Source of the DNA: Okamejei kenojei | Taxonomy: Eukaryota | DNA length: 64,000 bases | Reading direction: 5' to 3' | Assembly: GCA_035221665.1 (NCBI GenBank) | Contig: CM069160.1 | Location: forward strand, 1,116,001 to 1,180,000 | Shown here: piece after piece, positions 1 through 64,000 of the stretch | Layout of the letters: each line of letters starts with the position of its first letter | How positions within the stretch are numbered: the stretch's first letter is position 1 | Made by a program: the position numbers and the translations under genes | Notes under the pieces: model-generated | What the model was told of the DNA's origin: nothing | Databases searched by the model: none | Seen by the model: only the letters and a program-made list of their open reading frames with translations

Positions 1-189
1 CCTGGTGACCGGCATGGACCCAGGCTGCAGCTCGGTGCAATCCTTGAGGGACAACCAGTGCTGCAGGAAGTAAGTACCATAAGCCCCTGCATAGAAAACG
101 GTGGAAGACAGTGGACTTCAATGTTAGGTTGGTCTTGGTTGGGATGAAAAGCATCCTGGTGTGCCTGCTAGATTTCACTTATATGTTGG

Positions 190-505
190 GGAGTTCAGGA
201 ACAGGTGTCGCTGTTTAAGAATAAAAGGGTAGGCCAAGTAGGACTGAGATGAGGACAAACTTTCTTCACGCAGAGAGTTGTGAATCTGTGGAATTTCTTC
301 TGCCATAGGCAGTGCAGGCCAATCACTGGATGTTTTCAAGAGAGAGTTACCTTTAGTTCTTGGGCTAACAAAACATAAGGATGATAATATGGGGAGGAAA
401 CTGAAAGGTACTGATTTTAGATGAATAGCCATGATTCTTATTGAATGGCAGTGCTGCTCAAAGGGCCGATGGCCTATTCCTGCACCTATTTTCTATGTTT
501 CTACG
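190..505 (+). mobile_element. CR1/HER1-type LINE 3' end fragment
   Basis: Degenerate ...FTQRVVNLWNSLP coding tail and 3' UTR ending cctattttctatgtttcta, as in the many other copies in the window. Confidence 0.85.
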
Positions 506-1031
506 ATTGAGTGTATAGCAATAAAACTCGATACTTGATTTGAAAGTATTCATGCATGTTGGAGGTATAATGTAGTCATAGTGATTCGTCGTGAAAAAGG
601 GCCTTCGGTGCAAACTTGCCCACACCCGCCACCAACCAAGACCGCTACGCTACCTGCTTTTGGTCTATACCTCCAAACCTGTCCCTAATCCATGTCTAAC
701 AGTTTCTTAAATGTTTGGGATGGTCCCTGCCTCAAGCTCCACTGGCAGCTTGTTTCATACACCCACCACCTTTTGTGTGGAAAAAAAGCTACCCCTTAAA
801 AGGTTACCTCTTAGAAATACATCATAACAAAATACTGAATACCACAGAAAATATTATGTACTCTCTCAAGATCACATTTTAATAGAATAATATTGCTTAA
901 ATATATATAGTTATTGGACTTTTCATTTCGGAACAAAAGTCCTAGCTGAGAGGAAGACAACAAAATACTGAAAATATGGGGGGGTGAAAATGACTTCAGG
1001 GACTTCAGGTTTGTTATGAAAATGAAAGAAA

Positions 1032-1395
1032 TTGACAATAGGTGCAGCGAGCAGGCCATTCGCCCTTTCGAGCCAGCACCGCCATTCAATGTGATCATGG
1101 CTGATCATCCCCAATCAGTACCCCATTCCTGCCTTCCTCTCCCCCATATCCCTGACTCTCCGCTATTTTTAAGAGCCCTATCTAGCTCTTCTCTTGAATA
1201 ATCCAGAGAGACCTGACTCCACTGCCCTCTGAGGCAGAGAATTCCGCAGACTCACCACTCTCTGTGAGAAAACGTGTTTCCTCGTCTCCGTTCTAAATGG
1301 CTTACTCCTTATTCTTAAACTGTGGCCCCTGGTTCTGGAATCCCCCAACATCGGGAACATGTTTACTGCCTCTAGCGTGTCCAAGCCCTTAACAA
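1032..1395 (-). mobile_element. CR1/HER1-type LINE 3' end fragment
   Basis: ORF 1178..1384: FPMLGDSRTRGHSLRIRSKPFRTETRKHVFSQRVV. Confidence 0.9.
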
Positions 1396-2289
1396 ATGGT
1401 AAAAACTTATTGCTGAGTGAGTATAATTTTATGGATGAGAAATTGTGTTCGACCTATTGATGACTTATTTGACAAAGTAACTAGCATGTTAGATAACAAG
1501 GAAGCCAATGAATGTAGCAAATTTTTTTTTTTTTTGTTATGCATAATTTGGTCTTTTAAGTGCCCCATAAAGGATCACTGCATTAGATAAGCCACCTGTG
1601 GGCTTGAATGTAATAGGTTAAGACCAGGGGGTCAGATATGGGGCTTTATGTGTGGGCCAGATATATTGTCAGTGCAAAGGGGCTAGGAGCAAAGGCCAAG
1701 TGTGCATCCAGAGTCTAGGTCTGAATAGTACTAGGTCTGCAGTCAAAAGCTGGGACCCAGGGGAATGTTCAGCACTGGGAACCGAAGCAGGTAAATCAGC
1801 TATGATCACGTATTAGTAGAACAGAGTAAGGCTGGACTCGTCGGGGACAGGAATGAGAAGAAGGTATGCAACTGGGAGTCAGGGCCAGAGTAGTACCAGG
1901 TGTGCAGTGAGACCCAGATGGTCAGCATGGGCCAAGGGTATTGATTATAACCTGATATTCATACATGAATACATTAATATGCACCATATGAATACAGTAT
2001 GCACCATAATCGTACAATTTCCAAGCTGAAAAATGCAAAAGTTCGGTAGTACCATTGTGGGGGGGGCACCCTCCTCCCACCCCCCCCCCCCCCCCCAGTC
2101 GCTCTGCTCCCTCGGGCTTGGTCTCTCGCAATTTATGACTCCCAACTGTCACCCAATGTTGGCAGCCCTGAGACCCAATTCCGATCTCGCGTATTGGAGC
2201 AGTGAAAACCAACCTCTCCTGGGCTGTGGGTCAATAGTACGAAAACCTGATCCCTAACCAGTCTGAAAATCACCGTGTATATCTCTCGT

Positions 2290-2397
2290 TTCCCCGATCC
2301 CTAACCAGTCTGAAGAAGGGTCTCGACCCGAAACGTCGCCTATACTCCTTCGCTCCTTAGATGCTGCTGCACCCCGCTGAGTTTTCTCCAGCTTTTT
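2290..2397 (+). mobile_element. Penelope-like element terminus with minimal hammerhead-like motif
   Basis: CTGAAGA-A-GGGT-CTCG-ACCC-GAAA-CG-TC at 2310-2337, followed by the gatgctgc...ctgagtt..tccagc tail typical of these repeats. Confidence 0.65.
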
Positions 2398-2545
2398 GGA
2401 GTCGCCATGCAGTGAATGACTTGCGCCTCACAGACAGGTGAGCACTGCTCAGCCAACGGTTTATCTGCAGTCCCACCAGACGCCTATTGTGGTCCAAAAT
2501 CCTCACCACTGGGGGCGATAAACCACCGTCAACAAGCGCAGTTCA

Positions 2546-2664
2546 CCCGGCAACGATGACGCGTGAGGGACTAAGGCCTGTGATTGGGGAAGGCTGTAGG
2601 AAGTAAGATGACAGGTGACAATAGGCTTTCTGTTGGTTCCTGGTTTCACTTCTGGGGACTTTCC
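2546..2664 (+). promoter_or_regulatory. MHC-type regulatory module: X1/X2 box, Y box, ISRE and kB site
   Basis: CCCGGCAACGATGACG (2546), ATTGG 37 nt after the X start (2583), GGTTTCACTTCT (2642-2653), GGGACTTTCC (2655-2664). Confidence 0.7.
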
Positions 2665-3139
2665 AGCCAGATCCAGTTCCCATTGTCTGAACCAGAGTGA
2701 CTGGTTTGGACAAGGACAATCTTGCAGCTCAGGGGAGCAAGGAGATGGGAGAACATGTGAGCCTTGGGAAGACCAGAAAAGCTGCAGCAGAAACACAGCG
2801 GGTGAGGCAGCATCTATGCCGAGAAGATGGAATAGGCGACGTTTCTGGTCTAGACCTTCTTCGAGACCTTATGTCAGTCTGGGGAAATTATTGGAAAAAT
2901 ATATCTGAGGGACAATATTAATCCTCCCCTTGAGAAGGTAGAGATTAATCAACAGTCAGCTTGGTCTTGTTGGGTGGGAGATCCTGTCTGACAATGTAAG
3001 ACAGCACAGTCAATGTGGTTTAATGAGGTTTAGTAAAGCCTTCTGACAAGATTGCACATGCGACTTTGACTGGCCAATAGTTAGAGCCTGGTGGAACAGG
3101 GTAATGTGAGCTATTTGGATCTAAATTTGGCAGGTAATC

Positions 3140-3268
3140 AGACATTCCCATTTCCTCCACTGACCTTGCTGTTCTGGGCCTCCCCCCTTGTTAGCGTGAG
3201 TCCAAACGTAAATTGGGAGGAAACAGCACCTCATATTTTGCTTGGGTAGCTTAACAACCCAGCGGTTA
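3140..3268 (+). mobile_element. Penelope-like element GIY-YIG endonuclease C-terminal remnant
   Basis: Degenerate coding for ..DLAVLGL..C....RKLEEQHLIF.LGSLQPSG. Confidence 0.7.
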
Positions 3269-3269
3269 G

Positions 3270-4027
3270 GAAAAGGGGAGATGCAGCGAGATCTGGGAGC
3301 GAGAGTCAGTCATTGAAAGTAGGCATGCGGGTGCAGCAGGCAGTGAAGAAAGCGAATGGTATGTTTGCATTCATATCAAGCAAAGGAGATTTGAGTAAAG
3401 GAGCAAGGGAGGTTCTACTTCAGTTGTCCAGGGCCCTTGGTGAGACCACACCTGGAGTATTGCGTACAGTTTGGTTCTCCAAATCTGAGGAAGGAGCATT
3501 ATTGCCATAGAGGAAGTGCAGAGAAGGTTCACCAGACTGATTCCTGGGATGTTCAGTGGAAAAAAACTGTCTTATAAAGAAAGAACCGGATAGACTCGGT
3601 TTATTACTCTCTAGAATTTAGGAGATTGAGAGGGGATCTTATAGAAACTTTAACAAAATTCTTAAGGGAGTTGGACAGCTAGATGCAGGAAGATTGTTCC
3701 CGATGTTGGGAAAGTCCAGGACAAGGGGTCACAGTTTAAGTTTAAGGGGGACAATCCTTTAAGACTGAGATGAGAAAGACATTTTCACACAGAGAGTGGT
3801 GAGTCTCTGGAACTCACTGCCACAGAGTTGAGGCCAGTTCATTGGCTATATTTAAGAGGGAGTTAGATGTGGCCCTTGTGGCTAAAGGGATCAGAGGGTA
3901 TGGAGAGGAGGCAGGTACGGGATAACTTGAGTTGGGATGATCAGCCATGAATCATATTGAATGGCGGTGCAGGCTCGAAGGGGCCGAATGGCCTACTACT
4001 CCCGCATCTAATTTCTATGTTTCTATG
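3270..4027 (+). mobile_element. CR1/HER1-type LINE 3' fragment
   Basis: MKVGMRVQQAVKKANGM... RT C-terminus through to the 3' tail. Confidence 0.9.
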
Positions 4028-4814
4028 GTATGGAAAATGGACTTCTCTAACTTCAAGTAAACTCTTTTATCTCCTCTCTCTCCATCCCTTCCTCGCCCTA
4101 GTTTGTTATACCATTTTAACTGTCAACCTGCCCGTGAGTTCCATTGTATAACCCATTCTCACCTAACCTACACTTGTGGATCCCACGTTTCCTTGATTAA
4201 TTTGCATATATTCAATTCATTTTTCCTGTCCCTGGTTCCATCATGTCTCTTGTTCCCCTCTCTCCCATCATTTTGCCTGTGACCGGCCCCACCACCATGG
4301 TGTAATTTACAAACTTATAAAATGAGATTGGAGTTCGAGCCAAATTTAGCCGCTTAGTCGTGAGTGTATAGGGAATATATTTTGGGGGGACTGAGAATGC
4401 ATCTCTACGGGGCACCAATGTCCGAGAATTATTGTCGCCAACCCTCTCTGTTGGTGGTATTTTGTGGATCAGAAAAGCAATAATAACAACAAATTATTAT
4501 TGTTATTTGCACAATATTTGTTATTTATTCAAAAAAAAATTACCTGTTAAATACGATGTTTTACATATTCACATATCTGTTGTGCTGCAGCAAGTAAGAA
4601 TGTCATTGTCCCCGTCCAGGGACAAATGACAATAAAACTCTCTTGATCAGAGGCAGAGGAGGGTGTTTGATTCCCAGGTTCAAAGTTTGGTGATGAATTA
4701 GATATAGAATTTTGATGTTGAAGGTGTAGCTACAGTTAATAAATTGGAGTCTAATGTACGGAGGCCTTGTTGTCAGGGTTTTCCAGAGATTAGTTTATGA
4801 CCAGGGAGATGGTT

Positions 4815-5490
4815 TCTACCACTGTGTCCAACACACTCTCCACCCATCCAGACACTCACCACTGGTCCAGAACACTCACCACAGGGTCCAGACACTAGAC
4901 ACCCACTGGTCCAGACACTCGCCACTGTGTCCAGACACTCGCCACTGTTGTGCAGACACTCACCACTAGTGTGCAGACACTCGCCACTGGGTCCAGAAGA
5001 CACTCGCCACTGGGTCCAGACACTCGCCACCGGGCCCAGACACACCCCACAGGGCCCAGTACACTCGCCACCCGGCCAACACTCGACACTCGCCACCGGG
5101 TCCAGACACTCGCCACCGGTTCCAGACACTCGCCACCCACCGGGGTCCAGACACTCGCCACTGTGTCCAGACACTCCCACTGTGTCCCAACACTCGCCAC
5201 TGTGTCCAGAACTCGCCACCGGGTCCAGACACTCGCCAACCGGGTCCAGATCACTCGCCACCGGTCCGCCCCACACGGGTCCCAGACACTCGCCACCGGG
5301 TCCAACACTCGCCACCGGGTCTCAGAACACCGCGCACCGGGGTCCAGACACTCGCCACCGGGTCCAGACACTCCGCCACCGTCCAGAAACACTCGCCACC
5401 GGGTCAGGGACACTCGCCAGCGGGTCCAGACACTCAAGACATCTCGCCACGGGTCCAGACACTCGCCACCGTGTCCAGGGCCCCGCCACA
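4815..5490. repeat. Minisatellite, ~20 bp unit CCAGACACTCGCCACCGGGT
   Basis: Visible tandem copies; they account for the overlapping repetitive ORFs 4773-5696. Confidence 0.92.
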
Positions 5491-5559
5491 GAGGCTGCAC
5501 AGAAGGAGTCCAGTCACGAGCACTCCAGGGAAAAAGAGACGACAACCCAACATTGTTCA

Positions 5560-5602
5560 CCCGGAAGACTGGTGACGTTGCCCAAGGCTGGGCTGTGATG
5601 AG
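5560..5602 (+). promoter_or_regulatory. Degenerate X1/X2(-Y) module
   Basis: GTTCA-CCCGGAAGACTGGTGACG ... CTGTG-ATGAG; shares the GTTCACCCGG and CTGTGAT context with the 2546 module. Confidence 0.45.
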
Positions 5603-6739
5603 GGACGCCGTGTGTTGGCACCGGGCGATTTTACACCGGTGGTTTGGACCGCGTCTGTTTGTACCGCGGGTCTGTTCTCAGTCCCGAGACGCTTGACAGC
5701 TGACCTCCCCCCCCCTCCCCCCGACAATCCACAGCACACAATCACTGTAACCCTGTCAGTGCCGTGGAGCCTGTCCCCATATCCACGCACTCTCTGTTGT
5801 GCTAGAGCCAGGCCAAGGGGAAATAAAACAGGAAACATTCAGCAGGGCGGGCACGCTGTGAGATAGACAGTCATGTTCATAGCCATGACCTCACATCAGA
5901 GGCTGAGGAAAGTTAAGCAAGTTATAAGTGCTGAGAAAGAGGCGAACGGATATTACAAGTGGAGGGTGAATGCAGGTGAGGCCAGGGCCATGATCCCTGT
6001 TAAATCCCAGCTGAGCTGTCTGGGCTAAGTGTAACCCGGTGGAGATGATGTAAATAAGACAGCTTGAACTGAGAGAGTTTTTCTGGAAGAGTGAGATCGA
6101 AAGTGGAGATTAACGCAGATGTTTTAAGCTGAAATAAAAGATACGCTGGGTATACACAGCAGAGACGGGCAGCATCTGTGGGAAGAGAAAGATGCTTCAG
6201 GAGCCAATGTTCCGAATCATCACAGACTCAGTTTCTGATAAAAAGCAGGGAAAGATTGGTTATTTTCAGTCTGTCATCCGTGACGCTGCCCTGGGCTCCG
6301 CCCAGATGATGGGGTGCTACTCCCTGATTATGTTGGGATTCTAAAGCCAAGGTCAGTGAGGACAGAAGTGCCGAGTAGGACAGAGAATTAATGACAGGCA
6401 ACAAAAGCTTGAAGTCACCGCCCATCCTTGGTCACCGCTGTGAGCTGGCAGGTTGATTAACCCAATCTGTGTTCACGCTCCTCCAGTGAAAAATTGAGTG
6501 AGTGTACTAGACAGGAAGAGGTGCTCACGCATCGCTGCTTCAGCTGGGAGGAGGGTCCTCGTCAGTCCAAGGTGATACTAAAGCTAGGAGGGCAGCATGG
6601 CATTTTTCTATGGTTCCATAGGAATGTCCCAGGGGAAGGGAGTGGGTGTATGGTGGGAATGTTGAGACCAGAACAGGAGTCACACAGAGAGCAATCCCTT
6701 CATAAACTGAAACATTTTCGGAAGGTTGTCTAGGGCACT

Positions 6740-7170
6740 GAACGACACCTGTCCTGTGTACATACACCTGGTTACAGACCCTACACCAGTCCAGTGTATA
6801 CATACCTGGTCACTCGACCCTACACACCTGTCGGTGGTATACACATCTGCTCTCTGGCCCTACACCTGTCCTTGTGTACACACACCTGGTCACTGACCGA
6901 CACCTGTCCTGTGTAACACAACCTGGTCACTGACTGACACCTTCCTGTGTATACAACACCTGGGTCACAGACCGAACACCTGTCCTGTGTATCACACACC
7001 TGGTACACTGACCGACACCTGTCCCTTGGTACACACACCTGGTCACTGACCGACACCTAGCCTGGTGTAACACACACCAGGAGTCACTGGCCCTACACCT
7101 GTCCGGTGTGGCACACCTGGTCCACTGGCCCTCACACCTGACCTGTGTACACACCACCTGGTCCACCTGG
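6740..7170. repeat. Minisatellite, ~37-38 bp unit (ACACCTGTCCTGTGTACACACACCTGGTCACTGACC...)
   Basis: Visible noisy tandem copies. Confidence 0.85.
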
Positions 7171-7809
7171 GGTTGGTTCCTGTGTTTTATCACCGGGCAG
7201 GTGTTACGTGGGATGGAGAGGCAGTGGTGGTGCGAGCCTCATGAAGGGTGGTGTGTATTTTGGCGCTGTGGAGGTGGGGGAGGTGGCAGTCGATCTCACC
7301 TCTGACTGTGGGGTCGGGACTGCCCGCTCCGGGTGGAAACTATCAAGCGGCGCTCTCTGCCCCGGCGACTGCGACCGCTCCGTCGATTGTCTGTCCCGGG
7401 AGTGAACCCCCACATAGCCGGGCTCGTCGCCCAATAACCTTGTTCTCCAAACACATTTCTCTTAATTATCTGCTCTAAAACTAGATCCTATACTTCCGAT
7501 TGCCGACCCTTTTAATGCTTTCCGCACAAGGTCTAGCTTTGCTGGATAATTTAAACGGCGTTCCGTGAGGTGGGAACTGATCCCCGGACAACAATGTGTG
7601 GTTAGTTTGCCGCTGACAACTCCCTGAGTGATTCAGTGCTGACTTCGGCAGATTCACGCCGTGACCTCGAGCCACAAGTGGGTTGTCTGTCAGACTGACA
7701 TCTGTTGATGAATATGATTCTTAAAAAGCAGCCCGTTTGCTATTCTGGACTGTAACAGAAGCTGTCATTGCCCTGAGGGTTGAGCCCCGACGGTCCAACC
7801 TGTGAGACA

Positions 7810-8080
7810 GGGACTTTCCACAAAGCCGCTGGTCCAGCTGCACCAATCCAGGCTGCCCGCAGTTGTTGCCGGACAGGGATCAGTGCAGGGGCCGAAGGAA
7901 GCGGATCGGACATTCCTTCACGGTCCCTGCCTTGCAGCACTCCCTCACGCAGTTTAACACCGCCATTCAACTGCCCAGGAAGCAGCCGGAACCGAAGGCT
8001 TTGATGGAAAGTCCCTGCCGCAGGTCTGACCAGCCCGGGCCCAATTCCTCGGCTGATGCCAGCTCGGGGTGGAAGTTCCC
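7810..8080. promoter_or_regulatory. Cluster of three consensus NF-kB sites plus an X-like/CCAAT pair
   Basis: GGGACTTTCC 7810-7819, GGAAAGTCCC 8006-8015, GGAAGTTCCC 8071-8080; minus-strand TCCGGCAAC (7873-7865) with ATTGG (7847-7843). Confidence 0.6.
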
Positions 8081-8194
8081 CACAACACACAGAGCGGAAG
8101 CGGTCCAACAGTCCGAGCAGGGGAAGGGCGCAATGTTTTTCATAGAATCCTGCTAGACAACAGACAACGAAACACACACTTTGTCTTTGCAGAG

Positions 8195-9050
8195 ATCAGT
8201 AAATGTGGATAAAATGTGAGGTTATCCACTTGGTGGCAAAAACGAGAAAGCAGAACTATTATTTAAAATGTGGCCCGAATGAGGAAAAAGGGTGAGATGC
8301 AGCGAGACCTGGGTGTCCTGGATACACCATCATTGAAAGTAGGCATGCAGGTGCCAGCAGGCAGTGAAAATAAGCGAAAGGTATGTTTAGCTTTCATACA
8401 AAAGATTTTTGAATACAAGGAGCAGGGAGGTTCTACTTCATTGTACAGGTCTTGGTGAGACCACAAACCTGGAGTACTGACGTGCAGTTTTGGTCTTCCA
8501 AATCTGAGGAAGGACATTATTGCCCTAGAGGGAGTGCAGAGAAGTTCACCAGACTGATTCTTGGGATGTCAGGACTGTCCTTATGAAGAAAAGACTGGAT
8601 AGACTCCGGTTTATACTCTCTGGAATTTAGGAGATTAAGAGGGGATCTTATGAAACTTACAAAATCATAAGGTTGGACAGCCTAGTAATGCAGGAAGATT
8701 GTTCCCGATATTGGGGAAACCAGGACAAGGGTCCACAGCTTAAGGATAAGGGGGAAATCCTTTAAGAACCGAGATGAGAAAGACCTATCTTCACACAGAA
8801 GTGGTGAGTCTCTGGACTCTCCTCCACAGAGGTAGTTGAGGCCAGTTCATTGCTATAATTTAAGAGTGAGATTGGATGTGGCCCTTGTGGCTAAGGGGAT
8901 CAAGGGTATGAGAGAAGGCAGGTACGGGGATAGCTGAGTTGATGATCCATCAGCCATGATCATATTGAATGGCGGTGCACGGCTCGAAGGCTGAATGGCC
9001 TACTCCTGCACTAATTTCTAATTGTTTCTATGTTTCTATGTTTTCTATGT
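8195..9050 (+). mobile_element. CR1/HER1-type LINE 3' fragment
   Basis: KCEVIHFG..KGEMQRDLGVL.. through a (tttctatg)n tail. Confidence 0.9.
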
Positions 9051-9414
9051 CTTCACAGGTGTTGCCTGAACCGCTGAGTTTCCCCAGCAGCTTTTTTTTT
9101 TTTTTGCAGAAGGCCCTTCGGCCCATCTCGTCTATGCTAAACAAGGTGCCTTCCTCTCAGCTCGTCCATGTCCTGCGTTAGGCCCATATCCTTAGCTATC
9201 TTTTCCCATCCATGTCCAAATGTGTTTTAAACCAAAAGATCCTATAGCGGAGCTTGCTATTGGATCTTTGGTTGTAACTGCTGTAAATTGTGTTCACCTC
9301 TTCCATTATGTCCTTCTGTGTGAAAAATTGCCCCTCGGATTCTTTTCTCACACTGTTTAGTTTTAGACGCCCCTACTCTGGGAAAACCATTGTGATTTAT
9401 CTTTCCTATGGTTT

Positions 9415-9952
9415 AGACAATAGACAATAAGGTGCAGGAGGAGGCCATTTGGCCCTTCGAGTGCAGCTCGCCAGCATTCAATGTGATCATGGCTGATCAT
9501 CCCCAATCAGTTCCCCGTTCCTGCCTTCTCCCCATATCCCCTGACTCCGTTATTTTTAGAGCCCTATCATAGTCTCTCTCTTGAAAGCATCCAGAGAACC
9601 GGCCTCCACCGCCCTCTGAGGCAGAGAATTCCGCAGACTCATCACTCTCTGTGAGAAAAACGTTGTTTCCTCGTCTCCATTCTAAATGGCTTACTCCTTA
9701 TTCTGAAACTGTGGCCACTGGTCAGGACTCCCCAACATCGGGAACATGTTTTCATGCCTCCAGCGTGTCCAAACCCTTAACAATCTTATATGTTTCAATA
9801 AGATCCCCTTCATCCTTCTAAATCCAGAGTGTACAAGCCCAGCTGCTCCATTCTCTCAGCATAACAGAGTCCCGCCATCCCGGAATTAACCTGGTGAACC
9901 TACGCTGCAACGCACACCCTCAATAGCAAGATGTCCTTCCTCAAATTAGGGT
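9415..9952 (-). mobile_element. CR1/HER1-type LINE 3' fragment
   Basis: Reverse complement of the same 3' end with (agacaat)n tail. Confidence 0.9.
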
Positions 9953-10609
9953 ATCCTTGATGATTTTATAAATCTCCATCATGTCATCCCTCACCCCTCC
10001 TCTACTCCAGGAAAAATAGTCCAGGATGGTGGAAGGTTGCTTTCACCCGAACGTGGAAGCTTGTGACTAATGGTTGTGTCTAAGGGTTCGGTGCTGGGCG
10101 CAGACTTTACTTGTCTTCTCCAATTCTACATCAATGATTTGGGTGATGAACCGTACAGGGCATCATTAGCAAGTTTATAACTGAAACAAAAGTGGGTGAT
10201 ATTGCAGTTGGTGAAGATGCATTGCAGCAAGATCTTGATCGGTTGGGCAGGTGGCCTTAGCAATGGTTCATGGAATTTTTAAATACAGAGAAATGGGAGT
10301 GGTTGCAATTTGGGAAGGCTAACATTGGGCAGGACCACACAGTGAATGGTAGGACTCAGGGGGAGTGTTGTAGAGAGAGAGGGATATTGCAGTGCAGGTA
10401 CATAGTTCATTGAAAGCAGCATCACAAGTAGATAGTATGTGGTCAAAAAGACTTTTGTCACATCAGTTAAATATTGAGTACAGAAACTGGGACGGTCCAT
10501 GTTGCAGCTATATAAGACATCGATGAGGCTCATTTAGAGTACTGAGTTCAGATCTAGGCACCTAAGATTGTGACTGGATGTAAATGAACGTGTCCCAGAA
10601 TATCTTGAA

Positions 10610-10905
10610 ATGGGAGGGAGAGAGCCAGAGGTCGTGGTACATATAGGTACCAATGACATAGGTAGGAAAAGAAAGGAGGTCCTGAAAGGAGAATTTAGGG
10701 AGTTAGGAAGAGTGTTAAGGAGAAGGACCGCAAAAGGTAAACAATCTCAGGATTACTGCCTGTGCCACGCGACAGTGAGAGTAGGAATGGAGCAAGGTGG
10801 AGGATAAATGCGTGACTAAAGGACTGGTGCAGAGCGCAGAGATTCAAGTTTTCTGGATCAATGGGACCTATATTTGGGGAAGTGTGGACCTGTACAAAAA
10901 GGACG
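10610..10905 (+). mobile_element. CR1 ORF1 esterase (SGNH-like) fragment
   Basis: ORF 10610..10807 EPEVVVHIGTNDIGRK. Confidence 0.75.
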
Positions 10906-11499
10906 GCAGGTGGGACTAGTGTGTAAATGGGGCATGTTGGTCGGTGTGGGAAAGTTGGGCTGATGAATCTATGACTATTTATGACTCTGCTTAAAACTCA
11001 AAGCCCTTAAATCCTGACAACATCTTTGTGAATTCTTTCTGCCCTAATTCCATTTTAGGGGCATCCTTCCAATAGCTGGACGAGCAGAAGTTGTGCATGG
11101 TACTCTGTGGTCTCACCATCAACTTGTTCAGTTGTTCCACAACCTCTCAATGTTTGTACTGAGCGAAGGTATGCATGCCAAATCTCTTCTTCAACTCACT
11201 GTCTACTTTTTTCACCACATCAGGGAGCAATGTACCTGTACCCTTGGCCTCTATTCCACAACACCTCCAGGGCTCTGTCATTGGCTATGCAAGCCCTGCC
11301 CTGGTTGAACTAACCCAAAATGCAATCCATGGGTGCTGTTGGGAGGGGAGAAGTGTGTTGCTGTCACATGTCCAGTGGGACTGGTGCGAATAAGATAATC
11401 TCATTCTGTCCTTATTCTGTTCAATGCCATCAATCACAGGCCCATCTAGCTTAGCAATCCCCTGTCCCCTGTTCCCCTGGTCTCATTTTTCACACCAGT

Positions 11500-12590
11500 C
11501 TTCAATTCAATGCATCATTCACTGACCCCCCCCCCCTTTCTGCCACCTTCAAACTGATCCCAGCATCGATCACATCTTCCCTCCCCCCACCCCTTTCTGC
11601 CCTTGCGCAGAGAGGGCTCTCTCCACAACTCATTGGATTCCTCATCCCTTCCCACCCAAGGTACGTTTCCTTCCCTCCCCAGGTACTTTACCCTGCAACT
11701 GCAGGACACGTTAATCCCTTTGAGCTCATCCCTCACTTCCAACCAGGGAGTCCAGCAGTCCTTCCAGGAAAGTCAGAGGTTCACGCGCACCCCGTCTAAC
11801 CACATCGACTGCATCTCGTGTCCCTGATTTGGCCTCCTTTACATCAGTGAGATCAAGTTTGGACCAAGCACAAAACCGACAGTAGGGTTGGGTGAGCGGG
11901 CGTAGGGAAGGGTAGTGCGATATATCTCCGCTTTGTTTTTCACATCTTCGTTAATTCAGAGGTTTTTCTTTTATCTTTTTCGTATCTTTTTTGAAATTCT
12001 TTCATTTCTTTTTCCTTTCTTCTTCCTTTCCCTTCTTTCCTTTTTTTTCCGATTTACTTATTAGTTTATAAAATGTTAAAACTGAAGCTGTACGAAAATT
12101 GTATAATTGTTATGTCGATTACTTTCTCCTTGCACAATTGCTTCTAAGAAAATAAATATATTTTTTTTAAGTTTGGACCAAGCAGACTTGGCAATGTTTT
12201 CATAGAACACAATCTCGGTCTGCCAAGACCTATTGAATTACCCAGTTATTAAACATTTTAATGTCCCTTCACATTCCCATACTGACTTTTCAGTCCTGAG
12301 CCTTCTCCATTCCAGCATGAGGTCATGCACATATAGAAGGTGCAGCACCTCATATTCAGCTTGGAAAGGTTACAACTAAAAGGGGATGAATGTTGAATTA
12401 TCACATTTTAGTTAACTATCGTTCCACTTATCATTTTCCAGGATCCTCCCCCTTCCAGATCTCCCCACCCATCATAATCAATCTGGGGAAGGGTTCCAAC
12501 CAAAACATCACATTCATAGATGCCTGACCCGCTGAGTTAGTTTAGCACCTGGTGCCTTTTTTAATAAACCAGCATTTGAAGTTCCTTGTT
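11500..12590 (+). mobile_element. Penelope-like element fragment (GIY-YIG domain and 3' terminus), interrupted by an insertion at 11871-12168
   Basis: SSLTSNQGVQQSFQESQRFTRTPSNHIDCISC..LLYISE; resumes after 12184 and reaches ..QHLIFSL..LQ. Confidence 0.75.
11855..12184 (+). mobile_element. ~300 bp retroposed 3' end (probably L1/Tx1-type) with 16-bp target-site duplication
   Basis: AAGTTTGGACCAAGCA at 11855-11870 and 12169-12184; T-rich body ending AATAAA. Confidence 0.7.
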
Positions 12591-13266
12591 TCGGTACCAC
12601 TGGACGGTTTTGGTCCCAGTACCCAACAAAGGATTTAGTGGCAACAACAATCTGTTGGAGGAACTCAGTGCGTTGAGCAGCATCTCAGGAGGTAAAGGGA
12701 TAGACGACGTGTTGGGTCGAGACTCTGCATCAGGGCAGAGAGTAACCAGTCCAGGGGGGATAGTGGGAGTGGTGCAGCAGTGGCCAGTAGGTGAATACTG
12801 GACTGAGGAGGAGGATGATGAAGGGAAGTTGGAGCTATGTTCAAAAGGGGAGTGTGGATCTAGTGACACCTCCTCCCATACCGTTATCCAGGGACCTAAA
12901 GAAGGTGAGGTAAAGATTCACATGAACCTCCATCCTCCTTTACTGTCTTCAGTAAATATGACCTCCTCTACAAATCGGTGAGACCAAACACAGACGAGGA
13001 AATATTCTCCCCACCTCACAATGTTTCAGGATGTTTTAATTACATCACCGCCTTGCTCTTCACAACTCCGGAGAACAAGCCCAGCCACCCGACCTTTGAT
13101 GCCCAGGCACCGCCCAGCCCAGGTATCGTAAACATTCTGCGAGTTGCTTCCAACTTCCTGAACCAAGGTGAGTGAGAGTGCACAGAACTGCAGGTGTGGT
13201 TCCCCCAATGCCCAGGGTGAATGCAGAGAGAGGGTGTGGTGCTCACCATTGGAACAGAAGGATTTC

Positions 13267-14182
13267 AGCATAGAAACGTGAAACATAGAAAATAGGTGCA
13301 GGAGGAGGCCATTCAGCCCTTCGAGCCAGCACCACCATTCAATATGATCACGGGTGATCGTCCGCTATCAATAACCCGTGCCTGCCTTCTCCCCATATTC
13401 CTTGACTCCACTAGCCCCTAGAGCTCAATCTAACTGTCTTAAATCCATCCAGTGACTTGGCCTCCATTGCCCTCTGTGGCAGGGAATTCCATAAATTCAC
13501 AACTCTCTGGGTGAAAACGCTTTTTCTCACCTCAGTCTTAAATGACCTCCCCTTTATTCTAAGACTGTGGCCCCTGGTTCTGGACTCGCCCAACATTGGG
13601 AACATTTTTCCTGCATCTAGCTTGTCCAGTCTTTTATAATTTTATATGTTTCTATAAGATCCCCCTCATCCTTCTAAACTCCAGTGAATACAAGCTTAGT
13701 CTTTTCAATCTTTCCTCATATGACAGTCCCGCCATCCCAGGGATCAATCTCGTGAACCTATGCTGCACTGCCTCAATTACAAGGATGTCCTTCCTCAAAT
13801 TAGGAGACCAAAACTGTACACAATACTCCAGATGTGGTCTCACCAGAGCCTTATACAACTGCAGAAGAACCTCTTTACTCCTGTACTGAAATCCTCTTGT
13901 TATGAAGGCCAACATTCCATTAGCTTTCTTCACTGCCTGCTGTACCTGCACGCCAACTTTCAGTGACCAATGTACAAGGACACCCAGGTCTCGCTGTACC
14001 TCCCCCTTACCTAACCTAATCCCATTGAGATAATAATCTGCCCCCTTGTTTTTGCCGCCAAAGTGGATGACCTCACATTTATCTATATTATACTGCATCT
14101 GCCACGCATCTGCCCACTCACTCAACCTGTCCAGGTCCCCCTGCAACCTCCTAACATCCTCTTCACAGTTCACACTGCCACC
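13267..14182 (-). mobile_element. Young CR1/HER1-type LINE 3' fragment
   Basis: ORF 13652..14173 LQGDLDRLSEWADAWQMQYNIDKCEVIHFG..LVRPHLEYCVQFWSP. Confidence 0.95.
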
Positions 14183-14765
14183 CGGCTACAGCAGCGTAAT
14201 GTTCCTGGAATCAGGAACCAGAGGCAGAGGGTGTTAGATGAAAGACACATGCTGAGGGTCCTTGGCAGCCGGGACTTGGAAAGTGGGAGCCCATCCATAG
14301 ATTTATCAAAGTCCCTGAAACCCTTCCCATTCAGCGAAGGGCGGGCTCACCTGGTCCCTGCTGGTGGAAAGAGGGTGTCGGGATGGGCCAATGTAACGGG
14401 CCATAAAACGGTCTTCAGGAATGGGAAAAGTGCAGGGACCGCCTCTCTCTTCATTCACTCTTGGCATTGGTGAATCCACACTGCAGGGCTGTATGCTCTC
14501 AGTTGCCTTCGTTCAGGAAGTTGGAGGAAGTCAGCACTTGGTTAAGATGGAGGCATTGGACTTCTTAAAAGTAGCAAAGTTGGGGTCCATCTCCTCGGTG
14601 CCACCGACCTGCATCTTTACTCCAGTCCCCCGGGGGCCTCCACCAGTGACTCCGCCGACGTTTGCCTCTCCACTACCCACCAGCGGGCCGGACCCGTCAC
14701 CTCTCCTGAGTTCCAGTTCCTGAGACCCATACAATAGACCTCACGGTGCCCTCCTCTCTGAACAT

Positions 14766-15455
14766 ACCAGCATGCAGGTACAGCAGGCAGTGAATAAAGC
14801 GAATGGCATGTTGGCCTTTAGAACAAGAGGAATTGAATATCGGAGCAAAGACGTCCTTGTGCAGTTGTACAGAGCACTAGTGAGACCACACCTGGAGTAT
14901 TGTGTGCAGTTTTGGTCCCCTAATTTGAGGAAGGACATTCTTGCCATTGAGGGAGTGCAGCGTAGGTTTACAAGGTTAATTCCCGGGATGGCGGGACTGT
15001 CGTATGCTGAGAGAATGGAGCAGCTGGGCTTGTAAACTCTGGAGTTTAGAAGGATGAGAGGATATGTCATTGAAACATATAAGATTGTTAAGGGCTTGGA
15101 CACACTAGAGGCAGGAAACATGTTCCCGATGTTGGGGGAGTCCAGAACCAGGGGCCACAGTTTAAGAATAAGGAGTAGGCCATTTAGAACGGAGACAAGG
15201 AAACACTTTTTCTCACAGAGAGTGGTGAGTCTGTGGAATTCTCTGCCTCAGAGGGCGGTGGAGGCAGGTTCTCTGGATGCTTTCAAGAGAGAGCTAGATA
15301 AGGCTCTTAAAAATAGCGGAGTCAGGGGATATGGGGAGAAGGCAGGAACGGGGTACTGATTGGGGATGATCAGACATGATCACATTGAATGGCGGTGCTG
15401 GCTCGAAGGGCTGAATGGCCTCCTCCTGCACCTATTGTCTATTGCCTATTGTCTA
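14766..15455 (+). mobile_element. Young CR1/HER1-type LINE 3' fragment
   Basis: ORFs 14772..15035 and 15054..15359. Confidence 0.95.
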
Positions 15456-16504
15456 AATGCGTGGGTTTCTTCTGGATGCTCTGGTTTCCGCCCATATCCC
15501 AAAGACTTGTGGGTTGGTGGGTTAATTGACCTCTGTAAATTACCCTGCTGCGTGGGTGAAGGGTGGAATCTGGGGAGAGTTGAGGAGAATGTGGGGAGAA
15601 TAAAACAGGTTAGGGTAGAATTGGAATATGGTAGTGACGGTGGCAGAGACTCAATGACCGAAGGGCCTGTATCTCTGACTGGATGCCTTTGTATCCCAGG
15701 CATTCTATGAAGAAGCCATTGAGGTAGGGAATGACGGATGGCGATGTACATAGGGAAGCCAAACACAGCAGATGCTGTAAATCTGAAATAAAACAGGAAA
15801 CGGTGGAAACCCTCAGCCGGTCAGGCAGCATCTGGGGAGGAAAGAACAGAACTAATGTTTCAGCTTAAGACAGACACAAAAAGCTGGAGTATCTCAGCGG
15901 GACAGGCAGCATCTCTGGAGAGAAGGAATGGGTGACGTTTCCGCTCGAAACCCTTCCTCCGCTTGACAGTATTTCATCCAAATACATTGCCCACTTCAAC
16001 ATTCAAACAGCTTTCAACTTTCACACAGCACTTCTGTTCGAGATCTTCTCAATGAACACCAAAGTGGTGCTAATACATGGAACTGGATGTACGAAGAGTT
16101 GGAAGATACCAGGGGTTTTGAATATATTTGGAATCAGACTACCAGATCCGTGTGGGACATTGGTCTCCACAGTTTAATACTGACCCAGTGGCATGGGATA
16201 CATGTTTCAATGCCCCCTTAATCTCTGCTGACCAGGACTATGAATAAAATCCTCGATATTCACTCCGACAATTTCAGATAACCAGATTTATAGTCTGTGT
16301 TGGGACAGTAAGATCAGCCACTGTAACATTTGTTTAGAGTTCCTCTTCCCACAGCCGATGCCTGAGTCGCTGGGGATTTCCAATGTTCCCCTTTATTTCT
16401 AGGCCACAGAAACAAATTCTACCCGGCAACGGGTGACACACTGCAGCCGCGCCCATTTCTTTGTAAACTGATGATGGCAAGCAAGTTGTATACATTCATT
16501 ACCA

Positions 16505-17060
16505 CCCTATCACAAGTTCACAAGTGATGGGAGTAGAATTAGGCCATTCGGCCCATCGAATCCGTCATTCAATCATGACTGGTCTCTGCCTCCTAATCTC
16601 ATTTTCCTGACTTCTCCCCAAAACCTTTCACACCCATTCTAATCAAGAACTTGTCTATCTCTGCCTTAAAAATATCCACTGACGTGGCCTCCACAGCCCT
16701 CTGTGGCAATGTGTTCCACAGATTAACTACTCTCTGACTAAAGAAGTTCTTCCTCGTCTCCTTTCTAAAGAGGGCCTTTAATTCTGCACCTATGACCTCT
16801 GGCCCAAACCTTCTCCCACCAGTAGAATACATCCTCTTCATATCCACTCTAGTTATGCCTTTCATTATTCTGTAAGTTTCAATGAGGTCCCCCCTCAACC
16901 TTCCAAACTCCAGCGAGTAGAGGCCCAGTGCTGTCAAACACTCATCATATGCTAACCCACTCATTCCTGTAAATTTCCTCTGGACCCTCTCCAGAGCCAG
17001 CACATCCTTCCTCAGATATGCAGCCCATATTTGCTCACAGTAATCCAAATGCGGCCTGGT
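16505..17060 (-). mobile_element. CR1-type LINE 3' fragment
   Basis: ORF 16599..17048 YLRKDVLALERVQRKFT..FFSQRVVNLWN. Confidence 0.9.
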
Positions 17061-17480
17061 CAGTGGAGCCCCTCAACATTACATTTCCGTGTTGGCACTG
17101 ACAGGCAGCTATGGCATTGACCTCCAGGGTCCCTATGTCCATCACAGGCAGGTGCTGCCATATAACGTGTGCTGGATGTGGATGTGGGGGTAGATGGGTG
17201 GCAGATCGACCTGTGACAGGCGGGGGCAGATGGGTGGGAATGGGTGAGGAGAGGATAAGCGGTAGACAATGATCCGGACTCGGTGGGACAAGGTGGGACA
17301 GGGATGGAGGGGCTGCATGGAATTTTGTCCGGAGATGCCGGTGTGCTTCCCGGGATTGGGAGCGAGGAGATCTGGTTCAGACGGGACACTGGGGGAGGGG
17401 TTGGCTGTAAAATCGGCAACAGCAGAGAAACAGCGTGCAGCCTCTCAAACCACAGGCTCACTAACATGGGGAATAAGCAA

Positions 17481-17522
17481 CCAATGAAAAGGCGAGGCTA
17501 CCATGTGTCATCTGTTGCCGGG
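17481..17522 (-). promoter_or_regulatory. X1/X2-Y module (duplicon copy B)
   Basis: CCCGGCAACAGATG + 23 nt + ATTGG, the same geometry as the mammalian HLA-DRA X-Y module as recalled. Confidence 0.7.
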
Positions 17523-20500
17523 TAGGATTTGTTTCTGTGGCCCGTTTGGGACCTGAGAGGTTTCACCCTTCAGTTGTTGATGCAGCAGATGTGTCTGAGG
17601 GAGGGGTAAATAGAGGAGGTGAAAGAGGGCAGGGGAGAGGAGTAAATAATCGTGGGAGGGACTCACCGCAGATGCTGGAAATCTGAAATAAAGGAGAATG
17701 TTGGAAATCCCTTGTGGGTCAGAAGGATTGAAGAGTTGCGAATTGTGAAGCCAGAGGAAAGGATGTTGGTGGAAGGGAAGGGGAGAAATAGGCACGAGTT
17801 TGGGTCGGCACAGGAGGGGAGGGGGGTAGAAAGTGGATGTGGGGAGAGGGACGGGCCATGTTACATGTTAGTTAATATTCAACCTTTATACCATTGAGTT
17901 CTGAGCTGCCCGAGCGGATTATGAGATGCTGTTCCTCTAGTTGATGTCTGCCCTCACTCTGGCAATGAACAAGGCCCACGACAGTGTTAGCTCAGTATGG
18001 GAATTAAAATGGTTCGCCACCACGACATAACCGGACAGACTTGATGCACAGAACGGTGTGTTCTTCATCCTCCCTGGCGTTTCCACCATATCCCTCTTCG
18101 GTTTTATATTTCACTGCTTTCCTGCCCTCATCTAATACTCTTTTGTTTCCTGTTCATCTCTAGCCTTTGTCACTTACCCCAACCATCTGCATCTGCCCAT
18201 CATTTGCCAGGCTTTGTCCACTCCCACCTCCTACTCCACTGAGTTTCTCCAGTATTTTGATCTTAGACAGGGTTGAGAGTCAGAGCCTTTTCCCCAGGAT
18301 GGAAGTGATAAATAGCATTGAATGTATTGCGTTAAGATGAGAGGGGGAATGTTTGGAGGATATTTACAAGGTAGGCTTTTCACTCGGAGGACGGTAGTTT
18401 CCTAGTATGTGTTGCGAGATGAGGTGGTGGAAACAGATATGACAGCAACATCTAAGAGACATTTTCAGGCACATGAACAGGCTGGGAATGCACAGATATA
18501 AAGCATATGCAGACAGATAGGATTAATTATCCACACAGACATGGTGGGACAAATGGCCTGTTCCTGTGCTGTATTGCCCACTGACCCACTTCCACCACAC
18601 TGTCCCCCTCACATAATCCTTCACCCACCCACTCCTCTGCCCTTGCCAAGTGCTGGCAATTGGGTTTGGTAATGATCGTACCTGATGGTTGGCATAGAAA
18701 TGATCGGCCAAAGGGCGCGCTACTGTGTTATATGACTATAATCCATGACTACGGCTAATTTCAGATAACCAGCCGTTCCAGTTTGTGTTGAGACTGGTTG
18801 TGTTGTAAGATCATCCACTGGAACATTAGTTCAGGATTCCTCGCCCACAGCTGCTGCCTGACCTGCTGGGGATTCCCAACATTTTCCTTGATTTCAGGTT
18901 TCCAACATCTGTGGCGTTGTCACTCTCATAGTTCTGACATCCTTATTTACCTCTCTCCCCTGTCCTCCTTCACCTCCTCTATTGACCCCTCCCTCAGACA
19001 CATCAGCAGCATCAACAACCGAGGGACAGTCTCTGCAGACCCGGGACTGGGGGTGAAACAAATCCTACCCGGCAACGGGTCACACGCAGTAGCCGCAACA
19101 TTTCTTGCCACCTTTTATACTCAGTGGCGCGACTGAAGATGTCAAGCATGCTTTACGCACTTTTCACCGTCCCATCACATTGTGTTGGCACTTTCAGGCA
19201 GCTATGGACTTGCAGCACATGGTCCACCTGGCCAGCACTGCCAGGGTCCCATCATTTAATGTGTGCTGGATGTAGATGTGAGGAAGGGTGGGGGTAGGTG
19301 TTCGACCTGTGACAGGCGAGGGCTGAGGAGAGCATAAACAGTAGACAATGATCCAGCGGGTGGGTGTGGGGAGGGAAGGGCAATGTGGGACAGGGACGGA
19401 GGGGCTGTACGGGACTTTGTCCAGAGTTGCTGGTATGTTCCCAGAATAGGGAGAGGAGATCTGGTTCAAACAGGTTGACTGCAAACAGCAGAGACATAGA
19501 CTGCAGCCTCTCAAACCACAGGCTCAATAACATCGGGAATAAACAGCCACTGAAATAGTACGGCTACGTGTGTCACCTGTTGCCGGGTAGGATTTATTTC
19601 TGTGACCTGTTTTGAAGGCGGGAGGTGTCACCCTCAGTCCCGGGCTGCAGAGACCGCCCCTCTGTTGTTGATGCAGCGGATGTGTCTGAGGGAGGGCTAA
19701 ATAGGAGGTGAAAGCGGGCAGGGGAGAGGAGTAAATAAGGACGTCGGAATCGTGGGAGGGGCTCCGCAGGTGCTAGAAATCTGAAATAATGGAGAATGTT
19801 GGAAATTCCTAGTGGGTCAAAAGGATTGTAGTTGTGAATTGTGAAGCCAGAGGAAAGAGGTTGGTGGATGGGGAGGGGAGAGAGAGGTGCGAGTATAGAT
19901 GGGCAGAAAGAGGGGGAGAAAGTGGGCAAGGGGAGAGGTAGTTCGGGGTTGTTCGAGGTTAGCTAATATTGGCGAATTCAATGTTTATGCCCAAGCAGAA
20001 TATGTAGTGCTGTTCCTCCAGTCTGTGCGTGCCCCACTCTGGCAATGGAGAAGGTCCAGGGCAGAAAGCTCAGTTTGGGAATGGGAATGATAATTAAAAT
20101 GGTTTGCCACCTCGAGAGGCTGTCGAGCATGGCGCACTGAGTGTGTGTTCCCCTTCCTCCCCTGGGGTGGGTGGCTGATCGACTGTGACAGGTGATTACA
20201 GAGGGGTAGCTGTGTGGGTGGGGAGATACTGTAGGCAATGATCCAGACGGTGGGGTGGGGAGGGAAGGACAAGGAGGGGTTGTTTGTGGGAGTGGGAGGG
20301 AGGGAGGGAGGTACTGCACGGGACATTGTCCGGAGATGCCGCTGTGTTTCCTGGAATTGGGAGAGGGATCTGATTCAGATGGGGGGAGGGGTTGGCTGGA
20401 AAATCGCCAACTACAAGAAGCAGAGAAACTACAAGAGTGCAGCCTCTCAAACCTCAGGCTGACTTACATGGGGAATAAACAGCCAGTGAAATTGTAGGCT

Positions 20501-21244
20501 ACAGCGTGTCACCTGTTGCCGGGTAGGATTTGTTTCTGTGGCCCGGTTGGGACCAGGGAGGTTTCACCCCCAGTCCCGGGTCTGCAGAGACCCCCCCCCA
20601 ATGTTGTTGATGCAGCTGATGTGTCTGAGGGAGGGGTAAATAGAGGAAGCGAAGGAGGGCAGGGGAGAGGGGTAAATAAGGTAATCTGAAACAAATGAGA
20701 CGGCTGTGAATCCCTTGTCAAAAGCATTGAAAAGTTGCGAATTGTGAAGCCAGAAGAATGTAGTTGGAGGGGAGAGGAGAAATAGGTGTGAATCTAGTTA
20801 GGGGGGAGGGGTGTGGGTAGAAAGGGGGTGTGGGGAGAAAGAGGTGGTTTTGTTAGAGGTTACCAAAAGTTGGAGATCTGAGTGTTTATACTGTTGGGTT
20901 GTAAGCTATCCAAGCGAAATATGAGATGCTGTTCCTCCAGTTTGTGTTGCCTCACTCTAGCAATGGAGGAGGCGCAGGATAGATGGGTCAGTATGGGACT
21001 GGAAGGAGGAGGAATTAAAATGGTTAGCAGCTCAGAGATCTGGCAGACTGAACGCAAGAGTTCTGTGAAAGGGTCACTGAGTTGGAGGTAGCAGAAATGT
21101 CAGAGAAAGATGTGTTGGAAGCGGCTGCTGATGGGGTGAAAGGTGAGGAACAGGGGAACTCTGTCCTTGTTCTGTCCAGGGGGAAGGGAAGCAAGACCAG
21201 GACTAAGGGACACAGGAGATATGAGTGAAGGATCAATCTATTGT

Positions 21245-22290
21245 TATTTCCAGAAATAAACTTTATTTAAAATAAAAAAAATATATACAAAACAAGAACA
21301 GTGCACAATTTCTTATGACAGTCTCAGCGACGATGCATTCCTTTGGTAGTGTTCACAGAACTATTTTAATACTAGGCACCCTTACCACTCTTACTGCCCT
21401 CTGGGGTGCTCTCCCTTCCCTCGTTTAAGGGACATCTCATCATACCCTGCCCTCCCAATGTTCAGCAGCTGAAGGATCCTGGACTGTGGTCCTCCCCCAC
21501 AGAGTCTTGATGTTGGCTGCACCAAGCTTCAGTGCGTCCCTCAGCAATCTGGATCAGGCCAGTAGCCAACATTCCCTGATGGACATTACACTCTGCAAGG
21601 TGATCAGCAAGTTTCGATCAGACCAAAGATCGTCTTCCACAGAGTTGATGACCTTCCAGTACCACTTGATGTCCATCTCCGAATGTGTTCCTGGGAGCAG
21701 TCAATAAATCATCGAGTCCTCTGTTAAGGAGCTGTACGGGATAAATCGTGACCGGGACCCTTGAATCATTCTACAGACTCTTCACAAATCCACACTCTGG
21801 GAAAGGATGGGCACCCATCTCTTCTCCATAGCAGCCGCCCCAAGGACAGCGTGCGCTGGTAGTAAGGTTCCGACGGTGCAGGAAGGATCTGTCTAGGAGA
21901 CCCCTTGAGGCATTTCACCAGACAAGCTGGGCAGTCTGTTGGGGAACCACGCCACAGCATCCATCCAATCCTTTTCCCGCAATGTCTGCAGGATGTTCTC
22001 TGCTGACCGCTGCCTGATAGTCTGGTGGTCAAGGGTGTTGGTCTGAAAGAACCTTTCCATGAAGGACATTGTGCGGCATCTTTGCCAGGCCCATCCTTCT
22101 CAACGCCAGGGTCAGAGGGAACCTCAGCAGATCATGACACTTAGTGCCCACGTGCTCACATGCTTTGCCACTACACACAGCCTGATGCAGTCACACACAA
22201 AGATGGCCTTCAGGATGAACACTTGTTGGCCCACAGAGTAGTCACACAACAGGTGGCAGAAAAACTGGTCAGTGAGGGGGTGGAATGTCA
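21245..22290 (-). mobile_element. L1/Tx1-type LINE 3' fragment
   Basis: A/T-rich tail at about 21250-21290 and degenerate Cys/His-containing post-RT coding sequence. Confidence 0.55.
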
Positions 22291-23830
22291 GAAGTGATAG
22301 GAGCAGAATTAGGCCATTCAGCCCATGAAGTCTACTCTGCCATTCAATCATGGCCGATCTATCTCTTCCTTCTAACCCCATTTTCCCCATAGCCCTAGAC
22401 ACCCGTACTAATCAAGAATCTATCTATATCTGCCTTAACAATATCCATTGATGGCCTCCACAGCCGTGTGTGGCAAAGAATTCCACAGATTTACCATCAT
22501 CTGTCTAAAGAAAATCTTCCCCATCTCCGTCCGAAAGGAACGTTCTTTAATTCTGTGGCTATGACCTCTAGTCCTAGACTCTCCAACTAGTGGTAACATC
22601 CTTACCACATTCAATCTATCCAAGCCTTTCACTATTTGGAAAGTTTCAATGAAGCTCCCCCCCCCTGCCTCCCCCCACTCCTCACCCCCCCCCCCCACCC
22701 CCCTGGGGCCCCTCCCCCCCCCCCCCCCCTCTAAACTCCAATGCGTACAGGCCCAGTGCTGTCAATATACTCATCATATGTTAACCCACTCATCCCTGGG
22801 ATCACTCCGGTAAACCTCCTCTGGACCTTCTCCAGAGCCAGCACATTCTTCCTCAGACTGGCTCCATCCATTCCTTTGATTCAAATAAAAGTGTCCAAAA
22901 TTGCTCACAATACTCCAAATGTGGCCTGAGCATCACTTCATCAGCATTACATCCCTGTTTTTGTATTCTAGGCCTCTTGAAATGAATGCTAGCATTGCGT
23001 TTGCCTTCCCTACTACCGATTTGAAATCCTGTCCCAGCACTTCCAAGTCCATTGGCACTTCTGAATTCTGGATTCTCCCCACATTTAGAAGACTCCACAC
23101 TTTGCTACACGGTATTCCATCTGCCACTTCTCTGCGCACTCTCCCAACCTGTCCAAATCCTTCTGCAGAGTTCCTGCTTTCTCTATGCTACCTGCCCCTC
23201 CACCTATTTTCGAACTCCGCTAGTCACTGGTGGCCAACCAGAAAAAGCCCCTTTATTCCCTCTCTTTGCCTCTGCCATCCAGTCAACCTGCTACCCATGC
23301 TAGCATCTGCCCTTTGATATCATGGGCTCTCATCTTAGCAGCCTCACACATGGCACCTTATCAAATAAAATCTTGGTAAACAACATCTACTGACTCTCCT
23401 TTGTCTGTCCTGCTGTTTACTTCTTCAAAGAATTCCAGAAGATTCATCAGGCAAGATCTCCCCTTCACAAAACCACGCTGACTTTGGCCTATTTTATCAT
23501 GAACTTCTAAGTACTCCGTAACCCCATCTTTATAATGGACTAAAATCTTGCCAAACACTGAGTCAGACTAACCAGCCTATAGCTTCCACTGTGTAGAAAA
23601 GAACTGCAGATGCTGGTATAAATCGAAGGTAGACACAAAATGCTGGAGTAACTCAGTGGGTCAGGCAGTATCTCTGGAGAGAAGGAAGGAATGGGTCAGC
23701 ATCTCTGGTCAGCCTATAGTTTCCACTGTTCTACTTTGCTCCCTTCTTGTACAGCTGAGTAATATTGGCAATTTTCCAATCATCTGGAACCATTCCTGAC
23801 TCCCGTGATTATTGATATATCACTATTACG
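22290..23830 (-). mobile_element. CR1-type LINE fragments (RT region and 3' end)
   Basis: ORF 23361..23558 GQSQRGFVKGRSCLMNLLEFFEEV..VDVVY; 22435..22698 SRTRGHS. Confidence 0.85.
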
Positions 23831-23834
23831 TGGG

Positions 23835-25010
23835 CCACAGAGTAGAGGCATTGATGGGCTTTCATTCTGGTTTTGTCAAAGTGCTGGGCCCACGACAGAT
23901 CTACAGATATATACACGCGCAGGAACTTGATGTTGTCTTCTCCCTCCTTTGATGAAAAAGACAGGTTAGTGGATCCTTGGCCATCCTCTTCTAAAGTCAA
24001 CAATCAGCTCCTTGGTCTTATTGATGTTGAGAGCAACATGGTTGTTCTGTCACCATTCAATCAGATAATTGATCGCCCTCCTATACTCTGATTCATCTTT
24101 ACCCGTAATTCCTCCATCAATGATGGTGTCGTCAGCAAATTGAACGATGGAGTTGGAACTGTATCGGCTACTCAGTCATGGATATAATGTGGTTAGGGCA
24201 GGGACTCAGCATGCAGCCTTGAGGTGTTCCTGAGCTACCTAATGGTTATTGAGGAGGAAGTGTTGTTGCCAGTTTGTGCTGTGTTGATGAGGAAATCAAG
24301 GATCTAGTTGCAAAGGATATTGCAGAGACAGTTCCTGGAACTAAGTAACAAGATTGTGGGGAATGATGGTGTTGAATGCCAAGCTGTAGTCAATGAACAA
24401 TATCCTGATGTATATGTTATTATTGCCTAGTTGGTCCTACACAGAGTGGAGAACTAGCAGGTTCACATCCCCCATAGATCTATTGTAGCTGCTCCAGTGG
24501 GTCCAGGTTCCTGCTGAGATAGTTAATATGTTCCACAATGAACCTCTCAAAACACTTCATCCCCACAGACGTTAGTGCCAACGTTGCCATATGTCATTGA
24601 GACATGTCACGTTACTCTTCTTGGGCCTATCATTATCAATGACCTGTTAAAGCAGGCGAGAACCTTAGACCTCAGTATTGAGAGGTTGCAGATGTCCACA
24701 AAATCTCCAGCGAGTTGGTCCGCGCAGGTTTTGAGAACATGACCACAGGGGCATGTCCAGGAACAAAGGCTGCAGAAAGTGGCGGACATTGTCAGGCCTT
24801 TCACGGGTACTGATCCCTCCCCCAAACATCAAACTGAACTTCAGGTAGCTCAGCCTCAAAAAGGCAGCAAGTATCATCAAAGACTGACACCATCCTGCCA
24901 TGCTCTCATCTCCCTGGTGCCGTTGGGTAGAAAGTTGAGAATCGTTACTTCCAGCTTCAAGAGCAAGAAGCTTCTTCCCTTAGACATTGCACCACACTAA
25001 CCACAACCCT
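23835..25010. mobile_element. Old Rex1/Babar- or L2-like LINE fragments in both orientations
   Basis: Minus-strand FADDT-type RT motif near 24125-24145; LKTCADQLAG.F.DI.NLS at 24607..24825. Confidence 0.6.
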
Positions 25011-25253
25011 ACCTCAGCAACAATGATCTAATATGGACTGTGTTTGGTTCCACTGCTGACTTCAGATTTACACTTTGATCAGTTTTGCAATTACTGATTA
25101 TTAATGTATTGTACAATTATTTATGTTGCTGCGTTAATGGGCTGATAAAGCTGCAGGAAGTGGGAATTCCATTGTTCCATTGTCAGTACATATGGGGTTA
25201 AAACACACTTGACTTGTTTCTTTATCCAAAAAAGGTTTCAGAAATAAATCCTA

Positions 25254-25295
25254 CCCGGCAACAGGTGACAAACTGTAACCACACTGCTGCATTGG
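25254..25295 (+). promoter_or_regulatory. X1/X2-Y module (duplicon copy F)
   Basis: CCCGGCAACAGGTG + 23 nt + ATTGG (25291). Confidence 0.7.
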
Positions 25296-26793
25296 CTAGT
25301 TTTGCTAGTTTGTTGGCCAGCGACGTGAGAGGTTTACTTTGTTTCTCTACTGCCTGGAGTTGGTGATTTCCCAGACAAACCCTCCCCCACTGAGCCATCT
25401 GAACGAGCTCTCTGACTTCATGAAACCCTCTCAGCGCCTGGGATGGCCACTGGTCCCTCACAAGCGCCCCCTCGCTCTTCCCTTCCTCACCCACCCCACC
25501 TCTGGATCATCATACTGTATGTGTTCTCCTCACCCTGACTGCCACCCTCTCCAGCACCCTGCAAATCCCTGGTTTGTGATCTCCATTCGCCATAAACTAT
25601 ATCCTTTGTCCTCCTCGCACCACGGCCACCATATGGATCACCTGCCGCTGTTTCTAATTCCACACCCTCTGCCCATTGCCCACTGTTCAACTATACCCCA
25701 GCACCAACCACCATTTGCACTCATACCACGGTTCAATTTCAGTATACCAGACGTTCAGTTTGTGCCGGTTACTGACAGGTACTAATTAAATTCATCCATT
25801 GTACTTCAGCATCAGTCACCACCTTTAACCTGCTGGGCTTCCAACCTTCTCCGTTAGTTCTAGTTCTAGTTCACATCCAGAGGAAGAATATGTCAGGTAT
25901 ACATTGCTTATGAGAGCAAGCAATTCCTTGGGAGCAGATGCGATGTAGGAGTGCACTAAAAAATCAGGAGGGACACAAATTATCTTGGCAGATATGTCAT
26001 CGAACATTCCATGAGATTCTACGTGTACATTAACAGGGGATGGAAAAAAGTTAAACTTGGGAGATCTCTCCTTATCTAAACACCTTCTTGTTTTCTTTCA
26101 CTTCTAGCTTTTGTTGAAGGTAGAATGAAAGAACTGCAGATGCTGGTTAAGCTCAAATGGACACAAGTACTTGGTGTAACTCAGCAGGTTAAGCTAGCAA
26201 CATGGAGAAAATTGGATCGATGATGTTTCTGTCAACACGTTCTTTGATAGATTTGTAATTGAGGGGAGGAAGGGGTAGAGCAATGGGCAGGTAGACACAG
26301 GTGAGGGGAGGTTTGGGAAGATAGATGATTGGAACAAAAGGCCAGAGATAAATACAGAAGGTGTGAGACGAGTTTTGAAGATTCTTTTGTCACTTTCTCC
26401 AACCATCCATCAATCACCACCTTCACCTGTATCCACCTGGCACTTGTCCATCTTTGTCCCGCCCTCATGTCTCTTTTCCAGCTTTCTACACCCCACAACA
26501 ATCAGATGAAAGAAGGGTCGCAACCAGAAACGTCATCTGTCCATTCCCTCCACAGATGCTGTCTGACCCACTGAGTTCCTCCAGCACTGTTTTGAGTTTG
26601 AGTTTAGTTTATTGCGACATGTACTAAGGTACAGTGAAAAGCTTTTGTGTGCTAACCAGTCAGCGGAGAGACAATACGTGCGTTATTATGTTCCCCTTTC
26701 GCTGCCATCCTTCACCTCTATTTACCACTCCCTCAGATACAGATGATCTCTACGAATCCTAGTCCCAAAAACAGACTTCAAAAAACCATCCTA

Positions 26794-26833
26794 CCGGCCA
26801 ACAGATGACAAAGTACAGCCGCGCCTTCATTGG
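26794..26833 (+). promoter_or_regulatory. X1/X2-Y module (duplicon copy G)
   Basis: CCGGCCAACAGATG + 21 nt + ATTGG (26829); flanks 26690-27000 homologous to copies B, D and E. Confidence 0.6.
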
Positions 26834-27929
26834 CATGTTTACTCCCATGTTTGGAGTGCGGTTTGGGAGGCTGCACTCTGTTTCTCTGTTGCTTGTGGCT
26901 GATATATTACTGACCCAAACCCCCTCCCCCCCCCAGTGACCCGTCTGAAGAAGCTAGCTTGCTTCAATCCCGGGAAAAGACCACGGCATATCCCCAACTA
27001 AACACTCACCCCCCCCCCCCTCCCCACTCTGGATGGTTCACTAGACCTGGTCCCAACCATCACTGGCATAGCGGCCATGGAAGCAAGCCCAATGCCTCCC
27101 GCTCAGGAAGTTTGACATGGCCCAAAGATATTACCAATTTCTAATATGCTATCAGACATACTGCCAGCATTTCTGCCGAAAACTCCTCATCGCATCCCTA
27201 CAAAAATCCCAAACACATTGCTTGGTATGCATAATCTCTTTTCCACCCCTCCTATACCATAATTATACCCATCCCTCAATCTTACCCCCAATTCATAATC
27301 ATCATACAAACCCCCATCTCCTACCTCAACCCATATCTTCAACAATCCTTAATTTCCTCCCATTCTTAATAACCCCCCCCCNNNNNNNNNNNNNNNNNNN
27401 NNNNNNNNNNNNNNNNNNNNNNNNNNNNNNNNNNNNNNNNNNNNNNNNNNNNNNNNNNNNNNNNNNNNNNNNNNNNNNNNNNNNNNNNNNNNNNNNNNNN
27501 NNNNNNNNNNNNNNNNNNNNNNNNNNNNNNNNNNNNNNNNNNNNNNNNNNNNNNNNNNNNNNNNNNNNNNNNNNNNNNNNNNNNNNNNNNNNNNNNNNNN
27601 NNNNNNNNNNNNNNNNNNNNNNNNNNNNNNNNNNNNNNNNNNNNNNNNNNNNNNNNNNNNNNNNNNNNNNNNNNNNNNNNNNNNNNNNNNNNNNNNNNNN
27701 NNNNNNNNNNNNNNNNNNNNNNNNNNNNNNNNNNNNNNNNNNNNNNNNNNNNNNNNNNNNNNNNNNNNNNNNNNNNNNNNNNNNNNNNNNNNNNNNNNNN
27801 NNNNNNNNNNNNNNNNNNNNNNNNNNNNNNNNNNNNNNNNNNNNNNNNNNNNNNNNNNNNNNNNNNNNNNNNNNNNNNNNNAGTACTATTTTGCAACAAG
27901 GATCGAGCTGTGAATTGAGGCGAACTTAC

Positions 27930-27958
27930 ATAAGGGTGGATTGTAGCGCTGCTTCCCG
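27930..27958 (-). CDS. MHC class I cytoplasmic exon
   Basis: ttttacAG|CGGGAAGCAGCGCTACAATCCACCCTTAT|GTaagt; encodes the YNP motif typical of shark class I tails; 29 nt (likely a 1-nt indel). Confidence 0.7.
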
Positions 27959-28039
27959 CTGTAAAACACTCCAGAAAGTTAGTGATGCGAGGCCCGCTAC
28001 CTGATGGGTCTAAACACACAGACTCCACGGCTGCCCCGT

Positions 28040-28800
28040 GTGGAGGGGCAGGAGAGGCGGTGGGGGTGGGTGTCGGAGAGGTGGGGTGAGGGCGGAGGAT
28101 AAGTTGGGGTATGGGGGTTGGGGGTTGGACAGACGGTGAGGTGGGGAGGGGGGGTGGAGAGGCGGGGGTGGGGGTTGGAGATCGGTTGGGGAGTGGGGGG
28201 GTTGGACAGATGGGGTGGGGTGTGGAGGGGGGTGGAGAAGGCGGGGGTGGGGGTTGGAGAGGTGGGGATGGGGAGGGTTGGACAGATGGGGTGGGGTGGG
28301 GATGGGGGGGGTTGGACTGACGGCGTGGGGGATTGAGGGCGGGAGTTGGACAGCGGGGCGGGGCGGGGGGGTCGGATATTAGGGGGGGGTTGGACAGAAG
28401 GGGTAGGGGGTCGGAAGAGGCGGGGTGGGGGTGGTTCGGGATATCGGGGGGGTGGAGAGCGGGGTGGGGGGTTGGCGTGTTGGGGAGGGGGGGTTGGAAG
28501 ATGGGGTGGGTAGGGGAGGGGGGGTTGAAAGACGGGATGGGGGGGGGTCGGAGGGTGGGGGAGGGGTTGGACAGACGGGGCGGGGGGGTCGGGGATATAG
28601 ATGGGGGGTTGGACAGAAGGGGTAGGGGGTCGGAAGAGAAGAGGCGGGGCGTGGGGCGGAGGTGGTAGGAAATACAGGGGGGGGGGGTGGAGAGGCGAGG
28701 GTCGGGCGAGAGGCCGGTGGGGCGGGGGTCGTGGAGGTAGGTTGGGGTGTCTGTGGTAGAGGGAGCTTCACAGCTTCCTGGGGGGAGGGTGGACGGGGGA
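28040..28800. repeat. G-rich low-complexity intronic repeat
   Basis: Runs of G with recurrent GGTTGGACAGA. Confidence 0.8.
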
Positions 28801-28830
28801 CGGGGGCAGCCCTTCCGCCGCCCATACTAC

Positions 28831-28920
28831 CTTGTTCTTCTTCCAGTTGAGGATCCCCCACGCCTCTAGGCCACACCAGGACAACGAGCACAAGCAATGA
28901 GCGGGAACCTTGTTGCTGGA
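28831..28920 (-). CDS. MHC class I transmembrane exon (frameshifted)
   Basis: AG/GT bounded; reads ..LLVLVVLV..GVG then ILNWKKNK (hydrophobic span and basic stop-transfer) across indels. Confidence 0.7.
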
Positions 28921-29254
28921 CTTGCGGACAGTCAGAGATCACAGGGACATGTGGGGCGGGCGTGAGGGACAGAGAGCGGGTTCGCGGCTGCCCTCCCCCA
29001 CCCCCTTCTTACCTAACCTCCGTCTTCACTCACCCCTACCCTTCTCATCTTCCTCACTCTCCCTCCCTGCCGCACCCTTCTCACCCTATCCCCCCTCTCT
29101 ATCCCTCCCCTACCTTTCCTCCTCTCTCACTCCCCTCGGCCTATCCGTCCCCTTCGCATCCCCCCCTCCACTGCTAACCCTTCAGCTCCAACTCTCTTGA
29201 TCCCCTTTCCCTCATCTTCCCATTCCCTTACCCTTCTCCACTTTCCATCCCAGC

Positions 29255-29820
29255 CCCTTGTGTACAGTTTAGGTTCATACTTTGAGGAAGAGACATCATT
29301 GTGATTGAGGCAGTGCAGGTAGGTTTCACGAGATTGATCCCCTGGGATGGCGGGGACTGTCATATGAGGAAAAGATTGAAACGACTTGGCTTGTATCACT
29401 GGAGTTTAGAAGGATGAGGGGGGGGATCTGTATAGAAACATATTTAAAATTATAGATGGTCTGGAACAAGCAAGATGCAGGAAAAATGTTCTAATGTTGG
29501 GCGAGTTCCAGAACCAGGGGCACAGTGCTTTAGAAAAAGGGCAGAGGTCATTCAGACTGAGGTGAGAGAAAACTTTTTCCAGTGAGTTGTTGAATTTGTG
29601 GATTCCCTGCCACAGAGGGCAGTGGATGGCCAAGTAACTGGATGGATTTAAGGAGAGTTGGATAGAGCTCTAGGGGCTGGGTGGAGTCAAGCGGATTGGG
29701 ACGAAGAAGCAGGCACGGGTTATTGATAGCGGACGATCTGCCTATGATCACAATGAAAGGCGGGTGCTAGCTCAAGGGACGAATGCCTCCTCCTGCACCC
29801 GTTTTCTATGTTTCTATGCC
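29255..29820 (+). mobile_element. CR1/HER1-type LINE 3' fragment in a class I intron
   Basis: Indel-rich copy of the same 3' end. Confidence 0.85.
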
Positions 29821-29908
29821 ATGCCCTCTCCAACTTCTTCCCCCTCCGGTTCCTTCACCATTCCCTCCAAAACGCCGCACCTCCCCATCTCTCCCCCACC
29901 CCACTCAC

Positions 29909-30170
29909 CGGAAGACTCGAGGGTCCTTGGGACAGCCCCGGGTGCTCCACACGGCAGGAGAGCGGGTCGTGTCCCCGGGCTCCACGTCGGCCCAGCGGTG
30001 CGCTGGAAGGTGCCTTCGTTGGTTGGGCAGCGTCCGTGGGAGAGGTCTCTAATCCAGGAACAGGCCCGTCCCGCACCAGGTTCACCTCGATGGAGTGCGG
30101 GTAGAGCCCGTGGTGAAACACGGACACGCGGCCGCCATTGGCCGGACAGGAAGATGCACCTCGGGGTGAA
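29909..30170 (-). CDS. MHC class I alpha3 (Ig C1) exon (frameshifted)
   Basis: cccacAG|TTCACCCCGAG...|GTgagt; VHPEV..C..TG-LYPHSIEVNLVRDG..LPN.EGTFQ..SCRVEHPGL. Confidence 0.88.
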
Positions 30171-30184
30171 CTGTGGGAGAGGAC

Positions 30185-31100
30185 ATTGAGGGGGAGACAG
30201 TGAGGGGGGACGGTGAGGGGTGGACGTGAGGGGGGGACGGCGAGGGGGGAGACAGTGAGGGGGGGACGGCGGATGGGGGAGACAGTGAGGGGGGGGACGG
30301 TGAGGGGGGGACAAGGTGAGGGGGGGACGGCAGGAGGTGGGAGACAGTGAGGGGTTGGACTGGAGGGGGGAGACAGTGGGGGGGAAAGGGGGGGACGGCG
30401 AGGGGGAGACAGTGAGGGACGGGGTGACGGCGAGGGGTGGGGACAGTGAAGGGGGGGTGACGGCGACGGGGGCTGGTGACGGCCGAGCGGGGGGAGACTG
30501 GCGGAGGGGGGTGGAGACGGCCGAGGGGGGGAGACGGCGAGGGGGGGAGACGGCGAGGGGGTGGTGACGGCGAGTGGGGGAGACGGCGAGGGGGGGTGAC
30601 GGCGTGGGGGGGGTGACGGGCGAGGGGGGAGACGGCGAGGGGAGGGCGACGGCGACGGGGGGGGGAGACGGCGAGGGGGGGAGACGGCGAGGGGGGAGAT
30701 GGTGGGGGGGTGTGGGAGATGGTGAGGGGGGAGATGGGGGAGATGATTGAGGGGGCGAGGGGGGGGACGGCGAGGGGGGAGACATCGGAGGGGAGATGGT
30801 GAGGGGGAGACGGCGAGGGGGAGATGGTGAAGGGGGTGAGGGGTGCGAGTGGGGAGACGGCGAGGGGGATGGTGAGGGGGCGAGGGGGGAGTCGGCGAAG
30901 GGGAGTTGGTGGGATGAGTCGGTTGAGGGGGTGTGTATTGAGGGGGGCAGGGATGGTGAGGGGAGGGACGGTGGGGTGGGAGACGGTGGGGGGGAAAGGT
31001 GTGGGGGGGGGAGAAGGTGGGGGGGAGACAGTGAGGGGGGAGACAGAGGGGGAATACAGAGGAGGGGGGTAGGTGGTGGACAGAGAGTCGCAGGAGGGAA
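30185..31100. repeat. G-rich minisatellite (GGGGGAGACGGCGAG-like) in the alpha2-alpha3 intron
   Basis: Tandem ~15-17 bp units; they account for the Pro-rich ORFs 29814-31167. Confidence 0.85.
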
Positions 31101-31590
31101 AAGAAATAGGTTGCAGGTGGGAGGCCATACGGCCTTCGAGCCAAGCACCGCCATTCAATTTGATCAAGGCTGATCTCCCAATCAGTACCCCGTTACTGCC
31201 TTCCTCCCAATATCCCTGACCGTATTTTTAGGACCCGATCCTGCTCTCTCATTGAAAAGCAACAGAGAACTGCCTCCACCGCCTCTGAGGCAGAGAGAGG
31301 AATTCCACAGATCACATCTCTGTGAGAAAAAGTGTTACCTCGATCTCCGTTTCTAAATGGCTTACTCCTTATTCTTAAACTGTGGCCCCTGGTTTGGACT
31401 CCCCCACATCGCGAACATGTTTCTGCCTCTAGCGTGTCCAAGCCCCTTAATATCTTATAAGTTTCTGTGAGATATCCTTCATCCTCTAAAACTCCAGAGT
31501 GTACAAGCCCAAGCTGCTCTTTTCTCAGCATATGACAGTCCTCCTGCCATCCCGGGAATTAACTTGAAAACCTACGCTGCACCTCCCTCA
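31100..31590 (-). mobile_element. CR1/HER1-type LINE 3' fragment
   Basis: ETYKILRGLDTLEA..TRGHSLRIRSKPF. Confidence 0.85.
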
Positions 31591-31771
31591 AGGAGGGGGT
31601 CACTAGAGGAAAGGGCACAAAGGTGGGGAGTGAGCACAGTGGGGTTGGGTGGGGGACACGGGGGGCGGGGGACTGAGAGGGGCGGAACCACAGAGGGTGG
31701 TGGGGGCGGGGCACCGAGATGAGGGGGATAAGGAAAGCAACAGCATGACCCTGACCCCCAGACCCACTCAC

Positions 31772-32049
31772 CGGGGCTGTGTTGACTCTGTCCGGCCTGG
31801 ACATATTTCTGCAGCCACTCGATGCACGTCTCCTCCAGGTATGCTTTGTCCTGTTGTAGCCCCCCCTTGTTCCGTTCCCACTTGTATTTGGTCAAAACCC
31901 CCAGGGGACGGGCGTCACCCACACCATGTGTCCTTGTCGTAGCTGATGATAGTCCTTCCGGGGTTTTCCCAGCCGACCTTGTAAAACCCGGCGGTGGAAG
32001 CCGTCCGCGCGAAGCTCACAGCCGCACATCATCTGGGCTGTGTGGATCC
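31772..32049 (-). CDS. MHC class I alpha2 exon (frameshifted)
   Basis: ttgcAG|GGATCCAC...CCCCG|GTgagt; GIHTAQMMCGCELRADG..GFY..IISYDK..MVWVTPVPWG-VLTKYKWERNKGGLQQDKAYLEETCIEWLQKYV. Confidence 0.93.
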
Positions 32050-32962
32050 CTGCAACACACGGCCAGCAGTGGTGGGGGCTTTCCGTATCACCACCCCCAT
32101 TAAAACCAATCACACCACACACCAGCAGTGGAGTGGGCTTTCCGATATCACACCCCCCCCCCACANNNNNNNNNNNNNNNNNNNNNNNNNNNNNNNNNNN
32201 NNNNNNNNNNNNNNNNNNNNNNNNNNNNNNNNNNNNNNNNNNNNNNNNNNNNNNNNNNNNNNNNNNNNNNNNNNNNNNNNNNNNNNNNNNNNNNNNNNNN
32301 NNNNNNNNNNNNNNNNNNNNNNNNNNNNNNNNNNNNNNNNNNNNNNNNNNNNNNNNNNNNNNNNNNNNNNNNNACACAACACANNNNNNNNNNNNNNNNN
32401 NNNNNNNNNNNNNNNNNNNNNNNNNNNNNNNNNNNNNNNNNNNNNNNNNNNNNNNNNNNNNNNNNNNNNNNNNNNNNNNNNNNNNNNNNNNNNNNNNNNN
32501 NNNNNNNNNNNNNNNNNNNNNNNNNNNNNNNNNNNNNNNNNNNNNNNNACCACACCACACACACCATCACACACACGGAGGCAGTGGAGGGGCTTACGTA
32601 TCACTACACCCCCCCCCACACACACACACTGACCGGCAGTGGTGGGGCTTTCCACATCCTTCCACAACCACAACACCACACACACACACACACACACCAT
32701 GGTCTCTACCCCCTACCCATCAACACACACACAACCAGATGGTTCTACCCCCTACCAACACACACGCACCACCACCGCGTGGTTCTCTGCCCCTCCCTCT
32801 CAACACCACACACACACACAAGCTGTGTTCTCTCTGCCCCTCCCCCTCATCACACACACACACACACTCACACACACACACGGGCTTCTAACCCTTTCCC
32901 AACCCCAGCATCACAATCTGGACCCCAAACCACAGGTAAGTACCCCCGCCCCCACGCATCAC

Positions 32963-33222
32963 CCACGGTCGGTTGGTCCTCAGCCTGCTGGTCGGTCATT
33001 GGCCATTGATTTCTGGCTCCCTTCCCCGGCGTTTCAGTGTCTCCCGCTTCCCAGAGTATCGGAAGCCTGACTTCTCGCCACTCCACTGATGCGTTGCACC
33101 TTGATCCGGGTACGCTGTCGTCGTAATAATGCTCCTCGTCCACGTATCCCACCGCCGGTGAACTCAGGGACCCCCCCAGCCCGGGGTCACCCCGTGTAGA
33201 GGTAACGGAGCGTTGTAGGGAC
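32963..33222 (-). CDS. MHC class I alpha1 exon (frameshifted)
   Basis: tttccAG|GTCCC...; TLRYLYTG-VTPG..VPEFT-AVGYVDEE..YYD.S...W.RET....LRTN; about 260 nt. Confidence 0.87.
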
Positions 33223-33294
33223 CTGGAAACCGGGGCAGGGAAGTGGAGTCAAACAGTTCGGGACCAGACCCCAACCCATCACAACCCGATCATT

Positions 33295-34072
33295 TACTAT
33301 CTAAAATGGCTTAAGTTGGGAAAAGGGGAAGTACAACGGGATCTGGGGCTCCTTGTACATCAGTCTGTTGAAAGTAAGCATGCAGAGTTACAGCAGGAAG
33401 TGAGAAAGCGAATGCGTGTTGCCTTTTATAACAAGAGGAATCGAATATGGAAGGAAAGGAAAGAGGTCCATCTACAGTTGTACAGAGCCTAGTGAGACCA
33501 CATGGAGTATTGTGTGCTGTTTTGGTCCCTAATTTGAGGGAAGGACATTCTTATAAGTGAGGGAGGTGCAGCGTAGATTTACAGGTTAATTCCCGGGATG
33601 GCGTGACTGTCATTTTCTGAGAGAATGGAGCAGCTGGGCTTGTACACTCTGGGAGTTAGAAGGATGAGAGGGGCACTCATTGAAAACATATAAGATTGTT
33701 AAGGGCTTGGAATGCTAAGAGGCAGGAAACAGGTTCCGCTGTTGGGTGAAGTCCAGAACCAGGGGGCCGCAGTTTAAGAATAAGGATGAAGCCATTTCGA
33801 ACGGAGACGAGGGGAAAAACTTTTTCTCACAGAGAGTGGTGAGTCTGTGGAAATTCTCCTGAGCAGGGGCGAGTGGAGAGGACCAGGTTCTATTGGGATG
33901 GTTTAAAAAGAGAGCCAGTTAGGGCTCTTAAAAAATAAGCAGTCAGGGGATATGGGGAGAAGGCGAGGAACGGGGTACTGATTGGGGATGATCAGCCGAT
34001 GATTCACATTGAATGGCTGGTGCTGGGCTTCGAAGAGACCGACTGGCTCCTCCTGCACCCATTGTCTATTGT
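33295..34072 (+). mobile_element. CR1/HER1-type LINE 3' fragment (class I intron 1)
   Basis: Indel-rich copy. Confidence 0.85.
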
Positions 34073-34764
34073 CTTTACCCCAGCCACACCCCACCCCACA
34101 CACACCCCGCTCCAACAACACCCCACTCGCTTTTCCCCCCCAGACTCACACCACCCACTCAAGGACATCCGCCCTGACCCACAAACCCAAACGGAGGGCT
34201 GACACCTACCCGACACTTCCTAACCCTCCCGTCTCGCCCCGCCACCCCGGGGAGGTGACCATGTAACCTCACCCACACCACCCTTCCTACGAAGGCAACC
34301 TGCCTACAGACCCTCTTCCCCCCCCCCTCCCCCAGCCCCCCCCCCTCCACCATCCAACAATTTCAACCCCAATCCCCCAGAAGAACAGAAGGGTGGGGAG
34401 GGGCAGAGACCGACAGCGGAGGGTTGTGGGGGAGAGGACAGGGACTATCGTTGATGAGGGGCGTGGTAGACACGGATCATCAATGGAGGGATGGGAGGGG
34501 GATAAGAGAGGAACCCACGGCTAGTGGAAGGGGGGGACTTCCAGTAGGGAAAGCGGCTATGAAACATCAATGGCCAGTCGATTAAAAGAAAATGCCAAGG
34601 ATAAGGAGGCGATGGACATGGATATTCAAGGGCCTGATGGACCATCTAACAGGGGGTTTGGCTTTGACAAAAAAAGAAGACTGTAAACCGCCTTGATGAA
34701 GAACTTTGGAATCTTCCCATACTGCAGACAAGGTCCTTTGTTTGAGAATTAAGTAGAGAGGGTG

Positions 34765-35055
34765 GTGGGCACTGTGTGGCGCAGCTCTAGAGCATGCCTG
34801 ACAGCGCAAGAGACCGGGTCGATCCAACTAGGGTGTTGTCTGTTACGGAGTTTGCCGTTTCTCCTGTGACTGCATGGGTGATCTCTGAGATTCCGGCTTC
34901 TCCAAAGGTTTGTACGGGTTTATAGATAATTGGGCCTGGTGCAAAAATGTATAATTGTCTCTAGTGTGTATGGATAGTTGGTAATTGCGGGGAAGGTATT
35001 GGGCGGTGCTGAATCGTGTGGCCAAAGGGCCTGTTTTACGCGCTTACTCTCCAAA
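34765..35055 (+). mobile_element. tRNA-derived V-SINE (HE1-like)
   Basis: A-box-like TGGCGCAG, B-box-like GGTCGATCC, V-domain GGAGTTTG..TCTCC..TGCATGGG; related pieces at 15458-15680, 41455-41630 and 46410-46530. Confidence 0.7.
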
Positions 35056-35369
35056 AACTAATCTAAAAAAGCTAAACATAGAGATAATCTAGGGAATTGG
35101 AGGGTCCGTTGGGGTCCAAATCCAATTCCCTGAAAGTGGTTAACACAAGTACCAGAGTTTCGGTAACGTCGGCACATGGTATGCTTGCGTTATCGGTCAG
35201 GGCATTGAGTACAGAGTCAGGAAGACGTGTTGCAGATTTCATACCACATGATTAGGCTGCCATTTGGAGTATTGGCGTACAGTTTTGGACATCCCATTAA
35301 AGGATCGACGGGGAGGCTTTGAAGGATGTGGTGGTGGCTTTTTGAAGAGCTCCCGGCAATAGCAAATTC

Positions 35370-38300
35370 TAATGCTATTGAGGGAGTGCAGCGTAGGTTT
35401 ACAAGGTTAGTTCCGGAGATGGCGGGACTGTCATATGCTGAGAGAATGGCGCGGCTGGGCTTGTACACTCTGGAGTTTAGAAGGATGAGAGGGGATTTCA
35501 TTGAAAATATAAGATTGTTAAGGGCTAGGACACGCTCTAGTAGAGGCAGGAAACATTATCCGATGTTGGGGGAGGTCCAGAACCAGGGGCCACAAGGGGG
35601 TTTTTTTTAAGAATAAGGAGTAGTAGCCATTTAGAACGGAGACGAGGAAACACTTTTTCTCACAGAGAGTGGTGTCTGTGGAATTCTCTGCCTCAGAGGG
35701 CGATGAAGGCAGGTTCTCTGGATGCTTTCAAGAGAGAGCTAGATGGGGCTCTTAAAAATAGCGGAGTCTGGGAATATGGGGAGAAGGCAGGAACGGGGTA
35801 CTGATTGGGGATGATCAGCCATGATCACATTGAATGGCGGTGCTGGCTCGAAGGGCCAAATGGCCTCCTCCTGCACCTATTGTCTATTGATATTTCAGTT
35901 TGAGTCTCCTCCCCTGCCAGAGCGAGGCTACACGAAAAGAGGAAGAACAGCACAAACATTGAATTCTCACATTTTAGGTAACTGGTTCACCAATCCCCTC
36001 CTCCTTCTTAGCCCCTCCCCAATGCCCCACCTGGTTTTGCACCTATTTCTTCCCTCCCTTTCCGCTTCCTTTAGCTTCACTATTCGCTACTCTTTAATCC
36101 CTTTGTCTCACACCTTCTGCGGTTTCATCTCAGGCCTTTGTCCAACCAAAACGCCCTCAACCAATTACCTGTCAGTCTTTTTCCTGCCCCCCCCCCCCTC
36201 TCTTCCAGTTTTTTCACACCCACCCTTCTCACCCCCCAACCCCCACTAACTCCAAGGAGGGGTCCCGAGATGAAACATCACCTATCCATGATCTCCGGAG
36301 ATGCTGCTCGACCTGCTTAGTTACTCAGGACTTCATGTCTTGTATGTAAAGGGGGAGGTACAGTGAGACCTGGGTGTCCTTGTACACCGGTCACTGAAAG
36401 TTGGCGTGCAGGTACAGCAGGCAGTGAAGAAATGGAATGCTGGCCTTCATAACAAGAGGATTTCAGTACAGGAGTAAAGAGGTTCTTCTGCATTTGTGTA
36501 GGGATCTGGTGAGACCACATCTGGAGTATTGTGTACAGTTTTGGTCTCCTAATTTGAGGAAGGACATCCTTGTGATTGAGGCAGCGCAGCGTAGGTTCAC
36601 GAGATTGATCCATGGTTTGGCGGGACTGTCATATGAGGAAAGATTAAAAAGACTAGGCTTGTATTCATGGAGTTTAGTAGGATGAGGGGGGGGGATCTAA
36701 AAGAAAACATTATTAAGGAACTGGACAAGCCAGATACAGGAAAAATGTTCCCATTGTTGGGTGAGTCAGAAACCAGGGGCCACAGTCTTAGAATAAAGGG
36801 GAGGTCATTTAAGAACTGAGGTTTGAGAAAAAAAACTTTTTTACCCAGAGTTGTGAAATTTATGGAATTCTCTGCCACAGAGGGCAGTGAAGGCCAAATC
36901 ACTGGATGGATTTAAGAGAGAGTTGGATAGAGCTCTAGGGGCTGGTGGAGTCAAGGGATATGGGGAGAAAGCAGGCACGGGTTATTGATTGGGGACAATC
37001 AGCCATGATCACAATGAATGACGGTGCTGGCTCGAAGGGCTGAATGGCCTCCTCCTGCACCTATTTTCTATGTTTCTATGTTTCTTGTGAACTTACGCTG
37101 CACTGCCTCAATCACAAGGATGTCCTTCCTCATATTAGGAGACCAAAACTGTACACAATACTCCAGATGTGGTCTCACCAGAGCTCTATACAACAGCAGA
37201 AGAACCTCTTTACTCCTATACTGAAATCCTCTTGTTCTGAAACAGAAGGCTGTGGAGCCCAAGCTAATGGATATTTTATAAGATGGGTTTGAAAGGTTCT
37301 TGTTAGTACGGGTGTCAAGGATTATGGGGAGAATGCAGGAGAATGCGGTTGAGAGGGATGATAGATCAACATGATTGAATGGCAGGGACTTTTTGGGTTG
37401 AATGGCATAATTCTACGTGTACATCTCATGAACGTATAAGTCCTACCCTGGTTTATTTACAACCATCTTCCATCAAGAGTTGCATCCATTTGCATCTTTG
37501 GCTCATTTCACCAGGTCACCAGACCGTGGTGTAATCACAGATGAATCTCTCGGCGTCCACTACACCACCAATGTGGGCTTCATCTGAAAACCTACTAACC
37601 ATGTCAACAACAAACTGTGAATAGAAATGACAAACCACAATGGGCCCAGCTCTGACCCTGCAGCGCACGGGCTTCTAATCTGACGAACGACACTGCCGAA
37701 CCCTCCTGAGTCCCACCACAAAGCCAACTTTGGATTCATTGCCTTGCTGACCCTGGGATCATGGGATCTAACCTTCCGGACCAGTCCACAAAGGTGAGAC
37801 CTTGTCAAAGGCTAAAGGCCATGTCAACAACATCCTCCACCTTACCCACATAAATCATATGGAATCATTTGGAAGAGGGAATTAGGAGCACCACTAGCAA
37901 GTTTGCAGATGACACAGCTGGGCTCAGGCAGTGAGGTGTGTGAAACTGTGAAGAGGATGTTTGTTAGGAGGTTGCAGGGGGTCCTGGACAGGTTGTGAGT
38001 GCAGTGGGCAGATGCGTGGCAGATGCAGTATAATATAGATAAATGTGAGGTTATCCACTTTGGCGGCAAAAATAAGGGGGCAGATTATTATCTCAATGGG
38101 GTTAGGTTAGGTAAGGGGGAGGTACAGCGGAGACCTGGGCGTCCTTGTACACAGTCACTGAAAGTTGGCGTGCAGGTTCAGCCAGGCAGTGAAGAAAGCT
38201 AATGGAATGCTGGCTTCATAATAAGAGGATTTTTTCAGTATAGGAGTAAGGAGGTTCTTCTGCAGTTGTATAGGGCTCTGGTGGACCACATCTGGAGTAT

Positions 38301-39435
38301 TGTGTACAGTTTTGGTTCTCCTAATTTGAGGAAAGGACATCCTTGTGATTGAGGCAGTGCAGCGTAGGTTACACGAGGTTGATCCCTGGGATGGCGGGGG
38401 GACTGTCATATGACGAAAGATTGAAAAGACTAGGCTTGTATCTCACTGGAGTTTTATAAATGGATGAGGGGGCTCTTATAAGAAGCATATAAAATTATTA
38501 GAAGGACTGGACAAGCTAGATGCAGGAGAAATGTTCCAATGTTTGGGGCGAGTCAGAACCAGGGGCCAGTCTCTTAGAATATAAGGGAGGTCATTTAAGA
38601 CTGAGCTGAGAAAAAACTTTTTCACCCAGAGAGTTGAGAGTTTGTGGAATTCCCTGCCACCGAGGGCAGTGGAGGCCAAGTCACTGGATGGATTTAAGAG
38701 AGAGTTGGATAGAGCTCTAGGGGCTAGTGGAGTCAAGGGATATGGGGAGAAGGCAGGCACGGGTTATTGATAGCGGACGATCAGCCATGATCACAATGAA
38801 TGGCGGTGCTGGCTCGAAGGGCCGAATGGCCTCCTCCTGCACCTATTTTCTTTGTTTCGTATGACTGGACAAGCGAGATGCAGAAAACATGTTCCCAATG
38901 TTGGGCGAGTCCAGAACCAGGGGCCACAGTCTTAGAATAAAGGGGAGGTCATTGAAGACTGAGGTGAATAAAAGCTTTTTCACCCAGAGAGTTGTGAATT
39001 TGTGGAATTCCCTGCCACAGAGGGCAGTGGAGGCCAAATCACTGGATGGATTTAAGAGAGGGTTGGATAGAGCTCTAAGGGCTAGTGGAGTCAAGGGTTA
39101 TGGGGAGAAGGCAGGCATGGGTTATTGATAGGGGACGATCAGCCATGATGGCATTGAATGGCGGTGCTGGCTCGAAGGGCCAATTTGTGGTCCCAGGCAC
39201 AAAGACAGATGTGTACAGCAATTCGTTCTTCCCACCCTCTATTAAAACATGGAATAATCTCCACCAAACCACGGTTGCCCAGCCAGATGCAACTAAATTT
39301 AAAGTGGCACTTTCTTCCCAATAACCCTCTCTTGCTAAGCCCCTCCCTTCACCACCTCCAGTTTAAATTCCAGTTGGAATATTTTGGAGGACCAAGTAAC
39401 CAAGAAGAACCAAGAATGGCCTCCTCCTGCACTTA
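35370..39435 (+). mobile_element. Nested run of CR1/HER1 3' fragments (35370-35890, 36345-37085, inverted 37083-37235, 37860-39180) with a Penelope terminus at 35960-36335
   Basis: Multiple ORFs with RPHLEYCVQFWSP / SRTRGHSLRI / QRVVNLWNSLP. Confidence 0.85.
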
Positions 39436-39535
39436 TTTTCTATGTTTTCTATGAACTGCTCACCCACTGACACTGACCCTGTGTCCAGCCCAACACACGC
39501 ACACACACACACCTCACCCACTGACCCTCACCCAC

Positions 39536-39594
39536 CTGCGGACTCGCCTCCACACAGGAGAGCCGCCAGCAGTAGCAGTACGCAGACGCTGCAT
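39536..39594 (-). CDS. MHC class I leader (signal peptide) exon
   Basis: ACC-ATG Kozak context; reads MQRLVLLLLAALLCGGESA-G after removing one base; ends CAG|GTgggt. Confidence 0.82.
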
Positions 39595-39681
39595 GGTCTG
39601 TCCAGGTTGCGGCAGGTTTGCGAGTCCCGGGGCAGAGGGCGGATTCACCTCCAGTCGTCCCGCACTGACTGGTGCCCGCGG

Positions 39682-39827
39682 CCAAATCACAGTCCGGCCG
39701 CCCGGGAGAGTCACCGGTATCCGGGCAGAAGAGCCGCAAGATTTATGTCGCTCGCAATGACAGATGGAAAATATCCCAGTCTGTGCAATCAGCAGCGGAG
39801 CTGGGGCCCGCCTCACCGGTTGTCGGG
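39682..39827 (-). promoter_or_regulatory. MHC class I proximal promoter: two tandem X1/X2-Y modules and a kB-like site
   Basis: CCCGGATACCGGTGAC (X 39725-39712) + 24 nt + ATTTGG; CCCGACAACCGGTGAG (X 39827-39814) + 24 nt + ATTGC; GGGATATTTTCC 39777-39766; 90-230 nt upstream of the ATG. Confidence 0.72.
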
Positions 39828-39976
39828 GACAGTGGAGAGCGTGTGATTTGCAATGACACACACCGAGAGTGTGCGAGCAGGAGCGAGAGACGCACAGGAC
39901 CCACCCACACAGATCCTGGAGATACTGACTAGACGGACCCTGGGGATAGAGAATCAGTGAAGAAAGCGAATGGCAT

Positions 39977-40348
39977 GATTCCTAGGATGGCCAGACCGAT
40001 TCCTGGGATGACCAGACTGATTCCTGGGATGGCCAGACTGATTCCTGGGATCACAGACGATTCCTGGGATGGCCAGACTGATTCCTGGGATGGCCAGACT
40101 GATTCCTGGGATGACCAGACTGATTCCTGGCATGACCAGACTGATTCCTGGGATGTCCAGACTGATTCCTGGGATGTCCAGACTGATTCCTGGGATGACC
40201 AGACTGATTCCTGGGATGGCCAGACTGATTCCTGGGAGGTCCAGACTGATTCCTGGGATGACCAGACTGATTCCTGGCATGACCAGACTGATTCCTGAGA
40301 TGTCCAGACTGATTCCTGGGATGGCCCAGACTGATTCCTGGGATGCCA
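39977..40348 (+). repeat. 21-bp minisatellite (CCAGACTGATTCCTGGGATG+N) derived from CR1 coding sequence
   Basis: About 17 copies encoding TRLIPGM, running directly into a CR1 3' fragment at 40345. Confidence 0.92.
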
Positions 40349-41245
40349 GGACTTTCATATGAGGAAAGACTGGATAGACTCGGCTTGTACTCGCTAGAAT
40401 TTAGAAGATTGAGAGGGGATCTTATAGAGACTTACACAATTCTTAAGGGGTTGGACAGGCTAGATGCAGGAAGATTGTTCCCGATGTTGGGGAGGACCAT
40501 AACAAGGGGTCACAGTTTAAGGATAAGGGGGAAATCTTTTAGGACCGAGATGAGAACAAATATTTTCACACAGAGAGCGGTGAATCTGTGGAATTCTCTG
40601 CCACAGAAGGTAGTTGAGGCCAGTTCATTGGCTATATTTAAGAGGGAGTTAGATGTGGCCCTTGTGGCTAAAGGGATCAGGGGGTATGGAGAGAAGGCAG
40701 GTACAGGATACTGAGTTGGATAATCAGCCATGATCATATTGAATGGCGGTGCAGGCTCGATGGGGCCAATGGCCTACTCCTGCACTATTTTCTATGTTTC
40801 TATGACTATGAGCATAGAGGTCCTTCTGCAGCTGTACAGAGACCTAGTGAGACCACACCTGGAGTATTGTGTGGAGTTTTGGTCCCCTAATTTGAGGAAG
40901 GACATTCTTGCTATTGAGGGAGTGCAGCGTAGGTTTACAAGGTTAATTCCCAGGATGGCAGGACTGTCATATGCTGAGAGAATGGAGCAGTTGGGCTTGT
41001 ACACTCTGCAGTTTAGAAGGATGAGAGGGATTCTCATTGAAACATATAAGATTGTTAAGGGCGGTGGAGGTGGGTTCTCTGGATGCTTTCAAGAGAGAGC
41101 TAGAGAGGGCTCTTAAAAATAGCAGAGTCAGGGGATATGGGGAGAAGGCAGGAACGGGTTGGGGATGATCAGCCATGATCACATTGAATGGCGGTGCCGG
41201 CTCGAAGGGCCAAATGGCCTACTCCTGCACATATTGTCTATCTAA
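40345..41245 (+). mobile_element. Two tandem CR1/HER1 3' fragments
   Basis: ORFs 40343..40714 and 40730..41116. Confidence 0.92.
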
Positions 41246-41712
41246 GGACAGACACTCGGGACAGACCAGAGGCAAGGACTCGGGATAGAGGGACCCTTGG
41301 GGACACCGACCCTGGGGCTACAGGCTGTGACAGACAAACCTTGAGACACAGACCGTGGACACACACCCTGGGGGACAACGTCTAGCGACACAAATCCTGA
41401 GACACATTAACCAGGGCATCGACCCTGAGACACAGACACAAAGGTTTGATGAACAAGGGCAGTCACGGTTGCGCCGGAGACCGCCCACCCCCCCCGTTTG
41501 ATCCCGATTACCGGTGCTGTCTGTACGGAGTTTGTACGTTCTCCCCGTGACCTGCGTGGGTTTTCTCCGAGATCTTCGGTTTCCTCCCATATTCCAGATG
41601 GGCAGGTTTGTAGGTTAATTGGCTTGGTAAACTATACTACTCCCACCTGCTTACATTTGACCCATGTCCATCAAAACCTGTACTGTACATGCACTGTACA
41701 TGTCTAAATGTT

Positions 41713-44700
41713 TCAAGGTGACCAAGGCTGGGAGCTCAACATGTAAGGGTATTCAATATTCAGGAAAGATAGACCAAAAGGAAGAACAGTTAAAGAGGAG
41801 ACTAATGCATTAGTAAGGAGAGACATTTGCTTGGATGCTGTAGAATTTGTGGGTAGAACTGCAAAATAAACAAGGGTAAAAAACCCTTGTGTACAGACCA
41901 GCAAACAGCAGTAGGGAGGTTGGGTTTGGCATCAAACACGAAACTAGGGATGCGCGTAGCAAAGGTACAGTAGTTAACATGGGTGACTTTAATCTACATA
42001 TAGATTGGGTCAACCAAATTGGTAACAGCGCTGAGGAGGATTTCCTGGAATGTACAGTGGCTTGCAAAAGTTTTCATACCCCTTGAACTTTTCCACATTT
42101 TGTCACGTTACAACTACAAACGTAAATGTATCTTATTGGGATTTTATGTGATAGACCAACACAAAGTGGTGCATAATTGTGAAGTGGAAGGAAAATGATA
42201 CATGGTTTTCAAATTTTTTTACAAATAAAAAACTGAAAAGAGTGGCGTGCAAACGTATTCAGCCCCCTTTACTCTGATACCCCTAAATAAAATCCAGTGC
42301 AACCAATTGTCTTCAGAAGTCACTTAATTAGTAAATAGAGTCCACTTGTGTGTAATCTAATCTCAGTATAAATACAGCTGTTCTGTGAAGGCCTCAGAGG
42401 TTGTTAGAGAACAAACAGCATTATGAAGCCCAAGGAGCACACCAGACAGGTCAGGGATAAATTTGAAGGAGAAGTTTAAAGCAGGGTTAGGTTATAAAAT
42501 AATATCCCAAGCTTTGAACATCTCATGGAGCACTGTTCAATTCCATCATCCGAAAATGGAAAGAGTATGGCACAAACTGCAAACCTACCAAGACATGGCC
42601 GTCCACCTAAACTGACAGGCCGTCAAGGAGAGCTTGATCAGAGAAGCAGCAAGAGGCCCATGGTAACTTGGAGGAGCTGCACAGATCCACAGCTCAGGTG
42701 GGAGAATCTGTCCAAGGACAACTATTAGTCGTTGCACTCACAAATCAGGCTTTATGGAAGAGTGGCAAGAAAGAGAAAGCCATTGTTGAAACAAAAGCCA
42801 TAAGGAAGTCAGTTTGCAGTTTGCCACAAGCCATTGTGGGGGACACAGCAAACATGTGGAGGAAGGTGCTCTGGTTGTGATGGAGACCAAAATTGATGTT
42901 TTTGGCCTAAATGCAAAACGCTATGTGTGGCGGAAAAAACCAACACTGCACATCACCCTTGAAACACACCATCCCCACTGTGAAACATGGTGGTGGCAGC
43001 ATCATGCTGTGGGGATGCTTTTCTTCAGCATGGACAGGGAAGCTGGTCAGAGTTGATAGAAAGATGGATGGAGCCAAATACAGGGCAATCTGGGAAGAAA
43101 ACCTGTTAGAGTCTTCAAAAGACTTGAGACTGGGGCGGAGGTTCACCTTCCAGCAGGGACAACGACCCTAAAACATACAGCCAGAGCTACAATGGAATGG
43201 TTTAGATCAAAGCATATTCATGTGTTAGAATGGCCCAGTCAAAGTCCAGACTAAATCCAATTGAGAATCTCTGGCAAGACTTGAAAATTGCTGTTCACAG
43301 ACGCTCTCCATCCAATCTGACTGAGCTTGAGCTATTTTGCAAAGAATGGGCAAAAATTTCAGTCTCTAGATGTGCAAAGCTGGTAGAGACATACCCCAAA
43401 AGACTGGCAGCTGTAATTGCAGCGAAAGGTGGTTCTACAAAGTATTGACTCAGGGGGGCTGAATACTTTTGCACGCCACACTTTTCAGTTTTTTATTTGT
43501 AATAAAATTTGGAAACCATGTATCATTTTCCTTCCACTTCACAATTATGCACCACTTTGTGTTGGTCTATCACATAAAATCCCAATAAAATACATTTACG
43601 TTTGTGGTTGTAACGTGACAAAATGTGGAGAAGTTCAAGGGGTATGAAAACTTTTGCAAGCCACTGTATATGGGATGGTTTTCTAAGCCAATATGTAGAG
43701 GAACCAACTAGAGGGTAGGCCATCCTGGACTGGTATTGTGTAATGAGGAAGGATTAGTTAGCAATCTTGTTGTGCAAAGCCTTTTGGGCAACAGTGCCCA
43801 TAATATGGTGGAATTCTGCATTAGGATGGACACAGTTAATCCAGAGACTAGGGCCCCAAACTTAAACAAATTAGACTTTGTTGGTAGGAGACGGGAATTG
43901 GCAAGGACAGACTGGCAAATTATACTTAAAGGGTTGAGGGTAGAGATGCAATGGCAAAGATTTAAAGATTGCATGGTTTGACTATAAAAATCGTTCACCT
44001 CTGCCTGGCGAAAAAATAAAATGGGGAAGGCGGCTCAACCGTGGCTAAGGAGGGAAATTAAGGAGAGTAATAAATCAAAGGAAGAGGCATATAAATTGGC
44101 CAGAGGAAACAGCAAACTGGGATAAATTTAGAATTCAACTGAAGAGGACAAAGGGGTAAGTTAAGAGGGGGAAGAAGAGCTTGATACATAGAAACATAGA
44201 AAATAGGTGCAGGAGGAGGCCATTCGGCCCTTCGAGCCAGCACCGCCATTCATTGTGATCATGGCTGAAAGAAAGATTGTGGGGAATATAAAAACTGTCT
44301 GTAAAAACTTCTTTAGATATGTGAAGAAGAAAAGATTAGTGAAGACAAATGTAGGTCCCTTACAGTCAGAGACAGGTGTATTTATAAGGGGAAATAAGGT
44401 AATGGCAGACCAGTTAAACAGATGCTTTGGTTCCGACTTCATTAAGGAACTCACATAATAATCTCCCGGAAATACTAGGGGACCGAGGATCTAGTGGGAG
44501 GGAGGAATTGAAGGGAATCCACATTAGTCAGGAAATGGTGTTAGGTAAACTGTTGGGACTGCAGGCCTATAGATCCCCAGGGCCTGGCGGTCTGCATCCC
44601 AGAGTACTCACGCAGGTGGCACTAGAAATCGTCGATGTATTGGTCATCATTTTCCAATGTTTTATGGACTAGTTCAGATCCTGTATACAGGAGGGTAGAT

Positions 44701-45790
44701 AATGTCACCCCTCTTTTTAAGAAAGGAGGGGAGAATTTTGAATTATAGACCAGTTAGCCTTACATTGGTGGTGGGGAGGACTGCTTGAATCGATTATTAA
44801 AGATGTAATAGTAGCCCATTTGGAAATCAGTGGCAGAATCGGTCAGTCAGCATGGATTTATGAAGGGGAAATCATGCTTGACTAATCATCTGGATTTTTT
44901 TTTGAGGATGTAACAAATAGAATGGACAGGGGAGAGGCAGTGGATGTGGTATATCTGGACTTTCAAAAAGCATTTGACAAGGTCCCACACAAGAGCTAAG
45001 TGAGCAAAATGAGAGCACATGGTATTGGGAGAAGGATATTGACATGGATGCAGAACTGGTTGGCAGACAGGAAGCAAAGAACAGGAATTAACGGGTCCTT
45101 TTCAAAATGGCAGGCAATATTCATTGGGCTGGTATTCACTGAAAATTAGGAGGAGAGGAGATCTTAAAGAAACATTGAATTCTTAAGGGATTGGACAGGC
45201 TAGATGCAGGAAAAATATCCACGATGTTGGGGGAGTCCAGAACCAGGGGTCACAGGTTAAAAATAAGGGGTAGGCCACTTAAGACTGAGATAAGGAAAAC
45301 CTTTTTCGTCCAGAGAATTGTGAATCTGTGGAATTCTTTGCCACAGAATGCAGTGGAGGTCAATTCGCTGGATGTTTTCAAGGGAGTGTTAGATTTAGGC
45401 CTTAGGGCTAAATTAATCAATGGATATGCAGGAAAAATGTTCCCAATGTTGCAGGAAAAATGTTCCCAATGTTGGTTGAGTCCAGAACCAGGGGCCACAG
45501 TCTTAGAATAAAGGGGAGGTCATTTAAGACTGAGCTGAGAAAAAACCTTTTCACCCAGAGAGTTGTGAATTTATGGAATTCCCTGCCACAGAGGGCAGTG
45601 GAGGCCAAATCACTGGATGGATTCAAGAGAGAGTTGGATAGAACTCTAGGGGCTAGTGGAGTCAAGGGATATGGGGAGAAGGCAGGCACGGGTTATTGAT
45701 AGCGGACGATCAGCCATGATCACAATGAATGGCGGTGCTGGCTCAAAGGGCCGAATGGCCTCCTCCTGCATCTATTTTCTATGTTTCTAT
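41713..45790 (+). mobile_element. Long degenerate CR1 ORF2 (endonuclease to RT), interrupted by Tc1 and capped by further 3' ends
   Basis: MGDFNLHIDW..EEDFLEC | ..SPGPGGLHPRVL..QHGFMKGKSCLTN..YLDFQKAFDKVPH. Confidence 0.85.
42055..43666 (+). mobile_element. Full-length Tc1/mariner DNA transposon (Passport-like) with frameshifted transposase at about 42423-43448
   Basis: TA|CAGTGGCTTGCAAAAG...CTTTTGCAAGCCACTG|TA, ~200+ bp TIRs; [51 protein letters not shown]. Confidence 0.96.
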
Positions 45791-46594
45791 GACTAGAATA
45801 TAAAAGCGTGGATGTAATGCTGAGGCTCTAAAAGGCACTGGTCAGTCCGTACATAGAACAGTTTGGGCCCCGTATCTGGGGAGGGATGTGCTTGCGTAGG
45901 AAAGGATCCAGATGGGCTTTACGAGAATGATGAGCATCTGATGGCACTGGGCCTGTACTAGCTGGAGTTTTTGAAGGATGAGAGAGGAGGGGGAGGGGCA
46001 GGGGGAGGGTTCTAATTGCAACTTACCAAATAGTGAAAGGCCCGGGTAGAGTGGAGAATGAGAGAATGTTTCCACTAGTGGGAGAGTCTCGGATTAGAGG
46101 GCACAGACTCGGAATAAAAGTACATACCTTTCGAAACGAGATGAGGATCATATCTTTAGCCAGGTGGTGGTGAATCTGTGGAATTCAATGCCACAGATGG
46201 TTATGGAGGCTGAGGCTTTGAGTACTTTTCAAGTGGATAGTGTCAGGTTCTTGATTAATAACTGTCAAAGATTATGGGTAGAAGGCAAAAGAATGGGGTT
46301 GAGAGGGAAAGGGGACGATCAGCCATGATCACAATGAATGGCGCTGCTGGCACGAAGGGCCGAATGGCCTCCTCCTGCACCTATTTTCTATGTTTCTATG
46401 TTAAAAGTGCCAGAGACCCAGAATTGATCCTGAATATGGGTGCTGTCTGTATGGTTTGCTCCTTTTCCCTTTGATCGCATGGGTTTTCACCGGGCGCTCT
46501 TGTTTCCTTCCACATTCCAAAGGTGTGCAGGAACCTATTTCAGACCCAACCCAAAATATAATATTTTCCTTTTGTCCAGAGATTCTGTCTGACC

Positions 46595-47000
46595 TTGATT
46601 TGATTTGATTTGATTTGATTTTTATTACTTGTCATTCGAACCTCAGAGAGGCTCAAACGAAACTCCGCTTCTACAAGCCGTACAAACAAACAAACAGAAC
46701 AATTCATAAAAAACACACAAACAATTAAATTCACACAAAACATCCATCACAGTGAATCTCCTCCTCACTGTGATGGAAGGCAAAGTTCTTCTCCCTCTCC
46801 TCCGCACCATTTTTCTCCCGATGTCGAAGCCCCAGGCGGGCGGGTGTTAAGTCCCACGGCCATTGAGGCCGCGCCGGGCGATGTATGACCCCGCTCTAGG
46901 CCCAAAAGTCACAAAGTTGGAGCCCCCGGCGGGCGCTGGAATGTCCCGCGGTGATTAAAGCCGCGCCGTGCGATGTACGGCCCCGCTCCGGGTCGTTCCA
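46595..47000 (-). mobile_element. Unclassified interspersed repeat with 3' hairpin and microsatellite tail
   Basis: CCATCACAGTGA..TCACTGTGATGG hairpin at about 46744-46776 and (TGATT)n; related copy at 50877-51668(+). Confidence 0.55.
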
Positions 47001-47070
47001 ACACACACGATACTGTACGATAGAACGTTATTATTCCCAGGAGGGAAATTGTGTGTGTGTGTATATATAT

Positions 47071-47109
<39 letters not shown>

Positions 47110-47999
47110 TCATATATAAATTATACACCATTTTGTTTTCTCGTTTATAACATTGTTTACAGAGTACTATGTTTACATATTCTGTTGTGCTGCTGCAAGT
47201 AAGAATTTCACTGTTCTAACTGGGACGTGAGAGAATAAAACACTCTTGACGTACTCCGCTAATGTGTGGGATAGAACTAGTGTACGCGGTGGGCCGAAGG
47301 GCCTGTTTCAATGCTGTATCTTTAAATGAAACTAAAACCACTAAAACCAGAGGAGTCTAAAGAAGGGTCTCTACCCGAAACGTCACCCAATTTCTACTAT
47401 CCAGAGATGCTGGCTGCTCCATGGAGTTCCCCCACACAATTAAAGCATGGAGTAGTCTTCACCCTACCATAGTTACCCAACCCGAAGCAACTAAATTTAA
47501 GGTCCCCAGGAACCGTTTTTTACTAAAGTCCAAGTCAAGAGAGTTTTATTGTCATGTGTCCCAGATAGGACAATTAAATTTTTGCTTGCTGCAGCACAAC
47601 AGAATATGTAAACATAATACAGCACAGGAGATAAAAGTTCAGTGTGTTTATACACCATAGACCATATATATATATATATATATATACATACACAATAAAT
47701 CAAAGGTTTAAAGGTTATTTATTGGTCACATACACCAATTGATGGAGTGAAATGATTCTTGCCAAAGCAGCACATAAAAAGAATACAGACATAACAATAA
47801 TAAAGTGATTTAAACATAAAAAACATCCCCCCACAATGGTTCCCATTATGAGGGAAGGCACAAAGTCCAGTCCCCATCCCCATGTCCACCCATAGTCGGG
47901 CCTATTGAGGCCTCCGCAGTCGCCTTCACGGAGGCCCGATGTTCCAGGCCGTTCTCGCCGGGTGATGGTGCTCTGGCGTCGGGAGAATCCTCTCAGCGG

Positions 48000-48525
48000 C
48001 TTACATAGAAAATAGGTGCAGGAGTAGGCCATTCGGCCCTTCGAGCCTGCACTGCCATTCAATATGATCATGGCTGATCATCCAACTCAGTATCCCGTAC
48101 CTGCCTTCTCTCCATACCCCCTGATCCCTTTAGCCACAAGGGCCACATCTAAATATAGCCAACAAACTGGCCTCAACTACCTTCTGTGGCAGAGAATTCC
48201 ACAGATTCACCACTCTCTGTGTGAAAAATGTTTTTCTCATCTCGGTCCTAAAAGACTTCCCCCCTTATCCTTAAACTGTGACCCCTTGTTCTGGACTTCC
48301 CCAACATCGGGAACAATCTTCCTGCATCTAGCCTGTCCAACCCCTTAAGAATTTTGTAAGTCTCTATAAGATCCCCCCTCAATCTTCTAAATTCCAGCGA
48401 GTACAAGCCGAGTCTATCCACTCTTTCTTCATATGGAAGTCCTGCCAATCCCAGGAATCAGTCAGGTGAACCTTCTCTGTACTCCCTCCATGGCAAGAAT
48501 GTCTTTCCTCAGATTTGGAGACCAC
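48000..48525 (-). mobile_element. CR1/HER1 3' fragment inserted in a GC-rich repeat (47715-48830)
   Basis: ORF 48248..48448. Confidence 0.88.
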
Positions 48526-49019
48526 ATTGGCTTGGGACGCCAGGAACGGCCGCTTCCTTACCGGAGTCCGCAGCTTCCGAAGCTAACAAGGCCGCGCTGA
48601 GTGGAGCTCCCCCACTGGCTCCCAATGTTGACGTCAGCGCTGCTGCCCCCAGCTGGCTGCTCCACAGACCGGCAGCTCCGCGGTCTCAGCTCACCGGAGT
48701 TCCAGTGCGGCGACCCAGGCAAGGCATCGCCCGCTCCGCGATGGCGCTCCAGCGCTGCGCCGCTGCCGAAGCCGAGGTTCTGGGCGGTCTCCTCAGGAAA
48801 CGACGCTCCAGGCCCGCTGGTAGGCCGATAAACAGTTAAACAGAAATAAACAGATAAAATGCAATAGGCTGTTATTGTTCAGCCCTCCACCACCTCCAGT
48901 TTAAATTCCATTTAGAATATTTATGGAGGACCAGGAAAGCAGAAGCAAGAGTTCCTCCAGGGAGTTACTCCAGATCCAGGATCAGGGAGAGATTCTGTGT
49001 TGGTTTTCAGAGGTCGTGG

Positions 49020-49130
49020 CAAGGCGGCAACCGGACAGCATTGGTGGCCAGATTGGCCACAATTCAAAGCGAGGGAGAAAGTGCCCAGCGCCGACCAGTT
49101 GCCGTGGCAGTGCGCATGCGTAGGGCGGCC
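49020..49130. promoter_or_regulatory. Candidate promoter (possibly BBS10): two CCAAT boxes, RFX X-box, NRF1-like site, GC box
   Basis: ATTGG twice (49040, 49052), GTTGCCGTGGCAG 49098-49110, TGCGCATGCG 49111-49120, GGGCGG 49123. Confidence 0.45.
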
Positions 49131-50385
49131 GATGATGTGCTGGCCGTGGTTGTGCACATGTGCAGGGGGAGGATGTGCTGGCCATAGCAGTGCGCATGTG
49201 CAGGGGGAGGATGTGCTGGCCGTGGTTGTGCACATGTGCAGGGGGAGGATGTGCTGGCCGTAGCAGTGCACATGTGCAGGGGGAGGATGTGCTGGCCGTA
49301 GCAGTGCGCATGTGCAGGGGGAGGATGTGCTGGCCGTAGCAGTGCGCGTGTGGAGGGGGTGGATGTGCTGGCCGTAGCAGTGCGCATGTGCAGGGGGAGG
49401 ATGTGCTGGCCGTAGCAGTGTACATGTGCAGGGGGAGGATGTGCTGGCCGTAGCAGTGCACATGTGCAGGGGGAGGATGTGCTGGCCGTAGCAGTGCGCA
49501 TGTGCAGGGGGAGGATGTGCTGGCCGCGCATGTGCAGGGAGAGGATGTGCTGGCCGTAGCAGTGCGCATGTGCAGGGCGGCCGATGATGTGCTGGCCGTA
49601 GCAGTGCGCGTGTGCAGGGGGAGGATGTGCTGGCCGTAGCAGTGCACATGTGCAGGGGGTGGATGTGCTGGCCGTAGCAGTGCGCGTGTGCAGGGGGAGG
49701 ATGTGCTGGCCATAGCAGTGCACATGTGCAGGGGGTGGATGTGCTGGCCGTAGTTGTGCGCATGTGCAGGGGGAGGATGTGCTGGCCATAGCAGTGCGCG
49801 TGTGCAGGGGGTGGATGTGCTGGCCGTGCCGTGTGTGGCTGGCATGTGCAGGGGGATGGATGTGCTGGTCGTAGCAGTGCACATGTGCAGGGGGAGGATG
49901 TGCTGGCCGTAGCAGTGCACATGTGCAGGGGGAGGATGTGCTGGCCGTAGCAGTGCACATGTGCAGGGGGAGGATGTGCTGGCCGTAGCAGTGCATGTGC
50001 AGGGGGAGGATGTGCTGGCCGTAGCAGTGCACATGTGCAGGGCGGCCGATGATGTGCTGGCCGTAGCAGTGCGCGTGTGCAGGGGGAGGATGTGCTGGCC
50101 GTAGCAGTGCATGTGCATGTGCTGGCCGTGGTTGTGCGCATGTGCAGGGGGAGGATGTGCTGGCCGTAGCAGTGCACATGTGCAGGGCGGTCAAGGATGT
50201 GCTGGCCGTAGCAGTGCGCGTGTGCAGGGGGAGGATGTGCTGGCCGTAGCAGTGCGCATGTGCAGGGGGAGGATGTGCTGGCCGTAGCAGTGCACATGTG
50301 CAGGGGGAGGATGTGCTGGCCGTAGCAGTGCACATGTGCAGGGCGGTCAATGATGTGCTGGCCGTAGCGGTGCGCATGTGGAAGG
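49110..50385. repeat. 38-bp minisatellite GGATGTGCTGGCCGTAGCAGTGC(A/G)CATGTGCAGGGGGA, about 33 copies
   Basis: Period 38 read directly (49261 to 49299); accounts for the 378-518 aa repetitive ORFs. Confidence 0.95.
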
Positions 50386-50876
50386 TGCTGCCGTGCCGGC
50401 AGATGAGGAGCGAGCGGAGAGCGATGACCCGGCGGCCCGGACACGGATGGCGGGCGGAGACGGAGATTAACAGACAAAGAGAGAGAGAGAGATAGAAAGG
50501 GGTGCCCGCCCTGAGTTAAACGGCAGATGTCCTGCCTTGGTTGGAGGCCCCCTAGATTTTGAAGCCCTAGGCTTCAGCCTATGAAGCCTTGTGGTAAATC
50601 CGGCTTTGCGAGGCCCCCCTAGATCTCGAGGACTTAAGCTTAACCTTGTGAAACTTATACGTAAATCCGGCCCTGGTTGCGTGTGTTACTAGTGTATGCC
50701 AGATGCTGCCTTGTACTCCAGAAGCATTGAGCTACTCCATGCATCACGCCCTTTGACCTGATGTGCAACCACCCTATAGGGTGGGACAATGGACAATGAT
50801 GACTCGACATGGGGCAACTGCTAGGGTGAGGGGCAAAAAGGGGAGCCGCGTGCTTTCTAACTTTGTCAGCACTAGG

Positions 50877-51668
50877 TGGCTTGGCGGTGGTGTGGTGGTG
50901 CCTAACGGCAGCGGCTCGACTGCAGTCCGTCTGTCTTTTTAAAAATTTTTGTCTCGTTAAATGTATGTGTTGATTCCTGTTTTTATTATTTTTTAGCTGT
51001 GTATATGTGGGGGGTTTGGAAAACCGTTAATCTCTTCCCTGTACGGGGGACTAGACTTTTTCCCTGTCGGGTCTCCGATGTCGTTGGGCCTAACATCGTG
51101 GAGCCGGAACCAACCCGAGGGCTCCAGTCGCGGAGCCTGCGGACTCGCCATCGCGGAGCTGGCCAATTTCGAAACGGGAAGAGCTGTGGTGGCGCGCGGC
51201 TGTGACCCGACTTTGGAGCTTCGGAGTCTCCGGCCGCAGGCCCGGTGGACAGGAACATCGGAAGCTCGCAGGTCCCTGGTGGGAGACCGCATTTTGGCGA
51301 ATCCGCAACGGCAACCTCTCCCGTTGGAATCGCCGGGTTTAAGTGACTCGGAGCAGGGCCTAACATAGCCCAGCGAGGCTTAACGGCCGCGGAACATCAC
51401 ACGCTGGGGGCTTTAGCATCGTGAGCCCCAGTCACCTCGACATTGCAGTTGGACTGCTGGACCGCGGGAGAAGAACAAAGGGAACAGATAAGACTTGTGC
51501 CTTCCATCACAGTGAGGAGGTGTTGGAGATTCACTGTGATGGATGTTTGTGTAAATTGTGTTAAGTGTGGGTCTTGTATTTTTTTGTAATGTTAAGACTG
51601 TAGAAATGCAATTTTGTTCAAACCATGCTACTTGAATGACAATAACAGGCATTCCGTTCTATTCTATT
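50877..51668 (+). mobile_element. Unclassified GC-rich interspersed repeat with 3' hairpin and (TTCTA)n-like tail
   Basis: CCATCACAGTGA..TCACTGTGATGG at about 51504-51542; homologous to 46595-47000. Confidence 0.55.
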
Positions 51669-52016
51669 GTGTACATAAGTAAATAATCTCACTGTGCCCA
51701 GTCACATGTGACAAGAAAGTATTCCTATTCCTAACCGCATTGATGTTTAGAGGAATCTTGGGGTCCAAGGCCATAACTCTCTGAAGGTGACAACATGAGA
51801 AGACAAAGCGGTAAAGGTGGCGTATGGTATGCTTGCCGTCTTTGGTCGGGACATTGAGCACAAGAGCCAGGAAGTCATAGGACATTGATAAGGATGCATT
51901 TGGAATACTGCGTGCAGTTCTGGACACTGCATTCCAGGTGAAGACTTTGGAGAGGGCGGAGAAGCTGTTTGTCGGAGCGCTGCCTGGATTAGAGGGTATT
52001 AGATTTGTTAGAGGGT

Positions 52017-52234
52017 ATTAACTTTTCGTACTGAAAACATTTGGCACTGTGATTTTCCTTAGATTTTTGCAATGTTTGAGTGATACTCTGAATATTCTGT
52101 ACAGCATCCAAAGTGCCCAATCCTCATCGGAGCCCAGTCGTAGCCACCAGACTGAACTCCCCCTTATTGGGTCCTTTGGTTAATCAAAATAACAGAACTT
52201 AATCATAGTCTCGTTATCTTTACCGCCGGGGCTT
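52017..52234 (-). repeat. Inverted ~215 bp copy of proviral leader/FCHO2 segment 53396-53611
   Basis: Near-identical reverse complement read directly. Confidence 0.92.
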
Positions 52235-52394
52235 AGAAAGTTGTCCAGGTTGAGGGGAGACCTGATAGAAGTATATACATTTTAAGAGGCATTAAAAAAA
52301 ATGTAGACAGTGAGAACTTTTCTCCGGGGTGGAAATGTCAAAGTCCAAAAAGCATAAATTTTATGTGAGGGGGCAAAAATGTAAAGGATATGTG

Positions 52395-53018
52395 TGTGAG
52401 GGATAAAATGATTAAACCCCACTATTGTAAGGGCTCAGGAGAGGATTCTAACCGATAGAGGCTAGGGAGAGGATTCTGACACAGCTGTGGATGAAGTTAC
52501 CAGAACTGTCCTTGAGTAAGGATTGATGGCATTGTATAGCGGTAGAAGGGAGTGATGGATGCGACCCTTATCAGTAGAGTAGTGATGGATGTGACCCTTG
52601 TCAATAGAGTCTAGCTTTTAATTCAGATACAAGAGAACTGAGAGAGGTCAGTTGGAGGTGAGCAAACTGGGGCAGGTCATTTACAACTGAGCATGCTTAA
52701 TGAAATAAATGAATATTACTAACACACCCCTGGTCAAGAAACTGCTCATTACCATGCACATGTATGGACATGCGATGTATGATGTGGGAGGTACTGGGGG
52801 GACGAACCTATAGACTGTGCACCTCAGTGCCCTGATTGGAGAGGGCCAGAAGGGGAGGTTAAATGTAGAATTGTGTGTATAAAGGGGCTTTACTTTCCTG
52901 ACTTTGGTGTGTCTCAACTTGGAGAGGCACCCGACTCTGCAGACTCGCAAATAAAGCATTTCTTGTTTCCATGATTTAGTCTCTGAGTAGTGATTGTGAG
53001 CACAACCTATATCTCACA
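52395..53018 (+). repeat. 5' LTR
   Basis: ATTGG, TATAAA (~52878) and AATAAA (~52950); about 11 substitutions versus the 3' LTR by manual count. Confidence 0.97.
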
Positions 53019-53021
53019 AAG

Positions 53022-53039
53022 TGGGGGCTCGTCCGCGAT
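53022..53039 (+). other. Primer-binding site, tRNA-Pro
   Basis: TGGGGGCTCGTCCGCGAT, 17/18 match to canonical TGGGGGCTCGTCCGGGAT. Confidence 0.92.
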
Positions 53040-53511
53040 CGCCACTCCGGCCACTCCGGCCACTCGGCGGAAGCACGGAAGGAAGGGAAGGTGCACCCTG
53101 CTGATTTCAGCAGTCTCTGATCTCCTTGCTTGCCATCAGCGGTTTGAGCGAGTGATATCCGGACAAGAGACTCGGGAAACAAGAGGGAGTGTCGGAAAAA
53201 TAAACAAGGGACGGTCAAGCGATTCTTGTGCACAAGACCCGGGTAAGAAAACTGACTATTAAGTATTGCCCGGGCGACCGAGGGTCTGTCGGACGGGAAT
53301 AGTCCGATAACCAGAACGGGAAAAGTAAGAGTCCGGGGGGGAAAAGAAATAGGCTCAATGGTGAAGAGCCGCACAGGCAATCTTGGAGAGAAGGAAGCCC
53401 CGCGGGTAAAAATAAGGAGACTATGATTAAGTTCTGTTATTTTGATTAACCAAAGGAACCAATAAGGGGGAGTTCAGTCTGGTGGCCACGACTGGGCTCC
53501 GATGAGGATTG

Positions 53512-53861
53512 GGCACTTTGGATGCTGTACAGAATATTCAGAGTATCACTCAAACATTGCAAAAATCTAAGGAAAATCACAGTGCCAAATGCATTGAGTA
53601 CGAAAAGTTAAAAAAAAGGAAGGAGCAATACAGAAAGAACTAGAAAAGGCAACTGTCAAATCTAAAAAAAAAAGCTACAGAAACCTATAAATCATATGTG
53701 GAAAAACAGATTTTGAACAAAAATTGACAGAAACCTCGAAGAAATTTCAGGAAATGGAAGCTCATCTTAAGCACGTGAAAGAAATATTGAGTTGTTTCAC
53801 ACAATCTTTAGAAGAAACTCATATACAGATTGGTCAGGTACATGAGGAGTTAGTGCATAGC
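53512..53861 (+). pseudogene. FCHO2: Captured, intronless fragment of host FCHO2 (F-BAR domain) inside the ERV
   Basis: [111 protein letters not shown]; frameshifts in A-runs. Confidence 0.88.
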
Positions 53862-54339
53862 AGAAAGTAGAGTAGCAATAAGAATTATATAAATGTTAAT
53901 TTTGAAACTTTAATCTGTGTAGGAAATTGCATAATTTCATTGAAGTAAGAATGGAACAAATGTGATTTGTGTGTAAAAACCGGTTTTGAATGAATGAGGA
54001 AGTTCATATATATGATAGGTTTGTTTGCTGTAGGCCACATGCTGTAAGGGTAGGTGTGTGTGTTCCTTTAAGAAATTGTAAGTGATGGGGGAGGTTACCA
54101 ACAGCTGTAAGGTAACGAACAACGCTTTGTATCATCGCAACATAAAAGGGGAAAGTTGGAAAATGTAGGTTGCTTGGTTTCTATAGATTTCTTTTCAGTA
54201 AAGTTAATTTGGAAAATTGTTACTAGTACTAGGAATTGGAAATTTAAAAATAGTGGTGAGAATGGATTAAAATAATTGGAAATAAGTTAATTGCTGAAAC
54301 ATGACCAGCTTTTGTCGTTTGTTTAGATAAACATTCTGG

Positions 54340-55680
54340 TTGGAGAAGGGTAATGATTGTTTGCTGAGAATTTCAGAAACAGTTGTGAGGAAGTGGCACA
54401 AGGGAGGCACTTTCAAGATAAATTAGTGTCAAGATGGAAGTGTTAATTATGAATTATATGCCACAGATAAGTTGGAAAGGTGGGAAAAGAGGAGAGGAAA
54501 GGAATTAGATGTACTTAGGCAGTTTAGAGAGAAAGGTGAGAGAGGCAGTGAGGAGGTAACAGAAGTAGGAAACGACAGGTGTGAAAGTAATAAATCAGGA
54601 GGAGTCAGTGGAAGATTTTAAAAGGAAGGTGAATACATTTGCAAAGGAGGATAGACTATCTGAGAAGTAAGAAATTGAGTTTAGAATGCGAAAGAAGGCA
54701 TATCAGAAAGGATTAAAGTGGGAAGCAGAGGGATAAATTGATGAGACGGCTTTAAACAGATAAGAGCAGGACAGACACAGATTATCCTTTGGGGCACCCA
54801 TAAACTGAGAGGGCTAAAAAAACCTTACCCAGTGTTCCTGATGGCGCAGGAAATGGATTATGGCTTTGGAGGACGATTATTGGCTATGGGAGATTTGAAG
54901 GCACTGTTTGTGAAAGTGATAGGAACCACTAAACTGACAGAACTCCTGAAGATGGCTGGTATAAAAATGCTGTGAACAATGCAATAAACAATGGCATGCT
55001 GTTTGACACAGTCAGGCAGGGGGTATGGCAGGCTCTCAGACAAAAATCCAGCAGCCTATCTGGAGAACAAGCTGAAAAGGTGGAGACTGGAAACTGAACA
55101 AAAATAGAAGGCAACCAGTTAATGAACACTATATTCTGAACCACTGTGGTGGATGTCATTCCTCCTAAAGTCAAGTCTAGATTGGAGGAGGTGGTGGGAT
55201 TGTCATCTATTTCCCACCCCTGATTCAGTGATCACTTGGTCAATGAGGTTGAGAAATATCGCAAAGATAGGAAAAAGACTTGCAGACCAGCAGGAAGAGG
55301 TGCAGAGAAAAATGATGCAAATGTAACTTGAAGAGTTCAAAAAGAAAGAGCGTGAAAAAGGAAAGACAATGTTGTCAGTAACAACAGACCTGGTTGAAAA
55401 GTCTGAAATAAGTGATGCACCGACACACAGTGAGTCATATGACAGAGCCAAACAGGGGCCAGATAATTCCATGCCAATAATAAATGTATTTGGGAGAGTA
55501 TTTCCTCAAATGCCCTATCAGGAGTGAAATAAATCTGGATATAAGCCCAGACAGGACTGGGGTCCCCAAGGGAGGGAGGGATCTCAAGGAGGAGGTCAAG
55601 AAAGGCTAGTAAGGAGATAGGTAATGGATAAGGTGTGTTGGGGGTGTGAACAGGTATGGTAATCAGGAAATAATAATAAC
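54340..55680 (+). pseudogene. gag: Highly degraded gag remnant
   Basis: W..GGTF, LP....GAG.WI..L..GRLLAMGDLKALF motifs resembling fish epsilon-like gag. Confidence 0.55.
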
Positions 55681-55799
55681 ATTAAGATAATGGTGAACAT
55701 AGCTATGGTAAGAACATTAAGAAGAGGTATTAAATACCCTAGGCTAGGGTGCAGTAGGGTTTTAAATACTAGCCCCATGTTTTTAATCAGATGTTGTAG

Positions 55800-56870
55800 G
55801 CAGATTTGGATATAGTATGTGGATGATTTGTTGGTTTGTTCAGCAAGTGAGAAGCAATGTGAGAGACATTGTAATTATCTTGGAAAAGATGGCACAGAGG
55901 GTCATAATGTATCAAGGAAGAAGTTGTTGTTTTGTCAGCAGCAGGTAGAATATTTTGGACAAGTAATATCTAAAGAAGCTATAGCGCAGGATCAAATTGA
56001 AGCGATAATTGAAGTTCCCAAACCTCAGACAGTAGAACAGATGATGATGATCTTGGGAATGGCAGGATATAGTTCAGACTAGATTGGGAAGTATGTTGAA
56101 ATTGTGATGCCATTAAGGAAAATAATGAAGGAAGAAGGACACACAAGTCTGAGAAATGTTTTACAGTCAGAGCCTTTGAATGAAGGGGACAAAAAGGTTT
56201 TGCTTGTGGATGTTTCTTGTTAAAGGGATCATAATAGCAAGTATGCAGGGTTTGAAGTGATGCATCAGGATGAATTAGACTTTAAGGTAATCAAATTGGA
56301 AGCTTGCCTGCAATCTTGCTTAGCTCAGTTGGCAGAAATTAAGGCTTTAAGAGCAGCATATGTATATGGAGTCTGGCACATGTTTGGAAGAGTCGGGAAA
56401 CAGAAAAGCTTTGAGAAAAGCAATGGAGACCCCATGCAAAGTTAGCAGTATCCCCCTATGAAATGTTGTTTGGGTTACCTTATTTGGGAAAGATAGAAGG
56501 AAACCCATCATAGAGGGCAGTGATGTATTCTTAAGGAACTATTTACTGGCAGTATCTCGTTCTCTTACAGAATTAAAAGCTAAAGGATTATTGGCTCAAA
56601 GCCCACCACTCGACTTTCCAATACAGGCTGTAAAGGCCGGCGACTGGGTACTGGTCAAGAATTGGAAGGAGGAGAAACTCCAGCCCCGGTGGACCAGCCC
56701 ATACCTAGTATTACTGACAACCAAGACAGCAGTACGAACAAAAGAAAAAGGGTAGACCCACGCAATCCGGGTTAAGTGACCCGTTGACCCACCCGCTCCT
56801 GATAAAGAGGAACAGTGGATGGTGAAGCCAGGGAATAAACCCCTAACATTAACTTTTAGAAAAAAATAAA
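55800..56870 (+). pseudogene. pol: Deleted pol remnant (RT YVDD, RNase H pieces, integrase C-terminus)
   Basis: YVDDLLVCS..GHNVSRKKLLFCQQQVEYFG; AQLAEIKAL; GDWVLVKNWKEEKLQPRWTSPYLVLLTT. Confidence 0.85.
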
Positions 56871-56885
56871 TGTATAACTAGCAGT

Positions 56886-58705
56886 ATGAAAGGAGCAGTT
56901 GTGGTATTGCTTGCTCTGCATGTAATCAGGGTAAAAAGTATTAATAACTGTGATAAATGTTATCATCCTATCAGATACGGAGGGCGGACAACCAGATCAT
57001 TTACCTATCATTCCCATATGAACGATGCTTGCTATAACCTGAGGACTAAAACTATTTGTGAGGACGGGGGAAAGAAGTATTATATGGTAGAGAATAGGGG
57101 ATATGTAGGGAGGTTTGGGTACGTTACCTGCCTAAAGGGGGAGAGATGGGTTTGTATGACTAGGACAGGACAGTTAGGTCTCCCTTTCCAGGCCTTAAGA
57201 TTGACATTAGACAAAATGAAGGAGGAAGTAATAAAAAGGTTAACGAAAGTAGTAGTCACCAAGCCTCCCCCTCCCCCACCTACTCAGCCTCAATTGCACC
57301 AGACAATGTATGAAGAAATAAAGAAGCAGATTGAGATCCCTGAAAGAGGGAAAAATCTGTTTGTGGACTTGGCCCTCCGGATAGCTGGAATCCTGAATGT
57401 GACTAACTGTTGGGTCTGTGGCGGACCACTGATGAGCTCACGTTGGCCGTAGAGAGGATCCATTGTTGAAGTATGGGACCTGATGGAGTGGAACCTGACA
57501 GTTGGACAAGACCGAGATCCCCAGGCATGGGTCCTGACAGACGCTCTGGTTGTGATTTAGTGTATCGCTAGGCCCTGGGCAAGGGATGACGTCCTAGTAA
57601 GCAGCAGTCCCTGCCAGCGCATCGTCACCCAGTGGCCAAATCAGTCCCGAGTGTGGTGGCCAGAGGAGCCTAAATGGTATCCAACTAAGAAAGACGGGAG
57701 AAACTGCACTATCTGGATGAAGACTGATGGAATGGGATCGACAGGACTATGGAACTGCACCGGGAACAACCCTTATCAAGGAATCCCGGTGTTGCGAGAC
57801 TTATGGAACACGGTTATCTCTAGTGGACCGGCCCCTGAAGGACTGTTATGGATATGCGGACACAAGGCATACTCAGTGTTGCCAACAAATTGGAGCGGGA
57901 CTTGCTTCATTGGACTGGTACAACCGGGACTTTTCCTGTTAAACACCGAAGAAGGGCGGTCGCTAGGAACACCTGTATTTGACAACCTATATCGGAAGAA
58001 GAGGAAAATAGACATTGGAGAATGGGAAGATGATGAATGACCACCCACAAGAATCATCTCATACTACGGACCAGCCACTTGGGCACAGGATGGACCCTGG
58101 GGCTACTGAACCCTGGTATACACGTTAAAACGGATCATAAGACTTCAGGCAGTACTGGAGGTAATTACCAACCAAACTGCAGTGGCACTGGAGATGCTGG
58201 CAAAGCAGCAGATGCAGATGAGAGCTGCAATATACCAGAACCGGTTGGCCCTAGATTACCTCCTGGCAGAAGAAGTAGGGGTATGCGGGAAATTCAACCT
58301 CTCTAATTGCTGTCTAAACATCGATGACAATGGACAGGCAGTGATGGACATATCAGAAGGAATCCGTAAGTTGGCATATGTTCCAATACAAAAGTGGAAT
58401 TCGATTATGGGTACCCGATGGTGGGATTCCATCCTCGGAGGAACATGGTGGAGAACGGTGGGGCTCGTGTTTCTATGTGCATTGGCTGGGCTGATCTTTA
58501 TCCCCTGTTGTATCCCTTGTTTTAGGGAACTTATTGCAAGGAGTATAAGTCAGATGCAGGCCTCTAGTCGTGCCTATGGGAGAGAAAGGGGTAATACAGA
58601 AAATAATGATAATGCGATCAGGGAAGGTCCAGGATCCACAGGAAGAGGAGATTAGGACAATGTTACTTCAATTCGAACGGAAGGAGCTTGAAATTGAGGT
58701 TTAAT
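56886..58705 (+). pseudogene. env: Gamma-type env (ERV3/HERV-E-like) with premature stops
   Basis: Signal peptide; NLFVDLA..NVTNCWVCGG (CxxC); RKKR furin site; [15 protein letters not shown]; [10 protein letters not shown]; TM; stops near 57450, 58038 and 58108. Confidence 0.92.
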
Positions 58706-58738
58706 CAATAGATGCGTAGCAAAAGAAAAAGGGAGGAT

Positions 58739-59362
58739 TGTGAGGGATAAAATGATTAAACCCCACTATTATAAAGGCTCAGGAGAGGATTCTAACTGAT
58801 AGAGGCCAGGGAGAGTATTCTGACACAGCTGTGGATGAAGTTACCAGAACTGTCCTTGAGTAAGGATTGATGGCATTGTATAGCGGTAGAAGGGAGTGAT
58901 GGATGCGATCCTTATCAGTAGAGTAGTGATGGATGTGACCCTTGTCAGTAGAGTCTAGCTTTTAATTCAGATACAAGAGAACTGTGAGAGGTCAGTTGGA
59001 GGTAAGCAAACTGGGGCAGGTCATTTACAACTGAGCATGCTTAATGAAATAAATGAATATTACTAACACACCCCTGGTCAAGAAACTGCTCATTACCATG
59101 CACGTGTATGGACATGCGATGTATGATGTGGGAGGTACTGGGGGGACGAACCTATAGACTGTGCACCTCAGTGCCCTGATTGGAGAGGGCCAGAAGGGGA
59201 GGTTAAATGTAGAATTGTGTGTATAAAGGGGCTTTACTTTCCTGACTTTGGTGTGTCTCAACTTGGAGAGGCACCCGACTCTGCACACTCGCAAATAAAG
59301 CATTTCTTGTTTCCATGATTTAGTCTCTGAGTAGTGATTGTGAGCACAACCTATATCTCACA
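58739..59362 (+). repeat. 3' LTR
   Basis: Preceded by polypurine tract AAAAGAAAAAGGGAGGA; followed by TGTG TSD. Confidence 0.97.
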
Positions 59363-60239
59363 TGTGTATGGTTTTATTTCCATAGAGATGGTGGTGGTGG
59401 TGGAGGCCTATACAACAGTGTGCAAACAAGGCTTGTGGATGGGCACACAGATATGCTGGAAATTGAGGGATATAGATCGCGTGCAGGCTGAAGAGATTAA
59501 TTTAATTGGATATGTTTAACTCAGACACTGTAGGCCAAAGAACCTGTTTCTGTGCTGTACTGATCTAGTTTCGATGGTACATTACTTGTACAGGCCTGCA
59601 CTGAGAAACCTGATACCACCACATTCTGTTGTTTATCTTCAAGCCAAGTTTGTATCCAGACTTTGTGTCTCTTACACTTAGCTCAACCCTGTTGAGTTAT
59701 TCACAGAATGCTGGTGTAACTGAACAGGTCAGGCAGCATTTTTTAAACACAGATAATAAAGGGATCTGGATCACGTGCAGGCAGCTGAGCTCAGCTTGGT
59801 ACCAACATTGTGGGCCGAAGGGCCTGTTACTGTGCTGTACTGTTCTGTGTTCTATCTGCCGAGCGAATGGACAGGCGACGTCTCAGGTCGAGACACTTCT
59901 TCATACTGATTATATTCGGGGGGAGGAAATTCAAGAGAAGGGAGAGTGGGACAAAGCCCTGCGAGTGGGTGGACACAGGTGATTGGCAGATGGGGGGGGG
60001 GGGAGTAAGTGAAAATGGCTGGAGGTGAAATGGAAACAAAATTGTGTCAGATGAAGAGAGGAGGAATGCAATGTAGAGCCAGAGGAGGGAATCTGGTCGA
60101 CGGGATGGGGAGTGAGGGGCAGTATAGTGGGAGGATATATGTGCTCACTGGGGTAAGGATAGGGGCACAGGAATGAGAGAGGTAAAGACTTTCCTTCTTC
60201 AATAAAACAAACCCCTCACTCTCTGATCTTTTCCTTAGA

Positions 60240-60480
60240 AGTCAATAGACAATAGGTGCAGGAGTAGGCTATTTGGCCCGTCGAGCCAGCACTGCCATTC
60301 GATGTGATCATGGCTGATCATTCCCAAACAGTACCCCGTTCCTGCCTTCTCCCCATATCCCCTGACTCCGCTATTTTTAAGAGCCTAATCTAGCTCTCTC
60401 TTGAAAGCATCCAGAGAACCTGCCTCCACCACCCTCTGAGGCAGAGAATTCCACAGACTCACCATTCTCTGGAATTCTCT
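60240..60480 (-). mobile_element. CR1/HER1 3' end
   Basis: Same 3' tail as 1032-1395. Confidence 0.88.
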
Positions 60481-60674
60481 GCCTTAGTCAAACTGGGTTA
60501 AAGCATAAACTGTAAATGGCAAGATGCCAAGGACTACTGATGATCAGAGAGACATTAGGATTCAAGTCCATAGTTACCTGGATGATAGGTGTTGAAGAAG
60601 GCATCTGGCCGTTGTCTTTATCGGCGAGGGTGCAGCTCTTAAGGGTAAAGACGTAATGTTGGAAGAGAATTGGC

Positions 60675-61445
60675 TAATTGGGGATAACACGAGGATCTAA
60701 GGGGGTAGAAGAACTGAAATAAATTTTCATTAGGCGAGAAATTGTATTGGGTAGGCTAATGGGACTGGAGGATGATAAATCCCTTGGGCCTGTTGGTCTG
60801 CATCCCAGGGTCCTCAGGGAGGTGGCACGAGAAATAGTGGACGCATTAGTGATCATTTCCCAATGTACAATAGATTCAGGATCAGTTCCTGTGGATTGGA
60901 GGATAGCTAACGTTATCCCACTTTTCAAGAAAGGAGCGAGAGAGAAAACGGGGAATTACAGACCAGTTAGCCTGACTTCGGTGGTGGGAAAGATGCTGGA
61001 GTCAATTATTAAAGACGTAATAATGGGGCATTTGGATAGCAGTAAAAGGATTAGTCCAAGTCAACATGGATTTATGAAAGGGAAATCATGCTTGACTAAT
61101 CTTCTGGATTTTTTTGAGGATGTGACAAGTAAAATGGATGAAGGGGTGCCCGTGGATGTAGTGTATCTAGACGTTCAGAAAGCCTTTGATACGGTCCTGT
61201 ATGGGAGACTGGTGATTAAAATTACAGCACAAGGTATTAAGGGTAGGGTGTTGACATGGATAGAAAATTGGTTGGCTGACCGGAAGCAAAGAGTAGGAGC
61301 GAACGGGTCCTTTTCAGAATGGCAGGCAGTGGCAAGTGGAGTGCCGCAAGGCTCGGTGTTGGGGCCGCAACTGTTTACCATATATATTAATGATTTGGAA
61401 GAGGGAATTAGGAGCAACATTAGCAAGTTTGCGGATTACACAAAG
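60675..61445 (+). mobile_element. CR1 ORF2 reverse-transcriptase fragment
   Basis: ORF 60747..: NYRPVSLTS..QHGFMKGKSCLTNL..GVPQGSVLGPQLFTIYINDL..SKFAD. Confidence 0.95.
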
Positions 61446-62255
61446 CAGGGAGGGAGGGAGGGAGGGAGGGAGGGAGGGAGGAAAGAAGGAAAGAAAGAAG
61501 GAAAGAAAGAAGGAAAGAAAGAAGGCAAGAAAGAAGNNNNNNNNNNNNNNNNNNNNNNNNNNNNNNNNNNNNNNNNNNNNNNNNNNNNNNNNNNNNNNNN
61601 NNNNNNNNNNNNNNNNNNNNNNNNNNNNNNNNNNNNNNNNNNNNNNNNNNNNNNNNNNNNNNNNNNNNNNNNNNNNNNNNNAAAGATAGATAGATAGATC
61701 AAGACAGACAGACAAGATGAGAGTTTTAGTGACAGACAGACAGATAGAGAGAGGGGGGGTGGGAGTCAAAAAATTGGAAGTATATGAGTGGAGTTAAATG
61801 GAATGAGAGTGTGGGAAATGGTACAGAAGTCTCCAGAATTAATGAGACAGAAAGTATAAGAAGGGATAAGAGAGTAACGATGGATATAATCGGGACCAGT
61901 GTGAGAGGGGAGGTGAATACCAAATTACAGGTGTTGTATTTACATGCGTGCAGTAAGTGGATGAGCTTGTGGCACAGTTGGAAATTGGTATGTATGATGT
62001 TGGGGGAATTACAGAGACGTGGCTGCAAGAGGATCGGAGCTCGGAGTTGAATCTTCAAGGTTAAACATCATATCGGAATGACAGAAAGATGGATAGAGTG
62101 AGTGGGGTAGCTCTGTTGGTAAAGAATGACTTTTCTCCAGAGATGCTACCTGACCCGCTGAGTTGCTCCAGTGTTTTGTGTCAGTGTCTGTGCTGTATGA
62201 TTGTGAGGGTGGTGTTATTGCCGTGTGTGAGTGGTGTTTGTGGTTCTGTGCAGGG

Positions 62256-62440
62256 ATGTGCGGTGAGCTGGACGTGGGGATGCTGCTGCAGGTAGCGGCG
62301 GCTCTGGAGAGCGTGCTGTCCCCGTGCTTTGGTCCACAAGGTGGCCAGGTACTGTTCACCAGTGCCACAGGTGAGGTGCTCATCACCAGGGACGGGGTGA
62401 CTATCCTGGACTCACTGATGCTGGAGCACCCTGTCGCCAG
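62256..62440 (+). CDS. BBS10: Bardet-Biedl syndrome 10 (chaperonin-like) first coding exon
   Basis: MCGELDVGMLLQVAAALESVLSPCFGPQGGQVLFTSATGEVLITRDGVTILDSLMLEHPVA-R; phase-2 donor AG|GTcagt at the position of the conserved BBS10 intron (after EHP.AR); acceptor tgtgcAG at 62253. Confidence 0.9.
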
Positions 62441-62444
62441 GTCA

Positions 62445-63590
62445 GTCTCCCCCTGTACCTTTCCCCCTGAACCCGGCTACTCCCAGCTACAACACTCCCC
62501 CTGAACCCAGCTACTCCCAGCACCAACACTCCCCCTGAACCCAGCTACTCCCAGCGCCAAGACTCCCAGCGCAACACTCCCCCTGTACCTCTCCTCCTGA
62601 ACCCGGCTACTCCCAGCTACAACACTCCCCCTGAACCCAGCTACTCCCAGCGCCAACACTCCCCCTGAACCCAGCTACTCCCAGCGCAACACTCCCCCTG
62701 TACCTCTCCCCCTGAACCCAGCTACTCCCAGCTACAACACTCCCCCTGAACCCAGCTACTCCCAGCGCCAACACTCCCCCTGAACCCAGCTACTCCCAGC
62801 GCCAACACTCCCAGCGCAAACACTCCCCCTGTACCTCTCCCCCTGAACCTGGCTACTCCCAGCTACAACACTCCCCCTGTACCGGGCTACTCCCAGCGCC
62901 AACACTCCCAGCGCAACACTAATCCTGTACCTCTCCCCCTGTACCCGGCTACTCTTAGGGACAACACTCCCCCTGAACCCAGCTGCTCCCAGCGCCAACA
63001 CTCTCCCTGTACCCGGCTACTCCCAGCGCCAACACTCCCCCTGTACCCGGCTACTCCCAGCTACAACACTCCCCCTGTACCCGGCTACTCCCAGCTACAA
63101 CACTTCCTCCGTACCCGGCTACTCCCAACGTCAACACTCCCCCTGTACCCGGCTACTCCCAGCGCCAACACTCCCCCTGTATCCGGCTACTCCCAGCGCC
63201 AACACTCCCAGCGCAACACTAATCCTGTACCTCACCCTCTGTACCCGGCTACTCCCAGCGCCAAACACTCCCCCTGTACCCAGCTACTCCTAGGGACAAC
63301 ACTCCCCCTGAACCCAGCTGCTCCCAGTGCCAACACTCTCCCGTACCCGGCTACTCCCAGCTCCAACACTCCCCCTGTACCCGGCTACTCCCAGCGCCAA
63401 CACTCCCCCTGTACCCGGCTACTCCCAGCTACATCACTCCCCCTGTACCCGGCTACTCCCAGCGCCTACACTCCCCCTGTACCCGGCTACTCCCAGCGCC
63501 AACACTCCCCCTGTACCCGGCTACTCCCAGCTACATCACTCCCCCTGTACCCGGCTACTCCCAGCTCCTACACTCCCCCCGTACCCACCA
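62445..63590. repeat. 34-bp minisatellite CTCCCCCTGTACCCGGCTACTCCCAGCGCCAACA in the BBS10 intron
   Basis: Period 34 read directly (63001 to 63035). Confidence 0.93.
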
Positions 63591-64000
63591 CTCACAGTGT
63601 TAATTCTTCCCTGCACCATTACCCCCCGCATGAAGTGTGTTGGGTGTATTGGGGTGTGTGTGTTGGTGGTGTTTAACGAGTATGGGTGTCTTAGGGAGTG
63701 TCTGGGTTGGGGGAGGGGTAGTATTTGGGATGTGTGTTAAATGCGGTTATGCTGGGCTTTGTGAATGTTGGGATGTTTGGAACTTGTGTTGGGGTGGGTG
63801 TTGGGTTTGGTGTGTGTGAGATGACGGAATATTTGTGGCGTATTGGGGATGTGCGTGTGGGTCAGTTGCCGTGTTTGTTGGTAAGTATGTGTAGGCACGT
63901 GTGTGAATTGGTGTATGTTTGTGTGAGTTGCCGTGTGTTGGTGCTCGTGAGAGTTGGCTAGCACGTCTTGGCGTGCGTGTGCGTTGGTGCATGTTTCTTG

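Follow-up and report, generated by a model that had tools for sequence, protein, structure and literature searches.

The closest described systems are the regulatory modules of the mammalian MHC. The available parts of two papers describe a platform of RFX, CREB/ATF and NF-Y on which NLRC5 or CIITA acts, with IRF and NF-kB adding induction (PMC3837245, PMC3987962), and in the available part of the former the class II promoters are without an ISRE and a kB site. In the mouse, as far as the accessible text of PMC4374748 goes, the modules bound by NLRC5 sit upstream of a transcription start site (TSS), one such module lies between the genes of the TAP1/PSMB9 pair, and no intergenic MHC site is bound. 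The reporter primers in the same text give the H2-K ISRE as AGTTTCACTTCT, and the hand-counted gap between X1 and Y is 28 nt in H2-K and 27 nt in H2-Eb. The mammalian class II region contains about 40 non-promoter X or X-Y sequences, some of them active, according to the accessible portions of PMC2292219 and PMC7866136. For elasmobranchs, we found no description of MHC promoter boxes in the literature searched, which lay mostly outside subscription journals, and the word "promoter" is absent from the main text of the main genome paper on the elasmobranch MHC (PMC10751288).

The element described here lies at 2546-2664 of the window, by which we mean the whole 64,000-nt stretch of Okamejei kenojei DNA that was analysed. 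On the + strand, it opens with the X1 box CCCGGCAAC at 2546-2554, a putative RFX site in which no substitution is listed in relatives; its 5' half resembles H2-K (CCGGACAC) and its 3' half H2-Eb (CTAGCAAC). The X2 box, or site alpha, follows at 2555-2563 (+) as the CREB-ATF half site GATGACGCG. Its TGACG starts at 2557, directly after X1, which is the X2 position of an SXY module, and TGACGCG is common to the element and H2-K. The Y box at 2578-2587 (+), an inverted CCAAT for NF-Y, has its ATTGG at 2583, 28 nt after X1. Next comes an ETS-like AGGAAGT at 2598 (2593-2607, no strand assigned), which also reads as a + splice donor or a - splice acceptor. The ISRE, or IRF site, GGTTTCACTTCT at 2642-2653 (+) is identical to the H2-K ISRE at 11 of 12 positions and is the sole match to its pattern within the window, and the NF-kB site GGGACTTTCC at 2655-2664 (+) begins 1 nt after it. 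All the motifs named in an earlier note on this DNA (X1, TGACG, ATTGG, AGGAAGT, ISRE and kB) were found at the places given there. The note had also remarked that kB and ISRE lie downstream of Y, the reverse of class I promoters, in which they are upstream of SXY, and the coordinates confirm this. By eye, no clear S box was seen upstream of X1. The S box is a determinant of NLRC5 action; its position about 16 bp upstream of X reads CACCGT here, and a likeness of 4/6 lies 4 nt further up (also by eye).

The combination of boxes was compared with 300 1-kb block shuffles, using motif patterns written after the sequence had been seen. Single boxes carried little weight, as the ISRE pattern occurred in 238/300 shuffles and the exact kB site in 68/300. 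The X1-X2-Y arrangement was observed 3 times against a shuffle mean of 0.03, with at least one in 8/300 shuffles. An ISRE abutting a kB site occurred in 2/300 shuffles, and the full X-Y-ISRE-kB chain, itself a post-hoc pattern, in 0/300. The window has nine RFX half-sites with an ATTGG within 45 nt, and the gap is exactly 28 in three of the nine. No exact ISRE-kB match was found among the metagenome contigs searched.

The absence of the whole chain from the shuffles argues against a reading in which the element is not regulatory but a chance cluster of motifs, a coding exon (+ 2471-2602 or - 2593-2504) or part of a mobile element. We consider this reading very improbable, although the post-hoc nature of the patterns speaks for it, as do the open frame and the splice-like ends of either exon. 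Against the exons, the minus frame over the element (2593-2504) had no match at E<=10, and the only matches of the plus frame (2471-2602) were two repeat proteins (36-38% across about 33 residues).

Related organisms provided further evidence on this point. Contigs of three DNA runs (organisms A, B and C) and one presumed RNA run were aligned to 1400-3250; shares in the sequencing-run search were at most 0.13. Depth over 2454-2763 was low (0-452) in all three DNA runs, as against 1e4-1e7 on the flanking repeats. The presumed RNA run yielded no contig across 2454-2763, which says nothing about expression. That is, this stretch is low-copy in three related organisms and does not show the many copies of a high-copy transposable element, which speaks against a mobile-element part. 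Organism C joins 2234 to 2498 and is thus without 2235-2497. The immediate 5' flank thus differs in this organism, where the + strand exon would be without an acceptor. A SINE-like piece lies within 2235-2497, so that this stretch directly 5' of the module was probably inserted in a single lineage.

Sparing of the boxes was observed directly among the listed changes. The 14 substitutions listed between 2456 and 2739 all lie outside the boxes; they are part of a set with 93 other substitution rows and 92 indel rows. In organism A, the sparing was not significant (0/44 vs 11/174, p=0.08, listed changes only). The flanks of the element also align in these close relatives. The organism B contig over 2643-2773 carries 5 changes and 6 gaps, 2 of them placed, and A2605G in organism A leaves the ETS, + donor and - acceptor readings of 2593-2607 intact. 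G2569, which lies in TGAGGGAC, is A in all three related DNA runs; this change breaks the word, and it is synonymous in the minus frame, a point in favour of the minus-strand exon.

The X1 word CCCGGCAAC was found seven times in the window. A profile of five copies (nhmmer) led to seven loci at 16.4-27.0 kb, in both orientations. Two of them are truncated, namely 16402-16463 (+), which has X1-X2 and no Y, and 18858-19106 (+), with X1 at 19068. An intact Y is present in the copies at 17077-18025 (-; X1 at 17522, Y at 28 nt), 25227-25588 (+; X1 at 25254, Y at 28 nt, a kB-like site downstream) and 26685-27140 (+; X1 at about 26794). In the copies at 19173-20115 (-; X1 at 19587) and 20228-21028 (-; X1 at 20523), the alignment shows that Y reads AGTGG and ACTGG, respectively. 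Three of the copies are local duplications of about 1 kb with about 70% identity, and the five aligned ones are 56-82% identical in pairs. At 19255-19400 (-) and 17200-17300 (-), family copies run into a short hydrophobic, leader-like frame that stops at a weak donor, and these may be decayed first exons. A GT pair about 15-20 nt after Y is invariant in the five copies and aligns with GTAAG at 2603; alone it is not significant. No coding exons were found near these relatives among 138 ORFs of at least 47 aa searched with Pfam.

In the five aligned copies, 17 of 21 X1/X2/Y columns are invariant, compared with 73 of 240 columns elsewhere (p=7e-6), the copies having originally been located through the box. 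With seven copies and the 2546 element, several modules are thus under constraint. A profile of the post-Y sequence without the boxes recovered only the five box-carrying copies, and the unanchored family profile gave no match at 2546 at E<10. We then compared the 115 nt after Y with Y as the anchor, a comparison devised after the alignment had been seen. The likeness of the element to the family was matched by 0/2000 shuffles and 4/2554 window tiles, and by 1/2000 shuffles with ISRE and kB masked. Most copies share collinear landmarks after Y, namely GTTTC at +50 to +60, a kB-like site at +68 to +79 and TCTGAA at +103 to +115. By sequence comparison, the element also has the tail common to the 16-27 kb family (2665-2696, +), which ends in TCTGAACCAGA. 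Since its post-Y stretch resembles the five copies in the same order, the reversed order is a family trait. Judged by its sequence, the element is a remote member of the family and the only one with a consensus ISRE and kB site.

Two other places in the window carry similar boxes. A second X1-X2 module with a degenerate Y, at 5560-5602 (+), is the reciprocal best hit of the element and is weak: its likeness is within the shuffle range, and 52/2000 shuffles equalled it in the Y-anchored test. Three kB sites lie at 7810-8080 (7810 +, 8006-8015 - and 8071-8080 -), two of them inside an inverted 20-nt repeat. The window contains three exact GGGACTTTCC words, a number equalled in 1/300 shuffles, and 7810-8080 is possibly a further enhancer. 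This stretch is CpG-rich and low in repeats, and an X1-like CCGGCAAC on its minus strand at 7872 has its ATTGG only 17 nt away. Homology searches with 7743-8192 and 7806-8153 gave no result.

The family can also be read as a set of promoter-plus-exon-1 remnants. The element would then be the relic promoter of a duplicated, decayed MHC gene, with little or residual activity. This fits copies that are local duplications in both orientations, two of them truncated and two with a broken Y, and the available part of PMC2292219 reports that human XL-7 and XL-8 are thought to be remnants of pseudogene promoters. However, the boxes are far better preserved than the rest of the copies, the ISRE and kB site at 2546 are perfect, the post-Y sequence is unlike the class I gene's own promoter, and tblastn found no second class I exon set in the window. 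We regard a relic as improbable. The human XL remnants are themselves active, so this reading overlaps with that of an enhancer.

The candidate target in the window is an MHC class I heavy-chain gene of the classical type at 28850-39594 (-), recognised by Pfam, homology, tblastn and frames. The Pfam match to MHC_I had E=1.5e-6, and in the protein search 12/12 matches were class I; the best named ones belong to two skates and reach 73% and 70% across 40 residues. By tblastn, the leader was placed at 39594-39536, alpha1 at about 33215-32935, alpha2 at 32053-31773, alpha3 at 30171-29927 and the TM exon at about 28960-28850 (all -). The alpha2 piece retains T143, K146, W147, Y159 and Y171, which we take to be peptide anchors, and we therefore think that the gene is of the classical type. 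Intron 2 contains two N gaps, and each exon has several frameshifts, which are probably assembly errors rather than marks of a pseudogene. No cytoplasmic exons were found left of 28.9 kb; these may lie in the gap of 500 N that occupies 27382-27881. Another gap lies at 61537-61681. Because the 500-N gap lies between the element and the class I gene, their linkage rests on scaffolding.

The class I gene has a promoter of its own at 39682-39777 (-), with X1-X2 at 39725, a Y-like box and a non-consensus kB-like site. The ISRE pattern is absent from the 1.9 kb upstream of the gene, and this promoter is without the post-Y tail of the family, since 1147/2000 shuffles do as well. The nearest class I start codon is 36.9 kb from the 2546 element and on the opposite strand, so that the element is not in the position of a class I proximal promoter. 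The earlier note had stated that no gene is adjacent. This agrees with our searches of 1-27 kb, a weak test, and a class I gene is nevertheless present 26-37 kb away. This gene, the 7-8 further X-Y modules, the family-wide reversed order in the window and the skate- or ray-like character of the DNA, which marks it as that of a cartilaginous fish, all go beyond what the note had described.

The Pfam searches covered 125/167 ORFs plus 18 others, six frames of 1-4800 and 5440-14101, and the 138 ORFs mentioned above, and left out 4800-5440, 22290-23480 and parts of 14.1-16.3 kb. Only MHC_I and Cpn60_TCP1 rose above the cut-off, and no gene was found in the scanned parts of 1-27 kb. Even in the recognised class I gene, Pfam failed to find two exons with frameshifts, alpha1 and alpha3, so this is a weak test of gene absence. 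No proteasome, ABC or Ig family was found in six frames of 1-4800 and 5440-14101, and no divergent TAP and PSMB within about 600 bp, as at a bidirectional promoter of the TAP1/PSMB9 type, in six frames of 1-4800; frameshifts weaken both tests. The window contains no convincing match to short motifs typical of PSMB, TAP, B2M and class II, and a TAP-like reading of 1-178, suggested by a likeness, was not borne out, as the frames matched nothing. No Rfam family was found in 1-30000.

These searches bear on the main rival reading, in which the element is the proximal, perhaps bidirectional, promoter of an unrecognised gene. In its leftward version, transcription would start near 2600, with kB and then ISRE shortly before it on the minus strand, arranged as in class I promoters; a GTGAGG at 2503 would serve as the donor of exon 1, and the next exon would begin at an acceptor at 61/60, with an ATG at 15-13. 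TAP2 is the candidate gene by synteny. In the rightward version, the start would be near 2700, with an ATG at 2745 and a donor at 2757, and the product might be a non-coding RNA. Splice-like words are indeed present, organism C retains the sequence from 2498 on and hence the minus-strand donor, and the CpG o/e around 2100-2620 (0.65-0.77) exceeds the median of the window (0.40). In the accessible text of the respective papers, TAP2 of the white shark starts 31 kb downstream of a class Ia gene on the same strand (PMC10751288), human TAP1 and LMP2 share a TATA-less bidirectional promoter with a kB site (PMC2191963), and mouse Tap1 and Psmb9 share one NLRC5 peak (PMC4374748). The element here lies 26 kb past the class I TM exon.

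On the other side stand the missing proteasome, ABC and Ig families and the frames at 1-178 without a match. In addition, the X-Y module would face away from a leftward gene, inside its exon 1, and among the 16-27 kb relatives, which occur in both orientations, the search yielded no coding exons. The stretch 1-75 bears on this reading. The earlier note had suspected another diverged copy there; words are shared, but the alignment score is 26 (rank 178 of 3090 tiles), which is at chance level, since 40 shuffled queries reach 31-46 in the window, and the comparison with 5560 is also at chance level. The shared word TGAGGGAC is the one that G2569A breaks in the relatives. A word shared with 1-75 reads as a minus-strand splice acceptor at both places, and together with the position of white shark TAP2 this makes a leftward promoter a serious rival. 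We judge a promoter of an unrecognised gene to be rather unlikely.

Several other features of the window were noted. The GC-rich edge at 1-74 has a strong + donor GAA/GTAAGT, equally a strong - acceptor, and is likely an exon of a gene running off the window. The stretch 7304-7430 (-) is CpG-rich. It has an ATG near 7415 and, at 7303, a GTGAGA donor, and it may be a first exon in a phase compatible with acceptors at 2593 and 60. GC-rich minisatellites lie at 4833-5435 (20-nt unit), which stops 125 nt before the 5560 module, 6736-7163 (38), 39976-40349 (21), 49101-50380 (38) and 62462-63587 (34). Many LINE pieces, which we take to be of the CR1 type, are scattered in the window. A Tc1-like DNA transposon was seen by eye at about 42055-43665; it has terminal inverted repeats, and its transposase is frameshifted. 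An LTR-flanked endogenous retrovirus-like element lies at about 52400-59360, its env-like frames at 56853-58655 broken by stops. Pfam recognised an exon of the TCP-1/cpn60 family (Cpn60_TCP1) at 62256-62441 (+), presumably exon 1 of BBS10. The available part of PMC10751288 places bbs10 on the MHC chromosome in white shark, catshark and sawfish. In sharks and sawfish RXRB is 5' of bbs10, whereas here the class I gene is found across an N gap, which indicates a rearrangement or a scaffolding join.

The reading that we put forward, tentatively and as a little short of probable, is that 2546-2664 is a distal interferon/NF-kB-inducible MHC X-Y enhancer within a cluster of modules. By analogy with mammals, RFX on X1, CREB/ATF on X2 and NF-Y on Y would build a platform docking a co-activator of the NLRC5 or CIITA type, while induction by interferon and TNF/TLR would come from IRF and NF-kB, bound to the ISRE and to the adjoining kB site, respectively. 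About eight X-Y modules are distributed along 25 kb 3' of the class I gene, and only that at 2546 has an intact ISRE and kB site. If the mammalian model applies to contacts and targets as well, the cluster may loop onto the class I promoter, which has X-Y boxes and no ISRE, and/or onto antigen-processing genes beyond the left edge. That mouse NLRC5 binds no intergenic MHC site and that no clear S box is present count against an enhancer. The earlier proposal of an MHC-type enhancer or orphan promoter thus holds in part, with the X1-Y spacing, the MHC context and the box sparing in relatives on its side. An extension of our reading seems doubtful to us, namely that local duplication has given skates or rays, on the class I side of the MHC, an X-Y array resembling a locus control region, with the interferon/NF-kB response carried by a distal module instead of the class I promoter.

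In its sequence, the element is a real MHC-type X-Y, ISRE and kB module; modules of this kind are known, and its layout and lineage are new. It resembles the mammalian classical class I promoter (H2-K, HLA-B), which combines enhancer A, an ISRE and S-X1-X2-Y and is served by NLRC5, as given in the available parts of PMC3987962 and PMC4374748, in X1, the X2 TGACGCG, Y, the 28-nt gap, a near-identical ISRE and a kB site beside it. In contrast to that promoter, its ISRE and kB site are 3' of Y, there is no clear S box, and the class I start codon is 37 kb away. The multiple X-Y modules in both orientations within the MHC recall the mammalian class II distal X-Y/XL elements and the HLA-DRA/Ea locus control region (RFX, CIITA), which the accessible portions of PMC2292219 and PMC7866136 describe as non-promoter elements, some of them probably promoter remnants. 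Unlike these, the element here has a class I gene as its neighbour, belongs to a cartilaginous fish and is coupled to an ISRE and a kB site. The promoter of salmonid classical class I (UBA) likewise joins an S-X-Y-like motif to an ISRE in a fish, but it is gene-proximal, according to the part of PMC11695323 available. The bidirectional TAP1/PSMB9 (LMP2) promoter is similar in its kB site and in that no TATA box was seen here, whereas no proteasome or ABC exon was found on either side of the element within the window.

Among the living lineages that have an MHC, cartilaginous fish branched off first. The mouse-like X1-X2-Y spacing and the near-identical ISRE therefore suggest that the RFX/CREB/NF-Y geometry and interferon control predate the split of sharks and bony fish. 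If the cluster is an enhancer array, it would be a counterpart, outside the mammals and on the class I side, of the distal enhancers of class II. Distal X-Y control is established for mammalian class II and has not been seen for NLRC5 in the mouse; if the extended reading is true, such control would be an old, or an independently evolved, way of running class I.

What the first reader, a model, noticed from the sequence alone, without database searches (positions are those of the whole stretch)
2546..26833. Array of at least nine MHC enhanceosome-like X1/X2(-Y) modules 3' of an MHC class I gene: candidate locus-control or super-enhancer region
Seen: the motif CCCGG(C/A)A(A/G)C-N-(G/A)TGAC, with small variants, recurs at 2546(+), 5560(+), 16422(+), 17522(-), 19068(+), 19587(-), 20523(-), 25254(+) and 26794(+). 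An inverted CCAAT (ATTGG) starts exactly 37 nt after the X start at 2546, 17522 and 25254, and 35 nt after it at 26794. One-mismatch versions (AGTGG, ACTGG) sit at 36 nt for 19587 and 20523. The 2546 module has unrelated flanks and spacer, yet keeps the same spacing. The same architecture occurs twice at the class I promoter (39682-39827). Known: MHC I and II promoters use X1 (RFX5), X2 (CREB/ATF) and Y (NF-Y) boxes at fixed spacing to recruit NLRC5/CIITA; the HLA-DRA module as I recall it is CCTAGCAACAGATG + 23 nt + ATTGG, and distal X-Y enhancers exist in the mammalian class II region. Inference: a multi-copy distal enhancer array for a cartilaginous-fish class I gene, or for another antigen-presentation gene beyond the left edge. 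I found no leader exon downstream of the modules and no convincing S box. A 500-N gap separates the array from the gene.
Basis: partly seen in the sequence, partly recalled or inferred. Interest (0 to 1): 0.9.

Follow-up and report, generated by a model that had tools for sequence, protein, structure and literature searches.

The report
Locally duplicated MHC X-box-like sites
Downstream of a cartilaginous-fish MHC class I gene, one short stretch resembling the X-Y switch of MHC gene promoters has been copied seven times by local duplication and inversion, so this is one ancestral site in seven copies, plus two unrelated promoter-like sites, not nine independent enhancers, and any role in controlling the gene is untested.

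Summary
The motif sites are real, but there are not nine independent modules. Seven of them (16422+, 17522-, 19068+, 19587-, 20523-, 25254+, 26794+) are paralogous copies of one composite segment of about 0.9 kb, spread by tandem and inverted local duplication. So this is not a genome-wide TE. Two other organisms carry the same copies at about 6% mismatch.

Within the family, X1 (CCCGGCAAC) and TGAC are much better kept than the unit average (3/91 deviant cells against 19%). The CCAAT box is intact in only 3 of 7 copies. No S box sits at the canonical distance, there is no ISRE or kB companion, and CpG content is at background.

Sites 2546 and 5560 are a different type. They resemble the two modules of the class I promoter and lie in CpG-rich patches. 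Site 2546 also has an ISRE-like site and a perfect kB site.

An a-priori X-Y pattern is expected 0.03 times per window and occurs as two independent events. The locus-control or super-enhancer reading is untested, and linkage to the gene crosses a 500-N gap. Another first-stage note (s1-880582) had already read this same stretch as a module amplified by duplication and inversion.

The parts
2546..2587 (+). A-type X1-X2-Y module: CCCGGCAAC-GA-TGACGCG, 22 nt, ATTGG. Its flanks are unrelated to the repeat family. It sits between inverted copies of an abundant short repeat (2308-2399 and 2773-2867).
2642..2664 (+). ISRE-like GGTTTCACTTCT directly followed by a perfect kB site GGGGACTTTCC. This is the only such pair beside any module.
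5560..5603 (+). Degenerate A-type module (CCCGGAAGAC-TGG-TGACG ... CTGTGATGAGG) with no CCAAT. It shares GTTCACCCGG, TGACG and GG.CTGTGAT with 2546. It lies in a CpG-rich patch at the right edge of a 20-bp-period minisatellite (4833-5435).
16401..16463 (+). B-type fragment: a 62-nt island of homology with X at 16422-16437 and no Y. It is the inverted partner of 17480-17542.
16510..17020 (-). LINE 3' fragment (RT-tail ORF) inserted between the 16422 fragment and the 17522 copy. Extremely high copy number.
17041..18010 (-). B-type long copy. X at 17507-17522, Y (ATTGG) at 17481-17485, distance 37.
18858..19104 (+). B-type inverted partial copy. X at 19068-19083 (TCAC variant). Homology ends before Y.
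19141..20088 (-). B-type long copy. X at 19572-19587; Y decayed to AGTGG (19547-19551).
20166..21005 (-). B-type long copy, in tandem with the previous one (X to X 936 bp). X at 20508-20523; Y decayed to ACTGG (20483-20487).
25224..25547 (+). Older B-type copy. X at 25254-25269 (16/16), Y (ATTGG) at 25291-25295, distance 37. 7 of the 21 spacer positions differ from the consensus.
26685..26992 (+). Older B-type copy. X at 26794-26809 (CCGGCCAAC variant), Y (ATTGG) at 26829-26833, distance 35.
27382..27881 (.). 500-N assembly gap between the array and the class I gene. Not filled or examined.
29858..39597 (-). MHC class I gene, from the leader ATG to the stop of the ORF that carries the alpha-3-like piece; any TM or cytoplasmic exons further 3' were not mapped. 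The leader ATG (39594-39592) is 1 nt out of frame with a signal-like peptide. Alpha-1-like sequence at about 33.1-33.3 kb, alpha-2 at about 31.9-32.1 kb, alpha-3-like at about 29.9-30.2 kb. The exons are frameshifted in this assembly.
39682..39827 (-). Class I promoter with two approximate X-Y modules. P2: X at 39710-39725, then ATTTGG. P1: X at 39812-39827, then ATTGC. P2's Y-like motif ends 88 nt upstream of the ATG. CpG-rich.

Best explanation
The 'array' has two components. (1) Seven B-type sites are copies by descent of one ancestral X1-X2-Y-like site. That site lay in about 400 bp of low-copy DNA next to TE fragments. The composite unit of about 0.9 kb was then multiplied in place by tandem and inverted segmental duplication, 3' of a class I gene, before this species split from at least two relatives. 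This part is shown. I infer that the ancestral site was a genuine MHC-type regulatory site, not a chance match. It shares CCCGGCAAC, TGAC, ATTGG and the 37-nt X-to-Y distance with the unrelated site at 2546, and as far as I recall with HLA-DRA. Since duplication, only the X half (an RFX-type half-site plus TGAC) has been kept in all copies. The CCAAT box survives in three copies, and no S box, ISRE or kB site accompanies any of them. The most likely present state is therefore a cluster of X-box-like sequences, comparable to the 'X box-like' sequences scattered through the human class II region. These could dock RFX, and perhaps CREB/ATF. At most the copies at 17522 and 25254, and possibly 26794, could still add NF-Y. 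The rest are decaying relics. This is not a built-for-purpose locus control region. (2) Sites 2546 and 5560 are a separate A-type that resembles the two modules of the class I promoter itself and lies in CpG-rich patches. Site 2546, with an ISRE-like site and a perfect kB site 55-70 nt further on, looks like an orphan class I-type promoter or enhancer.
For: Shared descent: BLAST, MAFFT and nhmmer show 250-970 bp of homology around the core in five copies and 62-247 bp in the two inverted fragments. Not a TE: at 80% likeness or more, the summed contig depth in the core bins is 17.8-23.7 in run X1, against about 15 in neighbouring single-copy bins. The LINE reaches 1.5e5 to 1.1e6 and the short-repeat and TE pieces 1e4 to 4e5. 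The three other runs show the same picture. Age and reality of the copies: single contigs from a second sample and from organisms B and C cover individual copies at about 6% mismatch (table 8). X half kept: X1 has 2/63 and TGAC 1/28 deviant cells, against 0.19 overall, 0.21 in the spacer and 0.19 in the X1-X2 gap. The window AATCCTACCCGGCAAC ranks 2nd of 317. The X1 CpG is kept in 6/7 copies, against 47% for other consensus CpGs. More than chance: the a-priori pattern is expected 0.03 times per window and occurs as 2 independent events. Site 2546 against the 17522 copy gives a local alignment z of 8.3 despite unrelated flanks. A-type kinship: the 2546/5560/P2 alignment shares GTTCACCCGG, TGAC and GG.CTGTGAT at one spacing, with z of 6.4 and 4.8. 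CpG o/e is 0.68-0.80 for the A-type sites and promoter, against 0.23-0.59 for B-type. [quoted passage not shown]
Against: No binding, chromatin or expression data exist here. An unrelated block (-116 to -94, probably TE-derived) is conserved as well as X1, so uneven conservation need not mean function. Averaged over the whole 42-nt module, identity equals that of the flanks. In B-type copies the X2 part is only TGAC(A/G)C, a weak CRE half-site, and it overlaps an E-box (CAGGTG or CAGATG) that could equally be the conserved element. The S-box consensus of cartilaginous fish is unknown, so 'no S box' rests on the mammalian form as I recall it. The HLA-DRA 37-nt X-to-Y distance is also from memory; only the X-box string was verified.
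Confidence: 0.5

Rival explanations
1. One reading: the copies form a selected multi-copy distal enhancer cluster (locus-control or super-enhancer type). It would assemble RFX-CREB-NF-Y enhanceosomes, recruit NLRC5 or CIITA, and drive the adjacent class I gene or another antigen-presentation gene.
For: X1 and TGAC are kept in 7/7 copies after about 20% divergence. The two oldest copies (25254, 26794) keep both X and ATTGG while their spacers diverge. The array is retained in two other organisms. Distal S-Y enhancers that work in either orientation are known in the human class II locus (PMC1802633). The location is right next to a class I gene.
Against: Y is lost or absent in 4 of 7 copies. No S box lies at the canonical distance, and in mammals the S box is essential and the spacing strict (PMC4374748). 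There are no ISRE or kB partners. CpG content is at background. Multiplicity is explained by segmental duplication of a unit that also carries TE junk. Linkage to the gene crosses a 500-N gap. The gene itself is frame-disrupted in the assembly.
Confidence: 0.25
2. Chance resemblance: a neutral piece of DNA that happened to contain an X-Y-like string was duplicated seven times. The apparent motif conservation reflects uneven mutation, gene conversion or alignment anchoring.
For: All seven sites count as one event. Whole-module identity equals flank identity. Another block is equally conserved. Y conservation is unremarkable, rank 88 of 328.
Against: The a-priori pattern is expected only 0.03 times per window, yet a second, non-homologous instance (2546) has the same 9-mer, TGAC, ATTGG and the same 37-nt distance. 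That instance is flanked by an ISRE-like site and a perfect kB site. The setting is an MHC class I locus. The best-conserved low-copy block coincides with the RFX-type half-site.
Confidence: 0.2
3. The core belongs to a dispersed, genome-wide transposable-element family, so the motif recurs simply because the TE recurs.
For: The unit contains TE pieces. Profile positions 3-300 recur at 3145, 12267 and 35900 next to LINE tails, and positions 294-351 are the tail of an abundant short repeat. The depth of those parts is 1e3 to 4e5.
Against: The core-bearing bins 17400-17599, 19400-19599 and 20400-20599 are at about 1-2x single-copy depth in all four runs, even at 80% likeness. The core-bearing part of the profile is found nowhere else in the 64-kb window.
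Confidence: 0.03

Closest known systems
Distal S-Y (S'-Y') enhancers of the human MHC class II locus and Ii gene (DRAe, #2, #4, #6, #8; Krawczyk et al. 2004 as cited, with binding data in PMC1802633 Table 1)
   Same: X-Y composite sites lying kilobases from the promoters, inside the MHC, in either orientation, with the promoter-type X-to-Y phasing.
   Different: The human modules each have all four sub-elements (S, X, X2, Y) and proven RFX and CIITA occupancy. They are also not paralogous copies of one duplicated segment. Here no S box was found, Y is intact in only 3 of the 7 B-type copies, nothing is known about binding, the neighbour is a class I gene, and the host is a cartilaginous fish.
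X box-like (XL) sequences of the human MHC class II region (Gomez et al. 2005, cited in PMC2278383; XL9 in PMC2292219)
   Same: Isolated X-box-like strings scattered between MHC genes. Some retain regulatory function without being complete S-X-Y promoters. This matches the pattern here, with the X half kept and the rest not.
   Different: XL sequences are dispersed single sites, and XL9 acts through CTCF. Here the sites are a tight cluster made by tandem and inverted duplication, and no CTCF-type motif was seen at the core by eye.
Promoter-proximal SXY module of MHC class I and B2M genes (NLRC5 enhanceosome; PMC4374748)
   Same: Site 2546 and the promoter modules P1 and P2 have X1, a TGAC(G) X2 and (for 2546) CCAAT at promoter-like spacing. 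Site 2546 also has ISRE-like and kB sites, the usual class I companions.
   Different: At 2546 the ISRE and kB sites follow the Y box instead of preceding the S box. No S box or downstream leader exon was found. P1 and P2 lack a true CCAAT in this assembly.
Class I duplication blocks of mammalian MHCs (segmental duplications carrying gene fragments and TEs)
   Same: Local, repeated duplication and inversion of a composite unit of unique DNA plus TE pieces beside a class I gene.
   Different: No class I exon or promoter relic lies in or beside the units. The unit is only about 0.9 kb.

Membership tests
MHC S-X-X2-Y enhanceosome module | X1 box: RFX-type half-site (GCAAC, as in CCTAGCAAC of HLA-DRA) | tested here: met
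   CCCGGCAAC at 2546 and in 6 B-type copies, CCGGCCAAC at 26794. The 17522 copy shares GCAACAGATG 10/10 with the DRA X-box probe in PMC4806502. Site 5560, P1 and P2 deviate by 1-3 bases.
MHC S-X-X2-Y enhanceosome module | X2 box: CRE-like site (TGACGC/TGCGTCA type) abutting X1 | tested here: inconclusive
   TGACGCG at 2546 and TGACGT at 5560 are good half-CREs. B-type copies have only TGAC(A/G)C, with TCAC at 19068, and this overlaps an E-box.
MHC S-X-X2-Y enhanceosome module | Y box: inverted CCAAT (ATTGG) at fixed distance from X (20-22 bp between motifs in PMC4374748) | tested here: inconclusive
   Met at 2546, 17522 and 25254 (21-22 nt from TGAC to ATTGG) and nearly met at 26794 (19 nt). 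Not met at 19587 (AGTGG), 20523 (ACTGG), 16422 and 19068 (homology lost), 5560, P1 (ATTGC) and P2 (ATTTGG). Among paralogues the Y columns rank 88 of 328 for conservation.
MHC S-X-X2-Y enhanceosome module | S (W) box about 16 bp upstream of X, essential for CIITA/NLRC5 recruitment | tested here: not met
   No GGACCC-type string at -23 to -17. The nearest look-alike, GGTCCCA, lies at -31 to -25 in two copies and is not conserved in the others. Caveat: the mammalian S form is from memory and the cartilaginous-fish S consensus is unknown.
MHC S-X-X2-Y enhanceosome module | Occupancy by RFX, CREB and NF-Y, and CIITA/NLRC5-dependent activity | not testable with these tools
   No ChIP, ATAC or reporter data. 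No listed run is on record as RNA, three runs are only guessed to be RNA, and none of those was laid.
Dispersed transposable-element family | Many copies genome-wide | tested here: not met
   Core bins are at 1-2x single-copy depth at 80% likeness or more in four runs, against 1e4 to 1e6 for true TE parts of the same stretch.
Dispersed transposable-element family | Element hallmarks (terminal repeats, target-site duplications, coding capacity) | tested here: not met
   No Pfam hit in unit ORFs and no Rfam hit. The inverted arms are partial copies of the unit itself, not termini. Target-site duplications were not searched for systematically.
Local segmental (tandem and inverted) duplication | Paralogous copies with homology extending well beyond the motif, clustered at one locus | tested here: met
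   Three copies of 840-970 bp at 78-79% identity, two of them in tandem. There are also inverted partial copies and two older copies, all within 16.4-27.0 kb.
Locus control region / super-enhancer | Clustered active-enhancer chromatin, long-range contact with and control of target promoters | not testable with these tools
   No chromatin or 3C/Hi-C data. Adjacency to the gene crosses a 500-N gap.

The most novel reading that the evidence does not exclude
A cartilaginous-fish class I locus carries a cluster of distal RFX/NF-Y enhanceosome-type sites, made by segmental duplication and kept by selection. Together with an orphan X-Y/ISRE/kB module (2546), it would act as a shadow or super-enhancer for antigen-presentation genes. 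The X-Y pattern with its 37-nt phasing, and the use of distal S-Y-type enhancers, would then predate the split of cartilaginous and bony vertebrates.
Probability: 0.2. Interest if true: 0.75.

Novelty: new variant of a known kind. Interest (0 to 1): 0.45.

Why it matters
In the library I could search, nothing describes the cis-regulatory grammar of MHC genes in cartilaginous fishes, the oldest lineage with an MHC. If the X-Y-like sites here bind RFX and NF-Y, the enhanceosome architecture, down to its helical phasing, is about as old as the MHC itself. It would also mean that orphan or distal copies arise readily through the segmental duplications typical of class I regions. That gives a concrete set of about ten short sequences to test by ChIP or reporter assay. 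If they do not bind, the locus is a useful caution: one motif copied by duplication can look like an enhancer array.

Tried and rejected
(1) The dispersed-TE explanation was rejected by contig depth. (2) Relics of duplicated class I genes: tblastn of every stop-free piece of the gene against the window found only LINE/TE fragments, with no exon relic outside 27.9-39.8 kb. The promoter and leader have no paralogue. (3) Coding or RNA function of the unit: no Pfam hit for unit ORFs and no Rfam family in 1-27381. The ATG just after the Y box is not conserved as an ORF across copies. (4) ISRE and kB companions of B-type copies: none found. The kB-like strings at 16372 and 18868 belong to the abundant short-repeat tail. 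(5) Cross-species footprinting from the differences table of read laying: only 40 of 784 differences were printed. The three that fall in the 17522 module all lie in the spacer, which is too few to test. (6) My recollection that the human B2M promoter has the order SXY, then ISRE, then kB (as at 2546) could not be verified in the paper I opened, so it is not used as evidence. (7) Literature on SXY modules in sharks or teleosts: nothing relevant in the library. (8) The scan-notes search by sequence was blank. One word search failed on its term. (9) Simple Ig-C1 regexes found no further MHC or B2M-type exon in the window, but they also missed the frameshifted alpha-3, so this is a weak negative. 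The N runs were left untouched and nothing was searched for them.

Full report
WHAT IS THERE. Reading all nine places directly shows that seven of them share a slightly different core, CCCGGCAAC-(A/G)G(G/A)-TGAC. These are 16422+, 17522-, 19068+, 19587-, 20523-, 25254+ and 26794+. They also share their flanks, for example ...CACAGAAACAAATCCTA before the core and ...GTAGCC... after it. A pattern that allows the extra base finds 8 of the 9 sites, against 0.01 expected in simulated sequence. Site 5560 does not match and has no CCAAT.

SEVEN SITES ARE ONE SITE COPIED. Self-BLAST, MAFFT and an nhmmer profile show the following. There are three long minus-strand copies (17041-18010, 19141-20088, 20166-21005) at 78-79% identity; the last two are in tandem, X to X 936 bp. 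There are two inverted partial copies on the plus strand (18858-19104 and a 62-nt island at 16401-16463). There are two older plus-strand copies (25224-25547, 26685-26992). The inverted arms were confirmed independently.

The unit is a composite. Profile positions 3-300 also occur at 3145, 12267 and 35900 next to LINE tails. Positions 294-351 are the tail of an abundant short repeat. The core-bearing part (about 360-850) occurs only between 16.4 and 27.0 kb in this window. A LINE fragment (about 16510-17020) was inserted into one super-unit later.

NOT A GENOME-WIDE TE. I laid Logan contigs from two samples of the same organism and from two other organisms on 16200-22199 at 80% likeness or more. 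Summed contig depth in the bins that hold the cores was 23.7 (17400-17599), 19.5 (19400-19599) and 17.8 (20400-20599) in run X1. Neighbouring single-copy bins gave about 15, and the other three runs showed the same proportions. In the same stretch the LINE reached 1.5e5 to 1.1e6, and the short-repeat and TE pieces 1e3 to 4e5. So the core-bearing DNA is low-copy and specific to this locus.

Single contigs from organisms B and C span individual copies with about 6% mismatches, for example 17028-17603, 19183-19591 and 20045-20520. The duplications therefore predate the split of these organisms, and the copies are not assembly artefacts.

IS THE MOTIF CONSERVED BEYOND ITS FLANKS? Averaged over the 42-nt module, pairwise identity equals that of the flanks: 0.63-0.93 inside against 0.64-0.85 outside. 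Column by column the picture is sharper:
- Deviation from consensus is 0.19 per cell overall.
- X1 is 0.03 (2/63 cells) and TGAC is 0.04 (1/28).
- The X1-X2 gap is 0.19 and the 21-nt spacer is 0.21.
- The Y box is 0.115, rank 88 of 328, which is unremarkable.

The 16-column window AATCCTACCCGGCAAC ranks 2nd of 317. However, a block at -116 to -94 is kept equally well. It lies in the high-copy bin and is probably TE-derived. The CpG inside X1 survives in 6 of 7 copies, against 47% for other consensus CpGs. ATTGG is intact only at 17522, 25254 and 26794. In copy 25254 the X and Y motifs match the consensus 21/21 while the spacer matches 14/21. So the X half looks constrained and the Y half does not, but these tests are post hoc.

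TWO MODULE TYPES. Sites 2546 and 5560 share nothing with the repeat family outside the motif. They do align with each other and with the promoter-proximal module of the class I gene. Sites 2546 and 5560 share GTTCACCCGG, all three share TGAC, and all three share GG.CTGTGAT at one spacing. Local-alignment z-scores are 6.4 (2546 against 5560) and 4.8 (5560 against P2).

These A-type sites and the promoter lie in CpG-rich patches (o/e 0.68-0.80; window 90th percentile 0.68). Every B-type copy is at background (0.23-0.59; median 0.39). Only 2546 has companions: GGTTTCACTTCT (ISRE-like, 2642-2653) followed directly by GGGGACTTTCC (a perfect kB site, 2654-2664). I found no leader exon beside 2546.

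MORE THAN CHANCE? A pattern set beforehand by the known mammalian arrangement, GCAAC-N1-3-TGAC-N15-24-ATTGG, is expected 0.03 times per 64 kb. It occurs three times, which is two independent events: 2546 and the family. Site 2546 and the B-type core share the 9-mer, TGAC, ATTGG and the 37-nt distance while their flanks and spacer are unrelated. The copy at 17522 shares GCAACAGATG 10/10 with the HLA-DRA X-box probe printed in PMC4806502. The DRA X-to-Y distance of 37 nt is from my memory and was not verified. PMC4374748 gives 20-22 bp between the X and Y motifs and stresses that spacing is critical and the S box essential. I take this as good evidence that the ancestral B-type site was, or derives from, a real MHC-type X-Y site.

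THE NEIGHBOURING GENE. Class I exons lie on the minus strand, so the array is 3' of the gene. Alpha-1-like sequence is at about 33.1-33.3 kb, alpha-2 at about 31.9-32.1 kb and alpha-3-like at about 29.9-30.2 kb. The alpha-2 piece's best solved-structure hit is 6lup_A 'MHC class I protein' (E = 1.6e-8), followed by many class I heavy chains. Pfam MHC_I reaches only E = 0.0015, below its cut-off.

The exons are broken by several frameshifts. The leader ATG (39594-39592) is one base out of frame with a signal-like peptide. This could be a pseudogene or indel errors in the assembly; I could not tell which. The promoter modules P1 and P2 are approximate and lack a true CCAAT (ATTGC and ATTTGG). P2's Y-like motif ends 88 nt upstream of the ATG. 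A 500-N gap (27382-27881) separates gene and array. I left it untouched, so their adjacency rests on scaffolding.

INTERPRETATION. What is shown: one ancestral site was amplified by local tandem and inverted duplication; it is low-copy genome-wide, old, and shared with relatives. What is inferred: the site is of MHC X-Y type, and since duplication only the X half has been maintained. No S box lies at the canonical distance, there are no ISRE or kB partners, and CpG content is at background.

My best reading (0.5) is a cluster of X-box-like sequences, mostly relics. Two or three copies (17522, 25254, perhaps 26794) could still assemble X plus Y factors. Sites 2546 and 5560 are a separate, promoter-like type. 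The selected enhancer-array or locus-control reading remains possible (0.25). Pure chance is less likely (0.2), and the TE reading is essentially excluded (0.03).

COMPARISON WITH WHAT IS KNOWN. The nearest precedents are in the human class II region. One is the set of distal S-Y enhancers, which bind RFX and CIITA and work in either orientation (PMC1802633). The other is the X box-like sequences (cited in PMC2278383; XL9 in PMC2292219). The sites here differ in five ways: they lack S, most lack Y, they are paralogous copies of one duplicated unit, they sit beside a class I gene, and the host is a cartilaginous fish. The searchable library holds nothing on SXY modules in that lineage.

EARLIER SCAN NOTES. 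Note s1-880582 had already read this same stretch as a module amplified by local duplication and inversion, with seven copies. My analysis confirms the duplication and adds the copy-number and conservation tests. Notes s1-880258 and s1-880058 report SXY-like promoters at a class I gene and a B7/butyrophilin-like gene elsewhere in this genome. I could not see those sequences, so they remain leads.

LIMITS. All sequencing runs were available only as contigs, so the depths are sums of contig word depths, not copy numbers, although the contrast spans four to five orders of magnitude. No RNA or chromatin data were usable. I did nothing with the endogenous retrovirus at about 52.7-59.3 kb beyond noting it.

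Noticed in passing
window 2546-2664: An orphan 'class I kit': X1-X2-Y, then an ISRE-like GGTTTCACTTCT, then a perfect kB site GGGGACTTTCC, all within 120 bp. It lies in a CpG-rich patch between inverted copies of a short repeat (2308-2399 and 2773-2867). No leader exon was found on either side. The element order (X-Y, then ISRE, then kB) differs from mammalian class I promoters. Also flagged by note s1-880517.
   Followed up: partly
window 29858-39597 (-): The class I gene's alpha-1, alpha-2 and alpha-3 exons are each split by frameshifts, and the leader ATG is 1 nt out of frame with a signal-like peptide (CSVCVLLLLAALLCGGES). This is either a pseudogene or indel errors in GC-rich sequence. 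P2's ATTTGG could be the same kind of error for ATTGG.
   Followed up: partly
window 7810-8080: Three kB-consensus strings (GGGACTTTCC at 7810+ and 8015-, GGGAACTTCC at 8080-) within 270 bp of a CpG-rich, GC-rich stretch (7.2-8.2 kb). Also flagged by note s1-880636.
   Followed up: partly
window 4833-5435 and 6736-7163: Two GC-rich minisatellites (period 20/41/62 bp and period 38/79/153 bp) with CpG o/e up to 0.86, immediately left and right of site 5560.
   Followed up: no
window 5790-5838 (-): A minus-strand ORF starts with a signal-peptide-like MFPVLFPLGLALAQQ and is followed by a possible GT donor. This may be a leader exon of an unannotated gene, or it may be chance.
   Followed up: no
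window 52681-59303: An endogenous retrovirus. Identical 92-aa ORFs at 52681-52959 and 59025-59303 mark the two LTRs, and env-like ORFs lie at 56886-58655. Observed only; nothing was built or compared.
   Followed up: no
window 39954-40358 and 48921-50477: A 21-bp tandem repeat (GATTCCTGGGATGACCAGACT type) lies just upstream of the class I promoter. A long tandem array further on encodes repeated 'HCYGQHILPLHM'-like ORFs on the minus strand.
   Followed up: no
window 28333-31173: An extremely GC-rich (0.61-0.76), CpG-rich (o/e up to 1.44) proline-codon low-complexity tract fills the 3' part of the class I gene region, with open frames of 360-446 aa on the minus strand.
   Followed up: no
window 16200-22199, runs X6 and X9: Other organisms (B-G) hold 8-16% of the 31-mers of the 16-26 kb stretch. 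B and C have orthologous contigs at about 6% mismatch, so material exists for proper phylogenetic footprinting of this locus.
   Followed up: partly

What the first reader, a model, noticed from the sequence alone, without database searches (positions are those of the whole stretch)
27930..39594. Hidden MHC class I gene with classical peptide-anchoring residues, frameshifted probably by assembly error
Seen: six exons in the correct order with AG/GT boundaries and near-canonical lengths (59, 260, 278, 262, 90, 29 nt). alpha2 retains T143/K146/W147 (TKYKW) and Y159, C164, W167, Y171; alpha1 shows Y7 (LRYLY) and R84 (LRTN); there is an extra Cys in MMCGC. Neighbouring young LINEs in 29-38 kb show the same dense 1-nt indels, which suggests low-quality consensus rather than true pseudogenisation. 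The final exon may lie in the N gap. Automated annotation would likely miss the gene; its lineage (classical UAA versus a non-classical lineage) cannot be decided here.
Basis: partly seen in the sequence, partly recalled or inferred. Interest (0 to 1): 0.7.

Follow-up and report, generated by a model that had tools for sequence, protein, structure and literature searches.

The report
Skate MHC class I duplicate gene
This is a real immune gene of a skate (an MHC class I heavy chain, the protein that shows peptides to T cells) whose many one-letter breaks look like sequencing errors; it seems to be a skate-specific second copy rather than the main variable locus, so it is a useful annotation but not a new kind of gene.

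Summary
Confirmed: a minus-strand MHC class I heavy-chain gene with six exons (39594 to 27930). Seven of the eight peptide-end anchors read cleanly; Y59 sits on a break. Exon 7 is not in the window. There are 29-58 breaks, 51 of 58 one base long. LINE copies at 27.9-36 kb carry 14 times more indels than flanking copies but no extra substitutions, and the exons keep their CpGs. Poor local consensus is therefore the best explanation (about 0.7). The read test gave no exon coverage, so a pseudogene is not excluded. The lineage can be placed: UAA branch, in a skate-specific clade whose little-skate members are intact, apparently spliced and nearly invariant in the groove (6 of 178 sites in 9 sequences). 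A bbs10 exon lies 22.7 kb upstream; bbs10 marks the elasmobranch MHC chromosome away from the TAP/PSMB8 core. It is most likely an 'MHC-Ia-like' duplicate, a known kind, not the polymorphic classical locus. The 'extra' Cys also occurs in classical nurse-shark UAA. Corrections: exon 5 is 98 nt with a damaged acceptor, and the error zone ends near 36 kb.

The parts
39785..39828 (-). X1-X2-Y-like (SXY) promoter module about 190 nt upstream of the ATG, inside a CpG-rich stretch
   Evidence: pattern recalled from MHC promoters and written after seeing the site; the loose X2-Y part is expected 0.75 times per window by chance; CpG o/e 0.69 at 39455-39975
39536..39594 (-). exon 1, leader peptide, 59 nt, one +1 break, GT donor
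32963..33222 (-). exon 2, alpha-1 domain, 260 nt; Y7 and R84 readable, Y59 on a break; N86 sequon region; 10-18 breaks
31772..32049 (-). exon 3, alpha-2 domain, 278 nt; C101, T143, K146, W147, Y159, C164, W167, Y171; 3-6 breaks, the last ~120 nt unbroken
29909..30170 (-). exon 4, alpha-3 Ig C1 domain, 262 nt; both Cys present; 9-16 breaks, one TAG in the nucleotide-level alignment
28831..28928 (-). exon 5, connecting peptide/transmembrane, 98 nt by homology; homologous acceptor reads TG; many deletions
27930..27958 (-). exon 6, first cytoplasmic exon with the GYN tyrosine motif, 29 nt, one -1 break
27382..27881 (.). 500-N gap; exon 7 probably lies in it or beyond it
27882..36000 (.). zone of low-quality consensus: LINE copies carry 1.65 private indels per 100 sites versus 0.12 in the flanks
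62256..62441 (+). first coding exon of bbs10 (Bardet-Biedl syndrome 10), head-to-head with the class I gene, 22.7 kb from its ATG; synteny marker of the elasmobranch MHC chromosome
   Evidence: PMC10751288 supplement

Best explanation
A skate MHC class I heavy-chain gene of the UAA branch, a member of a skate-specific second clade ('clade B'; MHC-Ia-like), which is probably intact in the animal and broken here mainly by low-coverage, unpolished consensus near a contig end. Shown: exon order, phase-1 junctions, 7 of 8 anchors, clade placement, bbs10 neighbour. Inferred from class I biology: the chain pairs with beta-2-microglobulin, closes both groove ends on a short peptide with Y7/Y59/Y159/Y171 and R84/T143/K146/W147, is transcribed from an SXY-type promoter and shows peptide at the cell surface. 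Inferred from the little-skate relatives: the groove varies little, so it presents a narrow peptide set as a low-polymorphism Ia-like molecule next to, not in place of, the polymorphic classical locus.
For: Error: LINE copies at 27.9-36 kb have 36 indels in 2176 sites versus 5 in 4273 in the flanks (Fisher p 9e-13), with substitutions not raised (3.3 vs 4.9 per 100) (zones chosen). 51 of 58 exon indel events are one base, insertions and deletions balanced (32 vs 34 nt), about one indel per amino-acid-changing substitution, whereas neutral LINE copies in the flanks show 0.01-0.11 indels per substitution. Exons 1-4 keep CpG o/e 0.72-0.88 versus 0.42 for the window. All six donors are GT and 4 of 5 homologous acceptors AG. 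Intact relatives exist: a RefSeq little-skate protein plus 8 Logan proteins of 344-360 aa on 1120-1150-nt contigs, which must be spliced to hold the ORF (inference). Clade: alpha1+2 tree groups the window with clade B at 99/94; raw exon DNA scores best against clade B without a guide sequence (alpha1 179-186 vs at most 140; alpha2 373-377 vs at most 323). Clade B groove: 6 of 178 alpha1+2 positions vary among 9 sequences. Position: bbs10 lies 1.6 Mb from the TAP/PSMB8/Ia block in sawfish and about 18 Mb in white shark, and 0.32 Mb from a UAA-type gene (P0018) in sawfish; no TAP, PSMB or zinc-finger hit in 248 frames scanned of the 282 listed.
Against: No reads confirm an intact frame (0 of 2 runs cover the exon). 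Exon indel density (3-6 per 100 nt) exceeds the LINE figure (1.65, a conservative count). 35 of 253 unbroken codons give residues seen in no skate relative, some at positions invariant in alignment A1; the terminal branch is long (0.35 and 0.21); one TAG and one TG acceptor occur. The low groove variation comes from a cluster cut at 90% identity, which by design drops divergent alleles, and the species of the 8 Logan members is not given. A little-skate model (P0021) has clade-B alpha1, alpha3 and tail but an alpha2 only 79% identical: a second copy or a recombinant allele, the latter a classical trait. A 64-kb window cannot exclude TAP linkage (the Ia region spans up to 1.9 Mb, PMC10751288), frameshifted or short exons escape the Pfam scan, and a 145-N stretch lies between the gene and bbs10.
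Confidence: 0.5

Rival explanations
1. Intact gene broken by consensus errors, but it is the (or a) classical polymorphic UAA locus, clade B being one old allelic lineage or one of two co-dominant classical loci.
For: All readable anchors are classical (defining set from PMC4364491). The intact relative's best PDB match is classical nurse-shark UAA*01, 6LUP (E 3.4e-96). Window residues differ from the little-skate relative at groove-facing alpha1 helix positions (about 70, 73, 74), as alleles would. P0021 suggests alpha2 exchange. SXY-like promoter.
Against: Clade B has its own leader, transmembrane and cytoplasmic tail, which marks a separate locus rather than an allele. The alpha2 helix 143-171 is almost unchanged between the window and little skate, while it differs widely among the four clade-A skate proteins (these are four species, not alleles). 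Neighbour is bbs10, not TAP/PSMB8.
Confidence: 0.2
2. A real, recently decayed pseudogene or relaxed copy of the clade-B gene, with sequencing errors laid on top.
For: 35 private residues in 253 unbroken codons, one TAG, TG acceptor at exon 5, exon indel rate above the local LINE rate, exon 7 absent. Batoids carry several UAA-type copies (4-6 clusters each in Hypanus, Hemitrygon, Mobula), so dead copies are expected.
Against: An indel density of 3-6% from neutral decay should come with far more substitutions and CpG loss; neither is seen. The neutral LINEs around it share the indel excess. Donors and anchors are kept.
Confidence: 0.22
3. A member of an established non-classical lineage (UBA, UCA, UDA, UEA, UFA, UGA) or of shark UAA-2.
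For: The bbs10 neighbourhood borders the Ib clusters in sawfish and white shark.
Against: By eye against the labelled sequences in the PMC10751288 supplement: nurse-shark UBA lacks Y59, T143, K146 and Y159, which clade B has; UAA-2 has a different, longer alpha3 start; UCA, UDA, UFA, UGA differ throughout. The window's alpha3 is 81-87% identical to skate UAA-type proteins and at most 59% to any non-skate row. UEA was not among the labelled sequences seen.
Confidence: 0.05

Closest known systems
Little skate class I protein XP_055487160.1 and its 90% cluster (P0002, P0007-P0014; clade B here)
   Same: Leader, LRYLY, KRRG, IHTAQMMCGC, TKYKWER helix, transmembrane start and GYNP tail; 73-78% (alpha1), 83-85% (alpha2), 80-86% (alpha3) identity over unbroken codons.
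   Different: The window copy is broken by 29-58 indels, lacks exon 7 in the window, and has 47 differences in 253 unbroken codons, 12 of them shared with other skate class I proteins, so it is probably another species' orthologue.
Elasmobranch 'MHC-Ia-like' genes (Verissimo et al. 2023, PMC10751288)
   Same: UAA-type sequence, extra copy on the MHC chromosome, number varying by species.
   Different: Those are described as close to the Ia gene and surrounded by zinc-finger genes; no zinc-finger motif was found in this window and the neighbour is bbs10. Skates were left out of that study.
Classical UAA: nurse shark Gici-UAA*01 (PDB 6LUP) and skate clade A (XP_032903661.1, XP_055486554.1, AGH32767.1, XP_078251810.1)
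   Same: The eight anchor positions, R84 in an RTN motif, Cys at position 99 (nurse shark), exon plan; alpha3 nearly shared with skate clade A (81-87%).
   Different: Separate clade in both trees; different leader, transmembrane and tail; relatives show little groove variation. That clade A is the classical skate locus is my inference, not tested.

Membership tests
MHC class I heavy chain | leader, alpha1, alpha2, alpha3, TM, cytoplasmic exons in order with phase-1 introns | tested here: met
   last cytoplasmic exon missing
MHC class I heavy chain | MHC_I domain and disulfide cysteines in alpha2 and alpha3 | tested here: met
   PF00129 above cut-off; C101, C164 and both alpha3 Cys in the alignments
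Classical MHC-Ia (UAA locus) | eight peptide-end anchors Y7, Y59, R84, T143, K146, W147, Y159, Y171 (PMC4364491) | tested here: met
   7 of 8 read directly; Y59 lies on a break here and is present in all 9 clade-B relatives
Classical MHC-Ia (UAA locus) | UAA-branch sequence rather than UBA/UCA/UDA/UFA/UGA/UAA-2 | tested here: met
   trees (no lineage-labelled Ib rows), 6LUP best PDB hit, by-eye comparison with labelled supplement sequences
Classical MHC-Ia (UAA locus) | high allelic polymorphism in the groove | tested here: inconclusive
   6 of 178 sites vary in 9 clade-B proteins, but the cluster is cut at 90% identity and P0021 carries a divergent alpha2
Classical MHC-Ia (UAA locus) | tight linkage to TAP1/2 and PSMB8/9 | tested here: inconclusive
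   none found in 64 kb; neighbour is bbs10; the Ia region can span 87 kb-1.9 Mb (PMC10751288)
Classical MHC-Ia (UAA locus) | ubiquitous high expression, peptide binding, CD8 T-cell restriction | not testable with these tools
   no RNA holder listed
Elasmobranch MHC-Ia-like genes | UAA-type duplicate distinct from the bona fide Ia locus | tested here: met
   second skate clade with its own leader, TM and tail; which clade is the bona fide locus is inferred
Elasmobranch MHC-Ia-like genes | surrounded by zinc-finger genes | tested here: not met
   no C2H2 motif in six frames, no Pfam zinc-finger hit; only 64 kb seen
UBA (non-classical) | loss of anchors (Y59, T143, K146, Y159 in nurse-shark UBA) | tested here: not met
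   T143, K146, Y159 present versus supplement sequences
Pseudogene | lesions confirmed in accurate reads, no transcript | tested here: inconclusive
   no read coverage; indirect tests favour error

The most novel reading that the evidence does not exclude
Skates carry an undescribed, lineage-specific class I locus beside bbs10 that keeps all classical peptide anchors but has frozen its groove across genera while sharing alpha3 with the polymorphic locus by gene conversion: an HLA-E/Qa-1-like, peptide-binding non-classical molecule that arose independently from UAA in cartilaginous fish.
Probability: 0.25. Interest if true: 0.55.

Novelty: new member of a known kind. Interest (0 to 1): 0.3.

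Why it matters
As it stands it adds one class I gene and a class I-bbs10 linkage to the skate MHC, which was left out of the elasmobranch MHC reconstruction because its genes were on unplaced scaffolds (PMC10751288). It also shows how GC-rich MHC exons can vanish from annotation through consensus errors. If clade B proves to be a low-polymorphism peptide binder, skates would offer a test of how non-classical, HLA-E-like molecules arise from classical loci in the oldest animals with an MHC.

Tried and rejected
Own-genome search: no genome held. Sequencing runs: 2 DNA contig runs at share 0.06, no RNA holder listed; laid on 31594-32100 they gave no exon coverage, only a 38-nt intronic piece of an unrelated contig; no evidence either way. 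Search for short fragments of clade-A alleles: 1 candidate, none at E<=1e-10. Exon 7 search with two relatives' tails: no hit above background. RXRB, which flanks bbs10 in sawfish and white shark: short recalled motifs gave one irrelevant match. Candidate exons for the second promoter-like module: nothing recognisable. Weak Pfam hits below cut-off (DUF5527, hEGF, OVT1, IL11, LSM_int_assoc) treated as noise. Earlier findings: none. Almeida et al. 2020 (PMC7002201) is not held, so UDA/UEA/UBA definitions rest on a review's passages and the supplement sequences. Searches for a paper on skate class I lineages found none (0 papers; 12, 30, 35, 61: nothing skate-specific); subscription papers and the Almeida thesis are not covered. 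The careful alpha3/TM tree did not finish; the quick tree is cited. No fold or complex was run: the fold is not in doubt.
Full report
Observation. Three-frame reading shows a class I heavy chain that keeps changing frame. A clean 49-residue frame of exon 3 passes the Pfam MHC_I cut-off and matches class I structures. Exons are 39594-39536, 33222-32963, 32049-31772, 30170-29909, 28928-28831 and 27958-27930. All six donors are GT; four of five homologous acceptors are AG; the exon 5 acceptor reads TG. Seven of the eight anchors that define classical peptide binding (PMC4364491, passages seen) read directly; Y59 lies on a break. Exon 7 was not found in the window.

Error or decay. Against an intact relative (P0009) the exons need 29 frameshift steps at codon level (exon 2 and 5 limits there were slightly different) or 58 indel events at nucleotide level, 51 of them one base, with 57 amino-acid-changing substitutions (the 5 events in exon 1 are inflated by the aligner, one is real). 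The window supplies a neutral control. LINE copies at 27.9-36 kb show 36 private indels in 2176 sites; copies at 10-27.4 kb and 39.6-64 kb show 5 in 4273 (p 9e-13); substitutions are not raised (72 vs 208) (zones drawn, and 0-10 kb and 36-39.5 kb were left out of that comparison; 3.2-10 kb is a second error-rich patch). The zone runs from a contig end at the 500-N gap across two internal N stretches. Exons 1-4 keep CpG at 0.72-0.88 of expectation against 0.42 for the window. This is the pattern of poor consensus. Against it: the exon indel rate is two to three times the LINE figure, 35 of 253 unbroken codons give residues found in no skate relative, and there is one TAG and one bad acceptor. 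The direct test failed for lack of data: two DNA runs were listed and neither covered exon 3. I put an intact underlying gene at about 0.7.

Lineage. The closest intact proteins form one 90% cluster: a RefSeq little-skate protein and 8 Logan proteins on contigs of 1120-1150 nt, just long enough for the spliced ORF. With 39 relatives, the alpha1+2 tree puts the window with this cluster (99/94), with a further little-skate model P0021 next (100/99), sister to four other skate proteins (clade A), all ten skate rows together at 97/85 (two partial rows left out of each tree; only 4 of the 9 cluster members were used). Because the window read-through was guided by P0009, I scored the raw exon DNA against 13 proteins without a guide: clade B wins for alpha1, alpha2 and exon 6, and alpha3 separates skates (232-248) from all others (at most 145) but not A from B. 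So the duplication is skate-specific and alpha3 is shared between clades. The intact relative's best solved match is classical nurse-shark UAA*01 (6LUP, E 3.4e-96), which also has the RTN motif and the Cys two residues before C101 (6LUP identified in PMC8236899, passages). By eye against the labelled sequences in the supplement of PMC10751288, UBA lacks several anchors that this gene has, and UAA-2, UCA, UDA, UFA and UGA differ in alpha3 and the groove. The trees hold no labelled Ib rows.

Classical or Ia-like. Among the 9 clade-B proteins only 5 of 87 alpha1 and 1 of 91 alpha2 positions vary, against 6 of 61 in TM and tail. The four clade-A proteins are 68-77% (alpha1) and 77-82% (alpha2) identical to each other, but come from four species. 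The 90% clustering hides divergent alleles, and P0021 joins a clade-B alpha1 to a different alpha2 (79%), so low polymorphism is suggested, not shown. Position points the same way. A chaperonin-family exon at 62256-62441 is bbs10: 8 of the 10 top hits looked up are named Bardet-Biedl syndrome 10. bbs10 is on the MHC chromosome of white shark, catshark and sawfish, between rxrb and hsd17b8, 1.6 Mb from the TAP/PSMB8/Ia block in sawfish and about 18 Mb in white shark. In sawfish a UAA-type gene, LOC127585898 (P0018), lies 0.32 Mb from bbs10. No TAP, PSMB or zinc-finger frame was found among 248 of 282 listed open frames (the rest lie in the gene's own region or in repeats). Verissimo et al. describe extra 'MHC-Ia-like' genes in sharks and rays, in species-dependent numbers, and excluded the thorny skate because its MHC genes were unplaced (PMC10751288: parts 1-3 of 7 of the text, passages, supplement parts 5, 18, 19, 97, 98).

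Mechanism. Shown: gene anatomy, anchors, clade, neighbour. Inferred from established class I biology: association with beta-2-microglobulin, closed-ended binding of short peptides, surface display. An X1-X2-Y-like module sits at 39828-39785 (consensus recalled, pattern written after seeing the site, weak evidence), which fits NLRC5-type control (recalled). Inferred from relatives: a groove conserved within little skate and, in the unbroken alpha2 helix, between species, hence a narrow peptide repertoire. Residue numbers follow HLA-A2 by my alignment to the supplement's HLA-A2 rows.

Novelty. A new member of a known kind. My searches found no paper on skate class I clades (also passages of PMC12562908, PMC6523485 and bioRxiv 10.64898/2026.03.23.713620), but the main lineage papers (Almeida 2020, 2021) were not readable (for the first; the second not tried) and may already cover them. 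The boldest reading not excluded is a skate-specific, groove-conserved peptide binder of HLA-E type (probability 0.25). Overall interest 0.3.

Noticed in passing
window 2546-2664 (+): A second, near-consensus X1-X2-Y module followed within 80 nt by ISRE-like and kB-like sites (consensus recalled), then a possible short first coding exon with a GT donor near 2746-2760. It may be the promoter of another interferon/NLRC5-type MHC-region gene; no downstream exon was recognised, and 3.2-10 kb is error-rich.
   Followed up: partly
window 62256-62441 (+): First coding exon of bbs10, intact, preceded by an AG acceptor; the rest of the gene lies beyond the window. RXRB, its upstream neighbour in sawfish and white shark, was not detected.
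   Followed up: yes
window 52395-59362: Endogenous retrovirus-like element: two 624-nt direct repeats identical at 613 positions (young), with fragmented frames hitting Pfam RVT_1 (weak), MLVIN_C (E 9e-11) and TLV_coat (weak).
   Followed up: partly
window 42400-43450 (+): Tc1/mariner remnant (weak HTH_SB and DDE_3 hits).
   Followed up: no
window 3200-10000: A second patch of indel-rich LINE copies (22 indels in 1794 sites), away from any N gap.
   Followed up: partly
proteins P0007, P0021, P0017, P0022, P0024: alpha3 is 89-99% identical between skate clades A and B while grooves differ by 25-35%, and P0021 pairs a clade-B alpha1 with an A-like alpha2: signs of gene conversion or exon exchange among skate class I loci.
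   Followed up: partly
window 39976-40349, 49101-50380, 62462-63587: GC-rich minisatellites of 21, 38 and 34 nt.
   Followed up: no

Follow-up and report, generated by a model that had tools for sequence, protein, structure and literature searches.

A skate endogenous retrovirus family carrying a permuted FCHO2 insert that probably derives from a circular RNA

An endogenous retrovirus (ERV) family in the genome of the skate Okamejei kenojei carries, within its gag gene, an intronless piece of host FCHO2 whose exons stand in permuted order in the less-deleted family members, and the insert family is best read from these sequences as one full turn of a circle of exons 2 to 8. The insert was probably copied from a co-packaged circular RNA via two template switches of reverse transcriptase, and it is likely to have spread as noncoding cargo of a helper-dependent family. 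One member lies in the stretch of 64,000 nucleotides analyzed here (hereafter the window; contig CM069160.1 of assembly GCA_035221665.1, forward strand, positions 1,116,001 to 1,180,000). An earlier note on the window, made from the letters alone, had described this member as an ERV with a captured host FCHO2 mRNA fragment.

The provirus in the window and its FCHO2 insert

The features of the window provirus are listed in Table 1. Its 624-nt LTRs align without gaps and are identical at 613 of 624 positions (11 mismatches), the element is flanked by a 4-bp target-site duplication (TSD), and its primer-binding site is presumably of the tRNA-Pro type. The gag segment in front of the insert belongs to the matrix region by position, lying upstream of Gag_p30 in an empty-site relative, that is, an element in which gag is uninterrupted at the insertion site. 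The decayed remnants behind the insert, in which gag and RNase H are labeled by motif, are likely to stem from a second ERV lineage; blastn gave no match between this region, including the downstream gag remnant, and the closest empty-site relative. We assign the family to the gamma-type (class I) ERVs based on Gag_p30, zf-CCHC, an MLV-type integrase C terminus, and a TLV_coat env, the first two domains coming from the empty-site relative and the RT being mostly deleted in the copies examined. The TLV_coat match in the env of this relative (E 4e-7) is above the cut-off.

Table 1. Features of the window provirus and of a neighboring family-member fragment, in window positions
Feature	Position	Strand	Remarks
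Inverted family-member fragment: gag 5′ part and FCHO2 e5 nt 20–118	52018..52234	-	same gag–FCHO2 junction; 160 nt upstream of the provirus 5′ LTR
5′ LTR, 624 nt	52395..53018	+	TSD TGTG precedes; 613/624 to 3′ LTR
Primer-binding site	53022..53039	+	sequence
gag 5′ part, ends at capture junction	53376..53512	+	colinear with empty-site relative up to the junction
FCHO2 exon 5 nt 20–153, putative start of the captured circle	53513..53648	+	out of frame with gag
FCHO2 exon 6	53649..53741	+	A-run slip and 16-nt deletion typical of window-type copies
FCHO2 exon 7	53742..53837	+	91.9% to host exon
FCHO2 exon 8 nt 1–20	53838..53857	+	
Decayed gag-, RT-, and RNase H-like remnants	53858..56440	+	RVT_1 E 7e-4, below cut-off
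Integrase C-terminal remnant	56443..56797	+	Pfam MLVIN_C E 9e-11
env, stop-broken	56853..58655	+	TLV_coat E 0.001, below cut-off
3′ LTR	58739..59362	+	purine tract before, TGTG after

That the insert is intronless FCHO2 F-BAR sequence is borne out by homology. Positions 53513–53857 correspond to FCHO2 residues 123 to 243, approximately, of the F-BAR domain (match to PDB entry 2v0o, the human protein); two pieces match at residues 123–156 (E 1.3e-10) and 189–243 (E 7e-15), and translation of 53512–53871 gives FCHO2-like peptides whose frame shifts along the stretch. A homolog search with the insert yielded FCHO-type domains in all 67 homologs returned. The named homologs were chondrichthyan FCHO2 (one labeled hypothetical), with skates at the top at 84% identity. 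A Pfam search did not recognize the short FCHO2 pieces of the window. The translated FCHO2 exons of the Okamejei kenojei genome itself are identical to skate FCHO2 across several exons, and comparison with them resolves the window insert into e5 (nt 20–153), e6, e7, and e8 (nt 1–20), joined across the host exon junctions without introns and damaged by A-run slips and by the loss of 16 nt in e6 and 3 nt in e7. The donor is thus skate FCHO2, by both the top match and the exon comparison, and FCHO1 was rejected as a donor. The insert ends at 53857, not at 53861 as first reported, and its placement between the primer-binding site and a gag remnant needs correction, since empty-site relatives reveal that the matrix region of gag is itself interrupted. 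Separately, the N terminus of FCHO2 has a second, remoter match in the genome (G000:C28:32432410-32438287, minus strand; 52–74%), which is likely the FCHO1 paralog.

Uninterrupted gag at the insertion site was found at 14 loci, 2 of them close relatives and 12 members of a more distant family. The closest empty-site relative is 87–88% identical to the carriers over LTR, leader, and gag start; it has Gag_p30, a zinc knuckle, a weak protease match, an MLV-type integrase tail, and env, and most of its pol is deleted.

A genome search with the insert gave 639 candidates, 40 of which were scored, all at 89–100% identity, and at 30 of 30 loci examined the sequence runs on past the insert into the same ERV. 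We counted 156 loci with the gag–FCHO2 junction (at most two mismatches; control 0); contigs of DNA-type runs from four organisms cover it, and in three of these the 3′ junction is bridged. The host RNA sequence lies inside an element bearing both LTRs, and the junction sequences reveal neither a TSD nor a poly(A) tail belonging to the insert. The idea of a gene-capture lineage therefore stands, one junction being common to 156 loci. An independent retrocopy unique to this locus was rejected.

Further features were observed elsewhere in the window. An ORF at 62154–62504 (+) encodes the beginning of a Cpn60_TCP1 domain (E 2e-10) and resembles CCT subunits only distantly; it probably represents exon 1 of a chaperonin-like gene such as BBS10. 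A reverse-transcriptase fragment at 60723–61433 (+; RVT_1 E 1e-24) is presumably LINE-like, going by its motifs, and minisatellite arrays with 38-nt and 34-nt units occupy 49025–50437 and 62430–63654.

Exon order in the family and the host FCHO2 locus

Host coding exons e2 to e8, delimited by their AG/GT ends and numbered with the unlocated ATG exon as exon 1, measure 92, 75, 142, 153, 105, 99, and 97 nt, 763 nt in total. With the N terminus of skate FCHO2 as query, we recovered the host gene together with many copies whose early residues stand behind the late ones. Exon-by-exon comparison of less-deleted relatives of the window copy, referred to as full-circle type, gave the order e5 (nt 20–153)–e6–e7–e8–e2–e3–e4–e5 (nt 1–18/24). 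The gag stretch behind the insert, used as query, returned 27 loci: 25 with FCHO2, 1 empty-site relative, and 1 host RRBP1 exon. Among the FCHO2-bearing loci, 22 have the permuted order and the 3 others retain the 3′ part only; colinear order was not seen in any of the 25.

The join between e8 and e2 combines the exact host donor end with the exact acceptor start, so that the noncolinear junction falls precisely at host splice sites. It was found at 14 loci (at most one mismatch; control 0), 8 of which match perfectly, and contigs from three DNA-type runs span it with no mismatch, but with just 29 letters on one side where the rule asked for 31, and are therefore not counted as bridging it. 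Internal deletions differ between lineages, all seven exons being covered jointly, and the insert closes on itself to within 1 base in exon 5. It is this pattern that would correspond to a single turn of a 763-nt circle. The window copy has lost the remaining circle with the back-splice junction, as well as the RRBP1 and CCHCR1 sequences described later, and its link to that junction is through the 5′ junction that it has in common with the relatives, through the tree, and through alleles that it shares with them. Of the original description of the insert as a captured host mRNA fragment, the capture is thus upheld, and the linear mRNA template does not agree with the permuted exons 2–8 and the exact back-splice junction of the relatives.

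Inverted repeats that flank exons promote back-splicing. In host FCHO2, an intronic inverted repeat of 146 nt (79%) brackets e2 and e8, one arm 241 nt upstream of the acceptor and the other about 114 nt downstream of the donor, which lends a circle of these exons independent, if indirect, support. When 91 ordered exon pairs were compared with 1,200-nt flanks, no other pair had an inverted intronic match; with 600-nt flanks, an additional weak match of 33 nt appears for e2/e14. The intronic duplex predicted for e2/e8 has an energy of -163 kcal/mol versus a control mean of -44, a value reached by 0 of 300 controls, and the upstream intron folded alone was unremarkable (z -1). The known human circFCHO2 (hsa_circ_0002490) consists, according to the accessible part of its description, of exons 19–20 and differs from the exon 2–8 circle.

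These data bear on whether a linear FCHO2 mRNA could have been the template, the end of exon 8 having been joined to the start of exon 2 by an extra reverse-transcriptase jump or by later rearrangement within the ERV. Dong et al. (2016; PMC4897178) pointed out that noncolinear junctions also arise when reverse transcriptase jumps across structured linear RNA. The skate element did take up linear RRBP1 and CCHCR1 pieces, internal deletions are frequent in it, and there is short homology at the two splice junctions, for which, however, the longest local match predicts one base more than is observed. A jump would also have to strike both donor and acceptor to the base, at the very exon pair that the intronic inverted repeat picks out independently, and exons 9 and 10 have no copies outside the host gene (one match each in a genome search). 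We consider this route improbable.

A linear transcript could have carried the e8–e2 junction already, through tandem duplication of exons 2–8 in the host or through trans-splicing or exon repetition. In the host-locus sequence compared, about 130 kb interrupted by a 1-kb gap, however, each of e2 to e8 is present once; the host-locus stretches examined contain no tandem duplication of these exons, and the mRNA-like FCHO2 contigs of two organisms are colinear. Each of these processes would yield the exact spliced junction, and exon repetition cannot be separated from a circle by sequence alone, but none accounts for an insert that has the length of one unit and closes within 1 nt, and we regard them as quite improbable. 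Within the 25 kb upstream of host e2, no exon 1 was detected. Four presumed-RNA contig sets contained no contig across e8–e2; assembled contigs drop rare variants.

Capture, spread, and decay of the insert

Under the favored reading, with a circle as template, a host exon 2–8 circular RNA would have been packaged into a retroviral particle. Minus-strand synthesis would have left gag and entered the circle at an 8-nt match corresponding to the 3′ junction, where 7 of 8 nt are the same in the gag of the carriers and in FCHO2 exon 5. The reverse transcriptase would then have copied the circle once and been forced back to gag with little homology, the return switch at the 5′ junction having 1 exact nt (3/4). 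As the closest empty-site relative differs from the carriers at one microhomology base, the parent junction is approximate. RNase H had probably already cut the circle at the point where copying began, and we propose that cutting of this first hybrid is the reason for both the single turn and the asymmetric homology of the junctions; that such a cut forced the return, and so explains exactly one turn, seems to us slightly better than an even bet. The microsimilarity between gag and FCHO2 at the switch points fits the double switch of Tan et al. (2016; PMC5131818), as far as the accessible part of that study describes it.

The microsimilarity also bears on entry at the DNA level, in which cDNA of the circle was placed into an integrated provirus, by LINE machinery or by a single crossover with circular DNA, before the provirus spread. 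Such a crossover, too, produces a permuted insert of one turn, and a 5-nt word stands at both insert ends, but the gag/FCHO2 match already accounts for this repeated word. The carriers have lost about 5 nt of gag at the FCHO2 site rather than having them duplicated, there is no poly(A), and the same lineage took up other host RNAs, which makes DNA-level entry very improbable.

Those other host RNAs are found in full-circle copies, where about 95 nt of resumed gag are followed by RRBP1 (10 exons) and CCHCR1 (3 exons) sequence, both spliced and colinear, the viral RRBP1 piece being 92% identical to skate RRBP1. In the copy L031 (G000:C13), the RRBP1 cargo (positions 2277–3113) has its 10 exons spliced and a protein match that skips from residue 708 to 874, and the CCHCR1 cargo (positions 3230–3800) comprises three spliced 3′ exons and extends beyond the stop codon. 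Host stretches used for comparison were L080–L082 and L100 for the RRBP1 exons and L099 for CCHCR1. An Atlas search with the second cargo returned generic coiled coils only, RRBP1 being named by another search; the FCHO2, RRBP1, and CCHCR1 pieces all encode coiled coil. Host RRBP1 and the family-wide viral state differ by 18 nonsynonymous and 3 synonymous changes, the reverse of FCHO2, and at 10 of the 18 nonsynonymous sites the virus agrees with Amblyraja. Host RRBP1 is possibly fast-evolving in this genome.

Spread from a single capture is supported by the one junction in 156 loci, by shared alleles, and by the tree. The latter comprises 43 stretches (26 of 30 window-type, 15 full-circle-type, and 2 empty-site; the rest lacked an anchor or were not entered) and groups the window type into a single clade (97/89) that lies within the full-circle copies; outside this clade, support is low, and the bootstrap had not fully settled. 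The best reading is that the window-type subfamily, which keeps only e5 to the start of e8, arose from the full-circle type by later recombination or deletion. LTR mismatch amounts to 3.1–7.7% in 12 full-circle-type elements versus 1.8–3.8% in 4 window-type elements, consistent with a younger age of the window type. Two recombinants of a second ERV family, the distant empty-site one (L116:2316-2498 and L119:2720-2845), combine an intact gag start with a scrap of FCHO2 e6–e8 and a window-type interior, so the cargo was passed on by recombination. With gag destroyed in the carriers, a helper must have supplied the proteins, and no intact helper was identified.

The insert decays neutrally, with pN/pS of about 0.7–1.3. 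In 53 copies compared with the host exons (two error-rich loci excluded), private changes number 61 synonymous to 176 nonsynonymous or stop (pN/pS 0.69–0.97) and subclade changes 14 to 53 (pN/pS 0.91–1.28), and there are 23 distinct stop events. Of 41 copies, 40 have the insert out of frame with gag at the junction, and no intact in-frame ORF under purifying selection was found. The window copy is noncoding, as the earlier note had it, and its suggestion of an ancestral accessory ORF gains no support from the frame or from the selection analysis. The one observation that resembles purifying selection is the 13 synonymous to 3 nonsynonymous family-wide differences from the FCHO2 of this genome. 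Of the 13 synonymous alleles, however, 12 are carried by mRNA-like FCHO2 contigs of another organism (organism E), as read from absent differences at covered sites, with mismatch totals in agreement. The synonymous excess thus reflects divergence of the host gene and not viral selection. The insert, moreover, starts in the middle of the domain, and a 763-nt circle shifts the frame at its junction, so that a past accessory-protein role of the F-BAR piece in endocytosis or budding is hardly credible.

The 12-to-0 split of alleles (binomial p 0.0005) means that either the donor was nearer to organism E and the family spread across species, or the host lineage here was faster. A contig of organism B has the alleles of the Okamejei kenojei genome in e4, and at RRBP1 residues the virus is mostly in the outgroup state, the donor polarity being mixed. 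The full scenario, in which the whole circle was captured in a different skate lineage, limited to one turn by RNase H, and then carried across species into this one, is offered tentatively.

Relation to known captures and implications

Oncogene-bearing retroviruses provide a familiar comparison. In acutely transforming retroviruses, gag-onc fusions such as v-fps/fes, an F-BAR kinase, place a host insert in gag and render the virus helper-dependent; the skate ERV differs from them in having neither an in-frame fusion nor selection on a protein. Closer in host range are the crocodilian ERVs that captured KIT-ligand (CrocERV29) and nectin3 (CrocERV31), in which, similarly, spliced host RNA was fixed in a multicopy ERV lineage of a nonmammalian vertebrate (Chong et al. 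2014; PMC4299795). In the accessible part of that article, these captures are linear ORFs under purifying selection, whereas the skate insert is permuted, out of frame, and neutral.

The skate family shares with LTR-mediated retroposition, as covered in the accessible part of Tan et al. (PMC5131818), a double switch at microsimilarity, chimeras of several genes, and nonautonomous spread. There, however, the templates are mRNAs, the word "circular" being absent from the main text, and the insert replaces part of the element; the skate insert would be circle-derived, and just about 5 nt of gag are lost at its site. With circRNA-derived pseudogenes (Dong et al. 2016; PMC4897178), it has in common a genomic back-splice exon junction, noncolinear order, and the lack of poly(A). 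That study called the mechanism unknown and described no switch points. The skate ERV adds a putative whole circle within gag, both junctions, empty-site relatives, and a visible length of one turn, in a cartilaginous fish and with 156 descendant loci. In its sequence features, the family fits both LTR-mediated retroposition and a putative circRNA-derived pseudogene.

The 33 mouse circRFWD2 copies reported by Dong et al. (PMC4897178) are enriched in flanking LTR sequence, marked MMERVK10C-int in the legend, and a 2017 review (PMC5408686) states, in its accessible part, that flanking LTRs "may suggest" LTR mediation of circRNA pseudogenes. These MMERVK10C-flanked copies may represent a precedent that went unrecognized, which would limit the novelty of the skate family to that of a variant of LTR-mediated retroposition and circRNA-derived pseudogenes. 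A literature search, with most subscription journals outside its coverage, found no description of a skate FCHO2 ERV family or of whole-circRNA capture inside an ERV gene.

Since both switch points, near-parental empty sites, and the circle's exact length can still be read in the family, it offers a testable mechanism for the passage from circRNA to DNA. Such a mechanism would imply that retroviral particles can take up circRNAs even though these have no poly(A), and the insert would document back-splicing in a cartilaginous fish at the DNA level. The 14 genomic loci with the e8–e2 junction could, for their part, yield false circFCHO2 calls in skate RNA-seq. If the reading of a whole circle carried across species is true, ERVs would be a general archive of ancient back-splicing and would supply the missing mechanism for circRNA-derived pseudogenes.
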